Assembly (NCBI GenBank): GCA_965206505.1
Contig: CBDBJW010000005.1
Location: forward strand, 567,596 to 631,595
From: Longimicrobiales bacterium
GTDB taxonomy: Bacteria; Gemmatimonadota; Gemmatimonadetes; Longimicrobiales; Gaopeijiaceae
Reading direction: 5' to 3'
DNA length: 64,000 bases
Position 1 is the first letter of the stretch, and the number at the start of each line of letters is the position of its first letter. This document shows positions 1 through 64,000 of the stretch, one piece after another. Below the pieces are notes generated by a model. That model did not search any database, was not told the DNA's origin, and saw only the letters and a program-made list of their open reading frames with translations. The position numbers were made by a program, and so were the translations under genes.

Positions 1-172
1 CCTGAATCCCGTTCTCCTTCGCTGCTTTGAGGAGAGCTTCGATGTTGCCGACGGTCCCGTTCTCGGTCACGCTCTCGCCGACGATGTCCCAGGTCGCCCC
101 TTCCGGACTCAGAAAGTCGTTCTGGGGATCCGTGATCAGCAGTGCGGTGTCTTGAGGGTTGATCTGTATCAT
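1..172 (-). CDS. isochorismatase-family cysteine hydrolase, N-terminal part (gene runs off the window edge)
   Basis: Reverse translation from ATG at 172-170 gives MIQINPQDTALLITDPQNDFLSPEGATWDIVGESVTENG..., with the LLI.D.QNDF motif typical of isochorismatase-like hydrolases. AGGAGGTGG Shine-Dalgarno lies just upstream. Absent from the ORF track because it is cut by the window edge. Confidence 0.6.
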   Translation of the reverse strand, partial: MIQINPQDTALLITDPQNDFLSPEGATWDIVGESVTENGTVGNIEALLKAAKENGIQ

Positions 173-259
173 TGTCCACCTCCTGTCCGGTTTGACTGCG
201 CCCATGATTGTAAGCCTCGCGGTTGTTTTCGGCACGCCTGACTACGAGGACTTGGGAGG

Positions 260-1350
260 TTAGGCCCAGGGCAGCAGCACGACGCTGCCTGTGATCTCGT
301 TGTCAGCAATCAACCGATGTGCCTCTGCGGCCTCGCTCAACGGAAGCGCACGGTCGAGGATCGGTTTGATGTGGCCGGCGGCGACCAACCCGAGACCATA
401 CTCCAGGTCCTCCTTGTCGCTCGCCATGGAGCCGAGCAGGCGCTTCTGCGTGAAGAAGAGGCTCGTCACATCGAAGGTCGTCTCCGTACCAGCTGCGAAC
501 CCGAAGACTACGATGGTGCCGAGCGGACGCGCCGCCTCGATGCTCTTGGGCAGCACGTCGCCACCCAGGCTGTCGATTACCACGTCGACCCCTTGGCCAT
601 CCGTCCACTCCTTGACGCGTGCGACGAAGTCATCCGTGCTCGTGTCGATCACGAAATCGGCACCAAGCGCCCTCGCGAAGTCCGCGTCTTCCTGACTCCG
701 CACCGTTGTCGCAACCCTTGCACCGAGTGCCTTGGCGACCTGCAGCTGCATGCTTCCGGCGCCCCCGGCTCCGGCGTGGACCAGCACCGTGTCACCCGAC
801 TTCACGCCGCCGACGGTCTTTACGGACCGGACTGCGGTCGCCAAGACCATGGGCAGTGTTGCCACGAGCTCCGGCGATAGGCCGGTGTGGTCTCTTACCG
901 TGAACTCCGCTGGAAACTCGATGTACTGAGCGTACGTGCCCGGCCGCCCGAGCCCCGGGAGGGTGAAGCTGGCGGCCGTCCCGGCAGGCCGGATTCCCCA
1001 CTCGTCCTCGTCGAGCGGGTACCCTGCATCGGAATGACCACGTCGCCGATCTCGAATCCGGTGACGCCCGGTCCGATGGCTGTCACTTCGCCTGCGGCGT
1101 CGGCGCCCAGGATGTGTGGCCACGGAAGCTCAGGGGCTATCTCGCCCTGCCGGATGGAATGATCGAACCGATTCAGGCCTGCGGCGTTCACCTTGATGAG
1201 CAGATGACCAGGCCGTGGCTCTGCGACCGGCACTTCGATGGGCTCGAGCACGTCGGGTCCGCCGAATCCCTGGATGACGGCTGCCTTCATCACCGTGGCA
1301 ATCGAATGCTCGGTTCCCTGTACGGTCTGGTCCTTGGTTGTAGTTGTCAT
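260..1350 (-). pseudogene. NADPH:quinone oxidoreductase / zinc-type alcohol dehydrogenase (MDR superfamily), split by a frameshift
   Basis: The GroES-like N-terminus (MKAAVIQGFGGPDVLEPIEVPVAEPRPGHLLIKVNAAGLNRFD...GEVTAIGPGVTGFEIGDVVIP) is in ORF 895..1407. The Rossmann part (VLVHAGAGGAGSMQLQVAKALGARV...AHRLIADNEITGSVVLLP) is in ORF 260..1123, one frame away. The switch lies around 1015-1040. Start taken at ATG 1350, preceded by AGGAGAG. Confidence 0.75.
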
Positions 1351-1415
1351 TCTTCGCTCTCCTTGTCGTGTGGCGGGGGATCCCTGTGCCCCCCGTCGCT
1401 CAACCAAGAGACAAG

Positions 1416-1430
1416 GCAGGGAGCGTGCCA
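1416..1430 (-). promoter_or_regulatory. sigma-54 (-24/-12) promoter candidate for the divergent quinone oxidoreductase gene
   Basis: Minus strand reads TGGCACGCTCCCTGC versus the consensus TGGCACG-N4-TTGC. The GG and GC dinucleotides have the correct spacing. It lies about 66 nt upstream of the ATG at 1350 and next to a gene for a sigma-54 activator. Confidence 0.55.
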
Positions 1431-1485
1431 GGCATCCTTTTTCCGTAAACTGTTGTCGCTAAGTAGGTTATGGTTTTCGTAGATA

Positions 1486-1541
1486 TCACGAATTTTCGTG
1501 ATAACACGAACTATCGTTGCGATCGGCGCGAACTATCGTGA
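1486..1541. promoter_or_regulatory. three 16-bp palindromic sites (TCACGA-N4-TCGTGA type), candidate enhancer (UAS) for the sigma-54 activator
   Basis: TCACGAATTTTCGTGA (1486-1501, perfect), ACACGAACTATCGTTG (1504-1519) and GCGCGAACTATCGTGA (1526-1541). They sit 55-125 bp upstream of the -24 element, in the divergent intergenic region. Confidence 0.5.
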
Positions 1542-1578
1542 TTCTGTTGCGAAATCACCCGACCCCGGAGGAGGATGA

Positions 1579-3048
1579 ATGCCCGGCGAAGGTCTGACCC
1601 CGGATCTGATCAACGAGCTCGAGCAGTACCGGCGGATACTGAACAACATCCCGGCCGAGATTGGCGTTCTCGACACCGATGGGCGGTACCTGTTCAATAC
1701 GCCCTCCGGAATTCGGGACCCCGGGGTTCGAGAGTGGATGCTCGGAAAGACAAACCACGAGTGGGTACGGGAGCGGGGTCATCCGATCGAGATCGCGGAT
1801 AAGCGACAAGCGGCCGTCGATCACTGCGTCACCGAGAAGGAGTCGGTAACCTTTGAGGAGATCTGGACCGACAGAGAGGGTCGCCGACTCTACTACGTCC
1901 GCACGTTCAGTCCGGTCGAAGATGAAGCCGGAGAAGTCACGCACGTCCTCGGATACGGCCAGCAGATCACGCAGCTCAAGAAGGCGGAAGAGGAGCTAAG
2001 GAACGCACTGGCCGAGGTCGAGGCCCTCAAAGATCGACTCCACGACGAGAATCAGTATCTCCGCGAAGAGCTCCAGGCCGAGTACAACTTCGAGGAGATG
2101 GTGGGCGAGTCCCCTGCGATGGCGAACGTGCGTGCCGCGATCGAGACGGTGGCGCCGACGGACGCCAATGTTGTGATCAGCGGGGAAACGGGGACCGGTA
2201 AGGAAATCGTTACTCGGGCGATCCACGCACTCAGCAGCCGGCGTGACAAGCCGCTCATCAAGGTGAACTGCGCGTCCATACCGCGCGAGTTGTTTGAGAG
2301 TGAGTTCTTCGGTCATGTGAAGGGTGCGTTCACCGGAGCGATCAAGGACCGCGTCGGCCGGTTCCAACTTGCCCATTGGGGGACGTTGTTCCTCGACGAG
2401 ATTTCTGAGATCCCGCTCGAGACGCAGGGCAAGCTACTCCGCGTTTTACAGGAAGGTGAATTCGAGAAGGTCGGCGAGGCCAAGACACGCAGGGCCGATG
2501 TCCGGATCATTGCGGCCACCAATCGCACCCTCAAGGAGGAGGTCGAGGGTGGGCGTTTCCGGCAGGACCTCTACTATCGGCTCAATGTCTTTCCGATCGA
2601 CGTGCCCCCCCTTCGTCATCGCGGCGAGGACACCCGGCTCCTCGCGACTCATTACCTCGAGCGAGCCGTGCGGAAGCTCAGTCGAGGACCGAGATCGCTC
2701 ACGTCCGCGGAAGCGTCGCAGCTCCTGTCCTACGATTGGCCCGGAAACGTGCGGGAGCTACAGAATGTGATCGAACGGGCTGTGATCACGAATCGCGGCG
2801 GACCGCTGAGCTTCGATCTGCCTTCGTCAAAGGGAGGTGGTCCCTCGGTGCCCGGGGTCGCGGTGGATACCGAAGCCGACGTGGTGTCCGACGCCGAGAT
2901 GCGACGACGGGAGCGCGACAACGTGCTGCGAGCCCTGGAGCGGACGAACTGGCGCGTCTACGGACCCCAGGGTGCCGCGGCCTTGCTTGAGGTCAGGGCC
3001 ACCACGTTGGCATCGCGGATCAAGAAGCTGGGACTTGGCCGCCGATGA
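1579..3048 (+). CDS. sigma-54-dependent transcriptional activator (PAS sensor - AAA+ - Fis-type HTH)
   Basis: Walker A GETGTGKE, the hallmark GAFTGA loop (HVKGAFTGA), [31 protein letters not shown] and a C-terminal HTH ([18 protein letters not shown]). The N-terminus is PAS-like and followed by a coiled coil. GGAGGAGG RBS. Confidence 0.9.
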
Positions 3049-3117
3049 GGGCCCCCACCTTTGCTTCACCGCTAGCCGTTGGGTATCGTGACGACCCACG
3101 ACCCCGGAGTCCCAGCT

Positions 3118-4479
3118 ATGCGCAATTTCCAACACGTGATACTCGGAACCGGCCAGGCAACGGGCACCCTATTGGGCGACCTCTTGCCAACCGGAGACTC
3201 GATTGCCGTCATTGAAGGAGATCGCATAGGGGGCACCTGCGTGAACACGGGTTGCACCCCGACCAAGGCACTCGTGGCCAGCGCGAGGGTCGCTCATATG
3301 ATGCGGCGTGCACCGGAGTACGGCGTGCAGCCCAATGGGGTCGAGATAGATTTCGAAACCGTTCGGGCGCGCATGAACGCCATTCGCGACAACACCGGAA
3401 TGGCTACGTGGATCCGCTCCGCAGAAAGTGTGTCGTTATTCGAGGACTGGGGCCGATTCGAGGGTCCACGGCAAATTCGTGTGGGCGACGAGAGCATCAC
3501 CGCCGATCGGATCTATATCAATGCCGGAGCACGCCCGCGCGTCCCCGAAATTCCAGGACTGGACGCGGTTCCATGGCTGGATAACAGCCGGGTTCTCGAG
3601 CTGACCGAGGTGCCAGAGCACCTGATCATCTTGGGAGGGAGTTACGTTGCGCTCGAATTCGGTCAGATCTTTCGAAGATTCGGCTCACGGCTCACGGTCA
3701 TCGAGCGGGGACCTCAACTCGTATTTCGAGAAGATGCCGACGTTGCGGAGTCGATCAAGGACATTCTCGAACTGGAAGGTATCGAATTCTGTCTGGACTC
3801 GAGCGCGAGGAGGGTCGCCCCCGACGACGCCGGCGTTGCGGTCACGATCGTTCAGGGTGGCGACGAGCGCTTGCTGACCGGCTCCCACTTCCTCGTCGCG
3901 GTCGGGCGGGTCCCGAACTCCGACCTGCTGAACCTTGAGGCGGCCGGTATCCAGCTCGACGAACGGGGGTTCATCGAGGTCGACGACTTTTGCCGGACCA
4001 GCGCCGAGGGTGTTTTCGCCCTGGGCGATATCAACGGACACGGTGCCTTCACCCATACGTCGGTCAAAGACGCCGAGATCGTCCTCGACCAGATGCGCGG
4101 TGGCACCAGGAGATTATCGGACCGGATCCCCGTCTACGGGCTCTTCATCGATCCTGCGCTCGGTCGTGTCGGATTGACCGAAAAGGAAGCGATTGCGAAG
4201 GGGCATAACGTAACGAAGGCCACACGGCCGATGTCTGCGATCAACCGGGCCAAGGAGATGGGAGAAACGCTCGGGTTCGCCAAGCTCCTGGTCGACGGCG
4301 ATACGGATCAGATTCTGGGCGCAGCGATTCTCGGACCCGGTGGGGATGAGATCATCAACATGTTTGCGGCTTACATGTATAGTGGACTGCCGTGCAGCAG
4401 CTACCGGAAATCAGTGCTCGTCCACCCGACCGTATCCGAACTCATGCCCTGGATGCTGGACACGCTGGAGCCGGTTTGA
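3118..4479 (+). CDS. class I pyridine nucleotide-disulfide oxidoreductase (mercuric reductase / dihydrolipoamide dehydrogenase-like)
   Basis: GTGQATG FAD fingerprint, redox-active GGTCVNTGCTPTK disulfide, second Rossmann ILGGSYVALEF, and the C-terminal dimerisation motif HPTVSE. Start moved to ATG 3118 (MRNFQHVILG), with GGAG 8 nt upstream. Confidence 0.85.
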   Translation: MRNFQHVILGTGQATGTLLGDLLPTGDSIAVIEGDRIGGTCVNTGCTPTKALVASARVAHMMRRAPEYGVQPNGVEIDFETVRARMNAIRDNTGMATWIRSAESVSLFEDWGRFEGPRQIRVGDESITADRIYINAGARPRVPEIPGLDAVPWLDNSRVLELTEVPEHLIILGGSYVALEFGQIFRRFGSRLTVIERGPQLVFREDADVAESIKDILELEGIEFCLDSSARRVAPDDAGVAVTIVQGGDERLLTGSHFLVAVGRVPNSDLLNLEAAGIQLDERGFIEVDDFCRTSAEGVFALGDINGHGAFTHTSVKDAEIVLDQMRGGTRRLSDRIPVYGLFIDPALGRVGLTEKEAIAKGHNVTKATRPMSAINRAKEMGETLGFAKLLVDGDTDQILGAAILGPGGDEIINMFAAYMYSGLPCSSYRKSVLVHPTVSELMPWMLDTLEPV

Positions 4480-4525
4480 ATCCTCCTTTGCCGCCCACCG
4501 CGGCCGAGGTCTCCGGAGGTGCGGT

Positions 4526-6006
4526 ATGAAGCTCGTGTCTGTGAACGTCTCGCTTCCCCGGGAGATCACGGTCAAGGGCAAGACCGTCCGAACCGGCATC
4601 TTCAAGGAGGCCGTCGCCCGGCGCGTACGGGTCGAAACTCTCAACATCGACGGCGACGGCCAGGCCGACCTCATCGGCCATGGCGGCCCGGATTCTATTT
4701 CCGCGTGTTGGAGGAGGGCGAGGTCGGGGCCGGCGACGCCATCGAGCGTGTTCGCCTCGATCCAGTCGGGCTCACCGTCCGTCAGGTCAGCCACCTTCTC
4801 TATTTCGATAAGGACAACTTAGAAGGCGCGAGAGCCGCGCTCCGTATCGAGGCCCTGTCACCGGGCTGGCGGCAATCGTTCGAAAAGCGCTTGGCAAAGG
4901 CGCAGCGCGCGACGAAGTCGAAAGAGAAGTACCGAACCCTTGTCGTGACGCGAAAGGTGCCGGAGAGCGAGTCCATCACGTCGTTCTACCTCGCCGCGGA
5001 GGACGGGGAGCCTTTGGACGCGTTTCTCCCGGGTCAGTTCCTCCCGCTCCGACTGAATATCCCCGGCCAATACGAGCCTGTGTACCGGACGTACTCTCTC
5101 TCCGACCGACCAGGCGCCGAGCACTATCGCCTGACCATTAAGCAGGAGCCGGCTCCTCCCGACCTCCCCAACGTGTACCCCGGCGTATCGTCAAACTATT
5201 TCCACGATCACGTGGATGTGGGTGCCACGCTCTCGGCCAAGTCGCCGCGCGGACGGTTCTATCTCGACCCAAACGGGGAGACGCCGGTGGCGCTCGTGAG
5301 TGGGGGTGTCGGTCAAACGCCGATGATCAGCATGCTCAATTCCATCGTCGCGGCCGGCGCAAAGCGGCCGACGTGGTTCGTTCATGCGAGCCGATGCGGC
5401 CGCGAACACGCTTTTGGCGAAGCCGTGCGGCGCCTCGCCGAGGAACATGACGACGTCCACACGCACATCCGCTACAGCCAGCCATCTCCCGCGGACGTCG
5501 TGGGGCGCGACCACGACGATACCGGGCGGATCGACGTGGATCTGTTGAAGCGTCTGGGGCCGGACAACGAGTGCGACTTCTATCTGTGCGGCCCGCCCGG
5601 GTTCATGCGATCGCTCTTCGACGGGTTGCTGTCGTGGGGAGTCCCCGAACACCGGATTCACTATGAGTTCTTCGGACCCGCGTCCGCCGTGAGTGAGCGA
5701 GCGAAGGTTGCCACTCCGAAGCGCCTTGCACAGGCCGCCGAATGCTGCACCGATCTCGAGGTCACGTTCTCGACCTCAGAGGTTCGCGCGAACTGGAACC
5801 CGTCGTTCGAGAGCATCCTGGATCTGGCCGAGGCGAACGGCCTGAGTCCCGACTATAGCTGCCGGTCAGGGGTCTGTCAGACCTGCGTGGCTAGGATCGA
5901 GGAGGGTGAGGTCGAGTACGTCATCGAGCCCCTCGACCCGCCCGATGACGGCTCCGTCTTGATCTGCGTCTCCAAGCCCATGACCCCTGTGGTCATAACA
6001 CTATGA
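4526..6006 (+). pseudogene. MOSC - FNR-like flavin reductase - 2Fe-2S ferredoxin fusion protein with an out-of-frame internal deletion in the MOSC domain
   Basis: Frame 1 from ATG 4526 reads MKLVSVNVSLPREITVKGKTVRTGIFKE...DLIGHGGP. At about 4688-4692 the reading continues in another frame as GFYFRVLEEGEVGAGDAIERV. The intact paralogue at 12927..13592 has about 100 residues between HGGP and GFYF. Downstream are an FNR-like part (RTYSLS, GGVGQTPM) and a C-terminal CRSGVCQTC 2Fe-2S motif. Confidence 0.75.
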
Positions 6007-6028
6007 TGACGGAGAGGAGCGAGCCTTC

Positions 6029-6166
6029 ATGACACACGACCGATCGATTCGGGTGGCGGTGGTGGGCGGGGCACGCACGCCGTTCGCCAGGGCGGACACT
6101 GTGTTCCGCAAGTACTCGGCGCTCGACCTGGGCCGCCCAACCCACGATCACGAGGAGGATGGGTAA
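6029..6166 (+). pseudogene. 45-codon N-terminal stub of an acetyl-CoA acetyltransferase (thiolase)
   Basis: MTHDRSIRVAVVGGARTPFARADTVFRKYSALDLGR matches the canonical thiolase N-terminus, then diverges (PTHDHEEDG) and stops. Its TAA overlaps the osmC ATG (TAATG). Confidence 0.5.
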
Positions 6167-6600
6167 TGGCAGTTGTGACCGGTGTACTTGGCGAAGGCAC
6201 TCAGGTAGCGATACGGGCCCGCGACTTCACCTGGTTCGGCGACGAGCCGACCGGCGCCGGCGGCACGGATACCGGCCCCACACCGTACGAGATCTTGCTG
6301 GGAAGCCTCGCGGCATGTATCACGATCACGTTGCGGCTCTATGCCGAGCACAAGGGTATCCCGCTCGAGGAGGTCCGGGTCGCGGTCGAGTACGACCGCG
6401 TGCACGCCGACGACTGCGTGGGATGTGACGAGCGTGCCGACGGCTGGATCGAGCGTATCCAGTCACACGTGACCCTCCGGGGAACGTTCGACGAGCCCCA
6501 ACGCAAGCGGTTGGCGCAGGTGGCGCAGCGCTGTCCGGTTCACAAGACGCTGGCGAACGGGGTCCACATGGTCGATTCCGTTGCCTTCGATGCCGGCTGA
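6166..6600 (+). CDS. OsmC/Ohr-family peroxiredoxin-like protein
   Basis: GTDTGPTPYEILLGSLAACITITLRLYA ... RCPVHKTL, the two conserved Cys regions of the OsmC family. GAGGAGGA RBS. Confidence 0.85.
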   Translation: MAVVTGVLGEGTQVAIRARDFTWFGDEPTGAGGTDTGPTPYEILLGSLAACITITLRLYAEHKGIPLEEVRVAVEYDRVHADDCVGCDERADGWIERIQSHVTLRGTFDEPQRKRLAQVAQRCPVHKTLANGVHMVDSVAFDAG

Positions 6601-6669
6601 GCGGCCGAAGAGCCGCTCCCGGCCCTCGACCTTGCGCCATCGGAGTCGCCACCTAAGGTCAGCGTATGA

Positions 6670-7329
6670 TCAAAGAGGTGTGGTCCGTCCTCTCATCCAC
6701 CATCGCACCGCCACGAAAAGGGCTGTAGACTCTCCTGCGATCCATCCCCACCACGGGTAGCTCACCGCCGGCAGTGACATTCCCTCTCCCAATCCCGTCA
6801 CCCCGGCCAGGGCAGTGGGCACGATAAATGTCGCGAGCAGCATGCAGCACGCCGCCACCATAAGTGACCACTCCCACGTCCGGGGTGCGATGACTCCATA
6901 ATCCATCGGCCAGAGCGCCCAGGCCGCCACCGACATGGGGAGGGCGATAAGCGAGGGGGCCCACACCGGCCCGACCCAGACGGTGGGGATCAGGAAGAGC
7001 ACATCCGGCTCGAAGAGAGACGCCGGCCAGCCCAGCAGAATCTTCAATCCGGCGTAGTACGCGATGTCCCACACGCCGAAAACGAGCGCGAAGCCGATCA
7101 GCGTCTGCCAGCCGGAACGGGCCGCCGCCCCCGCAACCGCGAAGATCATGACGATGGTGGCGGCCTCCCGGCCGATCTCCACGCCCAGGATTCCGGCGTC
7201 CATGGGCTTCAGCGGGAAGGAGAATCCCTCGGGGTAATAAATGGCGCGAAGGTAGACGACGACCGCGGCTTCGAGATAGCCCATCGCGACGGCGTAGAGG
7301 AGTAGCGCTGTCCGAGGGCGGCCGAACAT
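6670..7329 (-). CDS. polytopic membrane protein, unknown function
   Basis: Hydrophobic throughout, with several predicted helices and high GC3. Start chosen at the internal Met (MFGRPRTALLLYAV). No recognisable family. Confidence 0.5.
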   Translation of the reverse strand: MFGRPRTALLLYAVAMGYLEAAVVVYLRAIYYPEGFSFPLKPMDAGILGVEIGREAATIVMIFAVAGAAARSGWQTLIGFALVFGVWDIAYYAGLKILLGWPASLFEPDVLFLIPTVWVGPVWAPSLIALPMSVAAWALWPMDYGVIAPRTWEWSLMVAACCMLLATFIVPTALAGVTGLGEGMSLPAVSYPWWGWIAGESTALFVAVRWWMRGRTTPL

Positions 7330-7474
7330 CGAGTAGTACCTCCGGTCACGGGGCACGCGGGCTCACGTTGGCAGTGGGGCGCCCAATCTGGTAACGTCCC
7401 TCGGGGAAGTCTAACACTCCGGGCGGGATCATGAACGCGGGCTCTCGGCCGAAGCGCGGCACAACGTAACGAGA

Positions 7475-8005
7475 GTGGACCCGATGGATGTGAATGACCG
7501 CCGAGTGACGACGGAGAGCGAGCCAGGCGAACCCCGGTCGACATCCGTCCTCGTCCATCTTTCAGGGAGCCGGCGGGGGCACTCCCACCGCCTTTCCGGG
7601 AACGAGATCAAGATCGGCACCGGAGCCGGGATGGATCTCCGACTGCCCCTTGATACCGAACCGCTTCCGGCGCCCCACCACGCGACTCTGCGCTGTCGGG
7701 GCGCCACGCACGAGGTGGTGGCGGAGAGCGGGAGCGAGGTCTGGGTAAACGGCGAGCAGGTGAGCCGGTTCACCCTGGCGTCGGGGGACGTTCTGGAGAT
7801 CGGCCGGGACGGCGCTGTGTTGCGCTATCGCGTGTACGACGCCGGAGTCGCACCCTACAAGACGATGACGCAGGTCTTCTCCGACTGTCTCGACTGCGCT
7901 CGGAAATCGGATCGGGGTCCCGTCGGGAGGGCAGCCATGGTCCTCACCGACCTCCCCAAGCAGTTGGCGACCGAAACGGCTCTTTCGTTCCGCGTTGCGT
8001 GCTGA
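7475..8005 (+). CDS. FHA domain protein
   Basis: IKIGTGAGMDLRLP...HATLRCRGATHEVVAESGSEVWVNGEQV...GDVLEIGRDGAVLRY is an FHA signature. It ends immediately before the transmembrane helix encoded by the next ORF (GTGCTGA overlap). Confidence 0.7.
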   Translation: MDPMDVNDRRVTTESEPGEPRSTSVLVHLSGSRRGHSHRLSGNEIKIGTGAGMDLRLPLDTEPLPAPHHATLRCRGATHEVVAESGSEVWVNGEQVSRFTLASGDVLEIGRDGAVLRYRVYDAGVAPYKTMTQVFSDCLDCARKSDRGPVGRAAMVLTDLPKQLATETALSFRVAC

Positions 8006-9069
8006 CTCTATTGGTCCTGCTGGGACTCGGCACCGTGTTGCTGGCGCGCCGGAGCGCGCGGCTCGAACAGAGGCTGACCGACGAGATGACTCGGGTGGAG
8101 GGACTCGCCGAGCTGCTTGAGCGGGCCCGGACGCAGGTTCCCACCGCCGAAGATCTCGGCGACGTCGTCGCCGAACTCCAGTCCGGCGTGTTGACGGCAC
8201 GGGATCGGCTGGATGCGTTGGAAGAGCGAAGTGGAGCGGAGGCCCGGGTGATCCGAACGGCGTCCCGGTCTACGGTTTTCGTCCAGGGGAGCTACGGGTT
8301 CGTCCAACCCGAGAGCAGCCGTCCTCTGCGCCTCGTCTTGGGACTTGGTGGCCGGCCCATCAGGAACGCAGCCGGCGAGCCGGCCATCAGCGTGGATGGT
8401 GAGGGGCCTCCCTTGGAGGTCTTCCTCACAGGCACGGCGTTCCTGGTCAGTCTGGACGGACTCGTGCTCACGAACAGGCACGTGTCGAGACCTTGGGAGT
8501 TCGACCCCGCGGGTCAGGCTTTAGTCGCCCAGGGCTTCGAGGGGAGGATGACGCGCTTCGATGGTTACCTCCCGGGGGTAGCGGAGCGCTTCGAGCTGGA
8601 GCTGATCTCGGCCAGCGACGAAGCCGATCTGGCTCTCCTCTGCTGCGTCGTCAGCGACGAGGCGGACTATCTTCCGCTTGCCGAGGGGCCGCCCGAGCCA
8701 GGTGAGGCCGTGCTCGTCATCGGCTTCCCACTGGGGATCCGGGCGCTCATGGCCCGCACCAATCCCGAGTTCGTGGAAGGCCTCCGCGATGCCGGCGTCA
8801 CAGACTTCTGGGAAGTCGCCGAGCGGCTGTCGCGAGCCGGGCACGTCACGCCGCTGGCGAGTAGGGGCATCGTGGGCCAGGTGACGACTCAGAATGTTGT
8901 CTACGACGCCGAGACTACCAGTGGGGGAAGTGGCGGGCCGGTGCTGTCGTTGGACGGCCAGGTGGTAGCGATCAACTCGGCAATCCTTCCGGAGTTCGGG
9001 GGCTCGAATCTGGGAGTTCCTGCCGCGCGGGCGCGGGAGCTGCTGTCGGCGGTCAGACCACTTCCATAA
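7999..9069 (+). CDS. membrane-anchored coiled-coil / trypsin-like (S1C) serine protease
   Basis: N-terminal TM helix LTLLVLLGLGTVLL, then a coiled coil, then the protease core TNRHV ... DLALL ... TSGGSGGPVLSLDGQVVAINSAI (His/Asp/Ser triad contexts). GTG start at 7999. Confidence 0.75.
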   Translation: MLTLLVLLGLGTVLLARRSARLEQRLTDEMTRVEGLAELLERARTQVPTAEDLGDVVAELQSGVLTARDRLDALEERSGAEARVIRTASRSTVFVQGSYGFVQPESSRPLRLVLGLGGRPIRNAAGEPAISVDGEGPPLEVFLTGTAFLVSLDGLVLTNRHVSRPWEFDPAGQALVAQGFEGRMTRFDGYLPGVAERFELELISASDEADLALLCCVVSDEADYLPLAEGPPEPGEAVLVIGFPLGIRALMARTNPEFVEGLRDAGVTDFWEVAERLSRAGHVTPLASRGIVGQVTTQNVVYDAETTSGGSGGPVLSLDGQVVAINSAILPEFGGSNLGVPAARARELLSAVRPLP

Positions 9070-10033
9070 CGATCTTACCCTGGGCCCTGTTCTCGTCCAT
9101 CGTTGTGTGCGCTTCCCGGAGCTTCTCGAAGGCAAAGTTTGGTCCGAGCTTGGGCTTGAGCTCACCAGATTCAACGAGAGAAACGTAGTTCTGAAGCTGA
9201 GCGGGCGTGAGATCGGACGACTCACCGGCGTACGAGGTCAACTTTACGCCGGTTGGCACGTCGGCCATTGGACGAAATTCCGGTAACACCCACGCACCGC
9301 CGAGAATACCGGTCATGCACACGATACCCCCTCGTCGTACCGCCTGCAGGGAATCCAGTAATGTCGTGGCCCCCACCAATTCGAGGACACGGTCGAAGCC
9401 GTTTGGGTAGATCGCTCGGGCCTGGTCCGCTATGGATCCGTCATCTACGAGCACGTGAGTGGCTCCCGCGGCTACTAGTTCGTCGGCTTTGGTCGCACTT
9501 CTGGTGGTCGCCGTGAGTTCGAGGCCTGCCGCCCGAGCGAGGGCGATGGTGGCAAAGCCGATGGACGATGTCCCACCTCGCACGAGGAGGTTCTCCGCGC
9601 GCTCGATCTCGAGGCCGGTATGGAGCGAGCCATGGACGGTCTGCAGCATCTCGGGCAGCGCTCCGAGAATCTTCCAATCCAGTTTCGTTTCCAATGGGAA
9701 CACATGCTGCCGTGGAACGAGGACATACTCGGCGTATGAGCCGTCGAAGTCTCGCCCCATACCACCCATCATTGCTGCGACTCGCATCCCCGGGGACAGG
9801 TTGGAGCCCGGCGCGGAAACCACTTCACCGACACATTCGATGCCGAGCACCCTGGGAAACTGCACTGTGGGCGACTGCCCCCGTCGTGTGAACCACTCCG
9901 ATCAGTTGAGCCCGAATGCCCGGTTTCGAATCAAGACCCACCCGTTGCGAGATTCGGGTCGGGGCATTTCTCGGAGCTCGAGCTTCTCCGGGCCGCCAGG
10001 CTCTTCGATCACGAAAGCGCGCATCATTTCCAT
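9053..10033 (-). pseudogene. zinc-type alcohol dehydrogenase / quinone oxidoreductase (MDR) interrupted by an in-frame TGA
   Basis: ORFs 9902..10252 and 9053..9865 are in the same frame. The joined reading is MEMMRAFVIEEPGGPEKLELREMPRPESRNGWVLIRNRAFGLN-TGA-SEWFTRRGQSPTVQFPRVLGIECVGEV. Family members normally have FGLNRSE at this point, so CGA to TGA at 9902-9904 is the likely lesion. Confidence 0.75.
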
Positions 10034-10161
10034 CGTCGGTCCTAGTTTCAGGCCAGTGCACCTCGCGGGACTCGCGTAGGGAGGCGGAAGCCGACGCCCC
10101 AGCGTTGCAGCTGGGACATCAACCTGCGACGTTGACGCACACCCCTGCAATGGAGGTCGGG

Positions 10162-11043
10162 ATGACCGATCGTACGATGCTGTTTCGCTCGGGGCTGAGC
10201 CTCGTCTTCTACCTGGCACTCGCCGGTGGCACTGTGGTGGCGCAGGACGCACCCCGGACCGAGCTGGGGGTGCGTCTGGCCGAGAATCACGGCGACGGCG
10301 CCTTCTACCGCGTGGAGGAGGTGAAGCTGCGGCAGGCCCCCGCCTACCCGGCCGGGACTTTTTATGCTCTTAAGACTTCCGACGCCGCCTACCGGACCTA
10401 TCTCGCGGGCCTGCGTGCCGTCGAGGAAGAAGCCGGAGTGACGACCGTGCTCGTGAACGACGTCCTGGGCCGGACGATACCCGGTCGCCCAGAGGACTGG
10501 CCCCCCAAACCCTATTGCGACTGGGACGTCGTGGTGTTGAAGCACTACCCGAACTGGCGGGCATGGGAAATGGTGGAGGGGAGCGCCGCGCAGCAGGCGG
10601 CCGTCGTGCACCGTGGGGCCGCCGTGGAGGGCGACCAGGTGGTGATTGCCGAGGCGCCGCAGGTACCCCCAACGCCGCGGCAGGTCACCTCCGACGACCC
10701 GACCGACACGGTAATGTATGTGGTGAACCTCATCCGACTCCGCGAGGAGGCCTTCTACCCCAGAGGCGAGTATCCGGGCTCGACCGGCCGCGAAGCCTTC
10801 AGCCGTTACCAGGGCGGCGGGGAGCTGAGTACGACGGACCGCGTGGGATTTGTCAGCACCGAAGTGAACGACGCCCTCAACCCTCCCGGCGTCAGCTGGT
10901 GGCGCTTGAACATCGTGCAATACGCCAGCTTGCGCGATTTCATGATGATAGAATATACCGCCGAGTTCCACCACATCTGGCGCCACAAGAACGCGGGCGT
11001 GAGTCCGTTCTGCAGCCCGGCCACTGTGCCGACCCTGCCCTAG
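10162..11043 (+). CDS. secreted protein of unknown function, two DUF1330-like (dimeric alpha/beta-barrel-like) halves; tandem paralogue 1
   Basis: GGAGG 5 nt before the ATG. Signal peptide MTDRTMLFRSGLSLVFYLALAGGTVVAQD. High GC3. The segments VVVLKHYPNWRAWEMVEGSAAQQAAVVHR and WWRLNIVQYASLRDFMMIEYTAEFHHIWRHK resemble DUF1330 C-terminal halves (from memory, weak). Confidence 0.7.
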   Translation: MTDRTMLFRSGLSLVFYLALAGGTVVAQDAPRTELGVRLAENHGDGAFYRVEEVKLRQAPAYPAGTFYALKTSDAAYRTYLAGLRAVEEEAGVTTVLVNDVLGRTIPGRPEDWPPKPYCDWDVVVLKHYPNWRAWEMVEGSAAQQAAVVHRGAAVEGDQVVIAEAPQVPPTPRQVTSDDPTDTVMYVVNLIRLREEAFYPRGEYPGSTGREAFSRYQGGGELSTTDRVGFVSTEVNDALNPPGVSWWRLNIVQYASLRDFMMIEYTAEFHHIWRHKNAGVSPFCSPATVPTLP

Positions 11044-11092
11044 TCATCGCTGGGAAGGTGAGGGACGCCACCATCATTAAGTGGAGGTCGCA

Positions 11093-11974
11093 ATGACTGA
11101 TCGTACGATGCTGCTTCGCTCGGGGCTGAGCCTCGTCTTCTACCTGGCACTCGCCGGTGGCACTGTGGTGGCGCAGGACGCACCCCGGACCGAGCTGGGG
11201 AGGCGTCTGGTCGAGAATCACGGCGACGGCGCCTTCTACCGCGTGGAGGAGGTGAAGCTGCGGCAGGCCCCCGCCTACCCGGCCGGGACTTTTTATGATC
11301 TTAAGACTTCCGACGCCGCCTACCGGACCTATCTCGCGGGCCTGCGTGCCGTCGAGGAAGAAGCCGGAGTGACGACCGTGCTCGTGAACGACGTCCTGGG
11401 CCGGACGATACCCGGTCGCCCAGAGGACTGGCCCCCCAAACCCTATTGCGACTGGGACGTCGTGGTGTTGAAGCACTACCCGAACTGGCGGGCATGGGAA
11501 ATGGTGGAGGGGAGCGCCGCGCAGCAGGCGGCCGTCGTGCACCGTGGGGCCGCCGTGGAGGGCGACCAGGTGGTGATTGCCGAGGCGCCGCAGGTACCCC
11601 CAACGCCGCGGCAGGTCACCTCCGACGACCCGACCGACACGGTAATGTATGTGGTGAACCTCATCCGACTCCGCGAGGAGGCCTTCTACCCCAGAGGCGA
11701 GTATCCGGGCTCGACCGGCCGCGAAGCCTACAGCCGTTACCAGGGCGGCCATGAGCTGAGTACGACGGACCGCGAGGGACTTGTCGGCGTCGAAGTGAAC
11801 GACGCCCTCAACCCTCCCGGCGTCAGCTGGTGGCGCTTGAACATCGTGCAATACGCCAGCTTGCGCGCTTTCATGGTGATAGAAAATACCGCCGAGTTCC
11901 GCCACGTCTGGCGCCACAAGGACGCGGCCTTCAGTCCGTTCTGCAGCCCGGCCACTGTGCCGACCCTGCCCTAA
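11093..11974 (+). CDS. secreted protein of unknown function; tandem paralogue 2
   Basis: Same architecture, RBS and signal peptide as 10162..11043. Differences cluster in the first about 70 codons and the last about 80 codons. Confidence 0.7.
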   Translation: MTDRTMLLRSGLSLVFYLALAGGTVVAQDAPRTELGRRLVENHGDGAFYRVEEVKLRQAPAYPAGTFYDLKTSDAAYRTYLAGLRAVEEEAGVTTVLVNDVLGRTIPGRPEDWPPKPYCDWDVVVLKHYPNWRAWEMVEGSAAQQAAVVHRGAAVEGDQVVIAEAPQVPPTPRQVTSDDPTDTVMYVVNLIRLREEAFYPRGEYPGSTGREAYSRYQGGHELSTTDREGLVGVEVNDALNPPGVSWWRLNIVQYASLRAFMVIENTAEFRHVWRHKDAAFSPFCSPATVPTLP

Positions 11975-12023
11975 TCATCGGTGGGAAGGTGAGGGACGCC
12001 ACCATCATTAAGTGGAGGTCGCA

Positions 12024-12906
12024 ATGACTGATCGTACGATGCTGTTTCGCTCGGGGCTGAGCCTCCTCTTCTACCTGGCACTCGCCGGTGGCACTGTGGT
12101 GGCGCAGGACGCACCCCGGACCGAGCTGGGGGCGCGTCTGGCCGAGAATCACGGCGACGGCGCCTTCTGCCGCATGGAGGCGGTGAAGCTGCGGCAGGCC
12201 CCCGCCTACCCGGCCGGGACTTTTTATGCTCTTAAGACTCCCGACGCCGCCTACCGGACCTATCTCGCGGGCCTGCGTGCCGTCGAGGAAGAGGCCGGCG
12301 TGACGAGCATGCTCGTGAACGACGTCCTGGGCCAGACGATACCCGGTCGCCCAGAGGACTGGCCCCTCAAACCCAATTGTGACTGGGACGTCGTGGTGTT
12401 GAAGCACTACCCGAACTGGCGGGCATGGGAAATGGTGGAGGGGAGCGCTGCGCAGCAGGCGGCCGTCGTGCACCGTGGGGCCGCCGTGGAGGGCGAGCAG
12501 GTGGTGATTACCGAGGCGCCGCAGGTGCCCCCAAACGCCGCGGCAGGTCACCTCCGACGACCCGACCGACACGGTATTGTATTTGCTGTCCCTCGACCAA
12601 CTCCGCGAGGAGGCCTTCTACCCCAGAGGCGAGTATCCGGGCTCGACCGGCCGCGAAGCCTTAAGCCGTTACCAGGGCGGCGGGGAGCTGAGTACGACGG
12701 ACCGCGAGATATTTGTCAGCGTCGAAGTGAACGACGCCCTCAACCCTCCCGGCGTCAGCTGGTGGCGCATGCCCATCATGCAATACGCCAGCTTGCGCGC
12801 TTTCATGGTGATAGAAAATACCCGTGAGTTCTGGCACATCTGGCGCCACAAGGACGCGGCCTTCAGTCCGTTCTGCAGCCCGGCCACTGTGCCGACCCTG
12901 CCCTAG
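12024..12906 (+). pseudogene. tandem paralogue 3, +1 frameshifted
   Basis: CCCCAAACGCCG (AAA at 12533-12535) versus CCCCAACGCCG in copies 1 and 2. After this extra A the homologous reading (TPRQVTSDDPTDTVLYLLSLDQLREEAFYP...SPATVPTLP) continues in the frame of ORF 12577..12906. Confidence 0.65.
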
Positions 12907-12926
12907 TCATAGTGACTCGGGGGTAC

Positions 12927-13592
12927 CTACGCTTCCAGCCTCTCGAGTTGGTGCTCGAAATACCCGCTCCAACTGTTGGGTAGGGCGGTTGCCGTAATAG
13001 CCTTCTTCAAGAGCGCGATGTTACCCCGTTCGGTGGTGTACAACCGCGTGATGTCGGCCACGGCTAGCCCGTCGGGATGCTTCAAGAGCAGCTCGAGGGC
13101 ATCGCCCGCCTGAACCTCTCCCTCTTCCACCACGCCAAAGTAGAAGCCGCTCCGCTGACTCTGGAGAAACCGCTTCGGCATGTCGGCCCGGCCGAAGCGA
13201 ACGCTCAGTTTGAAGCACGGCATACGCGGCTCGGTCACCACTACCCGGGCCGTCCCGACGCTGAACTCGTCGCCGATGTGGATCGAGTCCTCGTCCATGC
13301 CGTCGACGGTGAAGTTCTCGCCGAAATGGCCCCACCCGAAATCGACGTCGGGTAGCTCCTCACGCCAGTACGTATAGTGTTGGATGGGGTATACGTATAC
13401 TGCCTTGGTGGGTCCGCCGTGGACGGAAAGGTCGGCCTGCTGGTCTCCGTCCAGGTTGTGCCTGCGCAAGGCGACGGGGCCTTCCACCGGACTCTTGAAG
13501 ATGCCCGTCGAAACGGGCTGGTCCCTCCACTGGACGGTCTTGGGGAGGCCCACGTTTACGGAAATGACCTTCACCGGCTCTCCATCGCTCAT
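12927..13592 (-). CDS. MOSC domain protein (YiiM-like)
   Basis: VISVNVGLPKTV...TGIFKSPV...DLSVHGGPTKAVYVYP...TEPRMPCFKL...SGFYFGVVEEGEVQAGD is a full-length MOSC architecture. Confidence 0.85.
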   Translation of the reverse strand: MSDGEPVKVISVNVGLPKTVQWRDQPVSTGIFKSPVEGPVALRRHNLDGDQQADLSVHGGPTKAVYVYPIQHYTYWREELPDVDFGWGHFGENFTVDGMDEDSIHIGDEFSVGTARVVVTEPRMPCFKLSVRFGRADMPKRFLQSQRSGFYFGVVEEGEVQAGDALELLLKHPDGLAVADITRLYTTERGNIALLKKAITATALPNSWSGYFEHQLERLEA

Positions 13593-14047
13593 GATGGGTG
13601 CTCCCGCTCATGGGGTGCTCCGCCCGACGCCCTCAGGTCCGCGCTTCCGGCACCCCCTCCGCGAAGGAGCAGGTACACCGACAGGATCATCACCACGGCA
13701 GGGATAATCGGTTCTTCCGGTTGGAGTGGGAACAGAGAGGGGTCGTCTACCACCAAGTGTACGTAGGTCCCCACGATCATGATGCTGAAAACGACCAAAG
13801 TGGCCAGTCGAGTGTGGAATCCGATCAGCAGAGCACCGCCGATCGCCATTTCGATGAAGGGCACCGCCCAGCGATTCAGGTCCTGGAACGGGATGTTCGC
13901 CCCCGCCAGCTGTCCAGCGAACGCTTCTCCCAAGCTGGGTACGGCGACTTTCATGACGCCCGTCATCACGAAAAGGATTCCCAGCCCGATGCGGATGCCG
14001 GCAGCGACTCGGTCATTCCGGGTTCTGCGAATGGACTTCCACGTCAT
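13589..14047 (-). CDS. DoxX-family membrane protein
   Basis: RIGLGILFVMTGVMKV...FIEMAIGGALLIGFHTRLATLVVFSIMIVGTYVH is a DoxX pattern. AGGAGGA lies before ATG 14047. The stop overlaps the MOSC start (ATGA). Confidence 0.8.
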   Translation of the reverse strand: MTWKSIRRTRNDRVAAGIRIGLGILFVMTGVMKVAVPSLGEAFAGQLAGANIPFQDLNRWAVPFIEMAIGGALLIGFHTRLATLVVFSIMIVGTYVHLVVDDPSLFPLQPEEPIIPAVVMILSVYLLLRGGGAGSADLRASGGAPHEREHPS

Positions 14048-14199
14048 GATCTCCTCCTGCAGAGTCGAGTCGGTCGGGCCGTTTCTTCGGCGGTCTGGAA
14101 AGGGATCGGTTGAGTAGAGCGAAAGTAAGGTGCGGTACCGACTCCTCAAAGTCGCCACTCCGCTTGCGGCGGGCGACTCGGGTTACCAAAGTGCTCGCC

Positions 14200-14736
14200 A
14201 TGCCGCGCTACTTCGCCCTCCTCCGCGGGATCAATGTCGGAGGCCACAGAGTCAAGATGGACCGGCTCCGCGAACTCGTCGAGGCGTTGGGGTTCGAGCA
14301 GGTCGAGACGTTCATCGCGAGTGGCAACATGATCTTTTCCTCGACGTCTCGGGACGTCCACGCCATGGAGGAGCGGATCGCTCGGCACTTGGAAAAAGCC
14401 CTGGGTTACGGGGTTCCGACCCTCGTCAGGTCTCAGTCCGAGCTCGAATCCATAGCGACCTTCGAGCCGAGCGAGCCAGCCCCGACGGACCAGTCGGTGT
14501 ATGTGATCTTCTTACCGGAATCGGCGGACGTCGAGCTACGGAGGAGCCTCGAGAATCTCAACAGCGATACCGATAGATTCGAATTCGCCGGTCGTGAAGC
14601 GTACTGGCTCATACGCGGCAAGCTCAGCGAGTCACCCCTCTTCGGAGTGGATCTGACGAAGGTGACAGGAAGAGCGCCAACGACGATGCGCAACATGACC
14701 ACCATCCGTAGGCTTGTGGCCAAATATCCCACGTAA
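14200..14736 (+). CDS. DUF1697 domain protein
   Basis: MPRYFALLRGINVGGHRVKMDRLRELVEALGFEQVETFIASGNMIFSS is the characteristic DUF1697 N-terminus. Confidence 0.8.
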   Translation: MPRYFALLRGINVGGHRVKMDRLRELVEALGFEQVETFIASGNMIFSSTSRDVHAMEERIARHLEKALGYGVPTLVRSQSELESIATFEPSEPAPTDQSVYVIFLPESADVELRRSLENLNSDTDRFEFAGREAYWLIRGKLSESPLFGVDLTKVTGRAPTTMRNMTTIRRLVAKYPT

Positions 14737-14869
14737 GATTGACCCGCCTCGACACTAGGTCGGGTACCGGCTCTTCGATCTATCTTGCCTCCCCGCCGGC
14801 GTAGGCTCACTGTGAGGGGCCCGATTACACATCCCCGCCCTAGCTCAACCAGAGTCCCGAACAAGATCG

Positions 14870-16486
14870 ATGTCATCCGCTCGACGGCGGCGTGCCCATC
14901 AGGGGAGCCGACAGAAAAACAGGCAAGCCTCGCCTGATTCGCGAATCCCATCACCGCGTCGCGTGTTCCTGGTACCCTTGGCGCTGACGCTGGGTCTCGC
15001 CATGCTGTCGTTCGTGCCCCGCGTATCGGGCAACCCGATTCTCGCTGGCTCCTTTTGGGGTGCGGCCATCGTATTGCTCGTCTGGCAGGCGGCGCTCTTC
15101 CTGCGGCTCAAGGGTGTGTCTGAGGGCCGGTCCCTCCATACCGTGCTGCGTCCCCAACATTACCTGCAGGCGCTCGTTCAAGTAGCCGTGTTCGCGTACT
15201 GGGGCTGGTACTGGCGGCCTGTCTACGACTTCGTTTGGCTTCTCGTGGCGCAGTTGGTGTTCGCCTACGCCTTCGACATGCTTCTGGCCTGGACGCGGCG
15301 CGGTAGCTATGTGCTCGGCTTCGGGCCGTTTCCCATCATTTTCAGCACGAACCTGTTCCTCTGGTTCCGGGACGACTGGTTCTACTTGCAGTTCCTCATG
15401 CTTGCGGTCGGGTTCATGGGGAAGGAGTTCGTGCGCTGGCAACGGGAAGGAAAACGGGTGCACATCTTCAACCCCTCCGCCTTTTCGTTGGGGCTGTTCT
15501 CCCTGGTATTAATTGCCACGAACACCACAGAGTTGACCTGGGGACAGGAGATCGCCTCGACGCTGACACTCGCTCCCTACATCTACTCGTTTCTGTTTCT
15601 GATCGGCCTGATCGTCATGTACTTCTTTTCGATCACGTTGGTCTCCGGGTCAGCAGCCATCATGCTGTTCAGCCTGAGCGCGCTGTACGGGGGGGTCACG
15701 GGCGTTCCGTACTTCGTCGACTCCGAGATCCCTTCGGCGGTCTTTCTCGGACTGCTTCTGCTCGTGACCGATCCGTCGACGTCACCGAGGACGCCACTCG
15801 GAAAGAGCATCTTCGGCGGGCTGTACGGCGTGGGTGTCTTCGGTCTCTACGCGCTCCTCGGCGCCCTCGGGGCGCCGACGTTCTACGACAAGCTTCTCTG
15901 TGTGCCTCTCCTGAATCTGAGCGTGCAAGCCATCGACGGTCTGGTCGGTACAATTCGGAAGAGTCCCGGCTGGAATCGGTGGCGTCGGGATTGGGCTCCC
16001 ACACGGGCCAACTTGGCCTATATGGCGGCTTGGATCGTCTTCTTCGGAGCCATGACGGTGTCGGGACGGACAGACGCGCGGCACACGGGCGACAGCTTGC
16101 CGTTCTGGCAGCAGGCATGTGAGGAGGGGCGGCGAAACGCGTGTGAGCGGCTGATCCAACTGGAATCCTCGTACTGTAGCGACAACTCGGGATGGGCTTG
16201 TAACGAGTTGGGTGGGCACTACATGGAGGGCCGGATCACAGTTGTCGACTCCGAGCTTGCGACCGCCTATTTCTCCAGGGCATGCGAGGTCCGGTTCCAG
16301 GCCGGATGTGTCAACGTTCTGGAGCCGGGAAGCCCAAGTCGGGCGGACCCACGCATCATCGACCTCCGACTGCTCTTACGCGAGGGGGGTCAAAACTTGA
16401 TGGAAATGCCGGAGCAGGACCTGTACGCCCGGGCCTGTGATCACGGCTGGACCTTCGCCTGCGGTCCGGGGGTGCGGTCGCTGTGA
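14870..16486 (+). CDS. polytopic membrane protein (NqrB/RnfD-like core) fused to C-terminal Cys-rich Sel1-like repeats
   Basis: HIFNPSAFSLGLF and TDPSTSPRTPLGKSIFGGLYG resemble conserved NqrB/RnfD segments. The C-terminus (ACEEGRRNACERL, WACNELGGHYMEG, AYFSRACEVRFQAGCVNV, ARACDHGWTFAC) resembles Sel1/Hcp-type repeats. Confidence 0.55.
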   Translation: MSSARRRRAHQGSRQKNRQASPDSRIPSPRRVFLVPLALTLGLAMLSFVPRVSGNPILAGSFWGAAIVLLVWQAALFLRLKGVSEGRSLHTVLRPQHYLQALVQVAVFAYWGWYWRPVYDFVWLLVAQLVFAYAFDMLLAWTRRGSYVLGFGPFPIIFSTNLFLWFRDDWFYLQFLMLAVGFMGKEFVRWQREGKRVHIFNPSAFSLGLFSLVLIATNTTELTWGQEIASTLTLAPYIYSFLFLIGLIVMYFFSITLVSGSAAIMLFSLSALYGGVTGVPYFVDSEIPSAVFLGLLLLVTDPSTSPRTPLGKSIFGGLYGVGVFGLYALLGALGAPTFYDKLLCVPLLNLSVQAIDGLVGTIRKSPGWNRWRRDWAPTRANLAYMAAWIVFFGAMTVSGRTDARHTGDSLPFWQQACEEGRRNACERLIQLESSYCSDNSGWACNELGGHYMEGRITVVDSELATAYFSRACEVRFQAGCVNVLEPGSPSRADPRIIDLRLLLREGGQNLMEMPEQDLYARACDHGWTFACGPGVRSL

Positions 16487-17493
16487 GTGTAAGAGAGGAG
16501 TCGCGGCAGGACCCGGGCGGGTCACGGCAGGACCCGGGCGCGCCACGGAATGGCTCTGGCGGGCCGCCGCCATCGATCGGCGGAATAACCTTAGTGGTCG
16601 TTCTGGTCCTGGGCGTCGCCGTATGGATGTCGCTCCAGCGGCCACAGCCCGAATCGGCGGGTGACGTGGAGCGCCTTTCCCGGCTTACGGCCAATCTTGG
16701 AGACCTTTCGGGCTTCCGCTCGGACGCATGGTTTCTCCCGGATGAGGGGCTCCTCGGTTTTGTGGAGGTTCCGGCGGGCCCGTTCTTGATGGGAAGTGAC
16801 CCCGCGATCGACCCGCTGGCCTTCGACAATGAGTGGTGGCCGGGTGCACGTCCCCAGGCGACGGTGGATCTTCCGGCGTTCTACATCGGCCGATACGAAG
16901 TCACGGTCGCTCAGTTCGCGGCATTCGTCGAGGAGACGGGATACAGGGCCAATGACGAGGCGTTCCAGACACCTCCGGGCCATCCCGTGGCCACCGTCTC
17001 ATGGACCGACGCACTCGCTTTCGCCCGATGGCTGGAGACAGCACTCAGGGAATGGCCGGAGACGCCCCCGGAGCTCAGCCGACGGCTCCGCGACGGCTGG
17101 CGAATCAGCCTTCCGACCGAAGCTCAATGGGAGAAGGCGGCGCGCGGGTCCGACGGGAGGGTCTATCCATGGGGGAATGAGCCGAGACGGGACCGGGCCA
17201 ACTACGGGGGGCGGGGGACGGAGTCGGTCGGCAGCTTCGAATGCCCGGAGTGCCCGTTCGGCCTCCTAGACATGAGCGGCAACGTTTGGGAGTTGACCCG
17301 TAGCCCGTACCAGGCCTACCCCTACGACGAGTCGAACGACCGGGAGGGCCTCGATGCGGACGCCCTATGGGTGATGCGTGGCGGTGCGTTCAACGATCCC
17401 GAGCGGAACGTCCGGACCGCGATTCGCGGGGGTGCAGACCCCGGCGTGCGTCGGCCATTCATCGGATTCCGTCTGGTGATTACTCGCTTCTAG
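16483..17493 (+). CDS. formylglycine-generating-enzyme (SUMF1/FGE) family protein, membrane anchored
   Basis: FYIGRYEVTVAQFAAFVEETGY, HPVATVSWTDALAFARWL, RISLPTEAQWEKAARG, LDMSGNVWELT, VMRGGAF...IGFRLV. Its GTG start overlaps the upstream stop. Confidence 0.85.
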   Translation: MSVREESRQDPGGSRQDPGAPRNGSGGPPPSIGGITLVVVLVLGVAVWMSLQRPQPESAGDVERLSRLTANLGDLSGFRSDAWFLPDEGLLGFVEVPAGPFLMGSDPAIDPLAFDNEWWPGARPQATVDLPAFYIGRYEVTVAQFAAFVEETGYRANDEAFQTPPGHPVATVSWTDALAFARWLETALREWPETPPELSRRLRDGWRISLPTEAQWEKAARGSDGRVYPWGNEPRRDRANYGGRGTESVGSFECPECPFGLLDMSGNVWELTRSPYQAYPYDESNDREGLDADALWVMRGGAFNDPERNVRTAIRGGADPGVRRPFIGFRLVITRF

Positions 17494-18701
17494 GCGTACT
17501 CCACGCCCCGAATTTCCAGGATCCGCAGCAGCGCCTCCCCGATCTTGTTATTGGGCGTCGATGCTCCGGCCGTCATCCCCAGATCGAACGGCCCCTCCGG
17601 CATCCAGTCGGTAACTATCTCCTCGGGGGTATCGCTCCCAACATCCGGCTTGTGCCTGATCGTGCCGTTCTCCAAGTCGATACACGCCGCGTCCTCGATG
17701 TGGTACGTGGTCGTGAACTCGCGGCAGAGATGGGCGAGGTGATCGGTATTCGATGAGTTGTAACCGCCCATGACGATCATGACCTCAGGGGGTCCCTCTT
17801 CCATCATGGCCTCGATGGCGTCCTGTCTCTCCTGGGTCGCGGAGCAGATCGTGTCGAAGGATCGGAAATTGCTCTCGGCATAATCTTCCCCAGATCCCTC
17901 GACCATGGCCTCCCGGATTTTTTCACCGATGGCGAGCGAATCGTTGGCTAGCATGGTTGTCTGGTTCGCCACGCCGATTTTCTGCAAATGCAAATCGGGA
18001 TCGAAGCCTTCCGTCGCCTTCACCCGAAAGTGCTCGATGAAGGCTTCACGAGATAGTCGATTCGGACGGTCGGCGATGTAGTCACAGATGACGTCCGCCT
18101 CCTCCATGTTCAGCACGATGATGTAACGGCCACCTTCATGGTTACGGACCTGGGAAGCCGTTGCCCTCGATTCCTCGTGGTAGTGCTTTCCGTGCATGAC
18201 GGCGGTGAATCCGTCCCGGGCGTAGCTCTCCACCCGCTTCCAGACCAGGAGCACCGACCCGCACGTCGTATCCACCAGTACGCACCCGATTTCTCTGAGC
18301 GCGGCCAGGTCTTGAACGGTGACCCCGAAGGCGGGCAGGATCACCACGTCCTCCTCGGTCAGCTCCGAGAAGTCGAACGCCCCGTCCTCGCCAGTTCGGA
18401 TGAAGTCCATCCCCATGTCTCGGATGCGCTGATTGACGTGCGGGTTGTGGATGATTTCCCCAACGAGGCGAACGCGCTTGTCGGGGAATTTATGGCGGGT
18501 TTCGTAGGCGTAGTCGATGGCCCGATCCACGCCGTAGCAGAATCCGAATTCTTTCGCCAGGCGAACGGTGACGTTACCCATGACCTTGCGATCGCCCTCG
18601 GAGCGGATGCTCTCAACCAGGGCGGAGTGATACTCCAGATCGATCAGGGGTTGCACCCGAGACTTCAGGCCGAACCCGCGTCTAAAGTAGGTCTCTTCCA
18701 T
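17490..18701 (-). CDS. ispH: 4-hydroxy-3-methylbut-2-enyl diphosphate reductase (long form)
   Basis: FGFCYGVDRAIDYAYE, GEIIHNPHVN, DTTCGSV, HGKHYHEE, ANQTT, ICSATQERQ and GGYNSSNT are IspH/LytB motifs including the three cluster Cys contexts. Confidence 0.9.
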   Translation of the reverse strand: MEETYFRRGFGLKSRVQPLIDLEYHSALVESIRSEGDRKVMGNVTVRLAKEFGFCYGVDRAIDYAYETRHKFPDKRVRLVGEIIHNPHVNQRIRDMGMDFIRTGEDGAFDFSELTEEDVVILPAFGVTVQDLAALREIGCVLVDTTCGSVLLVWKRVESYARDGFTAVMHGKHYHEESRATASQVRNHEGGRYIIVLNMEEADVICDYIADRPNRLSREAFIEHFRVKATEGFDPDLHLQKIGVANQTTMLANDSLAIGEKIREAMVEGSGEDYAESNFRSFDTICSATQERQDAIEAMMEEGPPEVMIVMGGYNSSNTDHLAHLCREFTTTYHIEDAACIDLENGTIRHKPDVGSDTPEEIVTDWMPEGPFDLGMTAGASTPNNKIGEALLRILEIRGVEYA

Positions 18702-18828
18702 ATGCGTCTGTGCGATTGAAGGTGTGGCCCCGGCGGGCCGCCATAAAAGCTAACGGTGGGCATCGAGCACGCGAAGAAGGTGCGGCGTGGTAGGACCGAT
18801 CCCCCGGCGACCGGGGTATTATTGCGCC

Positions 18829-19317
18829 ATGAGCATTCTTGGGCGGCTCGCCCTTCTCTTCGTCATCGTTCCCTTGCTGGAACTGGCCCTTCTGATTCAG
18901 ATGGGCCAGTGGGTCGGATATTGGCCCACGATCGGCTTGGTCGTATTTACGGGTGTCGCGGGTGCGTGGCTGGCGCGCATGCAAGGACTCCGCACCATGT
19001 GGAGGCTGCGTCATGATCTCGCGAATGGGCGTGTACCGGGGCAAGCCATCATGGATGGTATGGCCGTGCTTGCGGGGGGCGCGCTTCTGCTCGCGCCAGG
19101 GATCCTCACCGACCTGATCGGGTTCGGCTTGCTGTTCCCCGGGACGCGGCACGCCATCCAAAGACGCATCATGGCTCGACTCGAGCGCCACATCCAGGAA
19201 AGTGCGGTCCACGTGAAAGTGACCGGGGGCGAAATATGGAGTCGCTCTCCTGATCCGATGGCTCCTGATCCGATTTCTCCTGATCCGCTGTCTCCGTCCC
19301 GATCGCCAGGAGAGTGA
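18829..19317 (+). CDS. fxsA: FxsA-family membrane protein
   Basis: LLFVIVPLLELALLIQMGQWVGYWPT...LLLAPGILTDLIGFGLLFPGTR. The C-terminal tail has a PDP-x-x-PDP repeat. Confidence 0.8.
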   Translation: MSILGRLALLFVIVPLLELALLIQMGQWVGYWPTIGLVVFTGVAGAWLARMQGLRTMWRLRHDLANGRVPGQAIMDGMAVLAGGALLLAPGILTDLIGFGLLFPGTRHAIQRRIMARLERHIQESAVHVKVTGGEIWSRSPDPMAPDPISPDPLSPSRSPGE

Positions 19318-19373
19318 GCAGGCCGGATCGAGCCCTTTGAGTGCCGTCCCGTAGCATATAGCTTCTCCCCACC

Positions 19374-20444
19374 ATGAATGACTCACCGGCCTTTCTCGCC
19401 CGCCTCCTCGATGCTGCCGGCCCCTCCGGATTCGAGGTTGAAGCGGCTCGAATTTGGCGCGCGGAGGCGGAAACCTTCGCGGACTCGGTTACGACGGACG
19501 TCAGCGGGAACACCGTTGCGACCGTAAACCCCGAGGGGCGACCACGCATCATGCTTGCTGGTCACATCGACGAGATCGGCCTCCAGGTCACGCACGTAGA
19601 CGAGGACGGATTTCTCTACATCGCTGGGATCGGCGGATGGGATCCCCAGGTAGTCGTGGGCCAACGCGTGAAAATACTGGGCCCCCAGGGCAACATTCTC
19701 GGTGTGGTTGGCAAGAAGGCCATTCACTTGCAGAAGGTCGACGAGCGCAAGAGTGCGTCGAAAATCGATCAACTGTGGGTCGACGTCGGGGTGGGATCCC
19801 GTGCGGAAGCGGAGGCGCTCGGCCTGAGGGTCGGAGACGCCATGGTTATCGACGCGGCGATGGTAAGCTTGGCCGGTGACCGAATCGCGAGCCGAGCCAT
19901 CGACAATCGAATCGGAGCGTACATAGTGCTCGAGGCGCTGCGGCTCCTTTCGAACGCGTCACCGATGGCCTCCGCCGTCGCAGTCGCAACGGTACAGGAG
20001 GAGATCGGTGGCGGAGCGGGTGGGGGAGCGCGCACCAGTGCTTTCGGACTGGAACCGGACGCCGCCCTTGTGGTCGACGTCACGTTCAGTACCGACGTAC
20101 CCGATATCGAGAAGAAGGTGTTGGGAGAGCACCGTCTGGGAGGAGGCCCCGTCTTGAGCAGAGGGTCGGCGGCCCATCCGGTGGTTTTCGAGCGCTTGGT
20201 GGAGGTGGCCGGGGTGGAAGGGATTCCTCATACGATTCAGGCCGCGCCGCGGTCTACGCGCACGGACGCCGACTCCATCTACCTGACCCGATCGGGCGTC
20301 CCCACCGGGCTGGTGTCGGTGCCGAATCGATACATGCATTCGCCAAACGAGATGGTGAGCCTGTCCGATTTGGAATCCACGGCTCGTCTGTTGGCTGCTT
20401 TCGTGGCGAGTCTCGATGGAGACACAGACTTTACTCCGCGATGA
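19374..20444 (+). CDS. M42-family aminopeptidase (FrvX/YsdC-like)
   Basis: LLDAAGPSGFE, MLAGHIDEIGLQVTHVDEDGFLYIAGIGGWD, ASRAIDNRIG, VQEEIGGGA, PNRYMHSPNE. Confidence 0.85.
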   Translation: MNDSPAFLARLLDAAGPSGFEVEAARIWRAEAETFADSVTTDVSGNTVATVNPEGRPRIMLAGHIDEIGLQVTHVDEDGFLYIAGIGGWDPQVVVGQRVKILGPQGNILGVVGKKAIHLQKVDERKSASKIDQLWVDVGVGSRAEAEALGLRVGDAMVIDAAMVSLAGDRIASRAIDNRIGAYIVLEALRLLSNASPMASAVAVATVQEEIGGGAGGGARTSAFGLEPDAALVVDVTFSTDVPDIEKKVLGEHRLGGGPVLSRGSAAHPVVFERLVEVAGVEGIPHTIQAAPRSTRTDADSIYLTRSGVPTGLVSVPNRYMHSPNEMVSLSDLESTARLLAAFVASLDGDTDFTPR

Positions 20445-20579
20445 CGGTCGAGCTGAAGTGCTGTTTCTAATATGCGGCTCAGCTTGCTCGTAAGTGGTCT
20501 CGTATGTACCGTCTTGGCTCAGCGAACTCGATAAGTTCTTGGGGGCTTGGCCCCATTTCCTGAACCGGAATAGGTCCGA

Positions 20580-21050
20580 ATGTTCGAACCGAACGATGTC
20601 TTGAAGGAGTTAGAAGAGCTGAGGGACAATGGATTCCTCTCGGATACCCTCTTGCGCCGGGTCGTAAAGGACGTCGCGGCGGCCGACGATCGGTTCGACT
20701 GGGTGGGCGTCTACCTCGTGGATTCCGCGGAGAACGTGCTCTGGCTGCACAATTACATGGGAAGAGCCACGACGCACTCTAAGATCCCAATCGGTGAGGG
20801 CGTATGCGGCACCGCTATCGCGGAGGGGAAGAACACGATGGTCCCCGATGTGAGTGCGGTGGACCACTACATCGAGTGTGATCGGAGAACGAAATCTGAG
20901 ATGGTCGTCCTGATCGGTGGCGGCGATGAAATTTTCGGGCTGATCAATATCGAGAGTAGGACGGAAAAAGCGTTTACGGACGAGGACAGCGCAGCTGTCC
21001 AATCCCTGGCGGACAAGCTCGCCGAGCAGCTAGCCCAGGAGCGCAACTGA
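20580..21050 (+). CDS. GAF-domain protein (free methionine-R-sulfoxide reductase-like)
   Basis: WVGVYLVDS...IPIGEGVCGTAIAEGKNTMVPDV...YIECD..TKSEMVVLI...GLINIES. Confidence 0.75.
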   Translation: MFEPNDVLKELEELRDNGFLSDTLLRRVVKDVAAADDRFDWVGVYLVDSAENVLWLHNYMGRATTHSKIPIGEGVCGTAIAEGKNTMVPDVSAVDHYIECDRRTKSEMVVLIGGGDEIFGLINIESRTEKAFTDEDSAAVQSLADKLAEQLAQERN

Positions 21051-21115
21051 CAGCCTACCGGGTTCATCGGTAAGATCAAGCCTTTGGGCGGTGAGTAACG
21101 TGGGCACTAGGAGGG

Positions 21116-22552
21116 ATGGAGAGCATATTGTCAGAGCCGCTGACGAAGGAGCTGAGGGATCGCCTCCGAGGTGTGGTGGGAGACGCTTGGGTCGTCGCCG
21201 ACCCGGATCGTCTTCTGGCGTATGAGTCCGACGGACTGACCGCCTATCGCAGGATGCCACGCGCAGTCGTGCTCCCTCGGGACACCGACGAGGTGAGCCG
21301 CGTGCTGGGCATCCTTTCACAGGAAGCTGTGCCTGTGGTTCCGAGAGGTGCGGGAACAGGACTCTCGGGAGGCGCCCTGGCGGATGGTGATGCGGTCGTG
21401 GTCGGTACGGCGCGGATGACCGACATGCTCAAACTCGATCCCGCCAATCGACTTGCCCGGGTTCAGCCGGGGATGATCAACGCGGATCTCACGACGGCGG
21501 CGGAGCCCTTTGGGCTGTACTACGCGCCCGATCCCTCCTCGCAGAGCGCGTGTACGCTGGGCGGGAACGTAGCCGAGAATTCGGGCGGGCCCCACTGCCT
21601 CAAGTACGGGGTCACGTCGCGGTATGTGACGGGGCTCACGGTCGTGACCTACGACGGGAAGATCGTAGAGATGGGTGGCTTCGGCAGGGAGTCCGGCGGA
21701 TACGATCTTCTGGGCTTGTTCGTCGGGTCCGAGGGGTGCTTCGGAATCGCTACCGAGATCGAGGTGCGTCTTCTGCCCCTGCCGGAGGGGGTGCGTACGC
21801 TGCTGGCGATCTTCGACCGATTGGGGGATGCTGGCAGTGCCGTGACGGAGATCATGGCCGAAGGACTTCTCCCCGCGGCTCTGGAGATCATCGATGGACC
21901 CACGATTCGTGCGGTCGAGGCGAGTGTGTTCGCAGCGGGTTTCCCGACCGACGCAGAGGCGGCACTGGTGGTCGAGTTCGACGGTATTGAAGCGGGCCTG
22001 GTAGCTGATGTCGAACGGGCGGTGATCCGTTGTCGGGAGGCCGGAGCCCGGGAGGTAAGAACGGCGGACTCCGTCGAGGAGCGGCTGGCGCTTTGGCAAG
22101 GCCGCAAGAAGGCATTCGGGGCCATGGGTCAGATCGCGAGCGATCTGTTGGTTCAGGACGCGACCGTCCCCCGGAGCAGGCTTACCGACGTTCTCGGGCG
22201 GATCTCTGAGATCGGGGTCCGCCACAATCTGACCATCGCCAACGTGTTTCACGCTGGGGACGGCAACCTGCATCCGAACCTTCTCTTCGACCGGAGCGAT
22301 CCCGAAGAACTCGCCCGCGTCGAGCGCGCGTCTACCGAGATTATGGCGGTGTGTGTGGAGGCTGGGGGTACGATCACCGGAGAGCATGGGGTCGGCTTGG
22401 ACAAACGGCGCTACATGAGCCTGGTGCATAGTCCCGAGGAGTTGGACGCCATGCGGCGCATCAAGGCCGTCTTCGACCCGCTCGGGCGCATGAACCCCGC
22501 CAAAGTGCTTCCCGATCCCGATCCGCCCGACTCCGCGGGAGTCGCCCTGTGA
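21116..22552 (+). CDS. glcD: glycolate oxidase subunit GlcD (FAD-linked oxidase)
   Basis: VVPRGAGTGLSGGA, NVAENSGGPHCLKYG, GEHGVGLDKRRYM. It is followed by glcE- and glcF-like genes with overlapping stop/start codons. Confidence 0.9.
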   Translation: MESILSEPLTKELRDRLRGVVGDAWVVADPDRLLAYESDGLTAYRRMPRAVVLPRDTDEVSRVLGILSQEAVPVVPRGAGTGLSGGALADGDAVVVGTARMTDMLKLDPANRLARVQPGMINADLTTAAEPFGLYYAPDPSSQSACTLGGNVAENSGGPHCLKYGVTSRYVTGLTVVTYDGKIVEMGGFGRESGGYDLLGLFVGSEGCFGIATEIEVRLLPLPEGVRTLLAIFDRLGDAGSAVTEIMAEGLLPAALEIIDGPTIRAVEASVFAAGFPTDAEAALVVEFDGIEAGLVADVERAVIRCREAGAREVRTADSVEERLALWQGRKKAFGAMGQIASDLLVQDATVPRSRLTDVLGRISEIGVRHNLTIANVFHAGDGNLHPNLLFDRSDPEELARVERASTEIMAVCVEAGGTITGEHGVGLDKRRYMSLVHSPEELDAMRRIKAVFDPLGRMNPAKVLPDPDPPDSAGVAL

Positions 22553-23862
22553 ATCCGTTGGCTGGGCTATTGTCTGAACGGTTGTCCAAGGCGCAGGTGG
22601 TCGACGGTTTCGACACCGAGCCCTGGGCGGTCTGCGGGCGGTTGCCGCAGGCCGTTGTTTTCCCGGAGAGCGAAGAGCAGGTGGCTGAGATCCTCTCGTT
22701 GTCCAGTGAGGAAGGGTGGCGCTGCATCCCGGGGGGCCGAGGGAGTTGGCTGCATGGAGGGCAGCCTCCGCAGGGCGTCGATGTATTCGTAAGTGCCGAG
22801 AGAATGAATGACATCTCGGCGTACGAACCCGCCGACCAGTTCATCGAGGCCCAGGCGGGAGCCGGATTGGACGCACTCGAGCGTCGTACGAGCGAGTGCC
22901 GACAGTGGCTTGCCCTCGATCCGCCGGGTGGAAAACGAGGTACACTCGGAGCCATGTTGGCAGTCGGAACCGCGGGGCCACTTCAGGCAGGCTTCGGTTC
23001 CCCCCGGGATCAGGTGCTCGGAGCCACGCTCGTAACGGGGGACGGGCGAGTGCTTGGTTTGGGCGGCAGGGTGGTGAAGAACGTGGCGGGCTTCGATCTG
23101 CTCAAGTTGGTCGCTGGCAGTTGGGGCACCTTGGGAATGATCACGAGTGTGACCATGCGGCTCCACCCCCTCCCGGCGGTTGATCGATCGCTTCTGTTCA
23201 AGGGTGCTGCGGCGGCGGACGGCGCGGAGCTGGCGTGCCGCCTTGCCCAAGTACCGCTCCCGCTCGCGGCGGTGGAGCTGTTGGTGCCCGGGGATGGGGA
23301 GTCGGGAGTAGACGCTCCCAGCCCCCTGGTCGCTGTCCGGATCCTGGAGTCGGTGGACGCCGTGGACGAGGCGGAGCGGGTCGTGTCCGAGCGTGCGGGC
23401 ATGCAGCCTGTTCAGCGGCTGGAAGGAGAGCAATCGGCGGCGATTTTCGATAACGTGAGGGCCATGGAAGACGGGGCCGAACTCGTGTTGCGTCTGAGCC
23501 TTCTTCCTGCCCGGCTACCGGGATTGATCGAGATGACTTCTCGACTGAGAGGTTTATATGATCCGGCAGAGGGCTGGGGCATGCGTCTGGCGGCCCACGC
23601 GCACACGGGCGTGCTACGGGTGATAATCGCGAGGGTGACCCGGTCGGACGACTGGGTGGATCGGGCCAAGACCGCGCTGGGAGTCCTGCGGCGGTCCCTC
23701 GAGGCGGAAGGTGGAAGCCTTGTGATCTCTCAGGGTCCGCCGGAGATCGTGGATGTCATTTCAGCCTCGGGTGAACTCGGTCCGGCTGCTCTGTTCACTG
23801 CGGGGATCCAAGCGGCGTTCGACCCCGCTGGGATTCTCGCCCGAGGTAGATTGCCGCGGTGA
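22549..23862 (+). CDS. glcE: glycolate oxidase FAD-binding subunit GlcE
   Basis: FAD PCMH-type domain (GGRGSWL, VKNVAGFDLLKLVAGSWGTLG) lying between glcD and glcF. GTGA overlap with glcD. Confidence 0.8.
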   Translation: MNPLAGLLSERLSKAQVVDGFDTEPWAVCGRLPQAVVFPESEEQVAEILSLSSEEGWRCIPGGRGSWLHGGQPPQGVDVFVSAERMNDISAYEPADQFIEAQAGAGLDALERRTSECRQWLALDPPGGKRGTLGAMLAVGTAGPLQAGFGSPRDQVLGATLVTGDGRVLGLGGRVVKNVAGFDLLKLVAGSWGTLGMITSVTMRLHPLPAVDRSLLFKGAAAADGAELACRLAQVPLPLAAVELLVPGDGESGVDAPSPLVAVRILESVDAVDEAERVVSERAGMQPVQRLEGEQSAAIFDNVRAMEDGAELVLRLSLLPARLPGLIEMTSRLRGLYDPAEGWGMRLAAHAHTGVLRVIIARVTRSDDWVDRAKTALGVLRRSLEAEGGSLVISQGPPEIVDVISASGELGPAALFTAGIQAAFDPAGILARGRLPR

Positions 23863-25229
23863 AGCCGCAACACGACACTGCGTTGGCCGCCGCGCTCTGG
23901 GCCCAGGAAGACAAACTCATGCCGTGTGTGCACTGCGGATTTTGCCTACCGGCGTGCCCCACCTATTCCCGGCTGGGAGACGAGAACGATTCGCCCCGCG
24001 GCAGACTCCACCTCATGCGTGCGGTCGTCGAGGGCCGGCTGAGCCCCGACTCCGAAGCGTTTCAGACCCATATCGACCGTTGCTTGGGATGTCGCGCATG
24101 TGAGCCTGTGTGCCCTTCGAGCGTCGAGTACGGCGTCTTGCTCGAGGCCGCACGGGAGTCGGTTTTCCGGGCTCGAAAGACGCCCGCCGTCGTGGGGATG
24201 CTCCTGGCCGTTTTTGCGAGCCCTACATGGACGAGCTGGAGCATGCGCCTGGCCAGAGTTGTGCGAGGACTAGGCATGGCCGGACTGGCGGCGAAACTGA
24301 TGCCAGGGAACCGCCTTTTCCACCCGATACGGTTCGGTCTTGCGATGCTCGACGCGAGCCAAGAGCGGCAACTCCCGGTGGGACCGCCTTCGGGTTCCGC
24401 TTCCCCGAGTGCATCGGAGGATGGGTCGTCGGACGGTGCATCACCTTGGCGGGAGCGTGGTCGGGGACGTGTGGCGATCCTTCGCGGATGTGTCCAGGAG
24501 GGGCTGTTCGCGAGGGTGAACGACGCTACGAAGAGGGTCCTTCGGGCCAACGGCTACGAGGTGGTCGAGGTGAGCGGGCAGGGATGTTGTGGTGCTCTTC
24601 ACACCCATGCCGGGGACGCATCGGGCGCTCGCGTGCTGGCGCGTTCCAACGTCCAGGCTCTGGGGTCGGCCCAGGTCGACTTCGTTGCGGTGAACGCGGC
24701 CGGCTGTGGTGCCGCCCTGAAGGAGTACGGCCACCTTCTCGAGGCCGATGAGGAATACAGGCAGACTGCCGCGGCCCTTGCTGCTTCCACCCGCGACATC
24801 TCGGAGCTTCTGACCGGTAACACTTTGGCGGCGGGGGACAGCCTGCGGGTTGGTGCGCCGCTGCCGGCTCGGGTCACGTACGATGCCGCCTGTCATCTAT
24901 GCCACGCACAGGGTGTCAGGGAGGAGCCCCGGGCGCTGCTCGGGGCTATTCCGGAGCTCGTTGTCCTGCCTCTTCGGGACGAAGAGGAATGCTGTGGTGG
25001 GGCCGGAATCTATGGGATCACCCATGCCGAGCTAGGAGGGGGAATCGGCGCCGATAAGGTGTCCGCCGTCTTGGCCACGAGGGCTGAGATTGTCGCGACC
25101 GGAAATCCCGGCTGCATGATGCAGATCGGAGCCGGGCTCCTGCTCGAAGGTTCGGACGTCATAACGTGCCACCCCGTCGAGTTACTGGACGAGAGCTATC
25201 GGCGCGCGGGCTTCTATGACGGACCCTGA
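23859..25229 (+). CDS. glcF: glycolate oxidase iron-sulfur subunit GlcF
   Basis: CVHCGFCLPACPTY and CLGCRACEPVCPS cluster motifs plus two CCG-type Cys-rich regions (GCCGA, ECCGGAG). Confidence 0.85.
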   Translation: MKPQHDTALAAALWAQEDKLMPCVHCGFCLPACPTYSRLGDENDSPRGRLHLMRAVVEGRLSPDSEAFQTHIDRCLGCRACEPVCPSSVEYGVLLEAARESVFRARKTPAVVGMLLAVFASPTWTSWSMRLARVVRGLGMAGLAAKLMPGNRLFHPIRFGLAMLDASQERQLPVGPPSGSASPSASEDGSSDGASPWRERGRGRVAILRGCVQEGLFARVNDATKRVLRANGYEVVEVSGQGCCGALHTHAGDASGARVLARSNVQALGSAQVDFVAVNAAGCGAALKEYGHLLEADEEYRQTAAALAASTRDISELLTGNTLAAGDSLRVGAPLPARVTYDAACHLCHAQGVREEPRALLGAIPELVVLPLRDEEECCGGAGIYGITHAELGGGIGADKVSAVLATRAEIVATGNPGCMMQIGAGLLLEGSDVITCHPVELLDESYRRAGFYDGP

Positions 25230-26397
25230 GGTCGCAGGGGTCGGAGACTTCCTCGCTGAACGGCGAGACGACATCGCAGGGCTGCTCATCGAGTTGGCCG
25301 ATCTGGAGTCCCCTTCTCGGGTGCCCGAGTCCCAACACCCCATTCAGGAGGTCTTGACCCGGCGGCTCGAGGCGATCGGCTTCGTAGCCCGGCTCTTCCC
25401 CGGCGAGAAAACGGGTGGCCACCTCTACCTGTCACGCAAGGATGCGGGGCAGGCCGCCCGAGGAGCGCCGGTCCAGCTTCTGCTCGGACACACGGACACG
25501 GTCTGGCCGATCGGCACGGTGCTTGACATGCCGGTAGAGTGGGACGAAGGGGAGGACGTCATCCGGGGTCCGGGAGTCTTCGACATGAAGGCTGGGATTG
25601 TCGAGATGGTTTTCGCACTCGAAGCCCTATCGGAGCTCGGACTCGAGCCGACCGTCGCTCCCACGATCTTCCTGAACTCCGACGAGGAAATCGGCAGTCC
25701 TGAATCACACGGTCACGTCGAGCAGCTGGCTCAGGCGTCGAGTCGCGTACTCGTTCTGGAGCCGGCCCTCGGCCCCGAGGGGCTCATAAAAACGACCCGT
25801 CGGGGCGTGGGGCGCTTCGACATTCGGGTCGCTGGTCGTGCCTCGCATTCGGGGCTCGCGCCCGGGGACGGTGTGAGTGCGATCCAGGAGATGGCCCACG
25901 TCATCCAGAATCTCCATGCGTTGACGGACCCGGAGGGGGGGATAACGGTCAATGTGGGCACGGTTTCCGGCGGGACGGCGGTCAACGTCGTTGCCGCCGA
26001 ATGCTGCGCCAGCGTGGACGTGAGGGTAGGAACGCAGGCCGACGGTCGACGGGTGAAAGAAGTCATTCAGGGCCTGGAGCCCACCACGCCAGGGACCCGG
26101 TTGGAGGTCGACGTGTCGCTCGAGCGCGGCCCAATGGAGGCCACACCTCGAAACCGAATCCTTTGGGAGGGCGTTCGGGGCTGCGGTAAACGCCTTGGGC
26201 TGGAGTTGGAGGATGGCGAGTCCGGGGGCGCGTCGGACGGAAACACGACGAGTCTCTATGCTGCTACGGTGGACGGATTGGGCGCGGTAGGGGACGGAGC
26301 TCACGCGCGCCACGAGCATGTTCGCGTGAGCAGCCTTCCCGAGAGAACAGCCCTCTTGGCCCTCATTCTCATGATGCCGCAACTGGAAGGCTGTTGA
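25216..26397 (+). CDS. M20-family metallopeptidase (carboxypeptidase G2-like)
   Basis: LLLGHTDTVWP, GPGVFDMKAG, LNSDEEIGSP, GRASHSG, SDGN. Confidence 0.85.
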   Translation: MTDPEVAGVGDFLAERRDDIAGLLIELADLESPSRVPESQHPIQEVLTRRLEAIGFVARLFPGEKTGGHLYLSRKDAGQAARGAPVQLLLGHTDTVWPIGTVLDMPVEWDEGEDVIRGPGVFDMKAGIVEMVFALEALSELGLEPTVAPTIFLNSDEEIGSPESHGHVEQLAQASSRVLVLEPALGPEGLIKTTRRGVGRFDIRVAGRASHSGLAPGDGVSAIQEMAHVIQNLHALTDPEGGITVNVGTVSGGTAVNVVAAECCASVDVRVGTQADGRRVKEVIQGLEPTTPGTRLEVDVSLERGPMEATPRNRILWEGVRGCGKRLGLELEDGESGGASDGNTTSLYAATVDGLGAVGDGAHARHEHVRVSSLPERTALLALILMMPQLEGC

Positions 26398-26433
26398 ACG
26401 AGCCGCTAAAAGTCTCTCAGCTACGGAGGAACC

Positions 26434-27279
26434 TCAACCGCCGCGGTGCCGTTCCATGAAACCCACGAGAGCGTTCAAGAAATCGGGGCGGGCAGACTCG
26501 ATAAAAGCCATGTGATCCGCTCCCGAGATTTCCAGCGATTCAAGGTCGGCCGTTCCTAGGGCGCGGAACAGCGAGTCACGCTGCTCCCGCGTCGCGATGG
26601 GATCGAACTCGGCATGAATCAGGAGTGTCGGGACGCGCACCTGCGTGGGATCGAGTTCATCCCACTCGTGTGCGCCGCGCCAGTCCACGCGTATGGGGTC
26701 AGCCTCTATTGCTGCCTTCACATAGGCATCGATGGCGAACTGGCCGATCGATCCGGGCGTGATGAAGTCGCTCGCGGCGGCGGCGGCGCTGTTGGGGGCC
26801 GCCGGGGGTCGCATATCCCCTTCGCCATCCGCAAGGGGGGCCCCAGCGAACGTTGGGGAATAGCCAAAAAAGACAAGGGCCGACACCAACTCCGGCCAGC
26901 GTTGGACCGTGAGTTGAGCCACCTTCGAGCCGCGGGACCAACCGAGAAGGGCAGGCTTCGGCCCACCTCCGGTGAGGAGCCAGACGCGATCGAGCACTGC
27001 CCTGAGATCCCTTGCCGCACGATCGGGGCTCAGCCATCCGGTTTCATCGCGGGGCGTTTGGCCGTAACCCCTAAAGTCGACCGCGAAGGCGGCGTACCCC
27101 GCCTCCACCAACCCGTCCATCAGCGAAAGGTCCTCGCCTGGCACCTGTAGATCGAAGTTGGGACGGGCACTCCACGTGCGGCCGTGCAGTAGGACGATCG
27201 CCCCTCGCGCCTCCAACGGGCTCTTCTCCCAAAGGGCGATGGGATGCCCATCAGCGTCGACGTTATGCCTTATGATCAT
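26434..27279 (-). CDS. alpha/beta-fold hydrolase
   Basis: VLLHGRTWSA, nucleophile elbow GWSRGS, C-terminal GADHMAF. Start moved to MIIRHNV. Confidence 0.75.
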   Translation of the reverse strand: MIIRHNVDADGHPIALWEKSPLEARGAIVLLHGRTWSARPNFDLQVPGEDLSLMDGLVEAGYAAFAVDFRGYGQTPRDETGWLSPDRAARDLRAVLDRVWLLTGGGPKPALLGWSRGSKVAQLTVQRWPELVSALVFFGYSPTFAGAPLADGEGDMRPPAAPNSAAAAASDFITPGSIGQFAIDAYVKAAIEADPIRVDWRGAHEWDELDPTQVRVPTLLIHAEFDPIATREQRDSLFRALGTADLESLEISGADHMAFIESARPDFLNALVGFMERHRGG

Positions 27280-27403
27280 CCTGGTCGGTGAAAGTGGTGA
27301 TCTCCGGTTCGCGGCCAAGCTGGTCTCCAGCCGCCGAGTAGCGCAAGTTTCGGTGCCGATTACGGATGCCGACCGGCCGCTGATACGCTTCCAGGAGTAC
27401 CCC

Positions 27404-27544
27404 ATGGGTTCCCATTTCACGGTACGTCCGTTCACCTCCATTGCGGAGTTCAAGGAGTGCGTCCGCTTTCAGGAAGAGACGTGGGGTGAGGGCTTCTCCG
27501 AGCGTGTGGCGATCCCAAGAGCCTTCCGAAAGATGATCACGTGA
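27404..27544 (+). pseudogene. possible N-terminal stub of a GNAT-like protein
   Basis: MGSHFTVRPFTSIAEFKECVRFQEETWGEGFSERV resembles the N-terminus of a roughly 290-aa acetyltransferase-like family (from memory). The reading frame ends after 46 codons at the start of the next gene. Confidence 0.3.
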
Positions 27545-28641
27545 AGATCGACCGTGTCGAAATACGGGAAATCCGAATGCGACTTCGTGAGCCGTTCGAA
27601 GTATCGACGGGCGTCTCCTACGACAGGCGAGTGCTCCTCGTGGCTCTACACTCGGGGGGGATCACAGCCTGGGGAGAGTGTGTGGCCAGCGAAACGCCAG
27701 CTTATTCGTACGAGACCACCGACACGGCATGGTCGATCCTTACGGGCCTGATCCTTCCCAGGGTAGCAGGCGCCGTGGTGGAGTCGTCCGCGGATCTTCT
27801 CCCTGTTTTCGAGGGAATTCGTGGCCATCCCATGGCGAGGGCGGCCGTGGAGATGGCCGCATGGGACCTCGAAGCGAAGGCGGCCGGCGGCTCGCTGGCC
27901 TCACTCGTCGGGGGTGTGCACGACTCGGTTCCCGTGGGGGTCAGCATCGGCCTTCAATCGAGCGACAAGGAATTGCACCGGAAGGTCGCTGACTACATCG
28001 AGGAGGGGTATGGACGTATCAAGGTTAAGATCAAGCCGGGGCGGGACGTATTAATGCTTAAGGGGCTCCGTGACCGGTACCCGGACGTCCCACTCATGGC
28101 GGATGCCAACTCGGCGTATTCACTCGAGGACTTGCCCCACCTGAGGGAGCTGGACGCACTCGATCTCATGATGATCGAGCAACCGCTCGCGCATGACGAC
28201 TACCTCGACCACGCACGGCTCCAGAGTGAAATGGTGACTCCCATCTGTCTCGACGAGTCCATACGGTCGGTCCGCGACGCTGCCCTCGCCCTCGAAATCG
28301 GGGCTTGCCGAATCATCAACATCAAGCCGGGTAGAGTAGGCGGTCTCTCCTCCGCAAAAGCCATCCACGATCTGTGTGTCGAACACAGCATACCTGTCTG
28401 GTGTGGGGGGATGCTCGAGTCGGGCGTCGGACGAGCCCACAACGTCGCTTTGGCCTCGCTCTCTGGATTCACACTCCCTGGGGATATTTCCGCGAGTCGA
28501 CGTTATTGGAACGAGGACATCGTGACCCCGGAGTTCATCCTCGACGGAGGTACAGTTTCCGTCCCGTCTGGGCCGGGGATTGGCGTGGAGGTGAGGGAGG
28601 ATCTGCTGGACGCTTGGGCCGTGCGACAGGCCGATTTCTAG
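27541..28641 (+). CDS. enolase-superfamily o-succinylbenzoate synthase / N-acylamino-acid racemase
   Basis: MKIDRVEIREIRMRLREPFEVSTG, KVKIKPG, MADANSAY, MIEQPL, CLDES, NIKPGRVGG. GTG start. Confidence 0.85.
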   Translation: MKIDRVEIREIRMRLREPFEVSTGVSYDRRVLLVALHSGGITAWGECVASETPAYSYETTDTAWSILTGLILPRVAGAVVESSADLLPVFEGIRGHPMARAAVEMAAWDLEAKAAGGSLASLVGGVHDSVPVGVSIGLQSSDKELHRKVADYIEEGYGRIKVKIKPGRDVLMLKGLRDRYPDVPLMADANSAYSLEDLPHLRELDALDLMMIEQPLAHDDYLDHARLQSEMVTPICLDESIRSVRDAALALEIGACRIINIKPGRVGGLSSAKAIHDLCVEHSIPVWCGGMLESGVGRAHNVALASLSGFTLPGDISASRRYWNEDIVTPEFILDGGTVSVPSGPGIGVEVREDLLDAWAVRQADF

Positions 28642-28758
28642 TGGGATTATGCAGTGGGATCGTCGTTTTTCATCAAATTTCTTGAATCTTTTCGGGAGGT
28701 GTCGAGAATTAGATAAGGGACACGGTGCAAGACTTCAGACATAAAAAGGGAGCGAATC

Positions 28759-29481
28759 ATGATTTTGCCTACGATTCGCGCCTCCCTGAGTCGAAGCGAT
28801 GGGCAGCAGTTGATACGCCTCCTAGGCCGAGAAGACCCGGAGTTGGGTGAGACCGCGCGGCTCCGTCTCGAAGAGCACGGGATTGGGAGTTTATTGGACG
28901 ACCCGAGGATTCGGAATGCACTGCTCACCGACACGGACGTGTCCATCCCTCCCCCAGTCATCTTCTACGTACTCGTGCGGCAAGCTCTGCTGGAGGGAGG
29001 AATCGATGATGAAAGCACCTCCGACTACGTCGCGTCGATGCTGGTTTCGTTCGGTAAGGCTGGGCGCGCGTATCGAATTTCTGGCGAGGACGAGAATGAA
29101 TTCCACTATCTGACAGATATGATCTCGGAGCTTCGAAGCGCCGATGGCGGGCGGCGTTTTCTCCTGCGTGTACACCTGGGAGACTTTGCGCTCTGGATGT
29201 CGGGACTGTTTCCAGACTATCTGGAGCGGCGGACCCGCCGTAAGGGGGCGCCGCCGATCAGCTACTTCGAGGAGTTGGGAGCGACGGGCTACCGTGGCGC
29301 GTCGGAGAGTCTCGAGGCGGGCGAACTCGGGATGGAGACCGTCCTAAGGGATGTGGCGAATCAGTTCAGCGCCGTCCGCACGGCGCTGAATCGGATCTCC
29401 GATCGGCATTTTTGGCCGGGCTCGGGCAACCCGGTCGGCCGTCTCCTGAGAGAAATCTCCCAAATTCCAACGAACTCCTGA
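28759..29481 (+). CDS. hypothetical protein
   Basis: Clean 240-aa ORF with AGGGAG RBS and high GC3. No family recognised. The last 11 codons lie inside a 60-bp repeat (see the repeat features). Confidence 0.55.
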   Translation: MILPTIRASLSRSDGQQLIRLLGREDPELGETARLRLEEHGIGSLLDDPRIRNALLTDTDVSIPPPVIFYVLVRQALLEGGIDDESTSDYVASMLVSFGKAGRAYRISGEDENEFHYLTDMISELRSADGGRRFLLRVHLGDFALWMSGLFPDYLERRTRRKGAPPISYFEELGATGYRGASESLEAGELGMETVLRDVANQFSAVRTALNRISDRHFWPGSGNPVGRLLREISQIPTNS

Positions 29482-29508
29482 CTCCGGCCGTTATACGGCT
29501 ACGGGCCG
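29449..29508 (+). repeat. 60-bp dispersed repeat, copy A
   Basis: AGAGAAATCTCCCAAATTCCAACGAACTCCTGACTCCGGCCGTTATACGGCTACGGGCCG. It matches 34937..34996 at 54 of 60 positions. Confidence 0.7.
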
Positions 29509-29511
29509 AAG

Positions 29512-30222
29512 CTAGCCGGTGAGCTCCGAGAGGGTGACGACGCTACCCCGAGAGGCCCACCGGTCGAGCGTCACCTCCTCGTCTTCGAGGCCCAAGCCCC
29601 ACGTCGCGTCTCGGACCACCGTGACCCGGTATCCCCTCTCCTGCAACCCGTCCACGGCTTGGGTGACGCAAACATCCCGAGCCACACCGATGACCACGAG
29701 CTCCATCTGGCCTTTCAGTTCGTCTGCGAGAGTGGCCACGAAGGTTTCGACGGCGGTGTTGCCCTCGAAGACATCGAAGCGGTTCTTCTGGATGAAGACC
29801 GATCGACCACGGCGGATCGCCTCTCGGGCGGCCGCGGCGGCCTCCACACCGGTGGCTCCGATGGGCAGGACCAGTGGATCGGTCGGCCGAACGACACCTA
29901 TGAGCTCGGCCCCTGCTCGTTGGTCCGGATCGTCGGACCGGCCCATGCAGTGAGGCGGATAGGTGCCCGCCTGGGGGTTCGGGGCGTGAGGATCGATCTC
30001 GGCGTCGTCGAGGGCATGCCAATCCCCCGTATAGACGATGGCGACACAGTTCTCACGCATCCACGTCACCGCATCCCCAAGAGCCGCGACGATGGAGGTG
30101 GCCCCGGGGTCGGAGGCGTCGCCCAGGTCCCGTACGTAGAGGCGCCCATCGGGTTCCATGAAGTCTCTCTGGACGTCTACTACCCACCCGACCCGTATGA
30201 CCGCGCCGGCGCTCGAGGTCAT
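29512..30222 (-). CDS. pncA: isochorismatase-family hydrolase, probable nicotinamidase
   Basis: VVDVQRDFMEPDGRLYV, GVARDVCVTQAV (catalytic Cys context). Translationally coupled (ATGA) to a nicotinate phosphoribosyltransferase gene. Confidence 0.7.
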   Translation of the reverse strand: MTSSAGAVIRVGWVVDVQRDFMEPDGRLYVRDLGDASDPGATSIVAALGDAVTWMRENCVAIVYTGDWHALDDAEIDPHAPNPQAGTYPPHCMGRSDDPDQRAGAELIGVVRPTDPLVLPIGATGVEAAAAAREAIRRGRSVFIQKNRFDVFEGNTAVETFVATLADELKGQMELVVIGVARDVCVTQAVDGLQERGYRVTVVRDATWGLGLEDEEVTLDRWASRGSVVTLSELTG

Positions 30223-31319
30223 GAGACGGTATCCATCCGCGGGTTGGGGCGATGCCAGCGGCCCGTCTTTGCGGAAGGGTTGCCCTCGACCAATACGATG
30301 TCCGCCGTGAAGTCGTAACTGCCTCGAACCAGCGTCGAGCCCACGCCGTAGGAATCCACGGGCACTCCCGCTTCCTTGAAACGACGGATCTTGTCCACAT
30401 CGAAGCCGCCCGATACCACGATCTTCACATGCGTGAACCCCTCCCGGTCGAGAGCGTCTCGCACCTTCTCCACCAATCTCGGATTAACCCCACGGGGATC
30501 GAAGTCACCCATCTCCCCCTGAAGGGACTGGTCCACCAGGTCGGCCGCCGTGTCGAGGCGGACCCCCCAGAGGCGCTCCCCCAGAGCCCGTGCCACCGTC
30601 AGGGAGGTCTGCACACAGTCGTTTTCGAAGTCCACAAGGGCGATGATGCTCACGTCGTCGGAGATGTGACGCACCACGGCTTCGGTGGCCCTCACGGTGT
30701 CCCCGCCGTAGGCGGCGATGAGCGCGTGGGGAATGGTCCCGTCACCCTCACTCCCCCAACAGGAGGCCTGCGCGTCGGTCGAGACTCCGATGGCACCGGC
30801 CACGTGGGCCGCCCAGCCATCGCCGGTCTGTACCATCCAATGGTCGTGTCGAGCGGGGAAGAACAGGACCGGTTGGGGCCAGGCGGCCTCGACGACCTCA
30901 CGGGTGCGCGTCGCGATCTTGGTGCGACGGCCCAGAACCCCCACGTAGAGCGTCTCGAGGTGGGCGAAGGCCGCGTATGGCCCACGGATCAGCATGACCG
31001 TCTCCCATGGCGCGACACGATCCCCGTCCCGCAAGGAGGATACCTCGAGGTCGGAGAAGGAATAGCCATCGGTCAAGCAAAGCTTGAGGATGGCGATGGC
31101 CTCGTCGGTACCGGCCACCAAAGCCCGGTTCTTCTGAAAGACCTGTATCGTTACAACGGGGTCGTGCCCGTCAGCGATCAGCACGTCCCGGGCCCGGACA
31201 AAGTACTTGTCCGAGTAGTACCCCGCCTTCATCCTCTCCGCCGGGAGCTGGAAAACCTCGGGATCGAGACGATCCCCATCCCGAATGGGATCCTGAGGAC
31301 CCACCGAGGCGGTGCTCAC
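30219..31319 (-). CDS. pncB: nicotinate phosphoribosyltransferase
   Basis: YYSDKYFVRARDVL, QVFQKN.ALVAGTDEAIAILK, GVRLDT, VKIVVSGGFD. Start placed at GTG 31319, preceded by GAGGAGG. Confidence 0.8.
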   Translation of the reverse strand: MSTASVGPQDPIRDGDRLDPEVFQLPAERMKAGYYSDKYFVRARDVLIADGHDPVVTIQVFQKNRALVAGTDEAIAILKLCLTDGYSFSDLEVSSLRDGDRVAPWETVMLIRGPYAAFAHLETLYVGVLGRRTKIATRTREVVEAAWPQPVLFFPARHDHWMVQTGDGWAAHVAGAIGVSTDAQASCWGSEGDGTIPHALIAAYGGDTVRATEAVVRHISDDVSIIALVDFENDCVQTSLTVARALGERLWGVRLDTAADLVDQSLQGEMGDFDPRGVNPRLVEKVRDALDREGFTHVKIVVSGGFDVDKIRRFKEAGVPVDSYGVGSTLVRGSYDFTADIVLVEGNPSAKTGRWHRPNPRMDTVS

Positions 31320-31519
31320 CCGACCTCCTCTCGCTGTCGCGTCGTGTAGACGATAATCCTTTTCTTCACCGGTACGCCTCCTCTCGTGCAAAGAAAGTAA
31401 GATCTCCCGATCCTTGCCGCTTTGGTGCGTGACGTGCATAATCGAGCGGGTGAGGGCGACGGGGCCGCGAGGCCCTCCGGCCGCTCTGGCCACCACCGTA
31501 CGGAGGAGGAGGGTCGACC

Positions 31520-31636
31520 ATGTCCATCACGACCAGCCGCTTCACCAATGAGAAGGCCCTCTGTGGAAGCGTTTCGAGTAATGTGGTCCGCCACGACGGT
31601 ACTGTCCTGGAAGACGAGATCATTTACGGGCAATAG
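31520..31636 (+). CDS. 38-codon small ORF upstream of frdA (speculative)
   Basis: MSITTSRFTNEKALCGSVSSNVVRHDGTVLEDEIIYGQ. Preceded by an unusually strong GGAGGAGGAGGG Shine-Dalgarno 6 nt from the ATG. No homology recognised. Confidence 0.25.
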   Translation: MSITTSRFTNEKALCGSVSSNVVRHDGTVLEDEIIYGQ

Positions 31637-31666
31637 AGTTTCTAGATCTCGGTTCCGGGTCCTGTC

Positions 31667-33406
31667 GTGACCGCTTCTCATGACGTAGTGCTGGTGGGGG
31701 GCGGCGGAGCAGGATTACGTGCGGCCATCGCCATCGCGGAAACCAACCCGCACCTCAGCATCGCCGTCGTCTCCAAGGTGTATCCCATGCGCAGCCACAC
31801 GGTCTCGGCAGAGGGCGGCGCTGCAGGAGTGATCGCCGAAGACGACTCCCTCGACGAGCACGCCTACGACACCATCTCCGGTGGCGCTTGGCTGTGTGAT
31901 CAAGACGCCGTCGACGAGTTCGTGAGGGAGGCGCCCCAGGAGTTGCTCAGGTTGGAACACTGGGGTTGTCCCTGGAGTCGCACCCCCGAGGGGCGAGTGG
32001 CGGTGCGTTCGTTCGGCGGCATGAAGAACAAGCGAACGTGGTACGCAGCCGACAAGACCGGCTTCCACATGCTCCACACGCTGTTTCAGACCTCACTCAA
32101 GTACACGAGCGTCGTACGCTACGACGAATGGTTCGTGACGAAGCTCCTGGTCGATGATGGCTGGGTCCAGGGCGTCGTGGCGCTGGAGCTGATGTCTGGG
32201 AGGATTGAGCCGATTCTGGCCAAGGCCGTCATTCTGTGCACTGGCGGGTGCGGCCGCGTATTTCCGTTCACCACCAACGCCAGCATCAAGACCGGCGACG
32301 GCATGGCGTTGGCCTACACGGCCGGCACCCCGCTCAAGGACATGGAGTTTGTCCAGTATCACCCGACGGGCCTCCCGTTCACCGGCATCCTCATCACCGA
32401 GGCCTCACGGGCCGAGGGAGGCTGGTTGCTCAACAAAGACGGCTACCGCTACTTGCAGGACTACGATCTGGGCACGCCGGAGCCGAAACCGGTTCTGCGA
32501 AGCATGGAGTTGGGGCCTCGGGACCGTCTGTCCCAGGCCTTCGTCAAGGAGGTGGAGAAAGGGCGGACCATCGATGGTCCTTACGGCCCGGTGGTTCACC
32601 TCGACCTGCGGCATTTGGGCGAGCAGCTCATCGACGCCAGGATTCCGTTCGTGCGCGAGTTGTGTCAGAAATACCAGAATATCGACCCGGTCAAGGAGAT
32701 GATCCCGGTGCGGCCGGTCATCCACTACATGATGGGGGGGGTCCACACTGACATCGACGGTGCGACCCACCTGGCTGGGCTTTATGCGGCTGGTGAGGTC
32801 GCGTGCGTGAACATCAACGGCGCGAACCGGCTGGGGTCCAATTCCCTAACGGAACTGCTCGTTTTCGGCGCACGCGCCGGCCTTGCAGCGGCGGAGTACG
32901 CGTCCACCCGCACGGATCCGAGCTCCAGCCTGCTGGCGCAGGCAGAGGATGAAAAACGGCGTTTGGAGCGCGACTTCCTGCACAAGACGGATGGCGCAGA
33001 ACGCCCCGCGACTATTCGCGAGGAGATGCAGGAGACCATGGAGCAAGGCGCCGGCATCTATCGCTCGGGCGAGGGACTGACCCGGGCTGCCGACCGGCTG
33101 CGTGAGCTGCAGGAGCGTTTTCGTAACGTGGCCGTGCAGGATAGCAGCCGAACGTTCAACACCGAGCTGATCTCCGTCTTGGAGCTGTCCGCCATGCTCG
33201 ACGTTGCCGAGTCGATGATCCAGTCCGCGCTGTGGCGCGAAGAGTCCCGAGGCGCACACCAAAGGACGGACTTCACCGAACGTGACGACGAACGTTTTCT
33301 GGCGCACTCGCTCACCTATCGTAATTCCGACGGCTCCTCCAGAGTCGAATCCCTGCCGGTGACGATTACTCGGTGGCCCCCTGGCGAGCGAGTATACGGG
33401 AGGTAA
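31667..33406 (+). CDS. frdA: fumarate reductase / succinate dehydrogenase flavoprotein subunit
   Basis: [25 protein letters not shown] (His for covalent FAD), HPTG, RAEGG, HYMMGG, SRGAHQR. Confidence 0.9.
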
Positions 33407-33411
33407 CAACT

Positions 33412-34155
33412 ATGGATGAGCGTATCACCCTGCAGCTGGCACGGTACCGTCCCGAGGAGGAGGACGAGCCGACGTTCGAGGAATACGAGGTGCCGTGCCA
33501 CAAGGAGTGGGTGGTTCTCGACGGGCTCAACTACATCAAGGACCAGCTGGACGGGACATTGTCGTACCGTTGGTCGTGTCGCATGGGCATCTGCGGTAGT
33601 TGCGGCGTGACCGTCAACGGAGAGCCGAAGCTGACATGCGCAACGTTCCTCACCGATTACGCGCCGGGTCCCGTGCGTCTCGAGCCGATGCAAAATTTCC
33701 CCGTCATCCGGGACCTCATCGTCGAGATGACGGACTTCATGCAAAAGCTGACCACGATCAAACCCTGGATCGTGCGCGACGAGGAACGACCCCTGGAGGA
33801 AGGAGAATACAGGCAAACGCCGGATGAGCTGAGCGAGTACAAGCAGTACAGCATGTGCATCAATTGTATGCTGTGCTACGCCGCCTGCCCGGTTTACGGC
33901 CTCGACCCGGAGTTCCTCGGGCCGGCCGCGATCGCCACGGCCCAGCGGTACAATCTCGACTCCCGCGACGAGGGATCCGACGAGCGTCTCGACCTTCTTT
34001 CCCTGCACGAGGGAATCTGGGCCTGCACCTTCGTGGGCGAATGTACCGAGGTCTGTCCGAAGAACGTCGATCCGGCCGGCGCCATACAGCGTTACAAGCT
34101 GGATGCTGCGCTGTCGTCGCTCAAACGTTTCGTTTTGCCGTGGGGTGCCAGATGA
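33412..34155 (+). CDS. frdB: fumarate reductase iron-sulfur subunit
   Basis: [11 protein letters not shown] (2Fe-2S), [12 protein letters not shown] (4Fe-4S), [12 protein letters not shown] (3Fe-4S). GGAGG RBS. Confidence 0.9.
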
Positions 34156-34574
34156 GCGAGCAACCGACATACACGCCTTTCCACCCTCGCTGGTATCGTC
34201 CGCGGGTTTCCACGTGGTGGTGGTTGAAGCGCTCGTCCTCGCGCGCGTTCATCTTGCGCGAGGTGAGCAGCATCTTCGTGGCGTGGTTCGTCTTATTCTT
34301 TCTGTTGCTGGTCGCTGCAGTGGGGCGTGGAGAGGCTGCTTACCAGGAGTTCATGAGTTGGGCCGCGAACCCGGGCATCGTGCTCGTCAACCTCGTCAGC
34401 CTGCTCTTTGTCGTATTCCACGCCATCACTTGGTTCAACCTGGCACCCCAGGCGATGGTGGTGCACATGCGAGGCAAGCGAGTGCCGGGGAAATTGATTG
34501 CCGCCTCCAACTACGGCCTGTGGGTGGTGACGTCTCTCCTGGTGGCGTGGATCATCCTCGCTGGGTCGAGGTAG
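34152..34574 (+). CDS. frdC: fumarate reductase membrane subunit C
   Basis: [27 protein letters not shown] ... [27 protein letters not shown] parallels E. coli FrdC (STWWKKLPFYRFYMLREGT...[27 protein letters not shown]). Confidence 0.85.
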
Positions 34575-34576
34575 CG

Positions 34577-34930
34577 ATGGCAAAGCGAGTAACGCTCGAG
34601 CCGCTCTTGTGGCTTCTCTTCAGCGCCGGGGGCGTGGTGGCTGCCCTGGTGATCCCGGTCCTGCTGTTGCTGTTCGGCCTCGTCTTCCCTCTCGGGCTCT
34701 CGCCCCCCAGCCATGAGCACATGCTCGCGGTTCTGGGCCACCCACTTTCGCGCGTGACGATTTTCGTGTCGTGCACGTTGTTGTTGTTTCACTCGGCGCA
34801 CCGCGTTCGCTTCACACTGTATGACGCGTTGCAGATCAAGCACCTGAACGAGTTGGTCATCCTGCTGGTTTACGGGGCCCTGCTCGTCGGTAGCGTTGCT
34901 GCAGGGTATCTCGTATGGCAGCTTCCATAG
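34577..34930 (+). CDS. frdD: fumarate reductase membrane subunit D
   Basis: EPLLWLLFSAGGVVAALVIPVLLLLFGLVFPLGL...LLLFHSAHRVRFTLYD parallels E. coli FrdD ([34 protein letters not shown]...LHRMHHAMHD). Confidence 0.8.
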   Translation: MAKRVTLEPLLWLLFSAGGVVAALVIPVLLLLFGLVFPLGLSPPSHEHMLAVLGHPLSRVTIFVSCTLLLFHSAHRVRFTLYDALQIKHLNELVILLVYGALLVGSVAAGYLVWQLP

Positions 34931-34936
34931 GGGAGT

Positions 34937-34996
34937 AGAGAAATCTCCCGAATTCCAGAGAACTTCTGACTCCGGCCGCTATGCGGCTACGGGCCG
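34937..34996 (+). repeat. 60-bp dispersed repeat, copy B
   Basis: AGAGAAATCTCCCGAATTCCAGAGAACTTCTGACTCCGGCCGCTATGCGGCTACGGGCCG. The central hairpin GCCGC-TAT-GCGGC differs from copy A (GCCGT-TAT-ACGGC) by a compensatory pair. Confidence 0.7.
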
Positions 34997-36106
34997 CAGG
35001 CAGGCGGCGCAGAACCTCCACTTCGTTCTCAATACCGCTCCACAGGTACATACTCGTCGCGCCATTCGCCCACAGTGTGGACAGCCCAGGGCATCCCATG
35101 GAACCTCCCCGCCACAGTCTGAGCAGGGTGCGATCGATCCAACGTCGCTCCGTATGACCCGAGCTGCCTCGTGCGGCGAAGTGAGGCCTTCGGACACCTT
35201 CCGGTTCACGTCTTCCGTCAGGGAGGCCATACCACTTTCGGCTGCAAGCCGCCCAAGATCCGACGCCGAGGCACCGCACATGATCTCGTCACGAATCGCG
35301 TCGTTCATCGCCAGCACTTGAAAGACTCCGGTCCGGCCCGAGTACCCATCTTCGCACCGGGTACAGGCTTCGGGGTTCCGGTCGCGGCAGAAGCGACAGA
35401 AGGTCCGCACGAGGCGCTGGGCGACAACGCCACTCAGACCACCCGCCACCAAATGGTGCGGCACCCCCATATGGAGAAGCCTGGTGATAGCCCCGGGGGC
35501 GTCTGTCGCATGAATCGTGGAGAGCACGAGGTGACCTGTAACCGCGGCACCCATGGCGATTTCCGCGGTTTCGCGATCCCGAATTTCACCGACCATTACG
35601 ACGTCGGGATCCTGCCGGAGGATGGCGCGGAGGGCCACGGGAAAGGTCAGCCCCGTGAGCGGGCTCACCTGGACCTGGTTGATGCCGGGGATGCGGTATT
35701 CCATAGGGTCTTCGACGGTGACCACGTTGAGCCCCTCTTGGTTCAGCTCGGCCAGAGCGGCAAACAGGCTGCTACTCTTGCCGCTTCCGGTCGGCCCGGC
35801 AGCGAGGATCACGCCCTGCCCAGCTTGGCCAAGTCGCCGCACGAGGGAGGCGTCGCGTCCGGAGGGGCCGAGTGCGTCGAGGTTTCGAGGCACCTTTAGC
35901 GGGTCCAGAAGCCTCAGCACGATCTTCTCACCCCCTGCCACAGGTAGTGCCGACGCCCGAATCCTCAGGGATCCGGCCGCGTGCTCGACGGTGAGACCGC
36001 CGTCCTGGGGCCTTCTCTTAACGGAGATATCCATTCCCGACATCACCTTGATCCGTGATGTGATCGAAGCCAGACCGCTCGCTGGAAGTGTGAGAGAGCG
36101 GCGCAG
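34979..36106 (-). pseudogene. GspE/PilB-type secretion ATPase, 5'-truncated at an IS30 end, with a C-terminal double zinc-ribbon tail
   Basis: ITSRIKVMSGMDISVKRRPQDG, Walker A GPTGSGKSS, VEDPMEY, ILRQDPDVVMVGEIRD, TGHLVLSTIHA. The N1 and N-terminal domains are missing. The apparent first 8-9 codons are actually the IS30 inverted repeat. Tail: CSDCGGEVPWDALGCPHCGRMARRVCTCGAVLRTKWRFCAAC. Confidence 0.75.
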
Positions 36107-38664
<2,558 letters not shown>

Positions 38665-38968
38665 GACCCCATCCTCTCAACTGATGGAGTCTCCGGCAAA
38701 CCCGGCGCGATTCAAACCCTCCCTGGCCGACCCTCCCAACGAACCACCCCGGGCCCCGAGATCGGTCCCCCCCCAATAACCTTTCTCATCCTGTAACTTG
38801 GTGTCGTTTAATCATATAAGGTGTGACACACGCTCTGTATGGCCCGTAGAGTGGGTAAGAAGTGGAGTTTGGCCCGCTTCCTGCTCTTGAAATGTCCGAC
38901 CGCCCCAGGGGGCGGTTTCAATCGGTGGAAAGGGTCGAAACACCCGGGAAGAGGGGGTGGAGAATAGA

Positions 38969-39082
38969 ATGTTTACCGAGGTGAAAACAACGACGCGAAG
39001 CATGAAGGCGATCCGCGTGGGACTGATTGTTACGTCTTGGGCGTTTCTCATACTCGGCTTCGTGCTGACGCACAACGTATAA
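38969..39082 (+). CDS. 37-aa single-TM small ORF (speculative)
   Basis: MFTEVKTTTRSMKAIRVGLIVTSWAFLILGFVLTHNV, with GGGGTGGAG upstream. It lies in an otherwise non-coding, lower-GC 540-bp gap, with a terminator 95 nt downstream. Confidence 0.2.
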   Translation: MFTEVKTTTRSMKAIRVGLIVTSWAFLILGFVLTHNV

Positions 39083-39175
39083 GCACTCGGGTGTCCGCCT
39101 GACGGACGCCTGTGTGTTCTGCCAATATGGCAGTGAAGGCATGTCAGGAATGAAATTTGCCGAAATGGCAGGAGT

Positions 39176-39211
39176 GGGCTCCGTAGCCGAATGGTTACGG
39201 AGCCTCTTTTT
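39176..39211 (+). terminator. rho-independent terminator
   Basis: GGCTCCGTA-gccgaatggt-TACGGAGCC (9-bp stem) followed by TCTTTTTTG. Confidence 0.6.
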
Positions 39212-39251
39212 TGGGGGTTGTGATCGATGCTTCCAACCCCCACGTCCTGTT

Positions 39252-39590
39252 CTAAAACGTCCCGACCACCCCGAAAAAAATCTGCCCGTCGTTGTTGGAT
39301 AGAGCTCCGCGGGACTCTGCCTCCGAGTCGTAGCTGTCGACGAACGAGAACTGAACGCCGATGCGTTGACTGAGTTGGAATGCGAGGCTGCTGCGCGACG
39401 TGACCGTGAAAACACCCAACTCCCGAACCTCCGGCTCGATCGAGGTCTCGGTCTCAAAACGGACGCGCCCGCCGTCGGTCCGGCGTTCGAGACGAAAGCC
39501 GGTGGCCCATTTGGCGACCACCTCCTCCGGCACACCTGCCTCCTCTTGGTCCGCCTGCTGAGCGACCAGGCCGAGGGGGGCCAACGCCAA
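39252..39590 (-). CDS. small outer-membrane beta-barrel-like protein (DUF481-like C-terminus), possibly frameshifted in its signal peptide
   Basis: Alternating beta-strand pattern ending in ...IFFGVVGTF (C-terminal Phe). A signal-peptide-like MKRSISSLLHLGFLCLGVG is in a different frame just upstream (39636 downwards), while ...FVLALAPLGLVAQQ continues in this frame. Confidence 0.4.
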   Translation of the reverse strand: MALAPLGLVAQQADQEEAGVPEEVVAKWATGFRLERRTDGGRVRFETETSIEPEVRELGVFTVTSRSSLAFQLSQRIGVQFSFVDSYDSEAESRGALSNNDGQIFFGVVGTF

Positions 39591-39824
39591 GACAAAGGAA
39601 GCCGAGGTGAAGGAGGCTGGAAATGGACCGCTTCATATTCAGAGTTCCTTTAGAGGGCATGAGCTTCGGGTCATGTCATGGCCGGTGTTGGGCAGGCTGT
39701 GATTCCCCTTGCCCCCCCGATCACTCTCGGGCACGTTACGGCTCCCTTATTCCGCCTCCGCGGAGAGGGTGAAATACATCCGCCAACGGCCGGAGACGGT
39801 CGCGAACGATTTTTCAGGCCTTAT

Positions 39825-40061
39825 ATGTCCGAGCGTATTATAGAGGGTCTCCGAATCCATATCGACCGAGACCTGTGTGTCAGCTTCGGGGACTGCATCG
39901 AGGCGGCACCAGTCGTCTTCGAGTTCGACGACGAGGAGATCGCGGTCTTTGTGGGTGAGGCAGGTAAAATCACTCGGAAAGAATTGATCGCCGCTTGCGC
40001 TTCTTGCCCCGTGGACGCACTGACCGCATTCGATGAAAAGGGGGGGCAACTCGCCCCTTGA
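39825..40061 (+). CDS. small single-cluster ferredoxin
   Basis: IHIDRDLCVSFGDCIEAAPVVFEFDDE ... CASCPVDAL is a C-x5-C...C-P pattern. Confidence 0.7.
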   Translation: MSERIIEGLRIHIDRDLCVSFGDCIEAAPVVFEFDDEEIAVFVGEAGKITRKELIAACASCPVDALTAFDEKGGQLAP

Positions 40062-40119
40062 CGGGTCGCCCCAGAAAGCGCCGACGTGATTCTTGGGCGT
40101 CTGGAAAAAGACTGATCCC

Positions 40120-41043
40120 ATGCGAAAGATTCGAACCTATCAAGACGTTACCCACGACACCGGCTCGGGCCTGCTCGAGCAGGTCGTGGACCAGCAACAC
40201 AGCCTTGCCGACCGTCTCGCTCAAGTTCGGTCCGTCGTGGCGGTCGCTAGTGGCAAGGGCGGTGTCGGCAAGAGCGCAATCACGGCCAACCTGGCGGCTG
40301 CTCTCGCGGCGAGAGGGCTCTCCGTGGGCGCCGTCGACGCGGACCTCAACGGACCGTCGCTGGGCCGCATGTTGGGCGTGTCCGGAGCCCGGCTGGCCGA
40401 TCTGCCAAGCGGAGTGGAGCCGGCCCAGAGCCCGTCGGGGGTACGGGTGATGTCCATGGAGTTGCTCCAGGAGGAGGAGGACGCTCCCCTTCGCTGGCGA
40501 GAGCCCGAAATGGGGGGGTTCATTTGGCAAAGCACGCTCGAAACGGGGGTCCTCCGGGAGTTCCTCGGGGACGTGGAGTGGGGAGACCTGGACGTACTCT
40601 TGGTCGACGTACCGCCCGGGACGGACAAGATCAGACGGCTCTTGGAGCTTGTCCCAGACGTCGATCAGATGCTCATGGTCACGACCCCGTCGGAGACGTC
40701 TCGGTTCGTGGTGTCCAAGTCCGTTCGTATGGCCCGTGAGGCCGCCGTTGGAACAGTCGCGCTGGTCGCGAACATGGTCGAGCACACGTGTCCAGAATGC
40801 GGCCACGTGTCCCAGCTCTTCACGGGTGACGGCGCCAAGCGCCTCGAAGAGGAATCCGGCATACCCGTCTGGGCCGAGATCCCCTTCGATCCACGGCTCG
40901 GCGCTGCCACTGACTCGGGCACGCCGCTCGTGGTCACCGACCCCGATGCCCACTCATGCCGGGCGATTCTCGCACTGGCCGACCGGGTCGAAGAACTCGT
41001 CGGGATCCGGGGCGAGGACGCGGTCGAAGGGGTGGGCCCATGA
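40120..41043 (+). CDS. Mrp/NBP35 (ApbC) family Fe-S cluster carrier P-loop ATPase
   Basis: VAVASGKGGVGKSAITANLAAALA, VDADLNGPS, LLVDVPPGTD, CPECGH. The start could alternatively be 40093. Confidence 0.85.
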   Translation: MRKIRTYQDVTHDTGSGLLEQVVDQQHSLADRLAQVRSVVAVASGKGGVGKSAITANLAAALAARGLSVGAVDADLNGPSLGRMLGVSGARLADLPSGVEPAQSPSGVRVMSMELLQEEEDAPLRWREPEMGGFIWQSTLETGVLREFLGDVEWGDLDVLLVDVPPGTDKIRRLLELVPDVDQMLMVTTPSETSRFVVSKSVRMAREAAVGTVALVANMVEHTCPECGHVSQLFTGDGAKRLEEESGIPVWAEIPFDPRLGAATDSGTPLVVTDPDAHSCRAILALADRVEELVGIRGEDAVEGVGP

Positions 41044-41561
41044 AGTTCCTCTGCTTGGACTGCGACAAAGTTATGGAGTTCGCCGAGCGCCAGATTCCTG
41101 GAGACGGAACGCTCGCTGCGGTATTCAAGTGCGGATCGTGCGAGAGGGAAATGGCGATGCTCACAAACCCGATGGAGACGCAACTGGTCTCCAGCATGGG
41201 CGTGAAGATCGGTGGACGCGAGGTCCCCACCCAGCCCATGGAGCTGGCCCGCACGAAACTCGAGGGCGGCCGCGACGATGCGTTCGTTTTGTCGGAGGAT
41301 ATTCCGCTCGCCTCGGGCGAGTCAGCGCTCGCCTCGGACGACCCGGCGGTTCGAGGTGAGGGCCCGGGCGCCGGCGAGGCCCCCGCGGGACCCGTTGTGT
41401 GGACGTCGGAGGCCACCGGACGCCTCGAGCGAGTCCCCAGCTTCGTCCGGGGTATGGTGAAGCGGATTTACACCGATTGGGCACGCGAGAAGGGCGTTTC
41501 GGAGATCACGCCCGAAAACATGGACCGGGCTCGCTCGGAGTTGGGCCTGGAAGGTATGTAG
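41040..41561 (+). CDS. zinc-ribbon + PCP_red (BchB C-terminal-like) domain protein
   Basis: N-terminus CLDC...CGSC. C-terminus VVWTSEATGRLERVPSFVRGMVKRIYTDWAREKGVSEITPENMDRA resembles the C-terminal domain of protochlorophyllide reductase subunit B. ATGA coupling to mrp. Confidence 0.7.
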   Translation: MKFLCLDCDKVMEFAERQIPGDGTLAAVFKCGSCEREMAMLTNPMETQLVSSMGVKIGGREVPTQPMELARTKLEGGRDDAFVLSEDIPLASGESALASDDPAVRGEGPGAGEAPAGPVVWTSEATGRLERVPSFVRGMVKRIYTDWAREKGVSEITPENMDRARSELGLEGM

Positions 41562-41563
41562 GC

Positions 41564-42556
41564 TTGTTCGGAGCCACGGAGCTTTCCTTCACCTATCCCT
41601 CGGGCCGCAAGGGCCTGGGAAAGGTCTCCCTCAAAGCGGCCCCCGGGGATCGAGTCGTTGTCATGGGCCCGAACGGATCCGGAAAGAGCACGCTGCTTCG
41701 CCTCGTCTCCACCGAGCTCCCCTCCAGCCCAGGAACGCTCGAGCTTTTCGGCGAGGCGTGCGGACCCTCCAGACGAGACTTTCGCAAGAGGAGAGACCTT
41801 CGCAAGAGGATCGGCATCGTGCAGGATACGCCGGTTCACGTGGAAGATCTCACAGGGATGGAGAACGGGCTCCTGTTCGCGGAGCTCTACGGGTTGCCCG
41901 GAGCCGAGGCTTTGGGGGCCTTTGCAGGCCTATTCACGTCACTCGGCCTGGATGATGCGCTCCACGTTCCCACGAGGGAGTACTCGTACGGAATGAAGAA
42001 GAAGCTTCTCATCGCCGAGGCTTTGGTTCACGACCCCGACATGCTCATAATGGACGAGCCCGCGCTCGGCCTGGATCCACCTTCGCGGGCAGCTCTCCTT
42101 CGAATACTGGAGGAGCGCTCGGGGAAGGGTGTGTGCACGCTCGCGGCCACCAACGAACCCGCGCTGGCCCAAGAGCTGGCTACAACGGTCGTCCTTCTCC
42201 ACGAAGGGGAGGTCGTCGCGCACGGCAGCCCAGCCGAGCTTTTGGCCAAGGTCGGCAGCGCCACACGAATCGAACTGTACGTCGCCGGCTCTCCGCCGGC
42301 CGGCCCCATAATGACTGACCCGGCCTTCACGGGGCTCCCGGGGGACATCGTGTCGATCCAAGGACTGCCCGGGCGGATCATCGCCGAGAGCAGATCGGGC
42401 TCCGATGTTCTGCCGGAATTGGTCGGCGCGGTCCTCGCGGCGGGGCTGAAGATCGAGCGGATCGAGATACGTGAACCCGACCTCACGGACGTGTTCATGC
42501 TCTTCACCGGCCAGGCCTTGGGCCCAGCTCGCCTCACTTCTTCAACAGGCCTCTAG
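41564..42556 (+). CDS. ABC transporter ATP-binding protein (ABC-2 exporter type)
   Basis: GPNGSGKSTLLRL, YSYGMKKKLLIAEAL (signature-like), LIMDEPALGLD. TTG start chosen at 41564 after GGAAGG. Confidence 0.8.
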   Translation: MFGATELSFTYPSGRKGLGKVSLKAAPGDRVVVMGPNGSGKSTLLRLVSTELPSSPGTLELFGEACGPSRRDFRKRRDLRKRIGIVQDTPVHVEDLTGMENGLLFAELYGLPGAEALGAFAGLFTSLGLDDALHVPTREYSYGMKKKLLIAEALVHDPDMLIMDEPALGLDPPSRAALLRILEERSGKGVCTLAATNEPALAQELATTVVLLHEGEVVAHGSPAELLAKVGSATRIELYVAGSPPAGPIMTDPAFTGLPGDIVSIQGLPGRIIAESRSGSDVLPELVGAVLAAGLKIERIEIREPDLTDVFMLFTGQALGPARLTSSTGL

Positions 42557-42563
42557 AGAACCC

Positions 42564-43335
42564 GTGACACTCCCCGTGTGGAGAACGGAGTGGCTCACTG
42601 CCCTGCGGCGCCGACGCCTCCTGGTGCTCAACACGCTGATCCCCCTGGCGTTCGTGGCGCCCATCGCCCTCAGTTCAGCCCCGGCGGTACACTCCGCGGC
42701 CGCCTTCACTGTGCTCTTCGCGCTCTTCGGCACGTTCGGGTCGAGCATCCCACTGATCCGTGACGGTGAATCCGGGCTCCTCCGGCGTTATGTGCTCACG
42801 GGAGTCCACCCTGGTGGCCTCCTCCTTCAGCGCGTACTCGCCACTGTGCTCTTCGCGCTCTTCGGCAACGCGGTGAATCCGGGCTCCTGCACTCGACTTG
42901 ATCGACGCTGCACTCGACTTGATCGAACTGGCGTCGGTGCTGGTTATCGTTGTAGCTGGGGGGAGCTCGACCGCTCAATTGGCCATGGTCGTGCCGGCGC
43001 TGGTACTTGGGCTGGTCGCAGCGAACGCATTAGGCGCGCTCACCGCCGCCCTGGCAAAATCAGTCGCCGAGGGAGCGCTCTTCTCGGCAGTAGCCGCCCT
43101 CCTGCTTCTGCATTGGGCGGGGACGTTTCGTACTCCTGTTCCCGGAACCTGGCAAGCCACTCTGGAGACGTGGAATCCGTTCCGCCCGCTCCATGAAAGC
43201 TTGCTCGCGGCGGCAGGCGCCGGCGGGCCCGACTTGGACCCTGTGCTATTCACAACTCCCATCGGAGTCACGCTGGCCGTGTTGCTCCTGATTACTGCCG
43301 CCGGCCGTTATACGATAGGGCTCGGTGGCCGCTGA
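42564..43335 (+). pseudogene. ABC-2-type permease disrupted by a 70-nt mosaic insertion
   Basis: Frame A (GTG 42564: VTLPVWRTEWLTALRRRRLLVLNTLIPLAF...) and frame B (...ALDLIELASVLVIVVAGG... to 43335) are both hydrophobic. Deleting 42842-42911 joins them in frame as ...LLLQRVLALDLIELASV... Confidence 0.6.
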
Positions 43336-43340
43336 GATCC

Positions 43341-43371
43341 GACTCCGAGCCGCTGAGCGGCTCCGCGGCCG
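43341..43371 (+). repeat. possible third, diverged copy of the hairpin part of the dispersed repeat
   Basis: GACTCCGAGCCGCTGAGCGGCTCCGCGGCCG versus GACTCCGGCCGCTATGCGGCTACGGGCCG. The stem is GAGCCGC-TGA-GCGGCTC. It lies directly after a stop codon, like copies A and B. Confidence 0.35.
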
Positions 43372-43479
43372 GCTTGAAATCGGGATCCGTCCCCCATCTG
43401 GTCGGCCGAGCAGCGCGCCCCCGCTGGCCTCGAAACCGGGGCCGGGCGCCACACGCCAACGAGCCTGCTCCCCGGCTTG

Positions 43480-43509
43480 TTGACAGGCCTGAGAAGGGTC
43501 GGGTATACT
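43480..43509 (+). promoter_or_regulatory. sigma-70-type promoter candidate (TTGACA-N18-TATACT)
   Basis: Perfect -35 hexamer at 43480-43485 and TATACT at 43504-43509, in the 511-bp gap preceding the respiratory operon. It would give a leader of roughly 330 nt. Confidence 0.5.
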
Positions 43510-43846
43510 CACTTTCTACAACATGCACCATTTGGAACAAGCGCCCCTTGGGTAGGGCGCCGAGGACCGTGCCTTCATCGATCCGAACACTTCGCCTCCG
43601 AGGTCGAGACCTCTCGCTTAGAGGTAAGCGATCTGGGAGATCAGGACTCCGGTCGTGCTTCGTAGGGCCCTCGCTTGCTGCGGATTACCGGTAGCCCTAT
43701 CTGTGTAAGGAAATTTTGACAACGGCTGCGCACCTCTAGAGCGAATCAGATCGTACTCGATGCCCTTCCGACTTCGAAAACGGGGGCGTTTGTGCGATCG
43801 GTATGTGAAGGGTGCCAGATAACCCGGGCCGACGCCCCAGGTGATT

Positions 43847-46060
43847 ATGTACCGTGAAGTTTTCGTACCCATCGATAACTCGGACAACTCCCACTGGGCC
43901 GTCGACCGTGCCATCGAACTCTGTAAGCGCTCCGAGGGGCGGATCACAGGCAACCATGTCTACGCGGCGCGCCTTCACGATGTGCGATTTCGCCAATTGG
44001 AAACCGGACTTCCTGCCCAATTCCAATCCGCGAAGGAAATCAAGCGGCAGCGGAAGGTACACGACAAGCTGATCGAGAAGGGCCTCCAGCTCATATCGGA
44101 TTCCTTTCTCGATCAGACGGCAATCAGTTGTGAGGCGGCGGGTGTACCGCTGACCCGGCAGCTCCTCGAGGGCATCAACTATGAGGAGGTCTCTCGGGAG
44201 GCCAACCGAGGCGCCGGCCGCCTTCCCAGCCTGATCGGCTTCGACCCGAACATAGCGGACAAGTATGACGGGGGTGAGACGGTCCGTAGCGACGTCATCG
44301 TGGACGAGGACGGACGGATCATCGCAGAAGACGAGGAGCAGGATGAGAAGCTCGCCGGCTCGAGTGGTCGCGACTACGACCTCCTTGCCATCGGGGCGCA
44401 TGGGATCGGAAAACAACCGTATTCACAGTTGGGTGGAATGGTGTCGCGGGTCATCCGCCAGGTCGAAAAGGACACCCTGATCGTCAGGAACGATCGCGCG
44501 CTAGAGGGCGGTGACTGGATCGTGTGTGTCGACGGTTCCTCTTACTCGTACAAGGCCATGCGGCATGCCTTGGAGATGGCCAAGGAGTTCGGGGCGAAGC
44601 TTCATGTGTGCTCGGCCTTCGACGTGGAATACCACCACGCCGTGTTCGGGAACATCAAGGACATTCTCTCCGTGCAGGCCTCGAAGGTCTTCAAGTTCGA
44701 GGAGCAGGAAGAGCTCCACAACAACATCATCGACAAGGGTCTTCTGAAGTTGGCGCAGGCCAACCTCAAGCGGGCTGAGGTGATGACAGAGGAGTTCCCC
44801 GACGTCGAAGTCGAGACCCAGATCCTCATCGGTAAACCCTTCCAATGTATCCTCCAGTGGGTCGAGGAGATCGACCCGAGCCTTGTGATCCTCGCCCGCC
44901 ACGGCGGGCACCGGATCGAGGGTACGGACATGGGATCTCAGGCGGACAACCTGTGCCGCCTCTCGCCCACGAACATCCTGCTCATCGGCACCACCAACGT
45001 TCGCCCGGACGACATTCCCTGGATCGAAGAGGACGGGGAGACTGGGCTCGAGTGGGCGCCAGATGCCGAAGTCCGAATTCTTCGGGTGCCCCCGTTCGCA
45101 CTCGGGATCGCGCGCAAGGCCGTTGAAGAATTCGTGCTCGACAACTACGGCCCCGGGGCCAACGGCACGTACCGGGAAGAGGCGATCGTACAGGCGGCCG
45201 TGAACGGCGCCTCCACCAACGGTGCCTCGACCAACAACGTCGCCTCGAACATCGGCGCCTCGAGCAACGGCGCCCCGGCCAACGGGGAAGGGGCCAACGG
45301 CGAAAGAACGCCCCTCACCGAAGCCGAAGACGCCGCCGATGGCTCGCTTCCCGGTGCTTCGGTGCCCCCGCTCGGTGCAGGCGGTCTTCCGATGGTGACG
45401 GGCCCTCGCTTGGACGAGGCCATTACGAAGCTGCTTCCGACCCACATGCAGTTGATCATGGGCATCGGAACGGCCGAAGAGCTTGCCCTCGCCGAGGTGA
45501 AGGCCGAGGACGCGATGAAACGGACTTTGGTCAACGGCCTGGATGCCGACCCCCAGCCGGACGTCCCCATGATCTCCGCCACCTGCCCTTACAGCGGTCA
45601 TCCGCTCATGCGTGAACGGACGGCGGACGACCCGGTCGAGTGGACCCAGGAGGCCTTCGAGCGACTGAAGCTGGTGCCGTTGATCGCGAGGCCGCTGGCC
45701 CGCAACACGGTGGAGAGATTCGCCCGTGAGAACGAATTCTGGAGAGTTACCACACCGGTCATGGATGAAAACAAGCAGGCCATGATCGAGGCCGACGAAT
45801 TCGACATGGACACGATGTTGGTCATGTTCCGTGAACTTCAGACCAAGCAGATCAAGGCGGCGGCCGAGGGCATCGACGGCATGACCCCCGAGATGCGCAA
45901 GTTCATCGAAGAGGCCAAAGCCAGCGGCGTGACCCGCTGCCCGATTCGGGACGTGGCCGAGGCCACTGAGAACTGCCCGGTGGACATCAAGACCGTCTCG
46001 CCAGAGGACGCGAAGGCCGCGATCGAGAAATTCATGAGCAAGGAACCCAGCGAAGCGTGA
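43847..46060 (+). CDS. tandem universal-stress-protein (USP) domains + two PCP_red-like modules + Cys-containing C-terminal domain
   Basis: USP 1 (VFVPIDNSDNSHWAVDRAIEL...LLAIGAHG...GGMVSRVIRQ). USP 2 (WIVCVDGSSYSYKAMRHALEMA...LVILARHG...GSQADNLCR). PCP_red-like LEWAPDAEVRILRVPPFALGIARKAVEEF and VEWTQEAFERLKLVPLIARPLARNTVERFAREN. Asn/Gly/Ala/Ser-rich linker at about 45190-45310. Confidence 0.75.
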   Translation: MYREVFVPIDNSDNSHWAVDRAIELCKRSEGRITGNHVYAARLHDVRFRQLETGLPAQFQSAKEIKRQRKVHDKLIEKGLQLISDSFLDQTAISCEAAGVPLTRQLLEGINYEEVSREANRGAGRLPSLIGFDPNIADKYDGGETVRSDVIVDEDGRIIAEDEEQDEKLAGSSGRDYDLLAIGAHGIGKQPYSQLGGMVSRVIRQVEKDTLIVRNDRALEGGDWIVCVDGSSYSYKAMRHALEMAKEFGAKLHVCSAFDVEYHHAVFGNIKDILSVQASKVFKFEEQEELHNNIIDKGLLKLAQANLKRAEVMTEEFPDVEVETQILIGKPFQCILQWVEEIDPSLVILARHGGHRIEGTDMGSQADNLCRLSPTNILLIGTTNVRPDDIPWIEEDGETGLEWAPDAEVRILRVPPFALGIARKAVEEFVLDNYGPGANGTYREEAIVQAAVNGASTNGASTNNVASNIGASSNGAPANGEGANGERTPLTEAEDAADGSLPGASVPPLGAGGLPMVTGPRLDEAITKLLPTHMQLIMGIGTAEELALAEVKAEDAMKRTLVNGLDADPQPDVPMISATCPYSGHPLMRERTADDPVEWTQEAFERLKLVPLIARPLARNTVERFARENEFWRVTTPVMDENKQAMIEADEFDMDTMLVMFRELQTKQIKAAAEGIDGMTPEMRKFIEEAKASGVTRCPIRDVAEATENCPVDIKTVSPEDAKAAIEKFMSKEPSEA

Positions 46061-47487
46061 GCAGCGCAGCAGATCTCAGGTCCATGTCCTCTGCAACTCT
46101 GGCACCTCCCGCTCCGGAAGGGCTCGAGACGGTCGCGCCAAGCCGGGAGCGGGGTCCGTACACTCCGCATATCGTTGCGTGGAACCTCACGAAGCGATGT
46201 AACCTGGCGTGTGCGCACTGTTATATCTCGGCGGGTTCCTGGCATGTGGCCGACGATGAGCTCTCCACGGATCAATGCTTGCGCATCCTGGATGAGATTC
46301 TCGACGTGAACCCCAACCCCATGTTGATCCTTACTGGGGGAGAGCCCCTCCTTCGAGACGACCTGGAGGCCCTGGCAAAGCAAGCTTCTGCGGGGGGCGC
46401 CACGGTTGTGGTGGGAACCAACGGGACGCGCCTTAGCGGCGAGCGTATCGACTCCCTGTTGGAAGCCGGCGTTAAGGGTGTCGCGGTGAGTATCGACTCG
46501 CTGCGTCCCGAGTATCATGATCGGTTTCGGCACGGCGGGGGCGCACTCACGGACACGATGGCTGCGGTCGAGCGTTGCTCGGCTCGAAAGCTCGATTTTG
46601 TTATTCAGACGACCGTCACGTCCGGTAATCGGCACGAAATTGCAGATTTGGCTCGCTGGTCGGCCGAGGCGGGAGCCGTTTCCTTCAACGTCTACTTCGT
46701 GGTCCCGACCGGGCGCGCAGAACATATGCAGGGCATGAGTCCCGAAGAGAACGACGAAGTCCTTCGTGAGCTCGTCGAGCTGGAGGGGACCTATCGCGGC
46801 CGCATGATGGTCCGCTCGAAGTGCCAACCACAGATCATGAGGCACGTGGTCGGGGGTGATCCGGAGTCTCCCCTGCTGAACTATGAGACTCGCTGTCCCT
46901 GTGGTGTCCACTACGTGCGTATCACGCCTGAGGGCAAGGTCACGCCATGTCCTTATATGCCCGTGGTCGCGGGGGACCTGTTGACGCAGAGTTTTCAGGA
47001 AATCTGGGAGTCGTCGCCCGTCTTCACCAAGCTCAGAACAGGCGAGCTGGGCGGACGGTGCGGACGGTGCGAGTACCGCGAAGTGTGCGGAGGATGCCGC
47101 GCCCGCGCCTATGCCGACAACGGCGATTTTATGGGTCCGGATGATTCCTGCGCCTACGAGCCGTCCGGAGAGACACCCCTCATTGCGTCTCGCCGGCCGG
47201 TCTCCTACGGGCAATCAGTCCCAGATGGGCAGTCGGGCGCCGACCGCGGCGCCTCCATCGAGCAAACCCCATCGGTCGCCCTCGAGTGGACCCCGGAAGC
47301 GCTCGCCCGCATGGACAAAGTACCAAGCTTCGTTCGGGGAGTGGTCATACAAAGGGTCGAGAAGTTCGCCAATGACCGAGGCTACACATGCGTGGATGTG
47401 GAAGTCATGGAGGAGGTTCGTCGGAACCTCCCCGTGGATTTCTCCAAGAAACTTCCGTTCTTCTTGGGAAGAGGGGGAAGGGCATGA
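46057..47487 (+). CDS. radical SAM / SPASM enzyme of the NirJ/AhbC/AhbD (tetrapyrrole-modifying) type with a C-terminal PCP_red module
   Basis: CNLACAHCY cluster motif, LILTGGEPLL, VGTNGT, SIDS, QTTVT, VPTGR. SPASM end GGRCGRCEYREVCGGCRARAYADNGDFMGPDDSCAY. C-terminus LEWTPEALARMDKVPSFVRGVVIQRVEKFANDRGY. Confidence 0.8.
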   Translation: MSSAADLRSMSSATLAPPAPEGLETVAPSRERGPYTPHIVAWNLTKRCNLACAHCYISAGSWHVADDELSTDQCLRILDEILDVNPNPMLILTGGEPLLRDDLEALAKQASAGGATVVVGTNGTRLSGERIDSLLEAGVKGVAVSIDSLRPEYHDRFRHGGGALTDTMAAVERCSARKLDFVIQTTVTSGNRHEIADLARWSAEAGAVSFNVYFVVPTGRAEHMQGMSPEENDEVLRELVELEGTYRGRMMVRSKCQPQIMRHVVGGDPESPLLNYETRCPCGVHYVRITPEGKVTPCPYMPVVAGDLLTQSFQEIWESSPVFTKLRTGELGGRCGRCEYREVCGGCRARAYADNGDFMGPDDSCAYEPSGETPLIASRRPVSYGQSVPDGQSGADRGASIEQTPSVALEWTPEALARMDKVPSFVRGVVIQRVEKFANDRGYTCVDVEVMEEVRRNLPVDFSKKLPFFLGRGGRA

Positions 47488-49274
47488 GAGCGGTGAGCTT
47501 GAAGCTCGTGGGGGTGTTGAGCCTCACCGCGCTGGCTCTTCACCTGTTCGCCGACGTGGCCTGGGCGCAGGATATCGCCGGCCGAGACTACGGGGATTTC
47601 CCCGTGATCGGGGGGCGCACGGCCGTCTGGATCGCAGCCCAGGTCCACCTTCTCTTCGCGGCCTTCGTGCTCGGCGTGCCCATGTTCGCGGTGGTCGCCG
47701 AGGGCTACGGCATGTGGGGCGGTGGCTCGAATTATGATAAGCTCGCGAAGGAGTTCACGCGGCTGTTGCTCGTGGCGTACTCCGCAACGGCGATCTGGGG
47801 AGCCATCCTCTCCTTCCTCCTCATCACGATCTTCCCCAACCTGTGGATCTACCTTGCTGAGATCTTCGAGGTCTCCATGTGGCTCTACGTGGGACTCTTC
47901 TTCTTCGAGTCGTTCACCCTCTATCTGTACTACTACGGCTGGGATCGCTGGAACCAGGGGCGGGCCAAGCTGGGCCACTTGACGTTGGGGATTTTGCTGA
48001 ACGTCTTTGGCACGGTGGTGATGCTCATCGCCAACTCGTGGCTCACATACATGATGAGCCCGCCGGCGGAGGTGACTGCCGACACCGCGCCTGGAATGGT
48101 CCCACTGTGGAACGCCATCGCGAACGCGACCTGGATGCCCATCAACATCCATCGGGTCATCGCCAACCTCGTGTTCGGCGGTGCGATCGTGGGCGCCTAT
48201 GCGGCCTACCGCTTTCTAATGGCGAGGACGGACGAAGAGCGCGCTCATTACGACTGGATGGGCTACGTCGGAAACCTGATCGCGATCGGCTGGCTTATCG
48301 TCCTGCCCTTCGCCGGTTACTACCTGGGCCGAGAGCTCTACGAGTTCAGCCCGCAGATGGGCAACACCCTCATGGGCGGATTCATGAGCTGGCTTTGGAT
48401 CATCCAGGCCTTTTTGATCGGAGTGCTGTTTCTGGCGGGCAACTATTACTTGTGGGTCGGCATGGGACGCATCCCGGGAGCCGAGCGGTTCACGCCCTAC
48501 ACGAAATACATGCTGGTCGTGCTCGTGATAGGCGTCATGGTGTGGGCGACGCCGCACACGATGATCGCCAGCCGGGAAGAGGTCGACGCCATGGGCGGGG
48601 TGTACCACCCGTTCCTGGGTGTCCTTGGCGTCATGAGCGCCAAGAACACGGCCGTGAATATCATGATCTTGACGACGATCCTCTCGTTCCTGCTCTACGG
48701 GCGCGCGAACAAGAACCCGACAGTTCCGTGGGCTAGGACGGGCACGATGGTGCAGGCGGCTCTGTTCCTGATCGCCGCGATCATCGTGATGTTTTACGGC
48801 GTATACGGCTACTTCGTCGACGCGATCACACGGGTCGGTTTCTCGGTCTGGCAGGTACTGGCGGTGCTGGTGACCATCGTGGGCGTGGGCATCATTCACC
48901 TGTTCATGATGCGCGGCGCGGAGTCGCGCGGTGACATCCGGTGGGGTCAGATGCCCCCTCGTTCCCAATACGCGCTCTTCATCTTGGCCGTCACGTTCAC
49001 ATGGCTGATGGGTCTCATGGGCTTCGCCCGGAGCGGCATCCGCCAGCACTGGCATGTGTGGGAGGTCGTGCGAGACACGAGCGAGTGGGCGTCGACGCCT
49101 GCGCTCGGCTACGCCGCCCTCGTGATCTCCGCCTGCGTGTTGATCTTCTTCACGCTCGTGGCGTTCATTTTCTGGCTCGGTGGGCTAGCCGAGAAGCCGT
49201 TCGCCCCACAGGCGAGAACGGACGCCTCCCCGTCCACTGGAGGGCCGGAGCTCGCTCCGGCCGCGGGCGACTGA
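47484..49274 (+). CDS. cytochrome bd subunit I (CydA)-like membrane protein, non-canonical (no Q-loop, N-terminal signal-like peptide, no cydB partner)
   Basis: AAQVHLLFAAFVLGVPMF (His19-type context), WLYVGLFFFESFTLYLYYYGWDRW (compare FFLESTF..GWDR), LNVFGTVVMLIANSWLTYMMSPP (compare ANSWMQ.P) and INIHRVIANLVFGGAIVGAYAAYRFL (His186-type context). 596 aa and hydrophobic to the end. ATGA coupling to the radical SAM gene. Confidence 0.7.
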   Translation: MRAVSLKLVGVLSLTALALHLFADVAWAQDIAGRDYGDFPVIGGRTAVWIAAQVHLLFAAFVLGVPMFAVVAEGYGMWGGGSNYDKLAKEFTRLLLVAYSATAIWGAILSFLLITIFPNLWIYLAEIFEVSMWLYVGLFFFESFTLYLYYYGWDRWNQGRAKLGHLTLGILLNVFGTVVMLIANSWLTYMMSPPAEVTADTAPGMVPLWNAIANATWMPINIHRVIANLVFGGAIVGAYAAYRFLMARTDEERAHYDWMGYVGNLIAIGWLIVLPFAGYYLGRELYEFSPQMGNTLMGGFMSWLWIIQAFLIGVLFLAGNYYLWVGMGRIPGAERFTPYTKYMLVVLVIGVMVWATPHTMIASREEVDAMGGVYHPFLGVLGVMSAKNTAVNIMILTTILSFLLYGRANKNPTVPWARTGTMVQAALFLIAAIIVMFYGVYGYFVDAITRVGFSVWQVLAVLVTIVGVGIIHLFMMRGAESRGDIRWGQMPPRSQYALFILAVTFTWLMGLMGFARSGIRQHWHVWEVVRDTSEWASTPALGYAALVISACVLIFFTLVAFIFWLGGLAEKPFAPQARTDASPSTGGPELAPAAGD

Positions 49275-50695
49275 TGCAGGATTCCACAGTGGGCCTCCTG
49301 GCCTCCTTCGATTACGTAGACTCGGCCGTGAATGCCATCGACGAGTTAAGGGCAGCCGGCCTCAAGAAGATCACCGCGTACATGCCGTATCCCGAGGCCC
49401 AAATCGAGGAGGCGCTCGGGTACGATCAGAGCCCTGTCAGGGTGTGGGCGTTGGCGGGTGGGCTTTTGGGCGCCGGCGGCGGATTGGCTCTCACGTCCTT
49501 TACCTCGATGGATTGGCCGTTGGTCACGGGTGGCAAGCCGATCCTCTCGATTCCCGCCTATGTGATCATCACGTTCGAGATGATGGTCTTGTTCGGCGCG
49601 TTGTCCACCGTGATCGGGCTCTTCATCAATAGCCGCCTTCCCTATGTCAAACCGATGGTCGTCTATGATCCGGAGTTCAGCGCTGGGAAGTTCGGGGTCT
49701 ATGTGACGGTAGCGGCTGATCGCCTCGATCGAGCCAGGGGCATCCTGAGGGGCCAGGACCCGGCTGAAATCCGGGAAGATCCTGTGGGGGTTACTCACGC
49801 TGTCCCCCGACTCGACCCGGGATCCGACGTCCGGGAAGAGCCTGTGGGGGTGGGGGCAGGCGCGGCGCATGCGGCGTCCGGATTCGATTCGGGATCTGAG
49901 GCTCGCGAGATGCTGATGGAAAACCTCAAGATCTTCGCGGTCGTCATCGGCACGCTTGGCACCTTCACGCTCGTGGCCAATATCATTCCGCAGTTACAGT
50001 CGGAGGTGCCTGCGGAACTCGTCTTCGGAGCCGACGTGAGCCCCGAGGAGCTGACGTTGTCCGGGCAGATCCTCTTCGAAGGGGCCGCAGGTTGTGTGGC
50101 CTGTCACGGGCTGGGCGAGAGGGCTCCGAACCTTCTGACGGACCACGAGGCCACGGGCACAATCGGCGTACGGTGCGCGAATCGCGTGCCCAGCCAGGAT
50201 TGCAAGGCGTACCTCTACGCCTCGCTGATCGACCCGACAACGTACCTCGTGGACGGCTTCGCAGCGCTCATGACGGACTACCGTGCGCAGCTCTCGAACG
50301 CGCAGATCTGGGCGCTCGTGGCCTACCTGCAGTCCGAGGGCGGCGAGGTGACCGTAACGGGCGCAGACATCATCGAGACCGGCGGTTTTACGAGTTCTGC
50401 CGCCGCCCCGGCGGGACCTCTCACGGCGTCCATGGATCCCGTCGAGATCGTGACAGCCCTTGGGTGCCTCGGCTGCCACGTATTCGACGGAGGGGGAGCC
50501 CCGATGGGTCCCCCGTTCGACGGGATCGGCACACGCATAGATGCCGACTATATCCGCGAGTCGATCCTGGATCCGACCGCCAGCGCCTCGGAGGGTTTCG
50601 AGCAATTCCTGGGCGCAATGCCTCCGATCTTCGGTAGCCAACTCAACGGGAGTCAGTTGGAAGCCGTGGTACAGTTCCTGGCCAACCAACGCTAA
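49274..50695 (+). CDS. ActD-like (DUF3341) membrane domain fused to a dihaem cytochrome c
   Basis: N-terminus GLLASFDYVDSAVNAIDELRAAG...GGLLGAGGGLALTSFTSMDWPLVTGGKPILSIPAYVIITFEMMVLFGAL matches the alternative complex III ActD/DUF3341 pattern. This is followed by an acidic repeat linker, a TM helix and two CXXCH motifs (CVACH, CLGCH). Confidence 0.7.
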   Translation: MQDSTVGLLASFDYVDSAVNAIDELRAAGLKKITAYMPYPEAQIEEALGYDQSPVRVWALAGGLLGAGGGLALTSFTSMDWPLVTGGKPILSIPAYVIITFEMMVLFGALSTVIGLFINSRLPYVKPMVVYDPEFSAGKFGVYVTVAADRLDRARGILRGQDPAEIREDPVGVTHAVPRLDPGSDVREEPVGVGAGAAHAASGFDSGSEAREMLMENLKIFAVVIGTLGTFTLVANIIPQLQSEVPAELVFGADVSPEELTLSGQILFEGAAGCVACHGLGERAPNLLTDHEATGTIGVRCANRVPSQDCKAYLYASLIDPTTYLVDGFAALMTDYRAQLSNAQIWALVAYLQSEGGEVTVTGADIIETGGFTSSAAAPAGPLTASMDPVEIVTALGCLGCHVFDGGGAPMGPPFDGIGTRIDADYIRESILDPTASASEGFEQFLGAMPPIFGSQLNGSQLEAVVQFLANQR

Positions 50696-50713
50696 GGGGA
50701 GGCGAGACTAGCG

Positions 50714-51514
50714 ATGGGCAAGTACTTCAAGCATCCCTTGGGCCAGGCTGGCCTGGTCCTAGTGGCCTCTTACTTTCTGTTGGAGTACGGGATCGCGTAC
50801 CTCCCGCCTTTGGTCGGCATCGCAAGCGCTCCGGTCCCGAATTCGGTGGTGTTCCAGTTTCTCGTTACCGTGGGCGTGGGGGTCCTCCTCTGGGTCAGCG
50901 ACAACGAAGCCCGTTGGACGGAGTTCAAGGAGCCGATCCACCGCGTGATGGTGGACCCGGACCAGAAGCTGGCTCGGAGCTCGCTGATGGTGCTGGTGCC
51001 GATCCTCGTAGCATTCGCGACGTTCAGTCAGGTAAGACCTTCTGTGGCAGCGCCTTCGAGCCTACGCTCGATTCACCCGTCGGCTCCGAGCCAGTTCGAG
51101 TTTCAGGGATCGATGGTGGAGCTCACCAGCTTGGAGAACCCCCTGCGCTCGAGTGGCTCCTTGGAGGAGCACTATGAAGAAGGGAAGCGCGTCTACTATG
51201 AGAACTGTCTGGCCTGTCATGGTGACGGCCTCGACGGCCGGGGGCATTACGCGCATGGATTCAATCCTGCCCCCCTGAGCTTCCAGGACGTCGGCACCAT
51301 CGCGCAGCTCGTCGAAGCCTTTGTTTTCTGGCGTATCGCGAAGGGGGGACCCGGGCTTCCCAACGAGGGGGGCCCGTGGAACTCGGCCATGCCGGCATGG
51401 GAGGACTTCCTGACTGAAGACGAGATCTGGTCCGTGATCATCTTCTTGTATGAGCAGTCCGGTCATGAACCGCGCACGTTCGAAGAGGAAGGCGGAGAGG
51501 GGGAGGCGGAATGA
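50714..51514 (+). CDS. membrane-anchored monohaem cytochrome c
   Basis: Three N-terminal hydrophobic helices, then YYENCLACHGDGLDG ... MPAW is a class I cytochrome c pattern. Confidence 0.75.
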   Translation: MGKYFKHPLGQAGLVLVASYFLLEYGIAYLPPLVGIASAPVPNSVVFQFLVTVGVGVLLWVSDNEARWTEFKEPIHRVMVDPDQKLARSSLMVLVPILVAFATFSQVRPSVAAPSSLRSIHPSAPSQFEFQGSMVELTSLENPLRSSGSLEEHYEEGKRVYYENCLACHGDGLDGRGHYAHGFNPAPLSFQDVGTIAQLVEAFVFWRIAKGGPGLPNEGGPWNSAMPAWEDFLTEDEIWSVIIFLYEQSGHEPRTFEEEGGEGEAE

Positions 51515-53139
51515 CGGCCGCGATGGGCACGATGAGTGGGCAAGCAGCCGGTATCGCCAGGCAGATGGCCTTGATCGTCCTCCTCTCGGCGGCATCGGCA
51601 CTAGTTGGGGATGGCCTGAGCGCTCAGGACGGGGACGATCTCGGCCAGATCACCTATGACCGTTGGTGTGCCGGCTGCCACGGTGTGGACGGGACGGGCA
51701 ACGGCCCCGCCTCCGGCTACATGCTTCCCCGGCCACGGGACTTCACCGAGGCGCTGTACCAGATTCGGACGACGGCCAGCGGCGAGCTCCCAACGGATGA
51801 GGACATTCGGGCCATAATCGACCGGGGGATGCCGGGTACGACGATGCCGGGCTGGGAGGATCTTCTTTCAAACGACGAGATAGAGGCGCTGGTCGAGTAT
51901 CTCAAGTCGTTTTCCCGGTTCTTCACTCCCGATGCGGTCCCGCAGCCTTTCGACTTCGGTGGCGCCCCGCGGGTCAATGCCGACGTGCTCGCTGAAGGTG
52001 AGGGGCTGTTCCGGGAAGTAGCGGATTGCGCGGCGTGCCATGGGGACGGGGGCCGAGGCGACGGAGAGTCTTCACCGACGCAGGTCGATGACGGGGACTT
52101 TCCGATTCGCGTGGCCGACCTGACCGAGAACTGGCTGTTCAACGGCGGCGGAGAGGTCGAGGACATCTACCGTCGACTGCTGACGGGCCTGGACGGCACG
52201 CCCATGCCGAGCTTGGCCGACGTCGTCACCGCGGGCGTCCTCACCTACGAACAGGTCTGGGCCGTTGCACACTACGTTCGCAGCCTTGCACCCGACGACC
52301 CGCCGGGAATCACCGAGGTTGTCCGGGGTGTTCTCTTCGAGGACGTTCCGCTTCCGTCGTCGGTCGACGACGAAGCGTGGGATGACATCGAGGCCGCCTA
52401 CCTACCGCTCGTCGGACAAATCATCGTGATGCCGCGCTGGTTCGACCCCCGGGTGGACGGTGTCTGGGTGCAGGCCGCGCATGACGGAGAATCCGTGGCA
52501 GTTCGTGTCACCTGGAGCGATCCCAACAGCAGCCCCGATCCTTTGTGGGCCGACTGGAAGTCCTTGGTGATTTCGCTCATGCAGCCGAAGGAGGGAGACC
52601 CCCAGGACGAGGGGCCGACGCCCGATCAACTCGTGGTCCAGTTCCCGATGGAGATGCCGGAGGGCATGGAGCGGCCGTTCTTCCTGAAGGGGGACAACCG
52701 CCGTCCGGTGTATCTGTGGCAGTGGCAGAGTGACCGCGTTAGCGCCCTGGAAGGCGAGGCCGGCGGCGTCGGGACCGAGGCCTTCCAATCGGAGGGGCAA
52801 AACCTTACCGTAGACGCCTCGCATGCGGACGGCCAATGGCAGGTCATGTTCACGAGGCCGCTCGTCACGGACAACGAAGGCGACCTCGATTTCGTGACCG
52901 GTGAGGCCATTCCGATGGCCTTGTTCGCCTGGGATGGAGACAACGGGGAATCCGGCACCAGGGGCGCGGTCAGTTCCTGGTACTTCATGTTCCTCGAGGA
53001 CGCCACTCCCGCCACTGTGTATGTGGCCCCCGCTTTGGCTATGATGTTGACGGCCGCGTTTGGATTCTTGGTGGTAGCCCGCGCCCAGAAGAGGGAGCGG
53101 GAGGGTGGTGAAGTAGAAAGCAAGACACCGTATAGTTGA
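51511..53139 (+). CDS. dihaem cytochrome c fused to an EB_dh-like (ethylbenzene dehydrogenase gamma / DOMON-like haem-binding) domain, C-terminal TM anchor
   Basis: CAGCHGVDGTGNG and CAACHGDGGRGDG. Then VQFPMEMPEGMERPFFLKGDNRRPVYLWQW...LFAWDGDNGESGTRGAVSSWYFMFLE. C-terminal helix VAPALAMMLTAAFGFLVVA. Confidence 0.65.
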   Translation: MTAAMGTMSGQAAGIARQMALIVLLSAASALVGDGLSAQDGDDLGQITYDRWCAGCHGVDGTGNGPASGYMLPRPRDFTEALYQIRTTASGELPTDEDIRAIIDRGMPGTTMPGWEDLLSNDEIEALVEYLKSFSRFFTPDAVPQPFDFGGAPRVNADVLAEGEGLFREVADCAACHGDGGRGDGESSPTQVDDGDFPIRVADLTENWLFNGGGEVEDIYRRLLTGLDGTPMPSLADVVTAGVLTYEQVWAVAHYVRSLAPDDPPGITEVVRGVLFEDVPLPSSVDDEAWDDIEAAYLPLVGQIIVMPRWFDPRVDGVWVQAAHDGESVAVRVTWSDPNSSPDPLWADWKSLVISLMQPKEGDPQDEGPTPDQLVVQFPMEMPEGMERPFFLKGDNRRPVYLWQWQSDRVSALEGEAGGVGTEAFQSEGQNLTVDASHADGQWQVMFTRPLVTDNEGDLDFVTGEAIPMALFAWDGDNGESGTRGAVSSWYFMFLEDATPATVYVAPALAMMLTAAFGFLVVARAQKREREGGEVESKTPYS

Positions 53140-53164
53140 ATCATCTTATCATATCGGAGGCATA

Positions 53165-53944
53165 ATGTCGGATCGATTTGAAATGGGCGGAGTCGTCGCG
53201 CCCATACTCATGCTGCTGGTTATGGCCGGCTGCGGAGGTGGAGACGGAGGTGACGGTGGCGGTGGCGCCGGAGGTGGTGCGGCCGTGGAAAACCCGGTCG
53301 ATGCGGCCACGGCCGGCAACATCGCGGGATCCGTCGTTTTCGAGGGCGCCGTGCCCAGCATGGACGACATCGACATGAGCAGCGAGTCCGCGTGTGCGGC
53401 CAAGCACGCCTCCACGCCGATGGTCCAGGAAGTCGTCGTCAACAGCAATGGTACTCTGGCCAACGTGTTCGTCTACGTGCAGGAAGGGCTGGAGAGCCTC
53501 CAGTTCCCGACACCCGAAGCGGTACTGCTGAACCAGGACGGATGTGTCTACCTCCCGCACGTTTTGGGCGTGATGGCGGGTCAAGACATCACGATCAGGA
53601 ACAGCGACGGGCTGTTGCACAACATCAACGCATCGCCCGACATCAACCGCGGCTTCAACAGCAGCCAGCCCGTCAATATGGAGACCACGCGCAGCTTCGC
53701 GACGGCCGAGGTCATGGTTCCTCTGCGCTGCGACGTCCACGGTTGGATGAACGCTTATGTCGGCGTCCTCGATCACCCGTATCACTCCGTGTCGAACAGC
53801 AGTGGCGCCTTCAACCTGTCGACGCTGCCTCCGGGCGATTACGTGATCGAGGCGTGGCACGAGCGTTACGGAACGCAGACCCAGAACGTGACCGTGACCA
53901 CGGGTCAGACCGCCGAAGTCACGTTCACCTTCAGTGCATCCTAA
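53165..53944 (+). CDS. lipoprotein with cupredoxin-like type-1 copper site and a carboxypeptidase-regulatory-like beta-sandwich
   Basis: Lipobox LVMAGCGG with a Gly-rich tether. Candidate ligands are His in LLHNINASP and C-x2-H-x2-M in LRCDVHGWM (amicyanin-like spacing). C-terminus GAFNLSTLPPGDYVIEAWHERYG. Confidence 0.6.
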   Translation: MSDRFEMGGVVAPILMLLVMAGCGGGDGGDGGGGAGGGAAVENPVDAATAGNIAGSVVFEGAVPSMDDIDMSSESACAAKHASTPMVQEVVVNSNGTLANVFVYVQEGLESLQFPTPEAVLLNQDGCVYLPHVLGVMAGQDITIRNSDGLLHNINASPDINRGFNSSQPVNMETTRSFATAEVMVPLRCDVHGWMNAYVGVLDHPYHSVSNSSGAFNLSTLPPGDYVIEAWHERYGTQTQNVTVTTGQTAEVTFTFSAS

Positions 53945-54042
53945 GTGGCTATGGCGTCGGCCGGTTCGGTCCCTGAACGGACCGGTGGGCGCCTCTCCAT
54001 TACAACTGTAAGACTCACACTCCAGCTCGGGAGACGAGTGGG

Positions 54043-54813
54043 ATGAATTTTTTCTGGCGTACGGGGATGGTGCTGGCCGGCATGCTTACCGTGGTCATTG
54101 TGTTGTGGGTCATAACCGGCCCCTCGTGGCTGGACCTTACCTGGGTGATGCCGGACAACGTCGTGTCGACGTACGGGCAGACTCTAGACGACCTGTGGCT
54201 CGTGATCCTTTGGATCACGGGTATCATCTTCTTCGCCACGGAGATCGTCTTGTTGGTCTTCATGGTGAAGTACCGCCACAGGGAAGGACGTAAAGCGGAG
54301 TACATCCACGGCAGCAACAAGGCCGAGGTTATATGGACGGCGATTCCCTTCGTCATCGTCATGGGTTTGGCCTTCTACTCGAAGGGCATCTGGGACGAGA
54401 TCCGTGATCCCAACCGCATCCCGGCCAACGCATATCCGATCAACATGCTAGCCACTCAGTTCGAGTGGAACGCCACCTATGCGGGCGCCGACGGAGACTT
54501 CGATACGTCGGACGATTTCGTCTCCCTAAACGTACTGCACATTCCGGTCGCTCAACCCGTTGTAGTCCGGTTGATGGCCCAGGACGTGATCCACTCGTTG
54601 TTTCTACCCGAGTTCCGGGTCAAGCAGGACGCGGTGCCCGGCATGATCACCCCGGTCTGGTTCGAGGCGACACAGACAGGTGAGTTTACCCTGGCCTGTG
54701 CCGAGCTCTGCGGGCTCGGGCACTATACGATGGGGGGGACGGTCATCGTCCATTCACAGGCTGATTTTCAAGATTGGCTCGCGGAGCAGCAAGCCGAAGC
54801 GGAGGATGACTGA
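54043..54813 (+). CDS. coxB: cytochrome c oxidase subunit II (CuA, no fused cytochrome c)
   Basis: Two N-terminal TM helices, DVIHSLFLPEF, and the CuA motif CAELCGLGHYTM. Confidence 0.9.
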   Translation: MNFFWRTGMVLAGMLTVVIVLWVITGPSWLDLTWVMPDNVVSTYGQTLDDLWLVILWITGIIFFATEIVLLVFMVKYRHREGRKAEYIHGSNKAEVIWTAIPFVIVMGLAFYSKGIWDEIRDPNRIPANAYPINMLATQFEWNATYAGADGDFDTSDDFVSLNVLHIPVAQPVVVRLMAQDVIHSLFLPEFRVKQDAVPGMITPVWFEATQTGEFTLACAELCGLGHYTMGGTVIVHSQADFQDWLAEQQAEAEDD

Positions 54814-56609
54814 TGAGCACGACCACGGCGACGGAAACACACGCCGGACCCGCTGAGCACCACGAGCTCGGCTTCATCCGGACCTACATTTTCTCTACCG
54901 ATCACAAGATGATCGCGAGACAGTTCCTCTTCAGCGCGCTGATGTTCCTTCTGCTGGGAGGACTGCTCGCGGTCATGGTTCGCTGGCAGCTCGGTTTCCC
55001 GGGACGACCCCTGCCCTCTTTCATACAGTGGATCTTTCCGGACACTATGGCCCCGGGAGGCATCATTTTACCGGAGTTCTACAATTCCCTGGTCACGATG
55101 CACGCCACCTTCATGGTGTTCTTCGCGCTCATGCCGCTCATGGCGGGGGTCTTCGGCAATCTCCTGATCCCCCTCCAGATCGGTGCGGAGGACATGGCGT
55201 TCCCCCGGATCAACATGGTGTCCTTCTGGATCATGCCGGTCGCGGGCGTAATCATGCTGGCGAGCTTCTTCGTCGAGGGAGGCGCCGCGGGAGCAGGCTG
55301 GACGTCTTACGCGCCGCTGAGCGCCTCGGGTGAGTGGACGGGCGTCTACATGGGCCAGATCCTCTGGCTGGTCTCTCTGATCGTCCTTGGATTCTCCTCG
55401 ATCCTGGGCGCTTTGAATTACGTATCGACCGTGATCAACATGCGGGCGCCGGGGATGACGTGGTTCCGGATCCCGCTGGGGACGTGGTCGCTGTTCATCA
55501 CCGCGTGGTTGCTTCTGTTGGCGATCCCGATTCTTACGGGCGGCCTGATTCTGCTCCTCTTCGATCAGACGATCGGAACAGCCTTCTTCCGCCCGGAGGG
55601 CAGCGGCGAGCCTCTCCTCTGGCAGCACATCTTCTGGTTCTTCGGTCACCCTGAAGTGTACATCCTGATTCTTCCCGCGATGGGCTTCGTCTCCGAGGTG
55701 ATCGCATGCCGGTCCCGGAAGCCGATCTTCGGCTACCACTCCATGGTGATCGCCTTGGTGTCCATCGCGTTCTTGTCATGGGTCGTCTGGGGCCACCACA
55801 TGTTCCAGAGCGGCATGAACCCGCTCCTCGGCATGACGTTCGTGGTGACGACCGTCGTGATCGCGGTCCCTTCGGCGATCAAGGTATTCAACTGGCTAGG
55901 AACGCTCTGGCGTGGGAACATCCACTTCGACGCGCCACTCCTGCACGCGGTCGCGTTCGTGTCGCTCTTCATCATCGGAGGGCTGTCGGGGATGTTCATG
56001 GCCGCGGCTCCCGTCGACATCTACATCCACGACACGTATTTCATCGTGGCTCACCTCCACTACGTCCTGGTGGGTGGAAGCCTCTTTGGAATTTTCGCGG
56101 GGATTATCTTTTGGTATCCCAAGATGTTCGGCCGGATGATGCACGAGGGATGGGGCAAGGTGCACTTCTTCCTCTCGTTCCTCTTCTACAACATGGCGTT
56201 CTTCCCGATGCACAACCTGGGTGTGCAGGGGATGATGCGCCGGATCTACGATCCCAACCAGTACGAGTTCCTACAGGGTCTTCAGCCCTTGAATACCTTC
56301 ATCTCGATCAGCGTATTCCTCTTCGCGACTACGCAGATCATTTTCGCGCTCAACTTCTTGTTGAGCCTGCGCTACGGTAAGGAAGCCGGCAACAACCCCT
56401 GGAAGTCCAGCACGCTGTTGTGGACCACTCCGTCTCCGCCGCCGCACGGCAACTTCCCGGTGATGCCCATCGTGTACCGTGGCCCATACGAGTACAGCCA
56501 TCCGGACACCGAAGAGGACTTCTGGCCTCAGGACGCTCCGCCTGCTACCAGCGGGATGGGCGGACAGCCGGCCGCATCCCCGACCCCCGAACCCGTTCCT
56601 GGAGACTGA
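54813..56609 (+). CDS. ctaD: cytochrome c oxidase subunit I (A-family haem-copper oxidase)
   Basis: DHKMIARQF, FFGHPEVYILILP, WGHHMF, HDTYFIVAHLHYVL. TGATG coupling to coxB. Confidence 0.95.
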   Translation: MSTTTATETHAGPAEHHELGFIRTYIFSTDHKMIARQFLFSALMFLLLGGLLAVMVRWQLGFPGRPLPSFIQWIFPDTMAPGGIILPEFYNSLVTMHATFMVFFALMPLMAGVFGNLLIPLQIGAEDMAFPRINMVSFWIMPVAGVIMLASFFVEGGAAGAGWTSYAPLSASGEWTGVYMGQILWLVSLIVLGFSSILGALNYVSTVINMRAPGMTWFRIPLGTWSLFITAWLLLLAIPILTGGLILLLFDQTIGTAFFRPEGSGEPLLWQHIFWFFGHPEVYILILPAMGFVSEVIACRSRKPIFGYHSMVIALVSIAFLSWVVWGHHMFQSGMNPLLGMTFVVTTVVIAVPSAIKVFNWLGTLWRGNIHFDAPLLHAVAFVSLFIIGGLSGMFMAAAPVDIYIHDTYFIVAHLHYVLVGGSLFGIFAGIIFWYPKMFGRMMHEGWGKVHFFLSFLFYNMAFFPMHNLGVQGMMRRIYDPNQYEFLQGLQPLNTFISISVFLFATTQIIFALNFLLSLRYGKEAGNNPWKSSTLLWTTPSPPPHGNFPVMPIVYRGPYEYSHPDTEEDFWPQDAPPATSGMGGQPAASPTPEPVPGD

Positions 56610-56612
56610 CGC

Positions 56613-57269
56613 ATGAGCGACGCTGCAGTTGCGACCATGGACCGCAAGCCCATGCCAGGGATGATGGTCTACAACAAGAAGTTGGGCATGTGGGTGTTCC
56701 TGCTCAGCGAGGTGATGTTCTTCACCTCGTTGATCGGATCCTACCTCATCCTACGCTTCGCCCACCCAGACCATTGGACCGATCCGGGTGTCATTCTGAA
56801 CGTTCCCCTGACGGCCTTGAACACGTTCCTCCTGATCTGTTCGTCCGTGACCATGGTCAAGGCCTTTGCGGCCATCCAGCAAGGGGACCAGCAGGGCCTC
56901 AAGCGGTGGCTTCTGGCCACGATTCTGATCGGGTCGACCTTCGTTGGCATCCAGGGCATCGAATACAGCGTGCTCTCGGGTGAGGGCTTCCTACCGGCGC
57001 AGGAGACCTACCACGCCGTGGGCCGTGGAAATCCTCACGAGGGTCCTTCCCTCGGCGGGCCGCTCTACGGGGCAACCTTCTACGCCATGACCGGCTTTCA
57101 CGGAGCGCATGTGTCGATCGGGGTTCTCTGTCTGATTTTCGTCTACATCATGGCGCTCCGCGGGGCATACACTGTCCAGGATTATGAGGGCGTGGAGATA
57201 ATCGGCCTTTACTGGCACTTCGTGGATCTCGTTTGGATCCTCCTGTTCACCATCGTCTACCTCATTTGA
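56613..57269 (+). CDS. ctaE: cytochrome c oxidase subunit III
   Basis: LGMWVFLLSEVMFF, TGFHGAHVSIGV, LYWHFVDLVWILLF. Confidence 0.9.
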   Translation: MSDAAVATMDRKPMPGMMVYNKKLGMWVFLLSEVMFFTSLIGSYLILRFAHPDHWTDPGVILNVPLTALNTFLLICSSVTMVKAFAAIQQGDQQGLKRWLLATILIGSTFVGIQGIEYSVLSGEGFLPAQETYHAVGRGNPHEGPSLGGPLYGATFYAMTGFHGAHVSIGVLCLIFVYIMALRGAYTVQDYEGVEIIGLYWHFVDLVWILLFTIVYLI

Positions 57270-57283
57270 AGGCGGGAGCAATC

Positions 57284-57553
57284 ATGGAAGAGCAAGAACA
57301 CGCGCACCCGCGCTATATGCTGATTTGGTTGATCCTCGCCGTGCTCACCGCGGCAGAGGTAGGATACGCCTTCCTGAGTCTTCCGAAGATCGTATTGGCG
57401 GTGGGACTGGTCATCATGGCGCTTTGGAAGGCTGCCTTGGTGGCGATGTATTACATGCATCTCAGGTATGAGCCGGCACGACTGTGGATTCTGGCGATCT
57501 CTCCACTTCCGTTGGCGGTCATCCTCGTATTGGCCGTCATCACCGAGTTCTAG
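57284..57553 (+). CDS. cytochrome c oxidase subunit IV (small prokaryotic type)
   Basis: HPRYMLIWLILAVLTAAEV...ALWKAALVAMYYMHL is the typical bacterial subunit IV / CoxD-like pattern. Its TAG stop (57551-57553) is part of the IS5 target duplication. Confidence 0.75.
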   Translation: MEEQEHAHPRYMLIWLILAVLTAAEVGYAFLSLPKIVLAVGLVIMALWKAALVAMYYMHLRYEPARLWILAISPLPLAVILVLAVITEF

Positions 57554-58760
57554 GGAAGGTCTGAACAACCCCCATCTTGGGAGGAACGCGATCGGTTGCG
57601 GTTCGAAGATCCGGTTCGAAGACCTATCGGAGCGATGAAGTGCTGGCTGGCGCGCCGGAGAAACGGTCCGAACCGTCAGGAAGTCGCTTCGATGTGTCCG
57701 GCTCCCGCCCTCGCGGGGCCCATGGGCGCATGGGCCCCGCGTTATCCGGTCGCGTAGCGGCCAGCGATGAGCAGATTCGAGAACCCGAGCAGCAACGCGA
57801 TGCGCTGCGTGTTCTTCGCCAGTCCCCGGTAGCGCACCTTACCGTACCCGAAGCGCCGCTTCACATACAAGAACGGATGCTCCACCTTCGCCCGCACCGA
57901 TGCCTTGCGCTTCTCGGCCGCCGCCTCGGCGCCGTCCCGATCGAGCAGGCGACGCTTGCCCGGCTTCATCGCCACCTGCCAGGCGACGTCGCAACCCCTG
58001 TTCTCCGGGCGCTTGTCCACACCCTGGTAGCCCGCGTCGCCCCATGCCTCCGTCTCGTCACCATGCAGCAGCACGCACGCCTGCGTCACGTCCGCCGCGT
58101 TGGCGGCCGTCGTCGCCAAGCTGTGCGCCAGACCCGATTCGGCGTCCACCCCGATATGCGCCTTCATCCCGAAGTACCACTGGTTTCCCTTCTTCGTCTG
58201 GTGCATCTCCGGATCCCGTTCTCCCCTGCGGTTCTTCGTCGACGACGGCGCGTCAATGATGCTCGCATCCACGATCGTCCCCGTCTTCAACCGATGCCCG
58301 AGAGACGCCAGATGCGTATTGATCTCCTCGAACAACCCCATCCCCAAGCCCTGCGTCTCCAGCAGGTGGCGGAAGTTCAGGATCGTCGTCTCGTCCGGCA
58401 AAGAACCGCTCAGGCGCAGACCCGCAAAGCGGCGCACTGACTCCACCTCGTAGAGCAGATCCTCCATGCCCGGATCGCTCACGTTGTAGAACAGCTGCAC
58501 ACAATGAACCCGCAGCATCACCCCAAGCGGATAGGGGCGGCGGCCACGGCCAGCCTTCGGATAGAACGGCTCGATCCGATCCTCCAGCTGTTGCCAGGGA
58601 ATCAGCCCCTCCATCTTCTCCAGGAAAATCTCCCGGCGCGTCCGCCGCTTCTTCGAATCGTACTCCAGCTCCGCGAAACTCATCTGAAGCTCCATGGCCC
58701 GCTCACAACTCCCCGGTCGTTTCATACCATGAAACTACACCCGTCTTGTTCAGAGCTTCC
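57554..58760 (-). mobile_element. IS5-family insertion sequence (1207 bp) with a CTAG target-site duplication
   Basis: Terminal inverted repeats GGAAGGTCTGAACAA (57554-57568) and the reverse complement of TTGTTCAGAGCTTCC (58746-58760) match at 14 of 15 positions. It is flanked by CTAG at 57550-57553 and 58761-58764. Confidence 0.85.
57742..58683 (-). CDS. IS5-family (DDE) transposase
   Basis: MSFAELEYDSKKRRTRREIFLEKM, PYPLGVMLRVHCVQLFYN, IVDASIIDAPSSTKN, WYFGMKAHIGVD, GDAGYQG, RAKVEHPF, RYRGLAKN. Confidence 0.9.
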   Translation of the reverse strand: MSFAELEYDSKKRRTRREIFLEKMEGLIPWQQLEDRIEPFYPKAGRGRRPYPLGVMLRVHCVQLFYNVSDPGMEDLLYEVESVRRFAGLRLSGSLPDETTILNFRHLLETQGLGMGLFEEINTHLASLGHRLKTGTIVDASIIDAPSSTKNRRGERDPEMHQTKKGNQWYFGMKAHIGVDAESGLAHSLATTAANAADVTQACVLLHGDETEAWGDAGYQGVDKRPENRGCDVAWQVAMKPGKRRLLDRDGAEAAAEKRKASVRAKVEHPFLYVKRRFGYGKVRYRGLAKNTQRIALLLGFSNLLIAGRYATG

Positions 58761-58785
58761 CTAGAGGCCCCGCTATAGGGTCGTT

Positions 58786-58832
58786 GAGGCCCGGACGGGA
58801 ACCACCGGTTTCCGTCCGGGCCTCTGCTTGTT
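58786..58832 (+). terminator. strong hairpin terminator, probably the original cox operon terminator displaced by the IS5
   Basis: GAGGCCCGGACGG...CCGTCCGGGCCTC is a perfect 13-bp stem, extendable through GAACC/GGTTT to about 18 bp with a 3-nt loop. It is followed by TGCTTGTT and lies 25 nt after the right CTAG duplicate. Confidence 0.6.
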
Positions 58833-58931
58833 ACCCTGGCTAGTGCTGTCGCGGCGGCCGAGTGCTGCCATCCCGTCGATTTTTCTTCTGAGATCACAGC
58901 CGTGGATAATGAAGGTTTGAGGCTCGGGTTG

Positions 58932-59024
58932 ATGCTTGGCGGCCTCCTCATGGCCGCCGTACCCGTCGCCCTGGGCACTGCGGCAGTGATTTTCCTCTTC
59001 AAGAAGTATCGCGAGGAGCGCTAG
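58932..59024 (+). CDS. 30-aa single-TM small ORF (speculative)
   Basis: MLGGLLMAAVPVALGTAAVIFLFKKYREER: one hydrophobic helix plus a basic tail. A GTG at 58902 would extend it. No clear RBS. Confidence 0.2.
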   Translation: MLGGLLMAAVPVALGTAAVIFLFKKYREER

Positions 59025-59058
59025 CTAGCCGAGCAGACAACCGAGCAAGGGGGTCACC

Positions 59059-60021
59059 ATGAGCACACGGTTTCGAGGCCTCGTTCCCCGCGGAATAGTC
59101 GCCGGAGTGATTGGCGCCACTGCGCTCGCTTTCTGGTTTTTGGTGATCGACGGCTCCCGCGGTGAGCCCTTCCGTACGCCGGGATTCCTGGGAGGTGCTC
59201 TTTTGGGCACCGACGGCCTCGAGCCGGGTGTCTGGCCGGTCATTCTGTACACGCTCCTTCATTACATCGCCTTCATCGGCGTCGGTTTGGGCGTAGCGTG
59301 GTCCCTCTCCAAGATCCACACGACCCCGAACATATTCCTGGGGCTGGTCCTCGGCTTCGGGCTCTACGATCTGGTCTTTTACACAAGCCTCACGGTGACC
59401 GGGGTGGACGTCGTGGGCGAGTTCGGTTGGCCCCCCGTCCTGATGGGCAATCTGATCGCCGGGGTATCTCTCATGAGCTTTCTCCACTTTACGGGTGCCA
59501 GGCCACCCATGTCATGGTGGACGATCCTCCGACAGCACCGGTTGTTCAAGGAGGGCTTGATCGCCGGGCTCGTTGGAGCGGGGACCGTCGCGCTGTGGTT
59601 CTTCATCATCGACATGGGACGGGGACAGCCCTTCTTCACACCGGGCGCGCTCGGCTCAGCGCTCTTTCTCGGCTCCTCGGATCCGGCTGGCGTGGACGTC
59701 GCGTTCGCGACCGTAGCCGGTTACAGCATCCTCCACATCGGCGCCTTCGTCGCCACGGGATTCATCGCTGCTGCCATCGTTGGTTACGCCGAGGACACGC
59801 CTCCGCTCATCATCGGTGCGGTGATGCTCTTCGCGGCATTCGAGGCGTTCTTCATGGGACTCATGGCGCTTTCGGCCGAGTTTCTACTCAGCTCCTTGGC
59901 CTGGTGGGCGATCGTGGTGGGTAACGTTCTAGCCACCTTGTCCATGGGATATTATCTGTGGACCCAGCACCCGAATCTACGGGAGGCGCTCGCGGCCAAT
60001 CCGATGGACAGGACAACTTAG
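59059..60021 (+). CDS. eight-TM membrane protein built from two homologous halves, unknown function
   Basis: Half 1 RGIVAGVIGATALAFWFLVIDGSRGEPFRTPGFLGGALL aligns with half 2 EGLIAGLVGAGTVALWFFIIDMGRGQPFFTPGALGSALF. GGGGG/AAGGGGG RBS region. Confidence 0.65.
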   Translation: MSTRFRGLVPRGIVAGVIGATALAFWFLVIDGSRGEPFRTPGFLGGALLGTDGLEPGVWPVILYTLLHYIAFIGVGLGVAWSLSKIHTTPNIFLGLVLGFGLYDLVFYTSLTVTGVDVVGEFGWPPVLMGNLIAGVSLMSFLHFTGARPPMSWWTILRQHRLFKEGLIAGLVGAGTVALWFFIIDMGRGQPFFTPGALGSALFLGSSDPAGVDVAFATVAGYSILHIGAFVATGFIAAAIVGYAEDTPPLIIGAVMLFAAFEAFFMGLMALSAEFLLSSLAWWAIVVGNVLATLSMGYYLWTQHPNLREALAANPMDRTT

Positions 60022-60227
60022 GCCCGGAACCCCGTCGAATTTGGCCGAGCCTTCCCGCCGCTCGCTACTCGCCCCCCGACATAGTAGGTCGGCCCGGCCG
60101 CTAGAGTCAGTATTGTCTGCCCGATCAGAAGTCACTAGTTCCACAGTTTCCACGGTCCATCGGTCCTCGTTCGCGAGACATGATCTTGTTCCCACGGGAC
60201 AACCTTTTTCGACCTGCTGAGGATGTC

Positions 60228-63200
60228 ATGACGAAGCCCACTGCGATCCTCCTTTCTGCTGTGATCCTCACGTTTCCGCCGAGTGTGACCCTGTCTGCTC
60301 AGGTAGAGCAAGCTGAGCAGGAGCAAGACGAGTGGGACATCGAGCAGACCCTGGGGCCCACCGTCCCACTCTCTTTCGAGACCGACGAAGGGACCTGGAT
60401 GAATGTGGACCTCGACCCGGATGGTGGGACCTTGGCGTTCGACTTGCTGGGTGATCTCTACACGATGCCGATCGCCGGGGGAACGGCCACTCGCATTTCA
60501 TCCGGACAGTCCTTCGACATGCAGCCTCGGTTCAGCCCTGACGGCGCAGCCATCGCCTTCATCTCAGACAGGGACGGTGCCTTCAACATCTGGCTGATGG
60601 ACCCGGACGGATCGAACCTTCGCCAGATCTCGGAGGAGTCGAACCGGGAGGTGAACAGTCCCTCCTGGTCCCCCGACGGCCAGTACATCTTCGTTCGAAA
60701 GCACTTTGTGGATGAGCGCTCGCTCGGCGCGGGCGAGGTGTGGATGTACCACGTGAGCGGCGGCTCGGGGCTGCAGGTGACGGAGCGTAACGGCTGGCAG
60801 AAGGACCAGGGCGAGCCCGCCATCTCCCCGGATGGACAGTATCTCTATTACAGCAAGAACGTGTGGCCGGGGGAGACGTTCGAGTACGACAAGAACGTAT
60901 ACCAGACCATCTACGCGATTCTCCGGCGGGATCTTTCCACCGGAGAGGAGCGGACGATCGTCCGGAGACCCGGTGGATCGATCACTCCGCGGCCCTCACC
61001 GGACGGGACGAAGCTCGCGTTTATTCGGCGGGTTCGAAACAACACAGTGCTTTTCCTGCACGACCTTTCCACCGGAGAGGACTGGCCGATCTTCCAAGGA
61101 TTGGACCGCGACATGCAAGAGGCCTGGGCCATCCACGGCGTCTACACGCAGTACGACTGGACACCAGACGGCAGCGGAATCGTGATCTGGGGCCAGGGTA
61201 AAATCTGGCTGGTGGACGTGGCCACGGCTACGGCAGAAATCATCCCCTTCAGCGCGCTGGTGGATCAAACGATCCACGAGGCGTTGCGCTTCAAGCAGCA
61301 GGTGGCAACGTCGCGTTTCGACGTGAAGATGCTGCGCGACGTCACGACCTCGGCCCGGGGCCGCTTCGTGGCTTACACGGCGTTGGGTAAGCTCTATCTG
61401 AAGGAACTTCCCTTCGAATCGCCCCGGCGGCTCACCCGAGACGACCGCATCGAGTTCGCCCCGGCTTTCTCGCCGGACGGACAGTGGATCGTTTACGCGA
61501 CATGGACTGACTCTGCAAAGGGCCGGATCCGAATGATCCGTGCCGACGGCAGTGGCAATCGTGATCTGGTCACGACCCCGGGGCACTACTCCGCGCCCTC
61601 TTTCTCACCCGACGGGCAGTGGGTGACTTATCGATCAGCGGGTGGCGACAACGTCCGGGGTCCGACCCACGGAGAGAACCCCGGGGTCTTCGTCATCCCG
61701 GTGGACGGGTCCGAGGAGCCCAGGAGGATCCGCGCGACCGGCTCGAACCCGTTGTTCGATCCCACGGGTTCACGAATTCTCGTGAACGATTTCGCCGACG
61801 GAAACCGGCGCCTCGTGAGTGTCGACCTCAACGGGACGGATGAAATCGTTCATTTTAAATCGGAAAACGCCACCGAGATCGTCCCTTCACCCGATGGCCG
61901 ATGGGTGGCCTTCACAGAACGCTACCGTGCCTACATCGCCGCCTTCCCACGGTCTGGAAGAACGGTCACGCTGGGTCCGGATGTGGATGGCTTCCCGGTC
62001 GAGCGCGTCTCCGATAATGCCGGTCTATACCTCCACTGGTCGGGCGACAGCCAGTCGCTCCTCTGGACGTTGGGGCCCGAATACTTCGCTCGGGACCTTA
62101 CCGAAACGTTCACGTTCAGGCCGGGCGCACCGGCCGAGGCCGCTGAGCCCGAGGCGAGCGGGCTCTCGATCGGATTTACTCAATCCAGCGATGTCCCGAC
62201 CGGCACGGTCGCCTTCGTCGGAGCCCGCATCCTCACGCTCGCGGCAGACTCGGGCGCGGACGGCGGCTTGATCGAGGACGGCACGATCGTTGTGATCGCC
62301 AACACGATCACCGCTGTCGGACCCAGGAACCAGGTCACAGTCCCCCCGGATGCTCACCGGGTGGACGTAGAGGGCAAGACCATCCTTCCCGGGTTCGTCG
62401 ACGTGCACGCACACGTGAGTGGTGAAGGATCAGGGATCCTCGGGGAAGCCAGTTGGCCGCTCATGGCCAACCTCGCATTCGGTGTGACCACTTCACACGA
62501 CCCATCGAACAACACGACCATGGTGTTCACGAACTCGGAGATGATCAGGGCTGGCCTGAAGCTCGGGCCGAGACTTTTCTCTACGGGCACGATCCTGTAC
62601 GGGGCCGAGTCGACGAACAAAGCAATCGTCGACGACTACGACGACGCCGAACGTCACCTGGCCCGGATGAGGGCCGTCGGCGCCTTCAGCGTAAAGAGCT
62701 ACAACCAGCGCCGCCGCGACGCTCGCCAAATGATCATCCAGGCGGGCCGCAATCTGGACATGATGGTCGTGCCAGAGGGAGCATCCCTCGTCTACTACAA
62801 CATGACCATGGTCCTCGACGGTCATACGGGAGTGGAGCACGCACTTCCTGTTCCGGTCGTGTACAACGACCTGGCTCAACTCTTCGGGCAGAGCTCTACG
62901 GGCTACACGCCGACGTTGGTGGTCGGCTACGGCGGACTCGGGGGAGAGAACTACTGGTATGAGCGCACCAACGTGTGGGAGAACGAGCGCCTGCTCACGT
63001 TCGTCCCTCGTGACGTCGTGGACCCCGTCTCACGCCGACCTATCGTCGCCGCGGGGGACGAGGACTACAACCACATCAGAATTTCCCAGGGCGCCAAGGT
63101 AATCCAGGACGCCGGCGGACTCGTCACGCTTGGGGCGCACGGACAGATGCAAGGTCTCGGCGCTCACTGGGAGCTGTGGATGCTCGAGCAGGGCGGAATG

Positions 63201-63497
63201 ACCGAGGTCGAGGCGCTCAAGGCCGCCACGATCAACGGCGCCCGTTACCTGGGCCTCGACGATGATCTAGGGTCACTGGAGGTGGGCAAACTCGCCGACC
63301 TCCTCGTCCTGGACGAAGATCCGCTCGATGATCTCCGCAATACGGAGTCACTTAGTATGGTGATGCTCAACGGGCGGCTATACGACGCCCTGACTTTGAA
63401 CGAGATCGGAAATCACCCGGGAGAACGCCCGCTCCTCTACTGGGAGAGGCTGCCCTCGGAGCTACCCGCCGCCCCGCTTCCCGAAGACGCGAACTGA
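60228..63497 (+). CDS. secreted TolB-like beta-propeller (PD40 repeats) + amidohydrolase-family protein
   Basis: Signal peptide MTKPTAILLSAVILTFPPSVTLSAQ. Repeated PD40 motifs (PRFSPDGAAIAFISDRDG, PSWSPDGQYIF, PAISPDGQYLYY, PRPSPDGTKLAF, PAFSPDGQWIVY, PSFSPDGQWVTY). C-terminal metal-hydrolase motifs ILPGFVDVHAHV ... LGAHGQMQG ... GKLADLLVLD. Confidence 0.85.
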   Translation: MTKPTAILLSAVILTFPPSVTLSAQVEQAEQEQDEWDIEQTLGPTVPLSFETDEGTWMNVDLDPDGGTLAFDLLGDLYTMPIAGGTATRISSGQSFDMQPRFSPDGAAIAFISDRDGAFNIWLMDPDGSNLRQISEESNREVNSPSWSPDGQYIFVRKHFVDERSLGAGEVWMYHVSGGSGLQVTERNGWQKDQGEPAISPDGQYLYYSKNVWPGETFEYDKNVYQTIYAILRRDLSTGEERTIVRRPGGSITPRPSPDGTKLAFIRRVRNNTVLFLHDLSTGEDWPIFQGLDRDMQEAWAIHGVYTQYDWTPDGSGIVIWGQGKIWLVDVATATAEIIPFSALVDQTIHEALRFKQQVATSRFDVKMLRDVTTSARGRFVAYTALGKLYLKELPFESPRRLTRDDRIEFAPAFSPDGQWIVYATWTDSAKGRIRMIRADGSGNRDLVTTPGHYSAPSFSPDGQWVTYRSAGGDNVRGPTHGENPGVFVIPVDGSEEPRRIRATGSNPLFDPTGSRILVNDFADGNRRLVSVDLNGTDEIVHFKSENATEIVPSPDGRWVAFTERYRAYIAAFPRSGRTVTLGPDVDGFPVERVSDNAGLYLHWSGDSQSLLWTLGPEYFARDLTETFTFRPGAPAEAAEPEASGLSIGFTQSSDVPTGTVAFVGARILTLAADSGADGGLIEDGTIVVIANTITAVGPRNQVTVPPDAHRVDVEGKTILPGFVDVHAHVSGEGSGILGEASWPLMANLAFGVTTSHDPSNNTTMVFTNSEMIRAGLKLGPRLFSTGTILYGAESTNKAIVDDYDDAERHLARMRAVGAFSVKSYNQRRRDARQMIIQAGRNLDMMVVPEGASLVYYNMTMVLDGHTGVEHALPVPVVYNDLAQLFGQSSTGYTPTLVVGYGGLGGENYWYERTNVWENERLLTFVPRDVVDPVSRRPIVAAGDEDYNHIRISQGAKVIQDAGGLVTLGAHGQMQGLGAHWELWMLEQGGMTEVEALKAATINGARYLGLDDDLGSLEVGKLADLLVLDEDPLDDLRNTESLSMVMLNGRLYDALTLNEIGNHPGERPLLYWERLPSELPAAPLPEDAN

Positions 63498-63539
63498 CGC
63501 GACGGTCTTCTGCGACCTTCTGAAGTGGATCGGCGCCTA

Positions 63540-63788
63540 CTACTCGACGCCGAGGAAGCGCTTGAGGTGCCGGAGGTAGTAGGTGAGACCGGCTGTAACC
63601 ACGAAGAAGAATCCTGAGATCAACAGTGAGCCGGTTTCCCCGTTTCTGGCAAACGCTGAGAGCTCGTACACCCCATATCCTGCACAAAAGAGGATGGCGA
63701 CGGCGATGAGGATCCGATGAAAGCTGATGAGGGACAAGCCGTGTGTCTCCATGTGGCGGATGGCCCGGAAGTCGGTCCCGGGATTCAA
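63540..63788 (-). CDS. small two-TM membrane protein, unknown function
   Basis: ISFHRILIAVAILFCAGYGVYEL and LLISGFFFVVTAGLTYYL helices. The start is uncertain (an internal Met at 63752 is also possible). Confidence 0.4.
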   Translation of the reverse strand: MNPGTDFRAIRHMETHGLSLISFHRILIAVAILFCAGYGVYELSAFARNGETGSLLISGFFFVVTAGLTYYLRHLKRFLGVE

Positions 63789-63840
63789 GTCCGGACATCA
63801 AGGTAGCATCGTGCGCGACCCTGTGTACTCCTTCAGCATT

Positions 63841-64000
63841 CTAGCCGTGGACCTCCCCGGCAAGAACGTGGCGAATCACCCTTCCAACCACGGTTTTTTC
63901 TTTCAAGAACGCGTCGTGCCCGAAATTGGACGAGACACGGATGGTCCGCCCTGTGCCGGGTAACCGGCGCACCATCTCCGCTACCAGCCACGGAGGCACC
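63841..64000 (-). CDS. C-terminal end of an alpha/beta hydrolase, homoserine O-acetyltransferase (MetX)-like; partial
   Basis: Reverse translation reads ...VPPWLVAEMVRRLPGTGRTIRVSSNFGHDAFLKEKTVVGRVIRHVLAGEVHG-stop. S..GHDAFL.E is the conserved MetX C-terminal His context. Confidence 0.5.
   Translation of the reverse strand, partial: VPPWLVAEMVRRLPGTGRTIRVSSNFGHDAFLKEKTVVGRVIRHVLAGEVHG

Follow-up and report, generated by a model that had tools for sequence, protein, structure and literature searches.

A strain-variable tandem array of a horizontally acquired gene encoding a predicted exported, two-domain DUF1330-like protein in a Longimicrobiales bacterium

Introduction

Why would a bacterium carry three consecutive copies of one gene inside an operon that is read from the other strand? 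The window, a stretch of 64,000 nucleotides from a Longimicrobiales bacterium, contains such an array at 10151-12910. We asked whether the copies are real, what protein they encode, where the gene came from, and which role could account for several copies of it.

Results

Organisation of the array

The array consists of three head-to-tail gene copies, in units starting at 10151, 11082 and 12013, with start-to-start distances of 931 and 931/932 nt. The initial annotation had described a 931-bp period and an own GGAGG and ATG for each copy, which the repeat search and the alignment bear out: GGAGG lies 6 nt 5' of the ATG in every copy (10152-10156 in copy 1). Tandem Repeats Finder missed the array because the longest period of the tool is 500. 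At the DNA level, the units are 94-97% identical in pairwise comparison (copies 3-6% apart), with a mean column identity of 94% for the three copies.

All copies are on the + strand. Copy 1 (type 1, 10162-11043) is intact and encodes 293 aa, with the signal peptide in codons 1-27 (10162-10242), the N-domain at residues 28-170 and the C-domain at residues 171-293. Its DNA is 99.9% identical to the first copies of two other assemblies (L028_c1 and L032_c1). Copy 2 (type 2, protein P0001; 11093-11974) is also intact, with 293 aa, and was used for the AlphaFold model.

The length of about 293 aa originally given for each copy is right for these two and fails for copy 3 (type 3, 12024-12906), whose frame is shifted in this assembly by an extra A at 12533 (CCCCCAA to CCCCCAAA). 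The ORF of its N-terminal part stops at 12827, the C-terminal part is in another frame (12523/12577-12906), and a private change, Tyr49 to Cys, is found at 12169. Both sister assemblies, L028 and L032, have an intact copy 3 of 293 aa (P0115 and P0121), and the inactivation is confined to this assembly. Damage is also present in other carriers, with two frameshifts in copy 2 of L008 and an IS insertion in the gene of L013. The gene is thus often damaged, and therefore dispensable.

A survey of copy number in relatives, suggested at the outset, was carried out. The identical three-copy order recurs in L028 (ERZ26694896) and L032 (ERZ25071132), independent assemblies of the same population made from other samples. 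Over 10.5 kb they match the window at 99.8% identity, each copy being 99.4-99.9% identical to its counterpart. Arrays of two copies occur in L007, L008 and L029-L031, with a single copy elsewhere, including in other species. The distribution of the gene is very patchy (1/11 other genomes of the genus). In the DNA tree, three orthologous paralogue types are common to several strains, and the duplications therefore predate strain divergence; the two-copy strains retain different pairs of these types. The 931-bp tandem triplication at 10151-12910 is real and strain-variable.

Export signal and fold of the protein

A cleavable-looking signal peptide had been noted, and its sequence features are present in 21/21 family members. 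The criteria used were heuristic (basic n-region, hydrophobic h-region, small residues at -3/-1, no lipobox Cys). All members have a basic n-region with 1-2 K/R and a hydrophobic core, with a 10-residue hydropathy maximum of 2.2-2.9. The cleavage motif is V/A/W-x-A before Q/D-D (W at -3 in one member), with no Cys at +1, and the site in the array protein falls between VVA and QD. Across the 21 members the pre-sequence is variable and the mature N-terminus invariant. These are the sequence features of a Sec/SPase I signal peptide.

The full-length protein had not been assigned to a characterised family, and the searches agree: zero Pfam or NCBIfam matches at E<=10 were obtained for the array protein (in Pfam, for the full protein and for its C-terminal piece), and it does not reach the Pfam gathering threshold of 23 bits on PF07045. 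The Pfam search itself is sound, with 29.4 bits on PF07045 for the resident gene of genome G006, described below, and 36-39 bits for distant relatives.

More sensitive comparisons place both halves in the vicinity of DUF1330, as the initial annotation had proposed in terms of a DUF1330-like or dimeric alpha-beta-barrel-like segment in each. The family profile matches RPA0582 in the PDB with an E of 6.6e-11. With hhalign, the N-half matches single-domain DUF1330 proteins with 98.1% probability (E 7e-14) and the C-half with 99.6% (E 9e-24). The reference here was made of ten single-domain relatives, four of which were scanned on Pfam (PF07045 E 1e-9 to 6e-4), three of the four being above the PF07045 cut-off. 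The two halves are also homologous to each other (hhalign E 2.7e-5). Both domains are remote DUF1330 homologues.

The AlphaFold model of copy 2 (pLDDT 84.6, pTM 0.84) has two beta-alpha-beta-beta-alpha-beta units, with the element order E21-29/H46-64/E67-75/E96-102/H105-127/E128-137 repeated at 158-263. The best Foldseek match is 3hhl_A (E 1.6e-8, TM 0.75 on the target), and all Foldseek matches are within the dimeric alpha-beta-barrel (ferredoxin-like) superfamily. The mature product, of about 29 kDa, has two divergent DUF1330-type ferredoxin-like domains in one chain. About 90 positions are invariant down to 51% identity across clades, including the mature N-terminus and the two invariant cysteines of the family.

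Relationship to known proteins

In terms of fold, each half has the same beta-alpha-beta-beta-alpha-beta arrangement as DUF1330 (PF07045), for example RPA0582 of Rhodopseudomonas palustris (PDB 3DCA/3HHL), and the motifs (F/Y)Y(M/V)xNLxxxRxxAxYxxG…W…(V/I)xYPSxxAF…HRxAA are common to both. Canonical DUF1330 proteins, however, are single domains of about 95-140 aa without a signal peptide and are presumed homodimers, whereas the array family combines a fused domain pair, a Sec signal peptide and a Cys pair, and most members have an 8-13-residue insertion in the N-domain. The literature search returned no functional paper on DUF1330.

Outside the family, the closest relatives (27-37% identity, E 1e-8 to 1e-11) are secreted or lipoprotein tandem-DUF1330 proteins from MAGs of Deltaproteobacteria, Planctomycetota and Actinomycetota (for example MBW2586169.1 and MEM7311811.1), all annotated as hypothetical only. 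They likewise combine a signal peptide with two DUF1330-like domains, but most contain a lipobox cysteine together with either long stretches of low-complexity linker or additional domains (EF-hands, Cys-rich tails). The canonical DUF1330 domain is the first one in these relatives and the second one in the array family.

Insertion site

The array is located inside the DoxX-MOSC-MDR operon, on the opposite strand, between MOSC and MDR. MOSC (12927-13592, - strand) and DoxX (13589-14047/14158, - strand), each with a Pfam match, form the upstream part of the operon, and the array separates MOSC from the zinc-type MDR oxidoreductase (9053-10027, - strand). In sister species, MOSC and MDR are neighbours on one strand, 22 bp apart in G011. 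The MDR gene has an in-frame TGA at 9902-9904 (GLN*SEW) where relatives have an Arg codon; the two-copy strains and the sister species have it whole (326 aa), whereas L028 and L032 have it in two pieces of 185+133 aa. A functional link to these redox/detoxification neighbours had been suggested and is not sustained: the array is an opposite-strand insertion, and in the other genomes examined the gene is never found with MDR, MOSC or DoxX.

At the site of the array, genomes G005 and G006 carry a DUF1330 gene that reaches the Pfam threshold, that of G006 being the one with 29.4 bits, and the resident DUF1330 gene of the sister species is single-domain and cytoplasmic. A remnant of the resident gene follows the last copy in L007 and L008 (86.6% over 67 nt), its first 24 nt are found inside every spacer, and no PF07045 gene is left in the genome of the window. 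The array displaced most of a resident single-domain DUF1330 gene.

Only two 49-nt spacers separate the copies, spacer 1 at 11044-11092 and spacer 2 at 11975-12023 (both + strand). The length given in the initial annotation is correct; the spacers are not identical, as it had claimed, but match at 48/49 positions. Spacer 1 begins with a remnant of the ancestral C-terminal tail (tcatcgctggg), continues with 24 nt (aaggtgagggacgccaccatcatt) that belonged to the 3' end of the resident DUF1330 gene before its displacement, and ends with the gene's own leader/RBS (aagtGGAGGtcgca). The founding duplication arose once, because the spacer junction is the same in all arrays of all strains.

As for the outer borders, the left junction and the leader of copy 1 occupy 10028-10161 (+ strand). 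The MDR-proximal part is native intergenic sequence, with 10040-10079 matching the intergenic region of the sister species, and the last ~14-25 nt before copy 1 (…gcacacccctgcaatGGAGGtcggg) are the leader/RBS that travels with the gene; this leader is common to L011, L013 and L007. Compared with strain L007, 76 nt are missing at the right junction (12907-12926, + strand). This deletion took out the resident-gene remnant, so that the array now lies directly against the stop codon of MOSC.

Att-like direct repeats flanking the unit (leader against resident-gene remnant) were considered and rejected, the match beyond the 8-nt GGAGGTCG not being significant (shuffle p about 0.1). A scan of the array for sigma-70 promoters and terminators, uninformative for this phylum, found nothing. 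In L062, a 3.6-kb metagenome contig that may be chimeric, the gene, the remnant and upstream pieces are reordered.

Taken as a sequence of events, the incoming gene inserted between MOSC and MDR in the opposite orientation, replacing most of the resident DUF1330 gene. Of this gene a 3' remnant survived, and the founding duplication fused its first 24 nt to the leader of the incoming gene, at a junction that adjoins an 8-10-nt near-identity (TGG(G)AGGTCG). Later gains and losses of copies, with three types and two-copy strains missing different ones, fit unequal homologous recombination.

Transfer between phyla

Gemmatimonadota, Gammaproteobacteria and Acidobacteriota carry the gene with 88-94% DNA identity, and the identity is limited to the gene alone, from about -14/-25 to the ancestral stop. 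At least eight unrelated genomic contexts share only the stretch from RBS to stop. In the gammaproteobacterial carrier, a gene of 64% GC lies in flanks, and in a genome, of 44% GC, between ftsY and rpoH. These comparisons indicate that the gene was horizontally acquired and recently moved between phyla without a recognisable vehicle. There are no mobile-element genes among its neighbours, searches of plasmids, phages and IMG/VR viral contigs gave no match to the gene, and its surroundings contain no Rfam element.

Integron gene cassettes are likewise promoterless single-gene units with a very short RBS-bearing leader, found in many contexts and sometimes in same-direction arrays. The present gene differs from them in having no shared 3' recombination site, with homology ending at or within 13 nt of the ancestral stop and trailers unrelated between contexts. 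No integrase is found among the immediate neighbours examined, and the array spacer is accounted for by local duplication, not by an attC.

Two attempts to reconstruct the transfer were dropped. A Longimicrobiales trailer in the gammaproteobacterial insert, considered as a sign of direction, is not significant (4970/5000 shuffles score as high). In Pseudohongiellaceae, where an empty site was sought, relatives have diverged too far in their intergenic regions, and ftsY and rpoH are adjacent only in the distant G043.

Lastly, the contexts examined contain no conserved operon partner pointing to a substrate. In clade II, a neighbour of 265 aa proved not to be a paralogue. In L058 and L067 the gene is followed by alpha/beta-hydrolases, but these share only 32% identity over about 110 aa, and proximity to DUF3604 is confounded by the large expansion of that family; neither was retained as a partner.

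Divergence among paralogues

The ML codon model gives an omega of 0.76 over the gene as a whole, 0.54 over the N-domain (0.39-0.54) and 1.10 over the C-domain, with 0.06-0.32 in the flanking genes of the same strains. There are 39 variable residues among the paralogues, 25 of them in the C-domain, and the differences are mainly non-synonymous. Values above 1 were seen in pairwise NG86 estimates (1.5-3.7) and are not confirmed by ML, under which they shrink to 1.1 or less. Relaxed constraint accounts for the omega data as well as diversifying selection does.

Between copies 1 and 2, the middle of the gene has 2/440 nt changed and the 3' third 19/329 nt (Fisher p 6e-6). The signs of gene conversion between copies are no more than suggestive, and a recombination breakpoint between paralogues was not significant after correction.

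Discussion

Our preferred reading, to which we give a probability of roughly 60%, is that the locus is a strain-variable array of one to three copies of an acquired two-domain gene, whose product would be an exported pseudo-dimer that binds or transforms a small molecule, with the C-domain tuning specificity. Judging by the signal peptide, the protein would be exported by Sec to the periplasm or beyond. In the predicted model, the two domains could pack against each other as a pseudo-dimer within one chain, much as small alpha+beta-barrel proteins do as homodimers, and a small molecule may be bound, or transformed without a cofactor, in clefts that lie between the sheet and the helices. The constant part would be the conserved N-domain, the fast-evolving C-domain would tune specificity, and the array would offer several specificities.

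A different role for an exported small protein with tandem divergent paralogues, strain-variable copy number and raised omega would be that of an orphan periplasmic immunity or inhibitor protein against the exported toxins of other bacteria, with arrays collecting specificities and spread favoured by protection of the recipients. Gene-only movement across phyla with no fixed partner gene fits this as well. We consider it unlikely: toxin or secretion-system genes are absent nearby in all contexts examined, the invariant His/Tyr/Trp/Arg residues of the more conserved N-domain are rather suggestive of ligand binding or catalysis, and the DUF1330/Dabb fold is not known as an immunity fold.

A bolder account of the spread is that the gene is a self-contained promoterless mobile unit of ~0.9 kb (about -25 to the stop), moved between Acidobacteriota, Gemmatimonadota and low-GC marine Gammaproteobacteria by an unrecognised mechanism other than plasmid, phage, transposon or integron, the arrays being a means to keep an exported protein, ligand-binding or protective, in several specificities. 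We regard this as an improbable proposal. Under it, insertion would reach even core regions such as ftsY-rpoH, and one lineage would have had its resident DUF1330 gene displaced.

As for a haem- or tetrapyrrole-binding periplasmic protein, with a mechanism akin to that of chlorite dismutase, coproheme decarboxylase or DyP, the resemblance lies in architecture. Chlorite dismutase, ChdC/HemQ, DyP, the "putative monooxygenases" 3MCS/3F44 and the marine-metagenome 2PGC are single chains with two ferredoxin-like domains forming a pseudo-dimer, some of them exported, and two-domain haem proteins of this type dominate the full-length Foldseek matches (E 2e-7 to 1e-5, TM 0.42-0.56). Furthermore, each domain of the array protein has a His-Arg or His-Lys at the equivalent position (H150-R151, invariant; H275, in >=90% of members, with K276). 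However, identity is about 10% with an rmsd of 6-9 A, a likeness of overall architecture rather than of the active site. No HMM match or other sequence-level link joins the families, the H-R motif is a general DUF1330 feature, and in the literature searched, in which no functional paper was found, no DUF1330 protein is known to bind haem. Haem binding is quite unlikely on this evidence.

The initial annotation had left the choice between dosage-selected and diversifying copies, and of these, diversification of old paralogues is favoured by the three shared types and the C-domain omega of about 1.1. Recent amplification to raise the yield of one product would agree with co-directional copies that each have their own RBS and with the copy number varying between strains. 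The units, however, are neither near-identical nor private to a strain: at 94-97% identity they belong to types orthologous across strains, the mainly non-synonymous differences cluster in one domain (25/39 in the C-domain), and two-copy strains have retained different pairs. The dosage part of the earlier suggestion is accordingly set aside as rather improbable.

That the gene is functionless or decaying passenger DNA, spread and duplicated neutrally and now being lost, would be in line with the C-domain omega near 1, the damaged copies (copy 3 and copy 2 of L008 by frameshift, the gene of L013 by an IS insertion) and the patchy occurrence within the genus. The ~90 invariant positions kept to 51% identity, both cysteines and the mature N-terminus among them, speak against it, together with the N-domain omega of 0.39-0.54 and the intact state of most copies in many lineages, and we find it very unlikely. 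Finally, tandem repeats of ~0.9 kb are error-prone in assemblies, but an artefact, with one or two genes mis-expanded to three or a larger array collapsed, is close to refuted already by the 3-6% divergence of copies that each have a distinct, reproducible sequence and by the same three-copy order, with copies 99.4-99.9% identical to those of the window, in two assemblies from other samples.

With the exported, ligand-directed pseudo-dimer as the preferred reading, the locus is of interest in several ways. It offers an unusually clean record of gene-only horizontal transfer, whose mechanism the usual vehicles do not explain, and its spacer keeps a molecular scar of the founding of the array, of a kind seldom recoverable. 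DUF1330 is widespread and has solved structures without a known function, and an exported, duplicated and fast-evolving branch is a tractable entry point to it, the array proteins being small, probably soluble and predicted with high confidence. The spread between phyla and the variable arrays suggest a role at the interface between the cell and its environment.

The tandem array and its copy number

A repeat search of the window recovers two three-member families of direct repeats (10151/11082/12013 and 10666/11597/12529), with start-to-start spacings of 931 and 931/932 nt, and the three units, aligned with MAFFT, have a mean column identity of 94%. Tandem Repeats Finder, limited to periods of at most 500, misses the array for that reason alone. 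The tandem triplication proposed in the initial annotation is real, with three head-to-tail copies, each with its own GGAGG six bases 5' of the ATG. Copies 1 (10162-11043) and 2 (11093-11974) encode 293 residues, but copy 3 (12024-12906) is broken here: an extra A at 12533 (CCCCCAA->CCCCCAAA) puts the 171 N-terminal and the 127 C-terminal codons in different frames. The two 49-nt inter-copy spacers, described as identical, differ at one position. No further family copy was found in a search of the window's genome.

Exact-protein look-ups located the locus in other assemblies. Three copies, all intact at 293 aa, are present in L028 (ERZ26694896, an 857-kb contig) and L032 (ERZ25071132), whose loci match the window at 99.8% identity over 10.5 kb, so the array is not an assembly artefact. 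Copy number is polymorphic, with two copies in L007, L008 and L029-L031. The extra A and G12169 (Tyr49->Cys) are the only differences between window copy 3 and its L032 counterpart, hence the frameshift is private to the window assembly and reflects a recent inactivation or an error in the consensus. Since several other window genes are also broken, a real lesion is plausible. The FHA-domain and trypsin-like protease ORFs at 7475-9069 are separate in the window and form a single ORF in L029-L031 (479 aa) and in L028 and L032 (417 aa), possibly another frameshift in the window assembly. The first spacer of L028 (3969-4069) measures 101 nt rather than 49, because part of the gene's 3' end (52 nt) is duplicated there, another sign that the array is active in slippage or recombination.

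The flanking operon

The array splits a DoxX-MOSC | MDR operon. The MDR oxidoreductase gene (9053-10027, minus strand) has an in-frame TGA at 9902-9904 (GLN*SEW), where relatives have an Arg codon. It is split differently in the three-copy strains L028 and L032 (185+133 aa); two-copy strains and sister species have an intact version (326 aa). This decay may result from the array separating MDR from a MOSC-side promoter. In the sister species G005 (L040, C1 ~2948130-2949420) a minus-strand gene for a 222-aa membrane protein, closely similar to window ORF 6670-7356, lies between MDR and MOSC, so this site underwent repeated remodelling in the genus.

Protein family and predicted fold

Pfam and NCBIfam models give no match at E<=10. 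The family is small: clustering at 90% identity gives 29 groups, and of the 1.84 billion searched, only 3 representatives fall below 1e-30. Its N- and C-halves are homologous (hhalign E 2.7e-5, 31% identity), and match an alignment of single-domain DUF1330 proteins with 98.1% (E 7e-14) and 99.6% (E 9e-24) probability, respectively. Against PDB, profile positions 176-281 match RPA0582 (3HHL/3DCA) at E 6.6e-11. AlphaFold on the mature protein with 35 sequences (pLDDT 84.6, pTM 0.84) predicts two clean beta-alpha-beta-beta-alpha-beta units; a first model including the signal peptide was weaker. RPA0582 is also the top Foldseek match (E 1.6e-8, TM 0.75 on target). Over the full length, Foldseek matches only proteins of this superfamily that have two domains (ChdC, Cld, DyP, 3MCS, 3F44, 2PGC), at TM 0.42-0.56 and ~10% identity. 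The DUF1330-like, dimeric alpha-beta-barrel fold suggested earlier for both halves was thus right.

The proposed signal peptide is likewise supported: Sec-type features are found in 21 of the 21 aligned members (V/A/W-x-A|Q/D-D, followed by an invariant mature N-terminus), and a lipobox and further hydrophobic segments are absent. Two cysteines, Cys119 and Cys284, are invariant. The closest outside relatives are uncharacterised lipoproteins or secreted proteins that also have two DUF1330 domains. From these comparisons, the protein is a new, predicted exported two-domain branch of DUF1330 without an existing family model. In L025, a distant 275-aa paralogue lies directly 3' of the family gene (6956-7783); it combines a signal peptide (...ASA|QD) with two DUF1330 domains, the second at Pfam E 1.7e-7. 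The same locus has an ALIL pseudoknot, a frameshift element of IS3-type transposases, 4 kb upstream (1702-1786).

Origin of the array

The site in sister species shows what the array displaced. MOSC and MDR are co-directional and 22 bp apart in G011, and G005 and G006 have a 109-aa cytoplasmic gene there, on the array's strand, scoring 29.4 bits against the Pfam DUF1330 threshold of 23. The last array copy of L007 and L008 has the C-terminus ...TLPESSLGR* and is directly followed by the final ~20 codons of this resident gene (...KVRDATIIGVWEVDAKHSPD*), a remnant 86.6% identical to G006 over 67 nt. In every strain, the inter-copy spacer consists of the tail remnant tcatcgctggg, the first 24 nt of the resident-gene remnant and the gene's own leader aa(a/g)tGGAGGtcgca; the duplication junction adjoins the near-identity TGG(G)AGGTCG. 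Spacer and remnant indicate that the resident gene was mostly replaced by the incoming gene. A single illegitimate event founded the duplication, with later changes through homology. No PF07045 gene is left in the window's genome, according to the genome search.

A DNA tree of all array copies resolves three orthologous types. Type 1 is always the first copy, type 2 comprises win_c2, L028_c2, L032_c2 and L007_c2, and type 3 win_c3, L028_c3, L032_c3, L029-31_c2 and L008_c2. Two-copy strains therefore lack different members, which fits unequal recombination within an older array.

Horizontal spread

Distribution is patchy: of 11 other genomes of the genus, G005 alone contains the gene, once and at another locus. 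Named records include Longimicrobiales, to which the window itself belongs, Pseudohongiellaceae, other Gammaproteobacteria, Thermoanaerobaculia, Vicinamibacterales, other Acidobacteriota and Ca. Multivoraceae. The protein tree places the window's copies with Gammaproteobacteria genes (100/100) and the G005 copy with those of Acidobacteriota, which implies at least two acquisitions within the genus.

Cross-phylum DNA identity to the window reaches 88-90% in the gammaproteobacterial L010 and 92-93% in L011, L012 and L025, and is limited to the gene, beginning at -9...-25 and ending no more than 13 nt from the stop. A relic of an ancestral ...ESSLG tail, severed by GAG->TAG, forms the 11 nt 3' of the window's stop. 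L010 and L014 have the gene next to ftsY on one side and an rpoH-like gene on the other, at 64% GC within flanks of 44% GC. A metagenome scan added L058 and L059, with the same unit, identical ends, different flanks and 94% identity, another new context (L063), and clade-II genes in low-GC flanks (L067, L068). We found no transposase or integrase beside the gene in the contexts examined, and no homologues in plasmids, phages or IMG/VR.

Two loci have unusual structures. In L013 (Vicinamibacterales CBDBKJ010000006.1, 6735-8587) a ~1.85-kb insert interrupts the family gene and carries a 529-aa ORF lacking any Pfam or NCBIfam match. L062 (Ga0310342_100047205, 3.6 kb) joins an L011-type gene to the resident-gene remnant of the window's lineage, followed by pieces of window-type upstream intergenic region; MDR and MOSC are absent. 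This is a related locus that has been rearranged, or else a chimeric short-read contig.

Divergence and possible function

Copies 1 and 2 differ by 22 non-synonymous and 2 synonymous changes (pairwise Nei-Gojobori, one-sided binomial p 0.04). A maximum-likelihood codon model (GY+F3X4) gives more sober values for the array copies, with omega 0.76 for the whole gene, 0.54 for the N-domain and 1.10 for the C-domain. Flanking genes of the same strains have omega 0.06-0.32 and dS 0.06-0.26; dS between orthologous array copies is only 0.005-0.02. The differences cluster strongly: among the three types, 25 of 39 variable residues fall in the C-domain, and between copies 1 and 2 the 3' end has 19/329 nt changed, the middle of the gene 2/440 (p 6e-6). 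Conflicting shared-derived sites (10, 6 and 2 for the three pairings) hint at gene conversion; no recombination breakpoint between copies is significant. Judged by these substitutions, either constraint on the C-domain is clearly relaxed or the domain is diversifying, and positive selection is not proven.

The functional guess from redox and detoxification neighbours found no support, as no neighbour is common to different gene contexts, and the neighbourhoods examined hold no consistently linked gene. Clade II has a loose DsbD_N-like / sulfatase / HgmA setting. DUF3604 genes, hugely expanded in the same genomes, are often near the family gene, and an association is possible but unproven. The window's genome has ~13, with large tandem arrays of DUF3604 (PF12228) on contigs C3 (83.5-105.6 kb) and C7 (1.81-1.87 Mb), and the L011 genome ~50. 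The only DUF3604 cluster of G005 (C1 458-463 kb) is 3.5 kb from the family gene, and in L064 a DUF3604 gene (1601-3379) overlaps its stop codon.

Our best inference is that the product is a predicted exported single-chain alpha+beta-barrel pseudo-dimer that binds or converts a small molecule, with the N-domain presumably acting as the constant part and the C-domain as the variable one. Of four rival readings, an immunity-like inhibitor seems unlikely and a haem binder is slightly less probable still. Amplification for dosage has an equally small chance as the haem binder, and decay of the genes is the least credible of the four. A literature search found no functional study of DUF1330.

We count two aspects among the most interesting: the clean, gene-only transfer across phyla, with no vehicle found, and the founding scar of the array, which is recoverable from its spacer.

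Follow-up and report, generated by a model that had tools for sequence, protein, structure and literature searches.

Positions 39825-57553 of the 64,000-nucleotide stretch of DNA analysed here (the window) hold 17 open reading frames, all on the plus strand. They represent 16 genes, one of them frameshifted, in line with the 16 co-directional genes of the original prediction:

39825-40061, +: fdx, single-cluster [4Fe-4S] ferredoxin (Pfam Fer4_13, 2e-10; start at 39678 possible)
40093-41043, +: Mrp/NBP35/ApbC-type Fe-S carrier ATPase (Pfam ParA/NUBPL, 3.4e-69)
41040-41561, +: Zn-ribbon-PCP_red protein (Pfam PCP_red, 6.8e-13; CxxC at residues 5 and 31)
~41558-42556, +: ABC ATPase (Pfam ABC_tran, 1.5e-24)
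42553-43335, +: ABC-2 permease, frameshifted in the window (Pfam ABC2_membrane, 3e-4)
43336-43840, +: intergenic gap of 505 bp with a promoter-like site inside
43841-46060, +: USP-USP-PCP_red protein (Pfam Usp, 2.3e-28, two stretches; PCP_red, 4.2e-13, residues 601-645)
46057-47487, +: radical SAM/SPASM-PCP_red enzyme (Pfam Radical_SAM, 1.3e-26; SPASM, 7.9e-10; PCP_red, 1.7e-16)
47484-49274, +: CydA-like protein, OR-N2 subfamily (Pfam Cyt_bd_oxida_I, 1e-16)
49274-50695, +: ActD-dihaem cytochrome c (Pfam ActD, 4.9e-42, residues 1-170; CXXCH at 274 and 398)
50714-51514, +: membrane-anchored monohaem cytochrome c (Cytochrome_CBB3, 4.7e-09; CXXCH at 165)
51511-53139, +: dihaem cytochrome c-EB_dh protein (EB_dh, 9.4e-20; Cytochrom_C, 7.3e-19; CXXCH at 53 and 173; C-terminal TM anchor)
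53165-53944, +: cupredoxin-CarboxypepD_reg lipoprotein (CarboxypepD_reg, 4.6e-11; lipobox MAGC)
54043-54813, +: coxB (Pfam COX2_TM/COX2)
54813-56609, +: ctaD (Pfam COX1, 2.5e-145)
56613-57269, +: ctaE (Pfam COX3)
57233-57553, +: cox4, subunit IV (Pfam COX4_pro)

All six stop/start overlaps that had been taken as a sign of co-translation were read in the DNA (ATGA at 41040, GTGA at 46057, ATGA at 47484, TGATG at 49272-49276, ATGA at 51511 and TGATG at 54811-54815). Yet the block is not continuously coupled but consists of three units split by gaps of 505 bp and, before coxB, 98 bp. The former is the sole large gap of the block. It contains TTGACA-18-TATACT at 43480-43509, which with 11 of 12 positions was the top sigma-70-like match in a 19-kb scan, as a match to the consensus only, and it is predicted to be the probable start of a separate transcription unit. 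In the relatives L001/L002 an IS5-type transposase is inserted upstream of the USP gene, between the USP and ABC genes.

The domain assignments were nearly all confirmed by Pfam, which missed the cupredoxin domain, and the proposed anatomy of three blocks holds. The ABC exporter has the expected ATPase and permease domains, but the permease is split over two frames: the intact protein of L003 was matched in two different frames of the window with a 21-bp tandem repeat (x1.9, 42887-42926) at the junction. The permease is intact in L007 and L069. Because only 13 of 42 Gemmatimonadota loci carry the exporter, we consider it optional. A scan of 50 window ORFs yielded no member of the Rieske, cytochrome b, ActB, ActC or CydB families; all five had been predicted to be missing.

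Conservation was assessed with 80 loci, the best 80 of at least 595 matches and thus biased towards close relatives. Gemmatimonadota counts refer to 65 species-level loci, and cox linkage was scored where at least 8.5 kb were available downstream (n = 40). All 40 contained the three cytochrome c genes, the cupredoxin gene and coxBACD in the same order and on the same strand, with the cox genes directly downstream of the module, and the same module-cox order was found in five Rokubacteria/Methylomirabilota-type loci (L078, L079, L082, L083, L084). The entire block was found again in each related Gemmatimonadota locus whose flanks were long enough; the arrangement is not due to chance, and the expectation that it is conserved as a unit was borne out. 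The module also occurs without cox in several phyla (L071, L072, L080, L086), and its four core genes are present in Nitrospira. We conclude that the locus is very probably a conserved Gemmatimonadota respiratory cluster made up of a cofactor maturation unit, an OR-N2-type bd-like complex and an A-type oxidase. The maturation unit runs from the ferredoxin gene to the radical SAM gene, its last two genes lying behind a promoter-like region of their own.

The CydA-like protein has a signal-like N-terminus and 13 further long helices; Q-loop and CydB are absent. It belongs to the CydA fold, on which Pfam, a PDB profile (5DOQ_A, 2.2e-15, covering only the first ~200 residues) and Foldseek (CydA chains as 10 of the top 10 hits) agree. 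Residues H55/Y135/E142/Y149/Y151/H165/H223 correspond to the OR-N2 row in Table S6 of Murali et al., and the protein is 46.6% identical to the OR-N2 protein of Nitrospira Kam-Ns4a. OR-N2 is a catalogued, uncharacterised subfamily of the cytochrome bd superfamily, whose operon type was described as 'multiple cytochromes c and an ebdC homologue' (Murali et al. 2021). Thus, as far as the core is concerned, the claim of a new gene combination does not stand. In OR-N2 the equivalents of E. coli H19, E107, H126, H186 and W441 are conserved, while E99 (active-site Glu) is changed to Tyr and E445 (haem ligand) to Ser/Ala; the first four are observed in our protein. H55 equals H19, the O2-side haem ligand, and E142 equals E107, a proton-channel glutamate; both are conserved, as is H165. 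The most conserved motifs, YDWMGY and LPFAGY, which are search patterns chosen by the locus scan, lie within the stretch that replaces the Q-loop.

These residues raise the possibility that the bd-like module is a second, cytochrome-c-fed terminal oxidase, as the literature on the OR-N family holds. The cytochrome c pool or the cupredoxin would then donate electrons, which would pass through the three cytochrome c subunits and the CydA-like haem b to O2 at the H55-ligated haem. Cytoplasmic protons would be used with bd-type charge separation, the bd-like and aa3 enzymes would form a branched terminal segment with shared carriers, and the accessory genes would make or insert the active-site haem of the bd-like complex. 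The retained core of the CydA fold and the four ligand and channel equivalents are consistent with this view, and Murali et al. assigned the O2-reduction site to the first four helices, which are conserved, and considered cytochrome c the probable electron donor in OR-N2. Furthermore, OR-N1 and OR-N5 adjoin pet or ACIII genes, other cytochrome c oxidases are mostly missing in Nitrospira, and some CydA-like homologues have a cytochrome c fused directly to the C-terminus, like oxidase electron-entry domains. From general knowledge, a radical SAM enzyme and USP domains would suit a low-oxygen function. On the other hand, the E99 and E445 equivalents are replaced, O2 reduction has not been demonstrated in the literature for any OR-N enzyme, and the strict anaerobe Kuenenia carries the family as well (PMC3578206). 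Two terminal oxidases in one tight, co-directional cluster, in 40/40 genomes and a second phylum, would also be unusual. On balance we regard an oxidase function as a serious but somewhat less probable possibility.

The module contains the five CXXCH motifs that had been predicted. Its dihaem cytochrome c is TM-anchored and begins with an ActD domain, an assignment confirmed by profiles of solved structures (6LOD_D, 1.1e-19; also 8K9E_D, 6F0K_D and 6BTM_D). The domain is genuine, yet it is a late fusion limited to the closest relatives. It was seen only in L001, L002, L007 and L069 and in no locus of other phyla; two of these four belong to the 40 Gemmatimonadota loci with sufficient downstream flank, and L001/L002 come in addition. 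Elsewhere the orthologue is a plain dihaem cytochrome c of ~268 aa. In this lineage ActD is probably a membrane or scaffold element added late. The original prediction of a chimeric alternative complex III (ACIII), in which the CydA-like protein replaces the NrfD-type subunits, is not supported as a structural claim, given an ActD fusion in 2/40 loci and the plain 268-aa protein of the orthologous clusters. Nor was the notion of an ACIII-like bd protein new, having been raised previously for Nitrospina, Nitrospira and Kuenenia (PMC3578206).

All loci of sufficient length, Nitrospira L087 included, contained the monohaem cytochrome c (32-82% identity). The EB_dh domain of the third cytochrome has Kuenenia NxrC (7B04_C) and EbdC (2IVF_C) as closest solved structures. 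Its haem-b ligand positions are Lys and Arg instead of Met and Lys in EbdC/NxrC, so that the predicted binding of haem b is not assured; the first position is Met in most orthologues. In the lipoprotein Pfam recognized CarboxypepD_reg alone. However, C37, C87, H112, C149, H152 and M155 were invariant in 16 orthologues from several phyla, and profiles of blue copper protein 5FC9 (1.5e-4), plastocyanin and amicyanin matched weakly. The invariant H/C/H/M residues together with the weak profile match led us to assign a type-1-copper cupredoxin-like domain, followed by the CarboxypepD_reg beta-sandwich. The cupredoxin stays with the module even where cox is missing (L072 twice, L086, L087). In all, the bd-like complex joins the 14-helix CydA-like haem b protein to a type-1-copper lipoprotein, an EbdC/NxrC-like domain and three cytochrome c subunits, which are anchored in the membrane and together bear five c haems.

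NxrC and EbdC partner periplasmic molybdoenzymes, and homologous genes sit in the NXR cluster of nitrite oxidisers and anammox bacteria. The module might therefore be an electron hub that docks a periplasmic redox enzyme encoded elsewhere, as NxrC does with NxrAB, or else reduce another acceptor or act as a detoxifying enzyme, with aa3 as one partner among several. The loci without cox fit this proposal. Yet neither the window nor the examined flanks contained a gene for a molybdoenzyme or other periplasmic dehydrogenase, the EB_dh ligand positions are unconserved (K/R here, M/K elsewhere, W in Nitrospira), and cox is the constant partner in Gemmatimonadota. We consider these options unlikely.

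The coxB-ctaD-ctaE-subunit IV genes encode an ordinary A-type (aa3-like) haem-copper oxidase. CoxB carries the CuA motif CAELCGLGHYTM and, as predicted, consists of COX2 without a cytochrome c domain (256 aa). It therefore needs an external electron donor, for which the cluster offers five c haems and one cupredoxin as candidates.

Upstream, the genes for the radical SAM enzyme, the USP protein, Mrp and the Zn-ribbon-PCP_red protein adjoined the module in 42/42 Gemmatimonadota loci. The ferredoxin gene lay upstream of it in 42/42 loci with enough flank, at variable positions: among loci with fdx, mrp and the Zn-PCP_red gene it came first in 13/43 and after the latter in 30/43. Mrp, which scored 212 bits against NCBIfam MrpORP (cut-off 450), also adjoins the module in NC10, Rhodothermaceae and Thermoanaerobaculia. 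The radical SAM-PCP_red fusion is kept in these three groups and in Nannocystaceae; in all four, accessory genes adjoin the module in other orders and without cox. Outside Gemmatimonadota, orthologues of the Zn-ribbon-PCP_red protein (L071, L076, L080, L081) and of the USP-PCP_red protein (the same loci and L086) also adjoin it. Two PCP_red matches were obtained in each of the USP-PCP_red orthologues of L080 and L086; by eye, a second, unscored PCP_red-like stretch is visible near residue 410 of our protein. The best NCBIfam matches of the radical SAM enzyme were NirJ2 (285 bits) and the haem b synthase AhbD (273 bits), over the full length. Both are tetrapyrrole side-chain enzymes, and PCP_red is the C-terminal element of BchB that covers the protochlorophyllide cavity. 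As predicted, the genes upstream of the CydA-like module appear to serve it in tetrapyrrole and Fe-S maturation.

If the three blocks were mere neighbours, the radical SAM enzyme would be a housekeeping O2-independent coproheme decarboxylase (AhbD) and the upstream genes would serve general haem and Fe-S supply. Annotation pipelines do label the orthologues 'heme b synthase' or 'AdoMet-dependent heme synthase', the first block is set off by the 505-bp gap with its promoter-like site, and in the Rokubacteria-type loci cox is present whereas no accessory gene lies within 10 kb. Against this, both scores are far below the equivalog cut-off of 500, and the genes for radical SAM-PCP_red, USP-PCP_red, Mrp and Zn-PCP_red follow the module in five phyla, in differing orders and independently of cox. 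In addition, the GTGA and ATGA overlaps on either side of the radical SAM gene couple translation of the USP, radical SAM and CydA-like proteins, and a small PCP_red protein is kept beside the OR-N1 gene of Nitrospira L087. Mere neighbourhood is thus very improbable.

Compared with known systems, the closest relative is the Nitrospira NIDE0901-type OR-N2 cluster (Murali, Gennis & Hemp 2021; Luecker et al. 2010/2013). The gene identities, the orthology to it and the conservation of linkage are established. In both clusters the CydA-like protein has 14 helices, lacks the Q-loop and shows matching H19, E99-to-Tyr, E107, H126 and H186 equivalents; next come a dihaem cytochrome c, a monohaem cytochrome c and a dihaem cytochrome c-EbdC-like protein, with cupredoxin-like and PCP_red or 'zinc finger' proteins close by. 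In contrast to Nitrospira, our cluster has no OR-N1 partner gene and no NXR, its module is fixed beside cupredoxin and coxBACD and preceded by the AhbD/NirJ-like radical SAM-PCP_red, USP-PCP_red, Mrp and ferredoxin set, and its dihaem cytochrome c bears ActD in this lineage. The host is presumably a heterotrophic Gemmatimonadota bacterium, not a nitrite oxidiser. Canonical CydABX shares the N-terminal helices with the H19, E107, H126 and H186 equivalents, but differs in CydB, Q-loop and quinol-binding residues, all absent here, in E99 (Tyr here) and in a non-alignable E445 region; five additional helices and cytochrome c and copper partners are found only here. The radical SAM enzyme resembles AhbD, NirJ and AhbC in full-length similarity, the CX3CX2C motif and the SPASM auxiliary-cluster domain. 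Yet it misses every equivalog cut-off, has a C-terminal PCP_red and is coupled translationally to a respiratory membrane protein instead of belonging to an operon for haem or haem d1 synthesis.

ACIII (ActABCDEF) with caa3, as in Rhodothermus, Flavobacterium and Roseiflexus, likewise combines a multihaem membrane module with a haem-copper oxidase downstream. It shares a genuine ActD domain (6LOD_D, 1e-19) and has six periplasmic haem sites, compared with five c haems and one possible b haem here; a quinol:cytochrome c role is possibly shared as well. However, ActB, ActC/ActF (NrfD-like) and the pentahaem ActA are missing from our cluster, ActD is missing from nearly all orthologous clusters (2/40 have it), and the membrane core consists of a bd-type haem protein, not of cofactor-free NrfD-type subunits. 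The module is not a member of ACIII, yet it may work in an ACIII-like manner.

Our tentative preference, held with less than even confidence and as a slight lean over O2 reduction, is that the module connects menaquinol to cytochrome c/cupredoxin and so feeds aa3. Bd-like complex and oxidase would form a single chain: the CydA-like subunit would draw electrons from menaquinol in the membrane, and these would travel over the b haems of this subunit to the c haems in the periplasm and the cupredoxin and on to CuA of CoxB, filling the role of complex III as in ACIII-caa3 and bc-aa3 gene clusters. Mrp and ferredoxin would give clusters and electrons to the radical SAM enzyme, which would modify or deliver haem for the CydA-like subunit, with PCP_red domains holding the tetrapyrrole. 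In this picture the route of the electrons, the reaction with quinol, the modification of haem and the existence of a physical supercomplex are inferred.

The menaquinol link is favoured by the 40/40 cox linkage with a CoxB devoid of cytochrome c, and by a self-contained module: the CydA-like protein is its sole polytopic redox protein, and no NrfD, Rieske or cytochrome b gene was found beside it in the window or the scanned upstream flanks of L079 and L080. YDWMGY and LPFAGY, conserved in place of the Q-loop, point the same way. So do the ACIII-like role proposed for the bd-like protein of the organisms named above (PMC3578206) and the common position of oxygen reductase genes downstream of ACIII genes (PMC12342949). 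Haem maturation is suggested by the similarity to AhbD/NirJ2, the role of PCP_red in BchB and the co-location in 42/42 loci. On the other hand, the Q-loop and its residues are missing and no other known element for quinol binding occurs, a new site is conjectural, and conserved H55, E142 and H165 fit proton-consuming reduction at a high-spin haem, as in an oxidase. The terminal-oxidase-like positions of OR-N1 and OR-N5, the standing of OR-N2 as favoured terminal oxidase candidate of Nitrospira, mostly devoid of haem-copper oxidases, the biased sample of loci and the Rokubacteria-type loci weaken the link further. Taken together, the context here slightly favours quinol:cytochrome c activity, while residue conservation and family precedent favour an O2 reductase.

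Two points seem to be new. One is that the module is invariably linked with the cupredoxin gene and coxBACD in 40/40 Gemmatimonadota loci, and likewise in five Rokubacteria-type loci; the other is an accessory set of AhbD/NirJ-like radical SAM-PCP_red, USP-PCP_red, Mrp, Zn-ribbon-PCP_red and ferredoxin that tracks the module across phyla in varying order. Among 326 Gemmatimonadota genomes coxA is present in 81.6% and cydA in 53%, but cydB in only 29%, petB in 23% and ACIII in <10%, the last being a KEGG-based count and a possible underestimate according to the authors, which tempers the argument from a complex III gap; the same authors raised the possibility of novel complex III modules (PMC9426454). 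That gap favours the menaquinol link, and the cluster may supply the quinol-to-cytochrome c step that is seemingly absent from most Gemmatimonadota genomes.

Between 39825 and 57553 the window carries 17 ORFs on the plus strand. They represent 16 genes, the ABC-2 permease being split, as seen from the ORF listing and the reading of the junctions. Pfam searches bore out the gene order of the original prediction:

39825-40061 (+), ferredoxin (fdx), first gene of the cluster, single-cluster type
40093-41043 (+), NUBPL/Mrp ATPase (3.4e-69)
41040-41561 (+), Zn-ribbon-PCP_red protein with two CxxC pairs
41558-43335 (+), ABC ATPase and ABC-2 permease
43841-46060 (+), USP-USP-PCP_red protein
46057-47487 (+), Radical_SAM/SPASM-PCP_red protein
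47484-49274 (+), CydA-like protein (Cyt_bd_oxida_I, PF01654, 1e-16)
49274-50695 (+), ActD (PF11821, 4.9e-42)-dihaem cytochrome c
50714-51514 (+), monohaem cytochrome c
51511-53139 (+), dihaem cytochrome c-EB_dh (PF09459, 9.4e-20)
53165-53944 (+), predicted cupredoxin lipoprotein
54043-57553 (+), coxB, ctaD, ctaE and cox4 (COX2 without a cytochrome c domain, COX1, COX3 and COX4_pro)

All six predicted overlaps of stop and start codons were read in the DNA, i.e. ATGA at 41040, 47484 and 51511, GTGA at 46057 and TGATG at 49272 and 54811. A co-translated supercluster had been proposed from these overlaps, but a single continuous coupling does not hold, since it is broken by a 505-bp gap (43336-43840) just before the USP gene and by a 98-bp gap just before coxB. 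Inside the 505-bp gap, at 43480-43509, is the best-scoring sigma-70-like site of the region (TTGACA-18-TATACT), a match to the consensus only; sigma-70-like sites as a whole were no more numerous than in shuffled sequences. The terminator scan also showed no excess with 15 hits found and 12.7 expected from shuffles, and Rfam yielded no match inside the cluster, its sole match being an IS3-type ALIL frameshift element upstream. The ABC-2 permease gene (42553-43335) occupies two frames with the break at a 21-bp perfect tandem repeat (x1.9; 42887-42926), and it is unbroken in the close relatives L007 and L069. Either the gene has recently become a pseudogene, or the long-read assembly has an indel here.

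A strong terminator-like hairpin of 13 pairs followed by a T run (39176-39205, plus strand) is situated about 600 bp 5' of the ferredoxin gene, where the unit before it on the plus strand may end; the hairpin may thus bound the cluster upstream. Insertion elements on the minus strand bracket the cluster at 36300-38664 and 57742-58725. The upstream pair comprises an IS30-like gene (HTH_38/rve) and an IS3-type element with the ALIL frameshift pseudoknot at 38270-38386 (102 bits), while an IS5/DDE_Tnp_1 transposase follows just past cox4. An IS5-type transposase is also found within the upstream block of two close relatives, the near-identical metagenome loci L001 and L002 (at 4459-5402 of these loci). 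About 19 kb between an M42 peptidase gene and the ferredoxin gene (20445-39824) are absent from the relatives L003 and L004, where M42, GAF, DUF481 and fdx follow in succession within about 1.6 kb. The extra DNA holds genes of a GlcDEF-like FAD/Fe-S oxidase (21116-25229), a succinate dehydrogenase/fumarate reductase set (31667-34930), a T2SSE ATPase and IS elements.

The CydA-like protein has more than 7,400 relatives in the database. The best 120 are 74-96% identical, and those with a named source all belong to Gemmatimonadota/Longimicrobiales. A family profile matched solved CydA structures (5DOQ_A, 2.2e-15) over just the first ~200 residues; the alignment ends near residue 250 and the C-terminal half is unalignable. 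The AF2 model, which is of moderate confidence (pLDDT 68.6), displays a signal-like N-terminal helix and 13 long helices, with the helices at 250-355 in the place of the Q-loop. The ten best Foldseek hits of the model were all CydA chains with a probability of 1.00, at a global TM-score of just 0.32-0.38. The conserved residues H55, Y135, E142, Y149, Y151, H165 and H223 are spaced identically to the reference row of OR-N2, the 'cytochrome bd-like' subfamily of the Nitrospira NIDE0901 type. As in OR-N2 (Murali, Gennis & Hemp 2021), the equivalents of E. coli H19, H126, H186 and E107 are kept, a Tyr replaces E99, a Tyr-x-Tyr follows E107 and there are 14 helices. The lack of a Q-loop and of a quinol site together with about 14 helices was also stated for a homologue (PMC3578206). 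On these sequence features we assign the protein to the OR-N2 subfamily of the cytochrome bd superfamily. A canonical bd oxidase CydAB was rejected because CydB is missing from the window (Pfam, 50 ORFs), as predicted, the Q-loop is gone, Tyr occupies the E99 position and the C-terminal half including E445 is unalignable. O2 reductase activity is assumed for the OR-N family, although experimental confirmation is lacking according to the literature; our search of the searchable literature found no biochemical study of any bd-like oxidase.

The features of OR-N2 operons, several cytochromes c and an EbdC homologue, were identified by Pfam and by reading of CXXCH motifs, and the five predicted motifs were all found. 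In Nitrospira sp. Kam-Ns4a (locus L087) an OR-N2 protein with 46.6% identity to that of the window is followed by a dihaem cytochrome c, a monohaem cytochrome c (36.7%) and a dihaem c-EB_dh protein (30.8%). Upstream of the Nitrospira OR-N2 gene are those of an OR-N1 paralogue and of a small PCP_red protein, at a distance of a few kb, and that of a cupredoxin homologue, at about 10 kb. Because the same genes occur in the same order in Nitrospira and the residue row is that of OR-N2, the four-gene core is assigned to the NIDE0901-type 'bd-like' cluster, a catalogued family. In the CydA-like homologues P0122, P0125 and P0137 (45-55% identity) one or two cytochrome c domains are fused C-terminally, which suggests that the CydA-like subunit and the dihaem cytochrome c are tightly associated. 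The Nitrospira locus also has two FGE-sulfatase genes between the OR-N1 and OR-N2 genes (7396-9303), and the window has an FGE-sulfatase-domain gene upstream of LytB (16483-17493); this link may be coincidental.

The conservation of the block was assessed in a scan of species-representative genomes with a narrower alignment (A2). We compared the best 80 of at least 595 matching loci; these are the closest relatives, and the counts describe that neighbourhood of the family. Among these 80, the CydA-like proteins of the 65 Gemmatimonadota loci showed 68-88% identity. Where the flank was long enough, fdx, mrp and the Zn-PCP_red, USP-PCP_red and radical SAM genes were found upstream in all Gemmatimonadota loci of the 80 (42/42), and the three cytochrome c genes, cupredoxin, coxB, ctaD, ctaE and cox4 downstream (40/40). 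The ABC genes were present in 13 of the same 42 loci, and the ferredoxin gene varied in position, being first in 13 loci of the 80 and after Zn-PCP_red in 30. Cytochromes c and an EbdC homologue accompanied the CydA-like protein in the 50 loci of this set with enough flank; one locus outside Gemmatimonadota had no match to the dihaem c-EB_dh protein. Wherever the contig suffices, the four-gene core was also found outside the phylum, in NC10/Methylomirabilota, Rokubacteria, Myxococcota, Rhodothermaceae and Thermoanaerobaculia (L081). A second Thermoanaerobaculia contig (L085) stops within the EB_dh gene and that of the single Chloroflexi locus (L077) just past the dihaem c gene. Cupredoxin and cox follow the module in five loci of the Rokubacteria/Methylomirabilota type, while cupredoxin is kept beside the module without cox in L086, in the Nitrospira locus and twice in L072. 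The last of these, from a Myxococcota MAG, has two complete modules (CydA-like, three cytochromes c, cupredoxin), one on each strand and back to back (3400-15507), and no cox genes within 10 kb. In Rokubacteria the module is flanked by genes of unrelated housekeeping proteins (ClpB, DnaJ, HtrA, FtsH), as it is in Rhodothermaceae, where they encode a TonB receptor and a histidine kinase. No other conserved partner, such as one of the NrfD, Rieske or cytochrome b-like type, was seen in these flanks.

In the original prediction the CydA-like protein takes the place of the NrfD-type subunits of alternative complex III (ACIII) in a chimeric complex. Profile searches support ActD as such, with matches to the ActD chains of four solved ACIII structures, 6LOD_D (1.1e-19), 8K9E_D, 6F0K_D and 6BTM_D. 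Yet among the best 80 of at least 595 loci just 2 of 40 Gemmatimonadota loci had the domain, and no locus of another phylum did; besides the scan, it was seen in L001 and L002. By its sequence and distribution the ActD domain is a genuine, lineage-specific N-terminal addition to the dihaem cytochrome c, and thus the chimeric architecture is not a property of the system. ACIII has a pentahaem ActA, whereas the haem c motifs of the window are spread 2+1+2. ACIII also has the Fe-S/molybdopterin-like ActB and the NrfD-like ActC/ActF, which are absent from the 50 window ORFs in Pfam, as are Rieske protein and cytochrome b, all in line with the prediction. Membership in ACIII was rejected because the defining subunits are missing and ActD is unconserved.

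The accessory genes travel with the module. The radical SAM-PCP_red, USP-PCP_red, Mrp and Zn-PCP_red genes adjoin it upstream in another order in L071 and L076 and downstream in L080, L081 and L086, and none of these five loci has a cox operon beside the module, apart from a single coxB homologue on the reverse strand where L081 ends. Because the linkage persists though the order is shuffled, we consider this the strongest evidence that the accessory genes would serve the CydA-like module, not the haem-copper oxidase. That the genes of the cluster are unrelated neighbours is accordingly a very improbable explanation.

Over its full length the radical SAM enzyme scored nearest to NirJ2 (285 bits) and AhbD (273 bits), which act on the side chains of tetrapyrroles; it has a CX3CX2C motif and a SPASM domain. 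An AhbD/NirJ equivalog was ruled out because the scores are far below the NCBIfam cut-offs of 500, and the protein is classified as a paralogue with an extra PCP_red domain. A homologue search returned close Gemmatimonadota relatives alone (at least 63% identity). PCP_red is the extreme C-terminus of BchB, where it covers the protochlorophyllide cavity of DPOR (PMC4071322). Because of this, and because three cluster proteins carry the domain, we infer that the PCP_red proteins may handle tetrapyrroles. In the Nitrospira locus the OR-N1 gene comes after genes (2049-6284) for a DUF420 protein, a small PCP_red protein in which two PCP_red-like repeats are seen, and a 361-aa membrane protein without annotation. 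DUF420 is the CtaM family, tied to the maturation of haem-copper oxidases. OR-N enzymes in general may thus have PCP_red proteins as accessories.

The lipoprotein had been predicted to be a cupredoxin with a type-1 copper site. Pfam sees CarboxypepD_reg alone, and Copper-bind remained below the cut-off (16.4 versus 21.2 bits). On the other hand, C37, C87, H112, C149, H152 and M155 are kept in 16 orthologues from several phyla with an amicyanin-like C-x2-H-x2-M spacing, and the orthologue profile weakly matched the blue copper protein 5FC9 (1.5e-4) as well as plastocyanin and amicyanin (0.01-0.02). A type-1 copper cupredoxin with this His/Cys/His/Met set is a reasonable candidate identity; the Pfam assignment stays sub-threshold. 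The EB_dh domain scored 72 bits (cut-off 33.3), its nearest relatives being Kuenenia NxrC and EbdC. Because Lys and Arg replace the haem-ligating Met and Lys of EbdC/NxrC in the window, a haem b in this domain is uncertain. The first ligand position is Met in most orthologues, Trp in Nitrospira and Lys in L003 as in the window; haem b ligation of EB_dh (residues ~390-500 of ORF 51511-53139) seems to vary between lineages. Pfam identified COX1, COX2, COX3 and the prokaryotic subunit IV of an A-type haem-copper oxidase, and the CuA motif CAELCGLGHYTM was read in CoxB. An oxidase of the aa3/caa3 type is predicted from these genes.

Two readings of the module have to be weighed. A complex III-like link to aa3 comes close to an even prospect in our judgement. 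It would fit the invariant linkage to cupredoxin and cox in two phyla, a CoxB without its own cytochrome c domain, and the CydA-like protein as the sole polytopic redox subunit. The extreme conservation of the segment found in place of the Q-loop (YDWMGY, LPFAGY) may point the same way, as may the analogy with ACIII-oxidase gene clusters. In 326 Gemmatimonadota genomes petB was reported in 23%, ACIII in <10%, coxA in 81.6%, cydA in 53% and cydB in only 29%, and the authors suggested that novel complex III modules are possible in the phylum (PMC9426454). Earlier, Luecker et al. (2013, PMC3578206) had suggested an ACIII-like role for the homologue in Nitrospina, in Nitrospira and in Kuenenia, which is an anaerobe. 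The rival, a cytochrome-c-fed terminal oxidase, is possible if somewhat doubtful. The O2-side haem has kept its ligand and the cytoplasmic proton path is partly retained (H55, E142, H165), there is no recognisable quinol site, the sister subfamilies OR-N1 and OR-N5 adjoin pet or ACIII genes, and Nitrospira needs a terminal oxidase. Furthermore, on bioenergetic grounds a proton path from the cytoplasm to a haem near the outer face would suit a reductase better than quinol oxidation. A role of the module as a hub or with another acceptor appears unlikely. Returning to the complex III-like link, its widest form is rather doubtful: the OR-N2 module would be a third, independently evolved quinol:cytochrome c/cupredoxin oxidoreductase, a 'bd-type complex III' forming one unit with aa3, which would explain why most Gemmatimonadota (and Rokubacteria) seem to lack complex III and would need a dedicated radical-SAM/PCP_red pathway that makes or inserts an undescribed modified haem.

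The core module as a catalogued uncharacterised family is already known, and the ACIII-like idea has precedent. New with respect to the searchable literature are the fixed OR-N2-cupredoxin-aa3 supercluster of Gemmatimonadota and Rokubacteria, the association with the radical SAM/PCP_red/USP/Mrp set across phyla, the ActD fusion and the connection with the phylum's 'missing complex III'; neither 'bd-like' together with Gemmatimonadota nor PCP_red together with radical SAM was found there.

OR-N enzymes are widespread, and in the globally important nitrifiers Nitrospira and Nitrospina they are assumed to act as the main terminal oxidase; none is characterised. The cluster sets the OR-N2 module in aerobic, presumably heterotrophic Gemmatimonadota, beside an ordinary aa3 oxidase and specific genes of haem and Fe-S maturation. 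The module may bridge menaquinol to cytochrome c oxidases where bc1 and ACIII are mostly undetected, and the cupredoxin may be an integral partner. In addition, bd-like enzymes may need a specially made or delivered haem, for which the AhbD/NirJ-like radical SAM protein with PCP_red is a candidate; this would bear on the unsolved route of unusual haems to bd-type sites. Even if the module is simply another oxidase, the cluster points to the accessory genes probably needed for heterologous expression of any OR-N enzyme.

Follow-up and report, generated by a model that had tools for sequence, protein, structure and literature searches.

The window, the whole 64-kb stretch of DNA from a non-photosynthetic Longimicrobiales bacterium analysed here, encodes four genuine PCP_red domains, of which one is truncated; they lie on a Zn-ribbon protein, a tandem-USP protein and a radical SAM enzyme whose genes are close together, and the other three are complete. 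Through 4-nt overlaps, these accessory genes are translationally coupled to the operon of an OR-N2 cytochrome bd-like oxidase, and the most likely role of this conserved operon is to ready a haem cofactor for that unusual respiratory oxidase. A preliminary description of this DNA, which centred on the PCP_red modules, had missed the oxidase as the target of the coupled genes, although the neighbours it listed (the Mrp/NBP35 ATPase, the ferredoxin, a tetrapyrrole-type radical SAM enzyme and a CydA-like protein) were identified correctly. The gene order is ferredoxin, Mrp, Zn-ribbon-PCP_red, an ABC pair that is not always present, USP with two PCP_red modules and radical SAM-PCP_red, running directly into the OR-N2-type bd-like oxidase genes and then those of a caa3-type oxidase:

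39825-40061, + strand: small mono-cluster ferredoxin, about 78 aa (Fer4_13, 39.9 bits; Fer4_15); the ORF reaches 39678
40093-41043, + strand: Mrp/NBP35/ApbC-type P-loop ATPase, Fe-S cluster carrier (ParA/NUBPL, PF10609, 233 bits)
41040-41561, + strand: Zn-ribbon (Cys4) protein with C-terminal PCP_red (48.9 bits; module aa 121-165, nt 41400-41534)
41564-42556 (start codon uncertain), + strand: DrrA-like ABC transporter ATPase (ABC_tran, 87.6 bits; drrA subfamily, 160 bits)
42564-43335, + strand: ABC-2 permease, broken by a frameshift and an insertion, with homologue residues split over two frames
43480-43509, + strand: sigma-70-like promoter match by consensus only (TTGACA-18-TATACT, 11 of 12 positions)
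43841-46060, + strand: tandem-USP protein with two PCP_red modules and a conserved tail (Usp, 100 bits in two stretches; PCP_red, 49.6 bits)
45017-45142, + strand: PCP_red module A, truncated to helices 1-2, followed by a low-complexity insert (45143-45382)
45641-45775, + strand: PCP_red module B, complete by Pfam and family profile
46057-47487, + strand: AhbD/NirJ2-like radical SAM/SPASM enzyme with C-terminal PCP_red (module aa 411-455, nt 47287-47421)
47484-49274, + strand: CydA-like membrane protein, subunit I of the OR-N2-type cytochrome bd-like oxidase (Cyt_bd_oxida_I, 61 bits)
49274-50695, + strand: fusion of an ActD domain and a c-type cytochrome (ActD, 143 bits; Cytochrom_C; Cytochrome_CBB3)
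50714-51514, + strand: membrane-anchored c-type cytochrome (Cytochrome_CBB3, 36.9 bits)
51511-53139, + strand: fusion of a dihaem cytochrome c and EB_dh, an EbdC-like haem b domain (EB_dh, 72 bits; Cytochrom_C in two stretches; DMSO_red_II_gam, 90 bits)
53165-53944, + strand: CarboxypepD_reg-domain protein (Pfam, 43.4 bits)
54043-57550, + strand: haem-copper oxidase genes COX2 (54043-54813), COX1 (54813-56609), COX3 (56613-57269) and a COX4-like ORF within 57188-57550

The overlaps join the Mrp stop to the Zn-ribbon gene start (ATGA), the USP gene to the radical SAM gene (GTGA) and the radical SAM gene to the CydA-like gene (ATGA); the cytochrome c and EB_dh genes are likewise joined by a 4-nt overlap (ATGA or GTGA). 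The sigma-70-like match sits in the only large intergenic gap of the cluster (505 nt), and the number of promoter-like sites in the region was not above shuffled expectation. The ferredoxin, whose homologues are 73-88 aa long, was found in the cluster at 57 of 80 Gemmatimonadota loci, and the ABC ATPase is an optional member that only about 20 of 83 loci carry. For the ABC-2 permease, the reading frame at 42558-42842 covers homologue residues 21-115, but residues 117-259 are read in a different one (42907-43332); the roughly 64 extra nucleotides that separate these two segments include a perfect 21-bp tandem duplication at 42887-42926.

Murali et al. (bioRxiv 10.1101/2021.01.16.426971) describe OR-N2, a family of the cytochrome bd superfamily, as having an operon in which the gene for a CydA-like protein of about 14 helices is accompanied by several cytochrome c genes and one for an EbdC homologue. 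In its downstream half the cluster fits that description: the CydA-like protein begins with a signal-like stretch, contains about 14 hydrophobic segments and has invariant histidines at H87, H197, H255, H287, H407 and H556 (numbered from ORF start 47388). Searches of the main text and supplements of that study for the upstream radical SAM and USP genes, and of its supplements also for ferredoxin and protochlorophyllide, turned up no account of the upstream genes. The CarboxypepD_reg gene travels with the oxidase genes (63 of 80 loci, the Binatia locus and several further loci), and the haem-copper oxidase was recognized from Pfam matches to COX2, COX1 (485 bits) and COX3 and a COX4_pro homologue found with phmmer.

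The operon order was kept in all 80 Gemmatimonadota species sampled (Longimicrobiales, Gemmatimonadales and Ca. Palauibacter), the sample being the species loci with sufficient flanking DNA. Outside this phylum, the USP-PCP_red and radical SAM-PCP_red pair often has CydA-like, cytochrome c or EB_dh genes next to it, arranged in varying orders. Nitrospinota loci contain the pair, the Ca. Manganitrophus locus adds a PCP_red-only protein, and the Ca. Binatia locus has the order cytochrome c/EB_dh, CarboxypepD_reg, cytochrome c, USP-PCP_red, radical SAM-PCP_red; at four other loci (L089, L106, L112 and L119) the pair lies beside CydA-like, cytochrome c and EB_dh genes in further orders. Among anammox bacteria only the radical SAM-PCP_red enzyme was found, and in Brocadia it stands by itself. 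To our knowledge, Nitrospinota, Ca. Manganitrophus, Binatia and anammox bacteria are all non-phototrophic. The proposal in the preliminary description that PCP_red is a shared feature of one system is borne out by these neighbourhoods, since radical SAM enzymes bearing the module were mostly near other PCP_red proteins and Mrp and relatives without it never were (33 loci with PCP_red: USP-PCP_red at 18, Mrp at 12, Zn-ribbon-PCP_red at 12, CydA at 9; 53 loci without PCP_red: none of these four genes at any).

A regular-expression scan of all six frames of the whole window returned four matches to the PCP_red motif and none elsewhere. These are the four peptides reported previously, at aa 119-152 of the Zn-ribbon protein (nt 41394-41495), aa 403-431 and 599-631 of the USP protein (nt 45047-45133 and 45635-45733) and aa 409-442 of the radical SAM protein (nt 47281-47382). 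Against the Pfam profile (PF08369, gathering score 32.5 bits), the Zn-ribbon module (48.9-51.7 bits), USP module B (41.1-49.6 bits) and the radical SAM module (60.4-64.6 bits) scored above the cutoff. Module A of the USP protein fell below the curated cutoff (22.4 bits, E = 1.3e-4 in a sub-sequence search, profile positions 1-29 of 45), though it scored 42 bits with positions 3-44 of 67 aligned against a family-specific profile built from 190 non-BchB PCP_red modules, on which module B scored 71.1 bits. The third helix of module A is absent or displaced by an 80-residue low-complexity insert that derives from a DNA tandem repeat at 45203-45285. As module A is intact in about 45 of 77 Gemmatimonadota orthologues, the copy in the window is a real but degraded one.

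AlphaFold models show three helices per module, tethered by a low-confidence linker. In the Zn-ribbon protein, the module (pLDDT ~90) superposes in Foldseek on the stand-alone PCP_red NMR structure 2KRU (rmsd 1.3 A, TM 0.75) and on ChlB in 2YNM (2YNM_D; rmsd 1.5 A), and likewise on the stand-alone NMR structure 2L09. The modules share both the fold and the motif (W-T-x-E-A...VP-x-F-V-R...A...G) of these proteins and of the C-terminal PCP_red of BchB/ChlB in dark-operative protochlorophyllide reductase (DPOR). Unlike BchB/ChlB, they have no Oxidored_nitro core, are fused to Zn ribbons, tandem USP domains or radical SAM/SPASM enzymes, often occur in 2-6 copies and are found in non-phototrophs. 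Both observations of the preliminary description on this point, that PCP_red occurs here outside a DPOR context and that BchN/BchB cores are missing, agree with our searches: no window ORF of at least 400 aa encodes an Oxidored_nitro protein, and a survey of domain architectures found the fusion partners Usp (37), rubredoxin-like Zn ribbons (14) and Radical_SAM (7) among the best 140 50%-identity representatives, none of which combines PCP_red with Oxidored_nitro. NCBI labels the Zn-ribbon-PCP_red family 'PCP reductase family protein'.

We consider it fairly unlikely that PCP_red binds a tetrapyrrole and hands it on, passing an iron tetrapyrrole among the Zn-ribbon protein, the USP protein, the radical SAM active site and the oxidase. 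Elsewhere the domain belongs to BchB, a tetrapyrrole enzyme, and in the window to an AhbD-like one; proteins commonly carry 2-6 copies in a row, as expected of a carrier or buffer, and the conserved Arg residues of the motif could pair with propionates. However, inspection of the motif and profile showed no conserved His, Cys, Met or Tyr for iron ligation, and the titles of 2KRU and 2L09 in the search output name no ligand. In DPOR, the element described as touching protochlorophyllide in trans is BchB helix 398-420 (PMC12022308). This helix lies upstream of the PCP_red segment of BchB (~471-520), so the tetrapyrrole handling previously suggested for the domain is not established even for BchB.

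The radical SAM enzyme carries a CNLACAHC motif and matches Pfam Radical_SAM (94 bits), SPASM (39 bits) and PCP_red (60.4 bits). It shares the CX3CX2C motif and SPASM auxiliary-cluster cysteines with AhbD/NirJ2 (AhbD being the radical SAM haem b synthase of the siroheme-dependent pathway) and with NirJ/AhbC, and it aligns over its full length to the NCBIfam NirJ2 (285 bits) and AhbD (273 bits) models. It could therefore be the oxygen-independent haem b synthase of this lineage, a coprohaem decarboxylase with a housekeeping function that is co-regulated with the oxidase and tuned by PCP_red and USP to oxygen or energy status. This reading, which we regard as unlikely, would suit the names 'heme b synthase' and 'AdoMet-dependent heme synthase' given to homologues by some sources, the hemA and hemB genes adjoining a few loci, and the rise at low O2 of USP proteins adjoining electron-transport operons in Nitrospira marina (PMC8115632). 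In contrast to AhbD/NirJ2, the enzyme scores far under the 500-bit equivalog cutoffs, has 1-3 PCP_red modules and belongs to a separate clade, the 35 PCP_red-bearing cores forming one group in a neighbour-joining tree with no PCP_red-less member within it; the PCP_red-less enzymes at 21 of 53 loci adjoin a radical SAM paralogue and resemble AhbC/AhbD pairs. Moreover, the cluster contains no AhbA/B/C or other late haem genes, and the gene is tightly coupled to one specific oxidase.

Less likely still is that PCP_red docks Mrp onto its clients as the BchL dimer docks on BchNB, serving as the landing pad for nitrogenase-like, ATP-driven delivery of electrons or clusters. Mrp and NifH/BchL are all SIMIBI P-loop dimers, and the Mrp and Zn-ribbon-PCP_red genes, which overlap in the window, are adjacent in nearly every arrangement where both were detected. 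The preliminary description had likened Mrp to NifH/BchL as an ATPase for PCP_red; the likeness comes down to P-loop class. Its Fer4_NifH match is restricted to the P-loop and weak (19.9 bits, cutoff 25), it scores 20.7 bits against DPOR_bchL (cutoff 345), and the protein, with its GKGGVGKS and CPEC motifs, is an ApbC/MrpORP-like Fe-S carrier. With the Mrp/NBP35/ApbC and MrpORP Fe-S carriers it shares the ParA/NUBPL domain, deviant Walker A and CxxC, whereas it falls under the equivalog cutoffs (MrpORP, 212 bits; ApbC, 158 bits) and is distinguished by its pairing and overlap with a Zn-ribbon-PCP_red gene. Many PCP_red modules but no Mrp occur at the loci of Nitrospinota, Manganitrophus and Binatia and at L089. 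In addition, the likeliest partner-binding part of the Zn-ribbon protein is not PCP_red: besides its invariant CxxC...CxxC, residues 43-115 are disordered in the AF2 model, yet 43-90 are nearly invariant in sequence.

In a very unlikely reading, the substrate of the radical SAM/SPASM enzyme would be a protein, such as a cytochrome or the CydA-like subunit, which might receive a cross-link, and PCP_red would recruit this substrate as RiPP recognition elements do for peptide maturases. The AF2 model (pLDDT 83.7, PCP_red placed after a disordered linker at 390-405) has as its best Foldseek matches the peptide- or protein-modifying SPASM enzymes SkfB, PqqE, SuiB and anSME. However, no AhbD or NirJ structure was among the matches, so the fold search was unable to return either, and the AhbD structure was still unsolved according to a 2022 review (PMC10114771). 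The AhbD and NirJ2 profiles lead those of PqqE and mycofactocin maturase (104-126 bits) by about 160-180 bits, and the cluster has no conserved gene for a small precursor peptide. Finally, although some Gemmatimonadota are phototrophic, chance similarity or a degraded photosynthesis gene cluster as the source of the motif repeats is refuted by the Pfam scores of three modules, the motif scan, the absence of DPOR core genes from the window and retention of the genes in 80 of 80 sampled species (within Gemmatimonadota the operon spans several orders and at least 80 species) and in non-phototrophic phyla.

We tentatively propose that PCP_red quite possibly acts by docking, bringing together in the cytoplasm a complex that tailors haem for the oxidase or inserts it. 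We found no published account of such a role in the literature searched. Other haem-containing respiratory enzymes also have accessory genes, encoded beside them or required by them: HemW for the insertion of haem into NarI, CydDC for cytochrome bd and, for haem d1, the Nir genes with NirJ. These sets likewise feature a radical SAM protein handling haem (PMC10114771); they differ in belonging to other protein families and in having no PCP_red, USP or Mrp components. HmuY-like genes at 25 of 80 loci and the neighbouring hemA/hemB genes weakly link the operon to haem. Several points argue against our proposal. The radical SAM enzyme reaches none of the NCBIfam equivalog cutoffs, so its family match fixes no substrate, and the CydA-like gene is not adjacent in the Nitrospinota, Manganitrophus and anammox loci. 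We know of no 'special haem' of OR-N enzymes to be made. The USP-PCP_red protein is as conserved as CydA (median identity 71.7% and 72.3% in 80 species), which suits a regulator or a permanent subunit more than a factor that acts only transiently in assembly.

The number of modules per partner protein varies by lineage (1+2+1, 1+3, 3+3, 5+1+4 and 6+1), and such shuffling between partners is compatible with interchangeable docking units. According to our proposal, PCP_red would act as a small three-helix docker on a flexible tether, holding together a cytoplasmic cofactor-maturation complex. The ferredoxin would supply the electron for SAM cleavage, and Mrp, held via the conserved disordered segment of the Zn-ribbon protein, would load three [4Fe-4S] clusters. 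The tandem-USP protein may be a nucleotide-binding scaffold or gate. In the AhbD-like enzyme, an iron tetrapyrrole would undergo radical chemistry at one of its propionate side chains, and the CydA-like oxidase, perhaps along with the haem-copper oxidase next to it, would receive the product.

The PCP_red domain (PF08369), a small three-helix domain known from the C-terminus of BchB, occurs four times in the window, on three proteins of a cluster whose genes all lie on the + strand. The four peptides quoted in the preliminary description are found where it placed them, and its motif pattern, run over the six frames of the 64 kb, matches only these 4 sites.

Genes and features of the PCP_red and oxidase cluster (window positions)
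39825-40061, +, mono-cluster ferredoxin
40093-41043, +, Mrp/ApbC-type P-loop Fe-S carrier (GKGGVGKS, CPEC)
41040-41561, +, Cys4 Zn ribbon with PCP_red
about 41564-42556, +, DrrA-like ABC ATPase
about 42564-43335, +, ABC-2 permease, disrupted
43336-43840, 505-nt gap with a sigma-70-like sequence (11/12 positions, a consensus match only)
43841-46060, +, tandem USP protein with two PCP_red modules
46057-47487, +, radical SAM/SPASM enzyme with PCP_red
47484-49274, +, CydA-like protein
49274-50695, +, ActD with cytochrome c
50714-51514, +, cytochrome c
51511-53139, +, dihaem cytochrome c with EB_dh
53165-53944, +, CarboxypepD_reg protein
54043-57550, +, COX2, COX1, COX3 and COX4

The Mrp/Zn-ribbon, USP/radical SAM, radical SAM/CydA and cytochrome c/EB_dh gene pairs each share a 4-nt ATGA/GTGA overlap. 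The ABC-2 permease gene is broken (42558-43335), its halves lying in different frames with ~64 extra nucleotides between them, within which is a perfect 21-bp tandem duplication (42887-42926). Because only about a quarter of the related Gemmatimonadota loci have the ABC pair, it may be decaying here, or the break may be an assembly error. Upstream, a T2SSE/PilB-like ATPase gene without its N-terminal 45 profile positions (34979-36130, - strand) adjoins IS elements: an IS30-like transposase gene (36300-37688, - strand) lies inside or against an IS3-like element (- strand; OrfA 38344-38664; OrfB 37574-38347, with the rve domain truncated at position 77 of 102). This arrangement, together with the shortened ATPase gene, suggests nested insertions directly upstream of the respiratory cluster (34979-38664). 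Genes resembling a GlcDEF-type glycolate oxidase (21116-25229; two FAD-linked oxidase subunits and a CCG/Fe-S subunit) and, beyond them, succinate dehydrogenase/fumarate reductase genes (31667-34930) are ordinary respiratory and central-metabolism neighbours. Three ORFs had no Pfam match (14870-16486, 538 aa; 57577-58440, 287 aa; 59059-60021, 320 aa), the latter two lying directly downstream of the COX genes, and a tRNA scan found no tRNA genes in the window.

Three of the four modules exceed the Pfam PCP_red gathering score of 32.5 bits, namely those of the Zn-ribbon protein (48.9-51.7 bits) and the radical SAM protein (60.4-64.6 bits) and the second module of the USP protein (41.1-49.6 bits). 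For these the earlier domain assignment holds; the first USP module falls below the cutoff, with a partial match of 22.4 bits to profile positions 1-29 of 45. Using a family profile built from 190 PCP_red modules of non-BchB proteins, this module scores 42 bits, yet it stops after helix 2 and gives way to 80 inserted residues rich in Asn, Gly, Ala and Ser, for which a DNA tandem repeat (45203-45285) codes. The USP protein has exactly two modules in 77 of 80 Gemmatimonadota orthologues, and the first is complete in ~45 of these 77. Given this family-profile score and these complete copies, the first USP module is real but degraded in this lineage. The tandem repeat has periods of 15, 18 and 33, and the insert splits or truncates the module; beyond it, residues 515-535 resemble the missing third helix, but only weakly and below significance.

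Sequence comparison pairs the radical SAM module with the C-termini of BchB/ChlB chains and with the stand-alone PCP_red NMR structures 2KRU and 2L09. Three helices are predicted for the modules in AF2 models, and the radical SAM module is predicted to share the same helix pattern. In Foldseek comparisons, the AlphaFold model of the Zn-ribbon protein's module aligned with 2KRU (TM 0.75, rmsd 1.3 Å), 2L09 (TM 0.66) and the ChlB chain 2YNM_D (rmsd 1.5 Å). The BchN/BchB cores of DPOR, the BchL/BchN/BchB enzyme, are absent, as had been claimed: window ORFs of 400 aa or more gave no Oxidored_nitro match, and NCBIfam DPOR_BchB models match only over their last ~55 residues. The window also contains no photosynthesis genes, so the modules are not part of a photosynthesis cluster at this locus.

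The radical SAM enzyme contains a CX3CX2C motif (CNLACAHC) and SPASM cysteines, all invariant in a 76-sequence alignment, and matches the Pfam models Radical_SAM (94 bits) and SPASM (39 bits). Among family models it scores best, and over the full length, with NirJ2 (285 bits) and AhbD (273 bits), in each case short of the 500-bit equivalog cutoff; the AhbC, NirJ and NirJ1 models score 140-171 bits. The fold of its AlphaFold model (pLDDT 83.7) matches SPASM enzymes. The fold search returned generic SPASM enzymes and no AhbD or NirJ structure, as the PDB holds none to match.

Homologue searches place the host in Gemmatimonadota, with its closest relatives in Longimicrobiales. A scan with the CydA-like protein, using one genome per species, gave at least 591 matches, from which we took the best 80 loci. 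These best 80 are all from Gemmatimonadota and span several orders, and every sampled locus with enough flanking DNA has the same gene set. The Mrp and Zn-ribbon genes are adjacent with the ferredoxin gene on either side, and are followed by the USP, radical SAM, CydA, cytochrome, EB_dh, CarboxypepD_reg and COX2-1-3 genes in that order. Median identity to the window proteins is 72.3% for CydA, 71.7% for the USP protein, 66.3% for COX1, 58.3% for the radical SAM enzyme, 53.8% for the Zn-ribbon protein and 46.8% for Mrp. In 25 of the 80 loci (for example at 2330-5428 of locus L001) a gene for an HmuY-like, haem-binding protein occurs no more than 10 kb from the cluster; the window yielded none. 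A few loci have hemA and hemB next to the cluster.

With a profile made from the four modules we also searched 1.84 billion representative proteins (E ≤ 1e-3), obtaining 1,536 clusters, many with 2-6 modules per protein. Among the best 140 of these, 139 pass Pfam PCP_red, and the domain accompanies Usp in 37, rubredoxin-like Zn ribbons in 14 and Radical_SAM/SPASM in 7/6; none of the 140 has a nitrogenase-like Oxidored_nitro core or is DPOR-like. Source names include Nitrospinota, Ca. Manganitrophus (Nitrospirota), Ca. Binatia and anammox Planctomycetota, phyla reached through this search and cluster look-ups rather than the CydA-seeded scan. Nitrospinota have the USP and radical SAM PCP_red proteins with no CydA nearby, Manganitrophus has both plus a PCP_red-only protein, and Brocadia has the radical SAM protein alone. 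In Binatia the order is cytochrome c/EB_dh, CarboxypepD_reg, cytochrome c, USP and radical SAM. At locus L089 the CydA-like, cytochrome and EB_dh genes precede the radical SAM gene and a gene for a 1,147-aa USP protein with six PCP_red modules by the family profile. The USP/radical SAM pair is flanked by a DUF420 membrane protein in Nitrospinota (L084, 8123-8797) and by a CopD-like small membrane protein in Manganitrophus (L086, 15208-15672), both weak Pfam matches; DUF420 presumably includes CtaM, which we take to be linked to aa3 oxidase function.

PCP_red marks a distinct subfamily of AhbD-like enzymes, which travels with other PCP_red proteins in most loci and is found repeatedly beside OR-N2-type and haem-copper oxidase genes. 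We compared the radical SAM genes of 80 metagenome loci, obtained from a radical SAM alignment scan, and six loci found individually. PCP_red is present on the enzyme in 33 loci, with several different gene orders, and its neighbours include the USP (18 loci), Mrp (12), Zn-ribbon (12) and CydA (9) genes. None of these four neighbours occurs among the 53 loci of PCP_red-less relatives, 21 of which adjoin a second radical SAM paralogue, as in AhbC/AhbD pairs. In a neighbour-joining tree drawn with no bootstrap values, 35 PCP_red-bearing cores form one clade with no PCP_red-less member inside. Lineages differ in how the modules are shared out among the partner proteins, and their sum ranges from four (1+2+1 or 1+3) to ten (5+1+4).

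The CydA-like protein matches Cyt_bd_oxida_I (61 bits) and has ~14 hydrophobic segments, a signal-like N-terminus and six invariant histidines. For OR-N2, one of the cytochrome bd-like oxidase groups of Murali et al. (bioRxiv 10.1101/2021.01.16.426971), their supplement describes a CydA-like subunit of about 14 helices whose operon also encodes several cytochromes c and a homologue of EbdC. The downstream half of the cluster matches this description, its class being assigned by operon make-up and the ~14 hydrophobic segments. Our searches of the main text and supplements of that study turned up no reference to radical SAM or USP genes. At locus L097 (metagenome contig WNFS01001953.1) the USP, radical SAM and Mrp genes follow COX2-COX1-COX3 and CarboxypepD_reg, and the 10 kb upstream lack a CydA-like gene, so a haem-copper oxidase could be the client, either alongside the bd-like enzyme or in its place.

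We infer that the parts of the cluster could form a self-sufficient radical SAM unit, in which the ferredoxin would supply the electron for SAM cleavage and Mrp would load the [4Fe-4S] clusters. Mrp matches ParA/NUBPL (PF10609, 233 bits), has a deviant Walker A and a C-terminal CxxC motif in translation, and scores below two NCBIfam equivalog cutoffs (212 versus 450; 158 versus 348). The Zn-ribbon protein lies beside Mrp in nearly every arrangement that has both, and its residues 43-90 (window 41040-41309; MLTNPMETQLVSSMGVKIGGREVPxQPMELARTxLEGGRDDAF) are nearly invariant among close homologues yet predicted to be disordered (pLDDT < 50), the behaviour one would predict for a stretch that gains its fold on binding a partner. 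The segment probably serves to bind another protein, which may be the translationally coupled Mrp. We also considered a Rosetta-stone fusion between the N-terminal domain of the Zn-ribbon protein and the rubredoxin-like domain of the long USP proteins of Manganitrophus and L089; as BLASTP aligned only the PCP_red modules, we make no fusion argument. The USP protein itself matches Usp (PF00582, 100 bits) in two stretches. In AlphaFold models PCP_red sits on a linker predicted to be flexible. We favor a model in which PCP_red docking brings together a complex that matures a cofactor, working on an iron tetrapyrrole destined for the oxidase, given the putative self-sufficient unit, the flexible linkers and the shifting copy number, which fits the expectation for interchangeable docking units. 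Against this model, three lineages have the USP/radical SAM pair away from CydA, the very high conservation of the USP protein suggests a stable subunit or regulator, and we know of no demonstrated ligand or partner of PCP_red anywhere.

Direct binding of a tetrapyrrole by PCP_red is an alternative that we consider unlikely. In DPOR the pigment-contacting trans helix (BchB 398-420) lies upstream of the PCP_red segment (PMC12022308), and this cryo-EM paper, like the reviews, discusses only that helix. It is less probable again that the radical SAM enzyme is a housekeeping AhbD accompanied by regulators. It shares CX3CX2C and SPASM cysteines with the AhbD/NirJ2 haem b synthases, but lacks their equivalog score and the AhbA/B/C company of the siroheme pathway: the Gemmatimonadota loci contain no second radical SAM paralogue or decarboxylase. 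That PCP_red serves as a landing pad for Mrp is more doubtful still; the proposal of a NifH/BchL-like ATPase was not borne out, with Fer4_NifH (19.9 bits, cutoff 25) and DPOR_bchL (20.7 bits, cutoff 345) matching only the P-loop. Modification of a protein by the radical SAM enzyme, for which the peptide maturase models PqqE and mycofactocin maturase score 104 and 126 bits, is very improbable.

Extending the docking model, it is conceivable, if unlikely as a whole, that the radical SAM enzyme, with the USP and Zn-ribbon proteins, Mrp and ferredoxin, makes or inserts an unrecognized modified haem specific to OR-N oxidases, an example of which would be an oxygen-independent side-chain modification. 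PCP_red would then be a portable docking or hand-off domain for tetrapyrrole enzymes, the BchB end being one instance. The domain, its architectures and the name "PCP reductase family protein" are already in databases, and our literature searches found nothing relevant on PCP_red outside DPOR or on radical SAM/USP genes linked to bd-like oxidases. What we regard as new is a putative tetrapyrrole-maturation set built around a radical SAM enzyme, in which both the shared module and the client are novel.

There are phylum-level reports of OR-N enzymes for Gemmatimonadota, Nitrospinota, Nitrospirota and Planctomycetota, and in Nitrospira, Nitrospina, Manganitrophus and many Gemmatimonadota they are the predicted principal terminal oxidases. 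How these enzymes are assembled, and from which subunits and cofactors, has yet to be characterized, and a putative radical SAM tetrapyrrole enzyme that is coupled to the oxidase gene and comes with a dedicated Fe-S loader and reductant provides candidates for the identity and synthesis of the OR-N cofactor. Such a role would also give PCP_red, whose function at the BchB end is unexplained in the accessible literature, its first functional context, making this gene set relevant to both the OR-N oxidase and DPOR fields.
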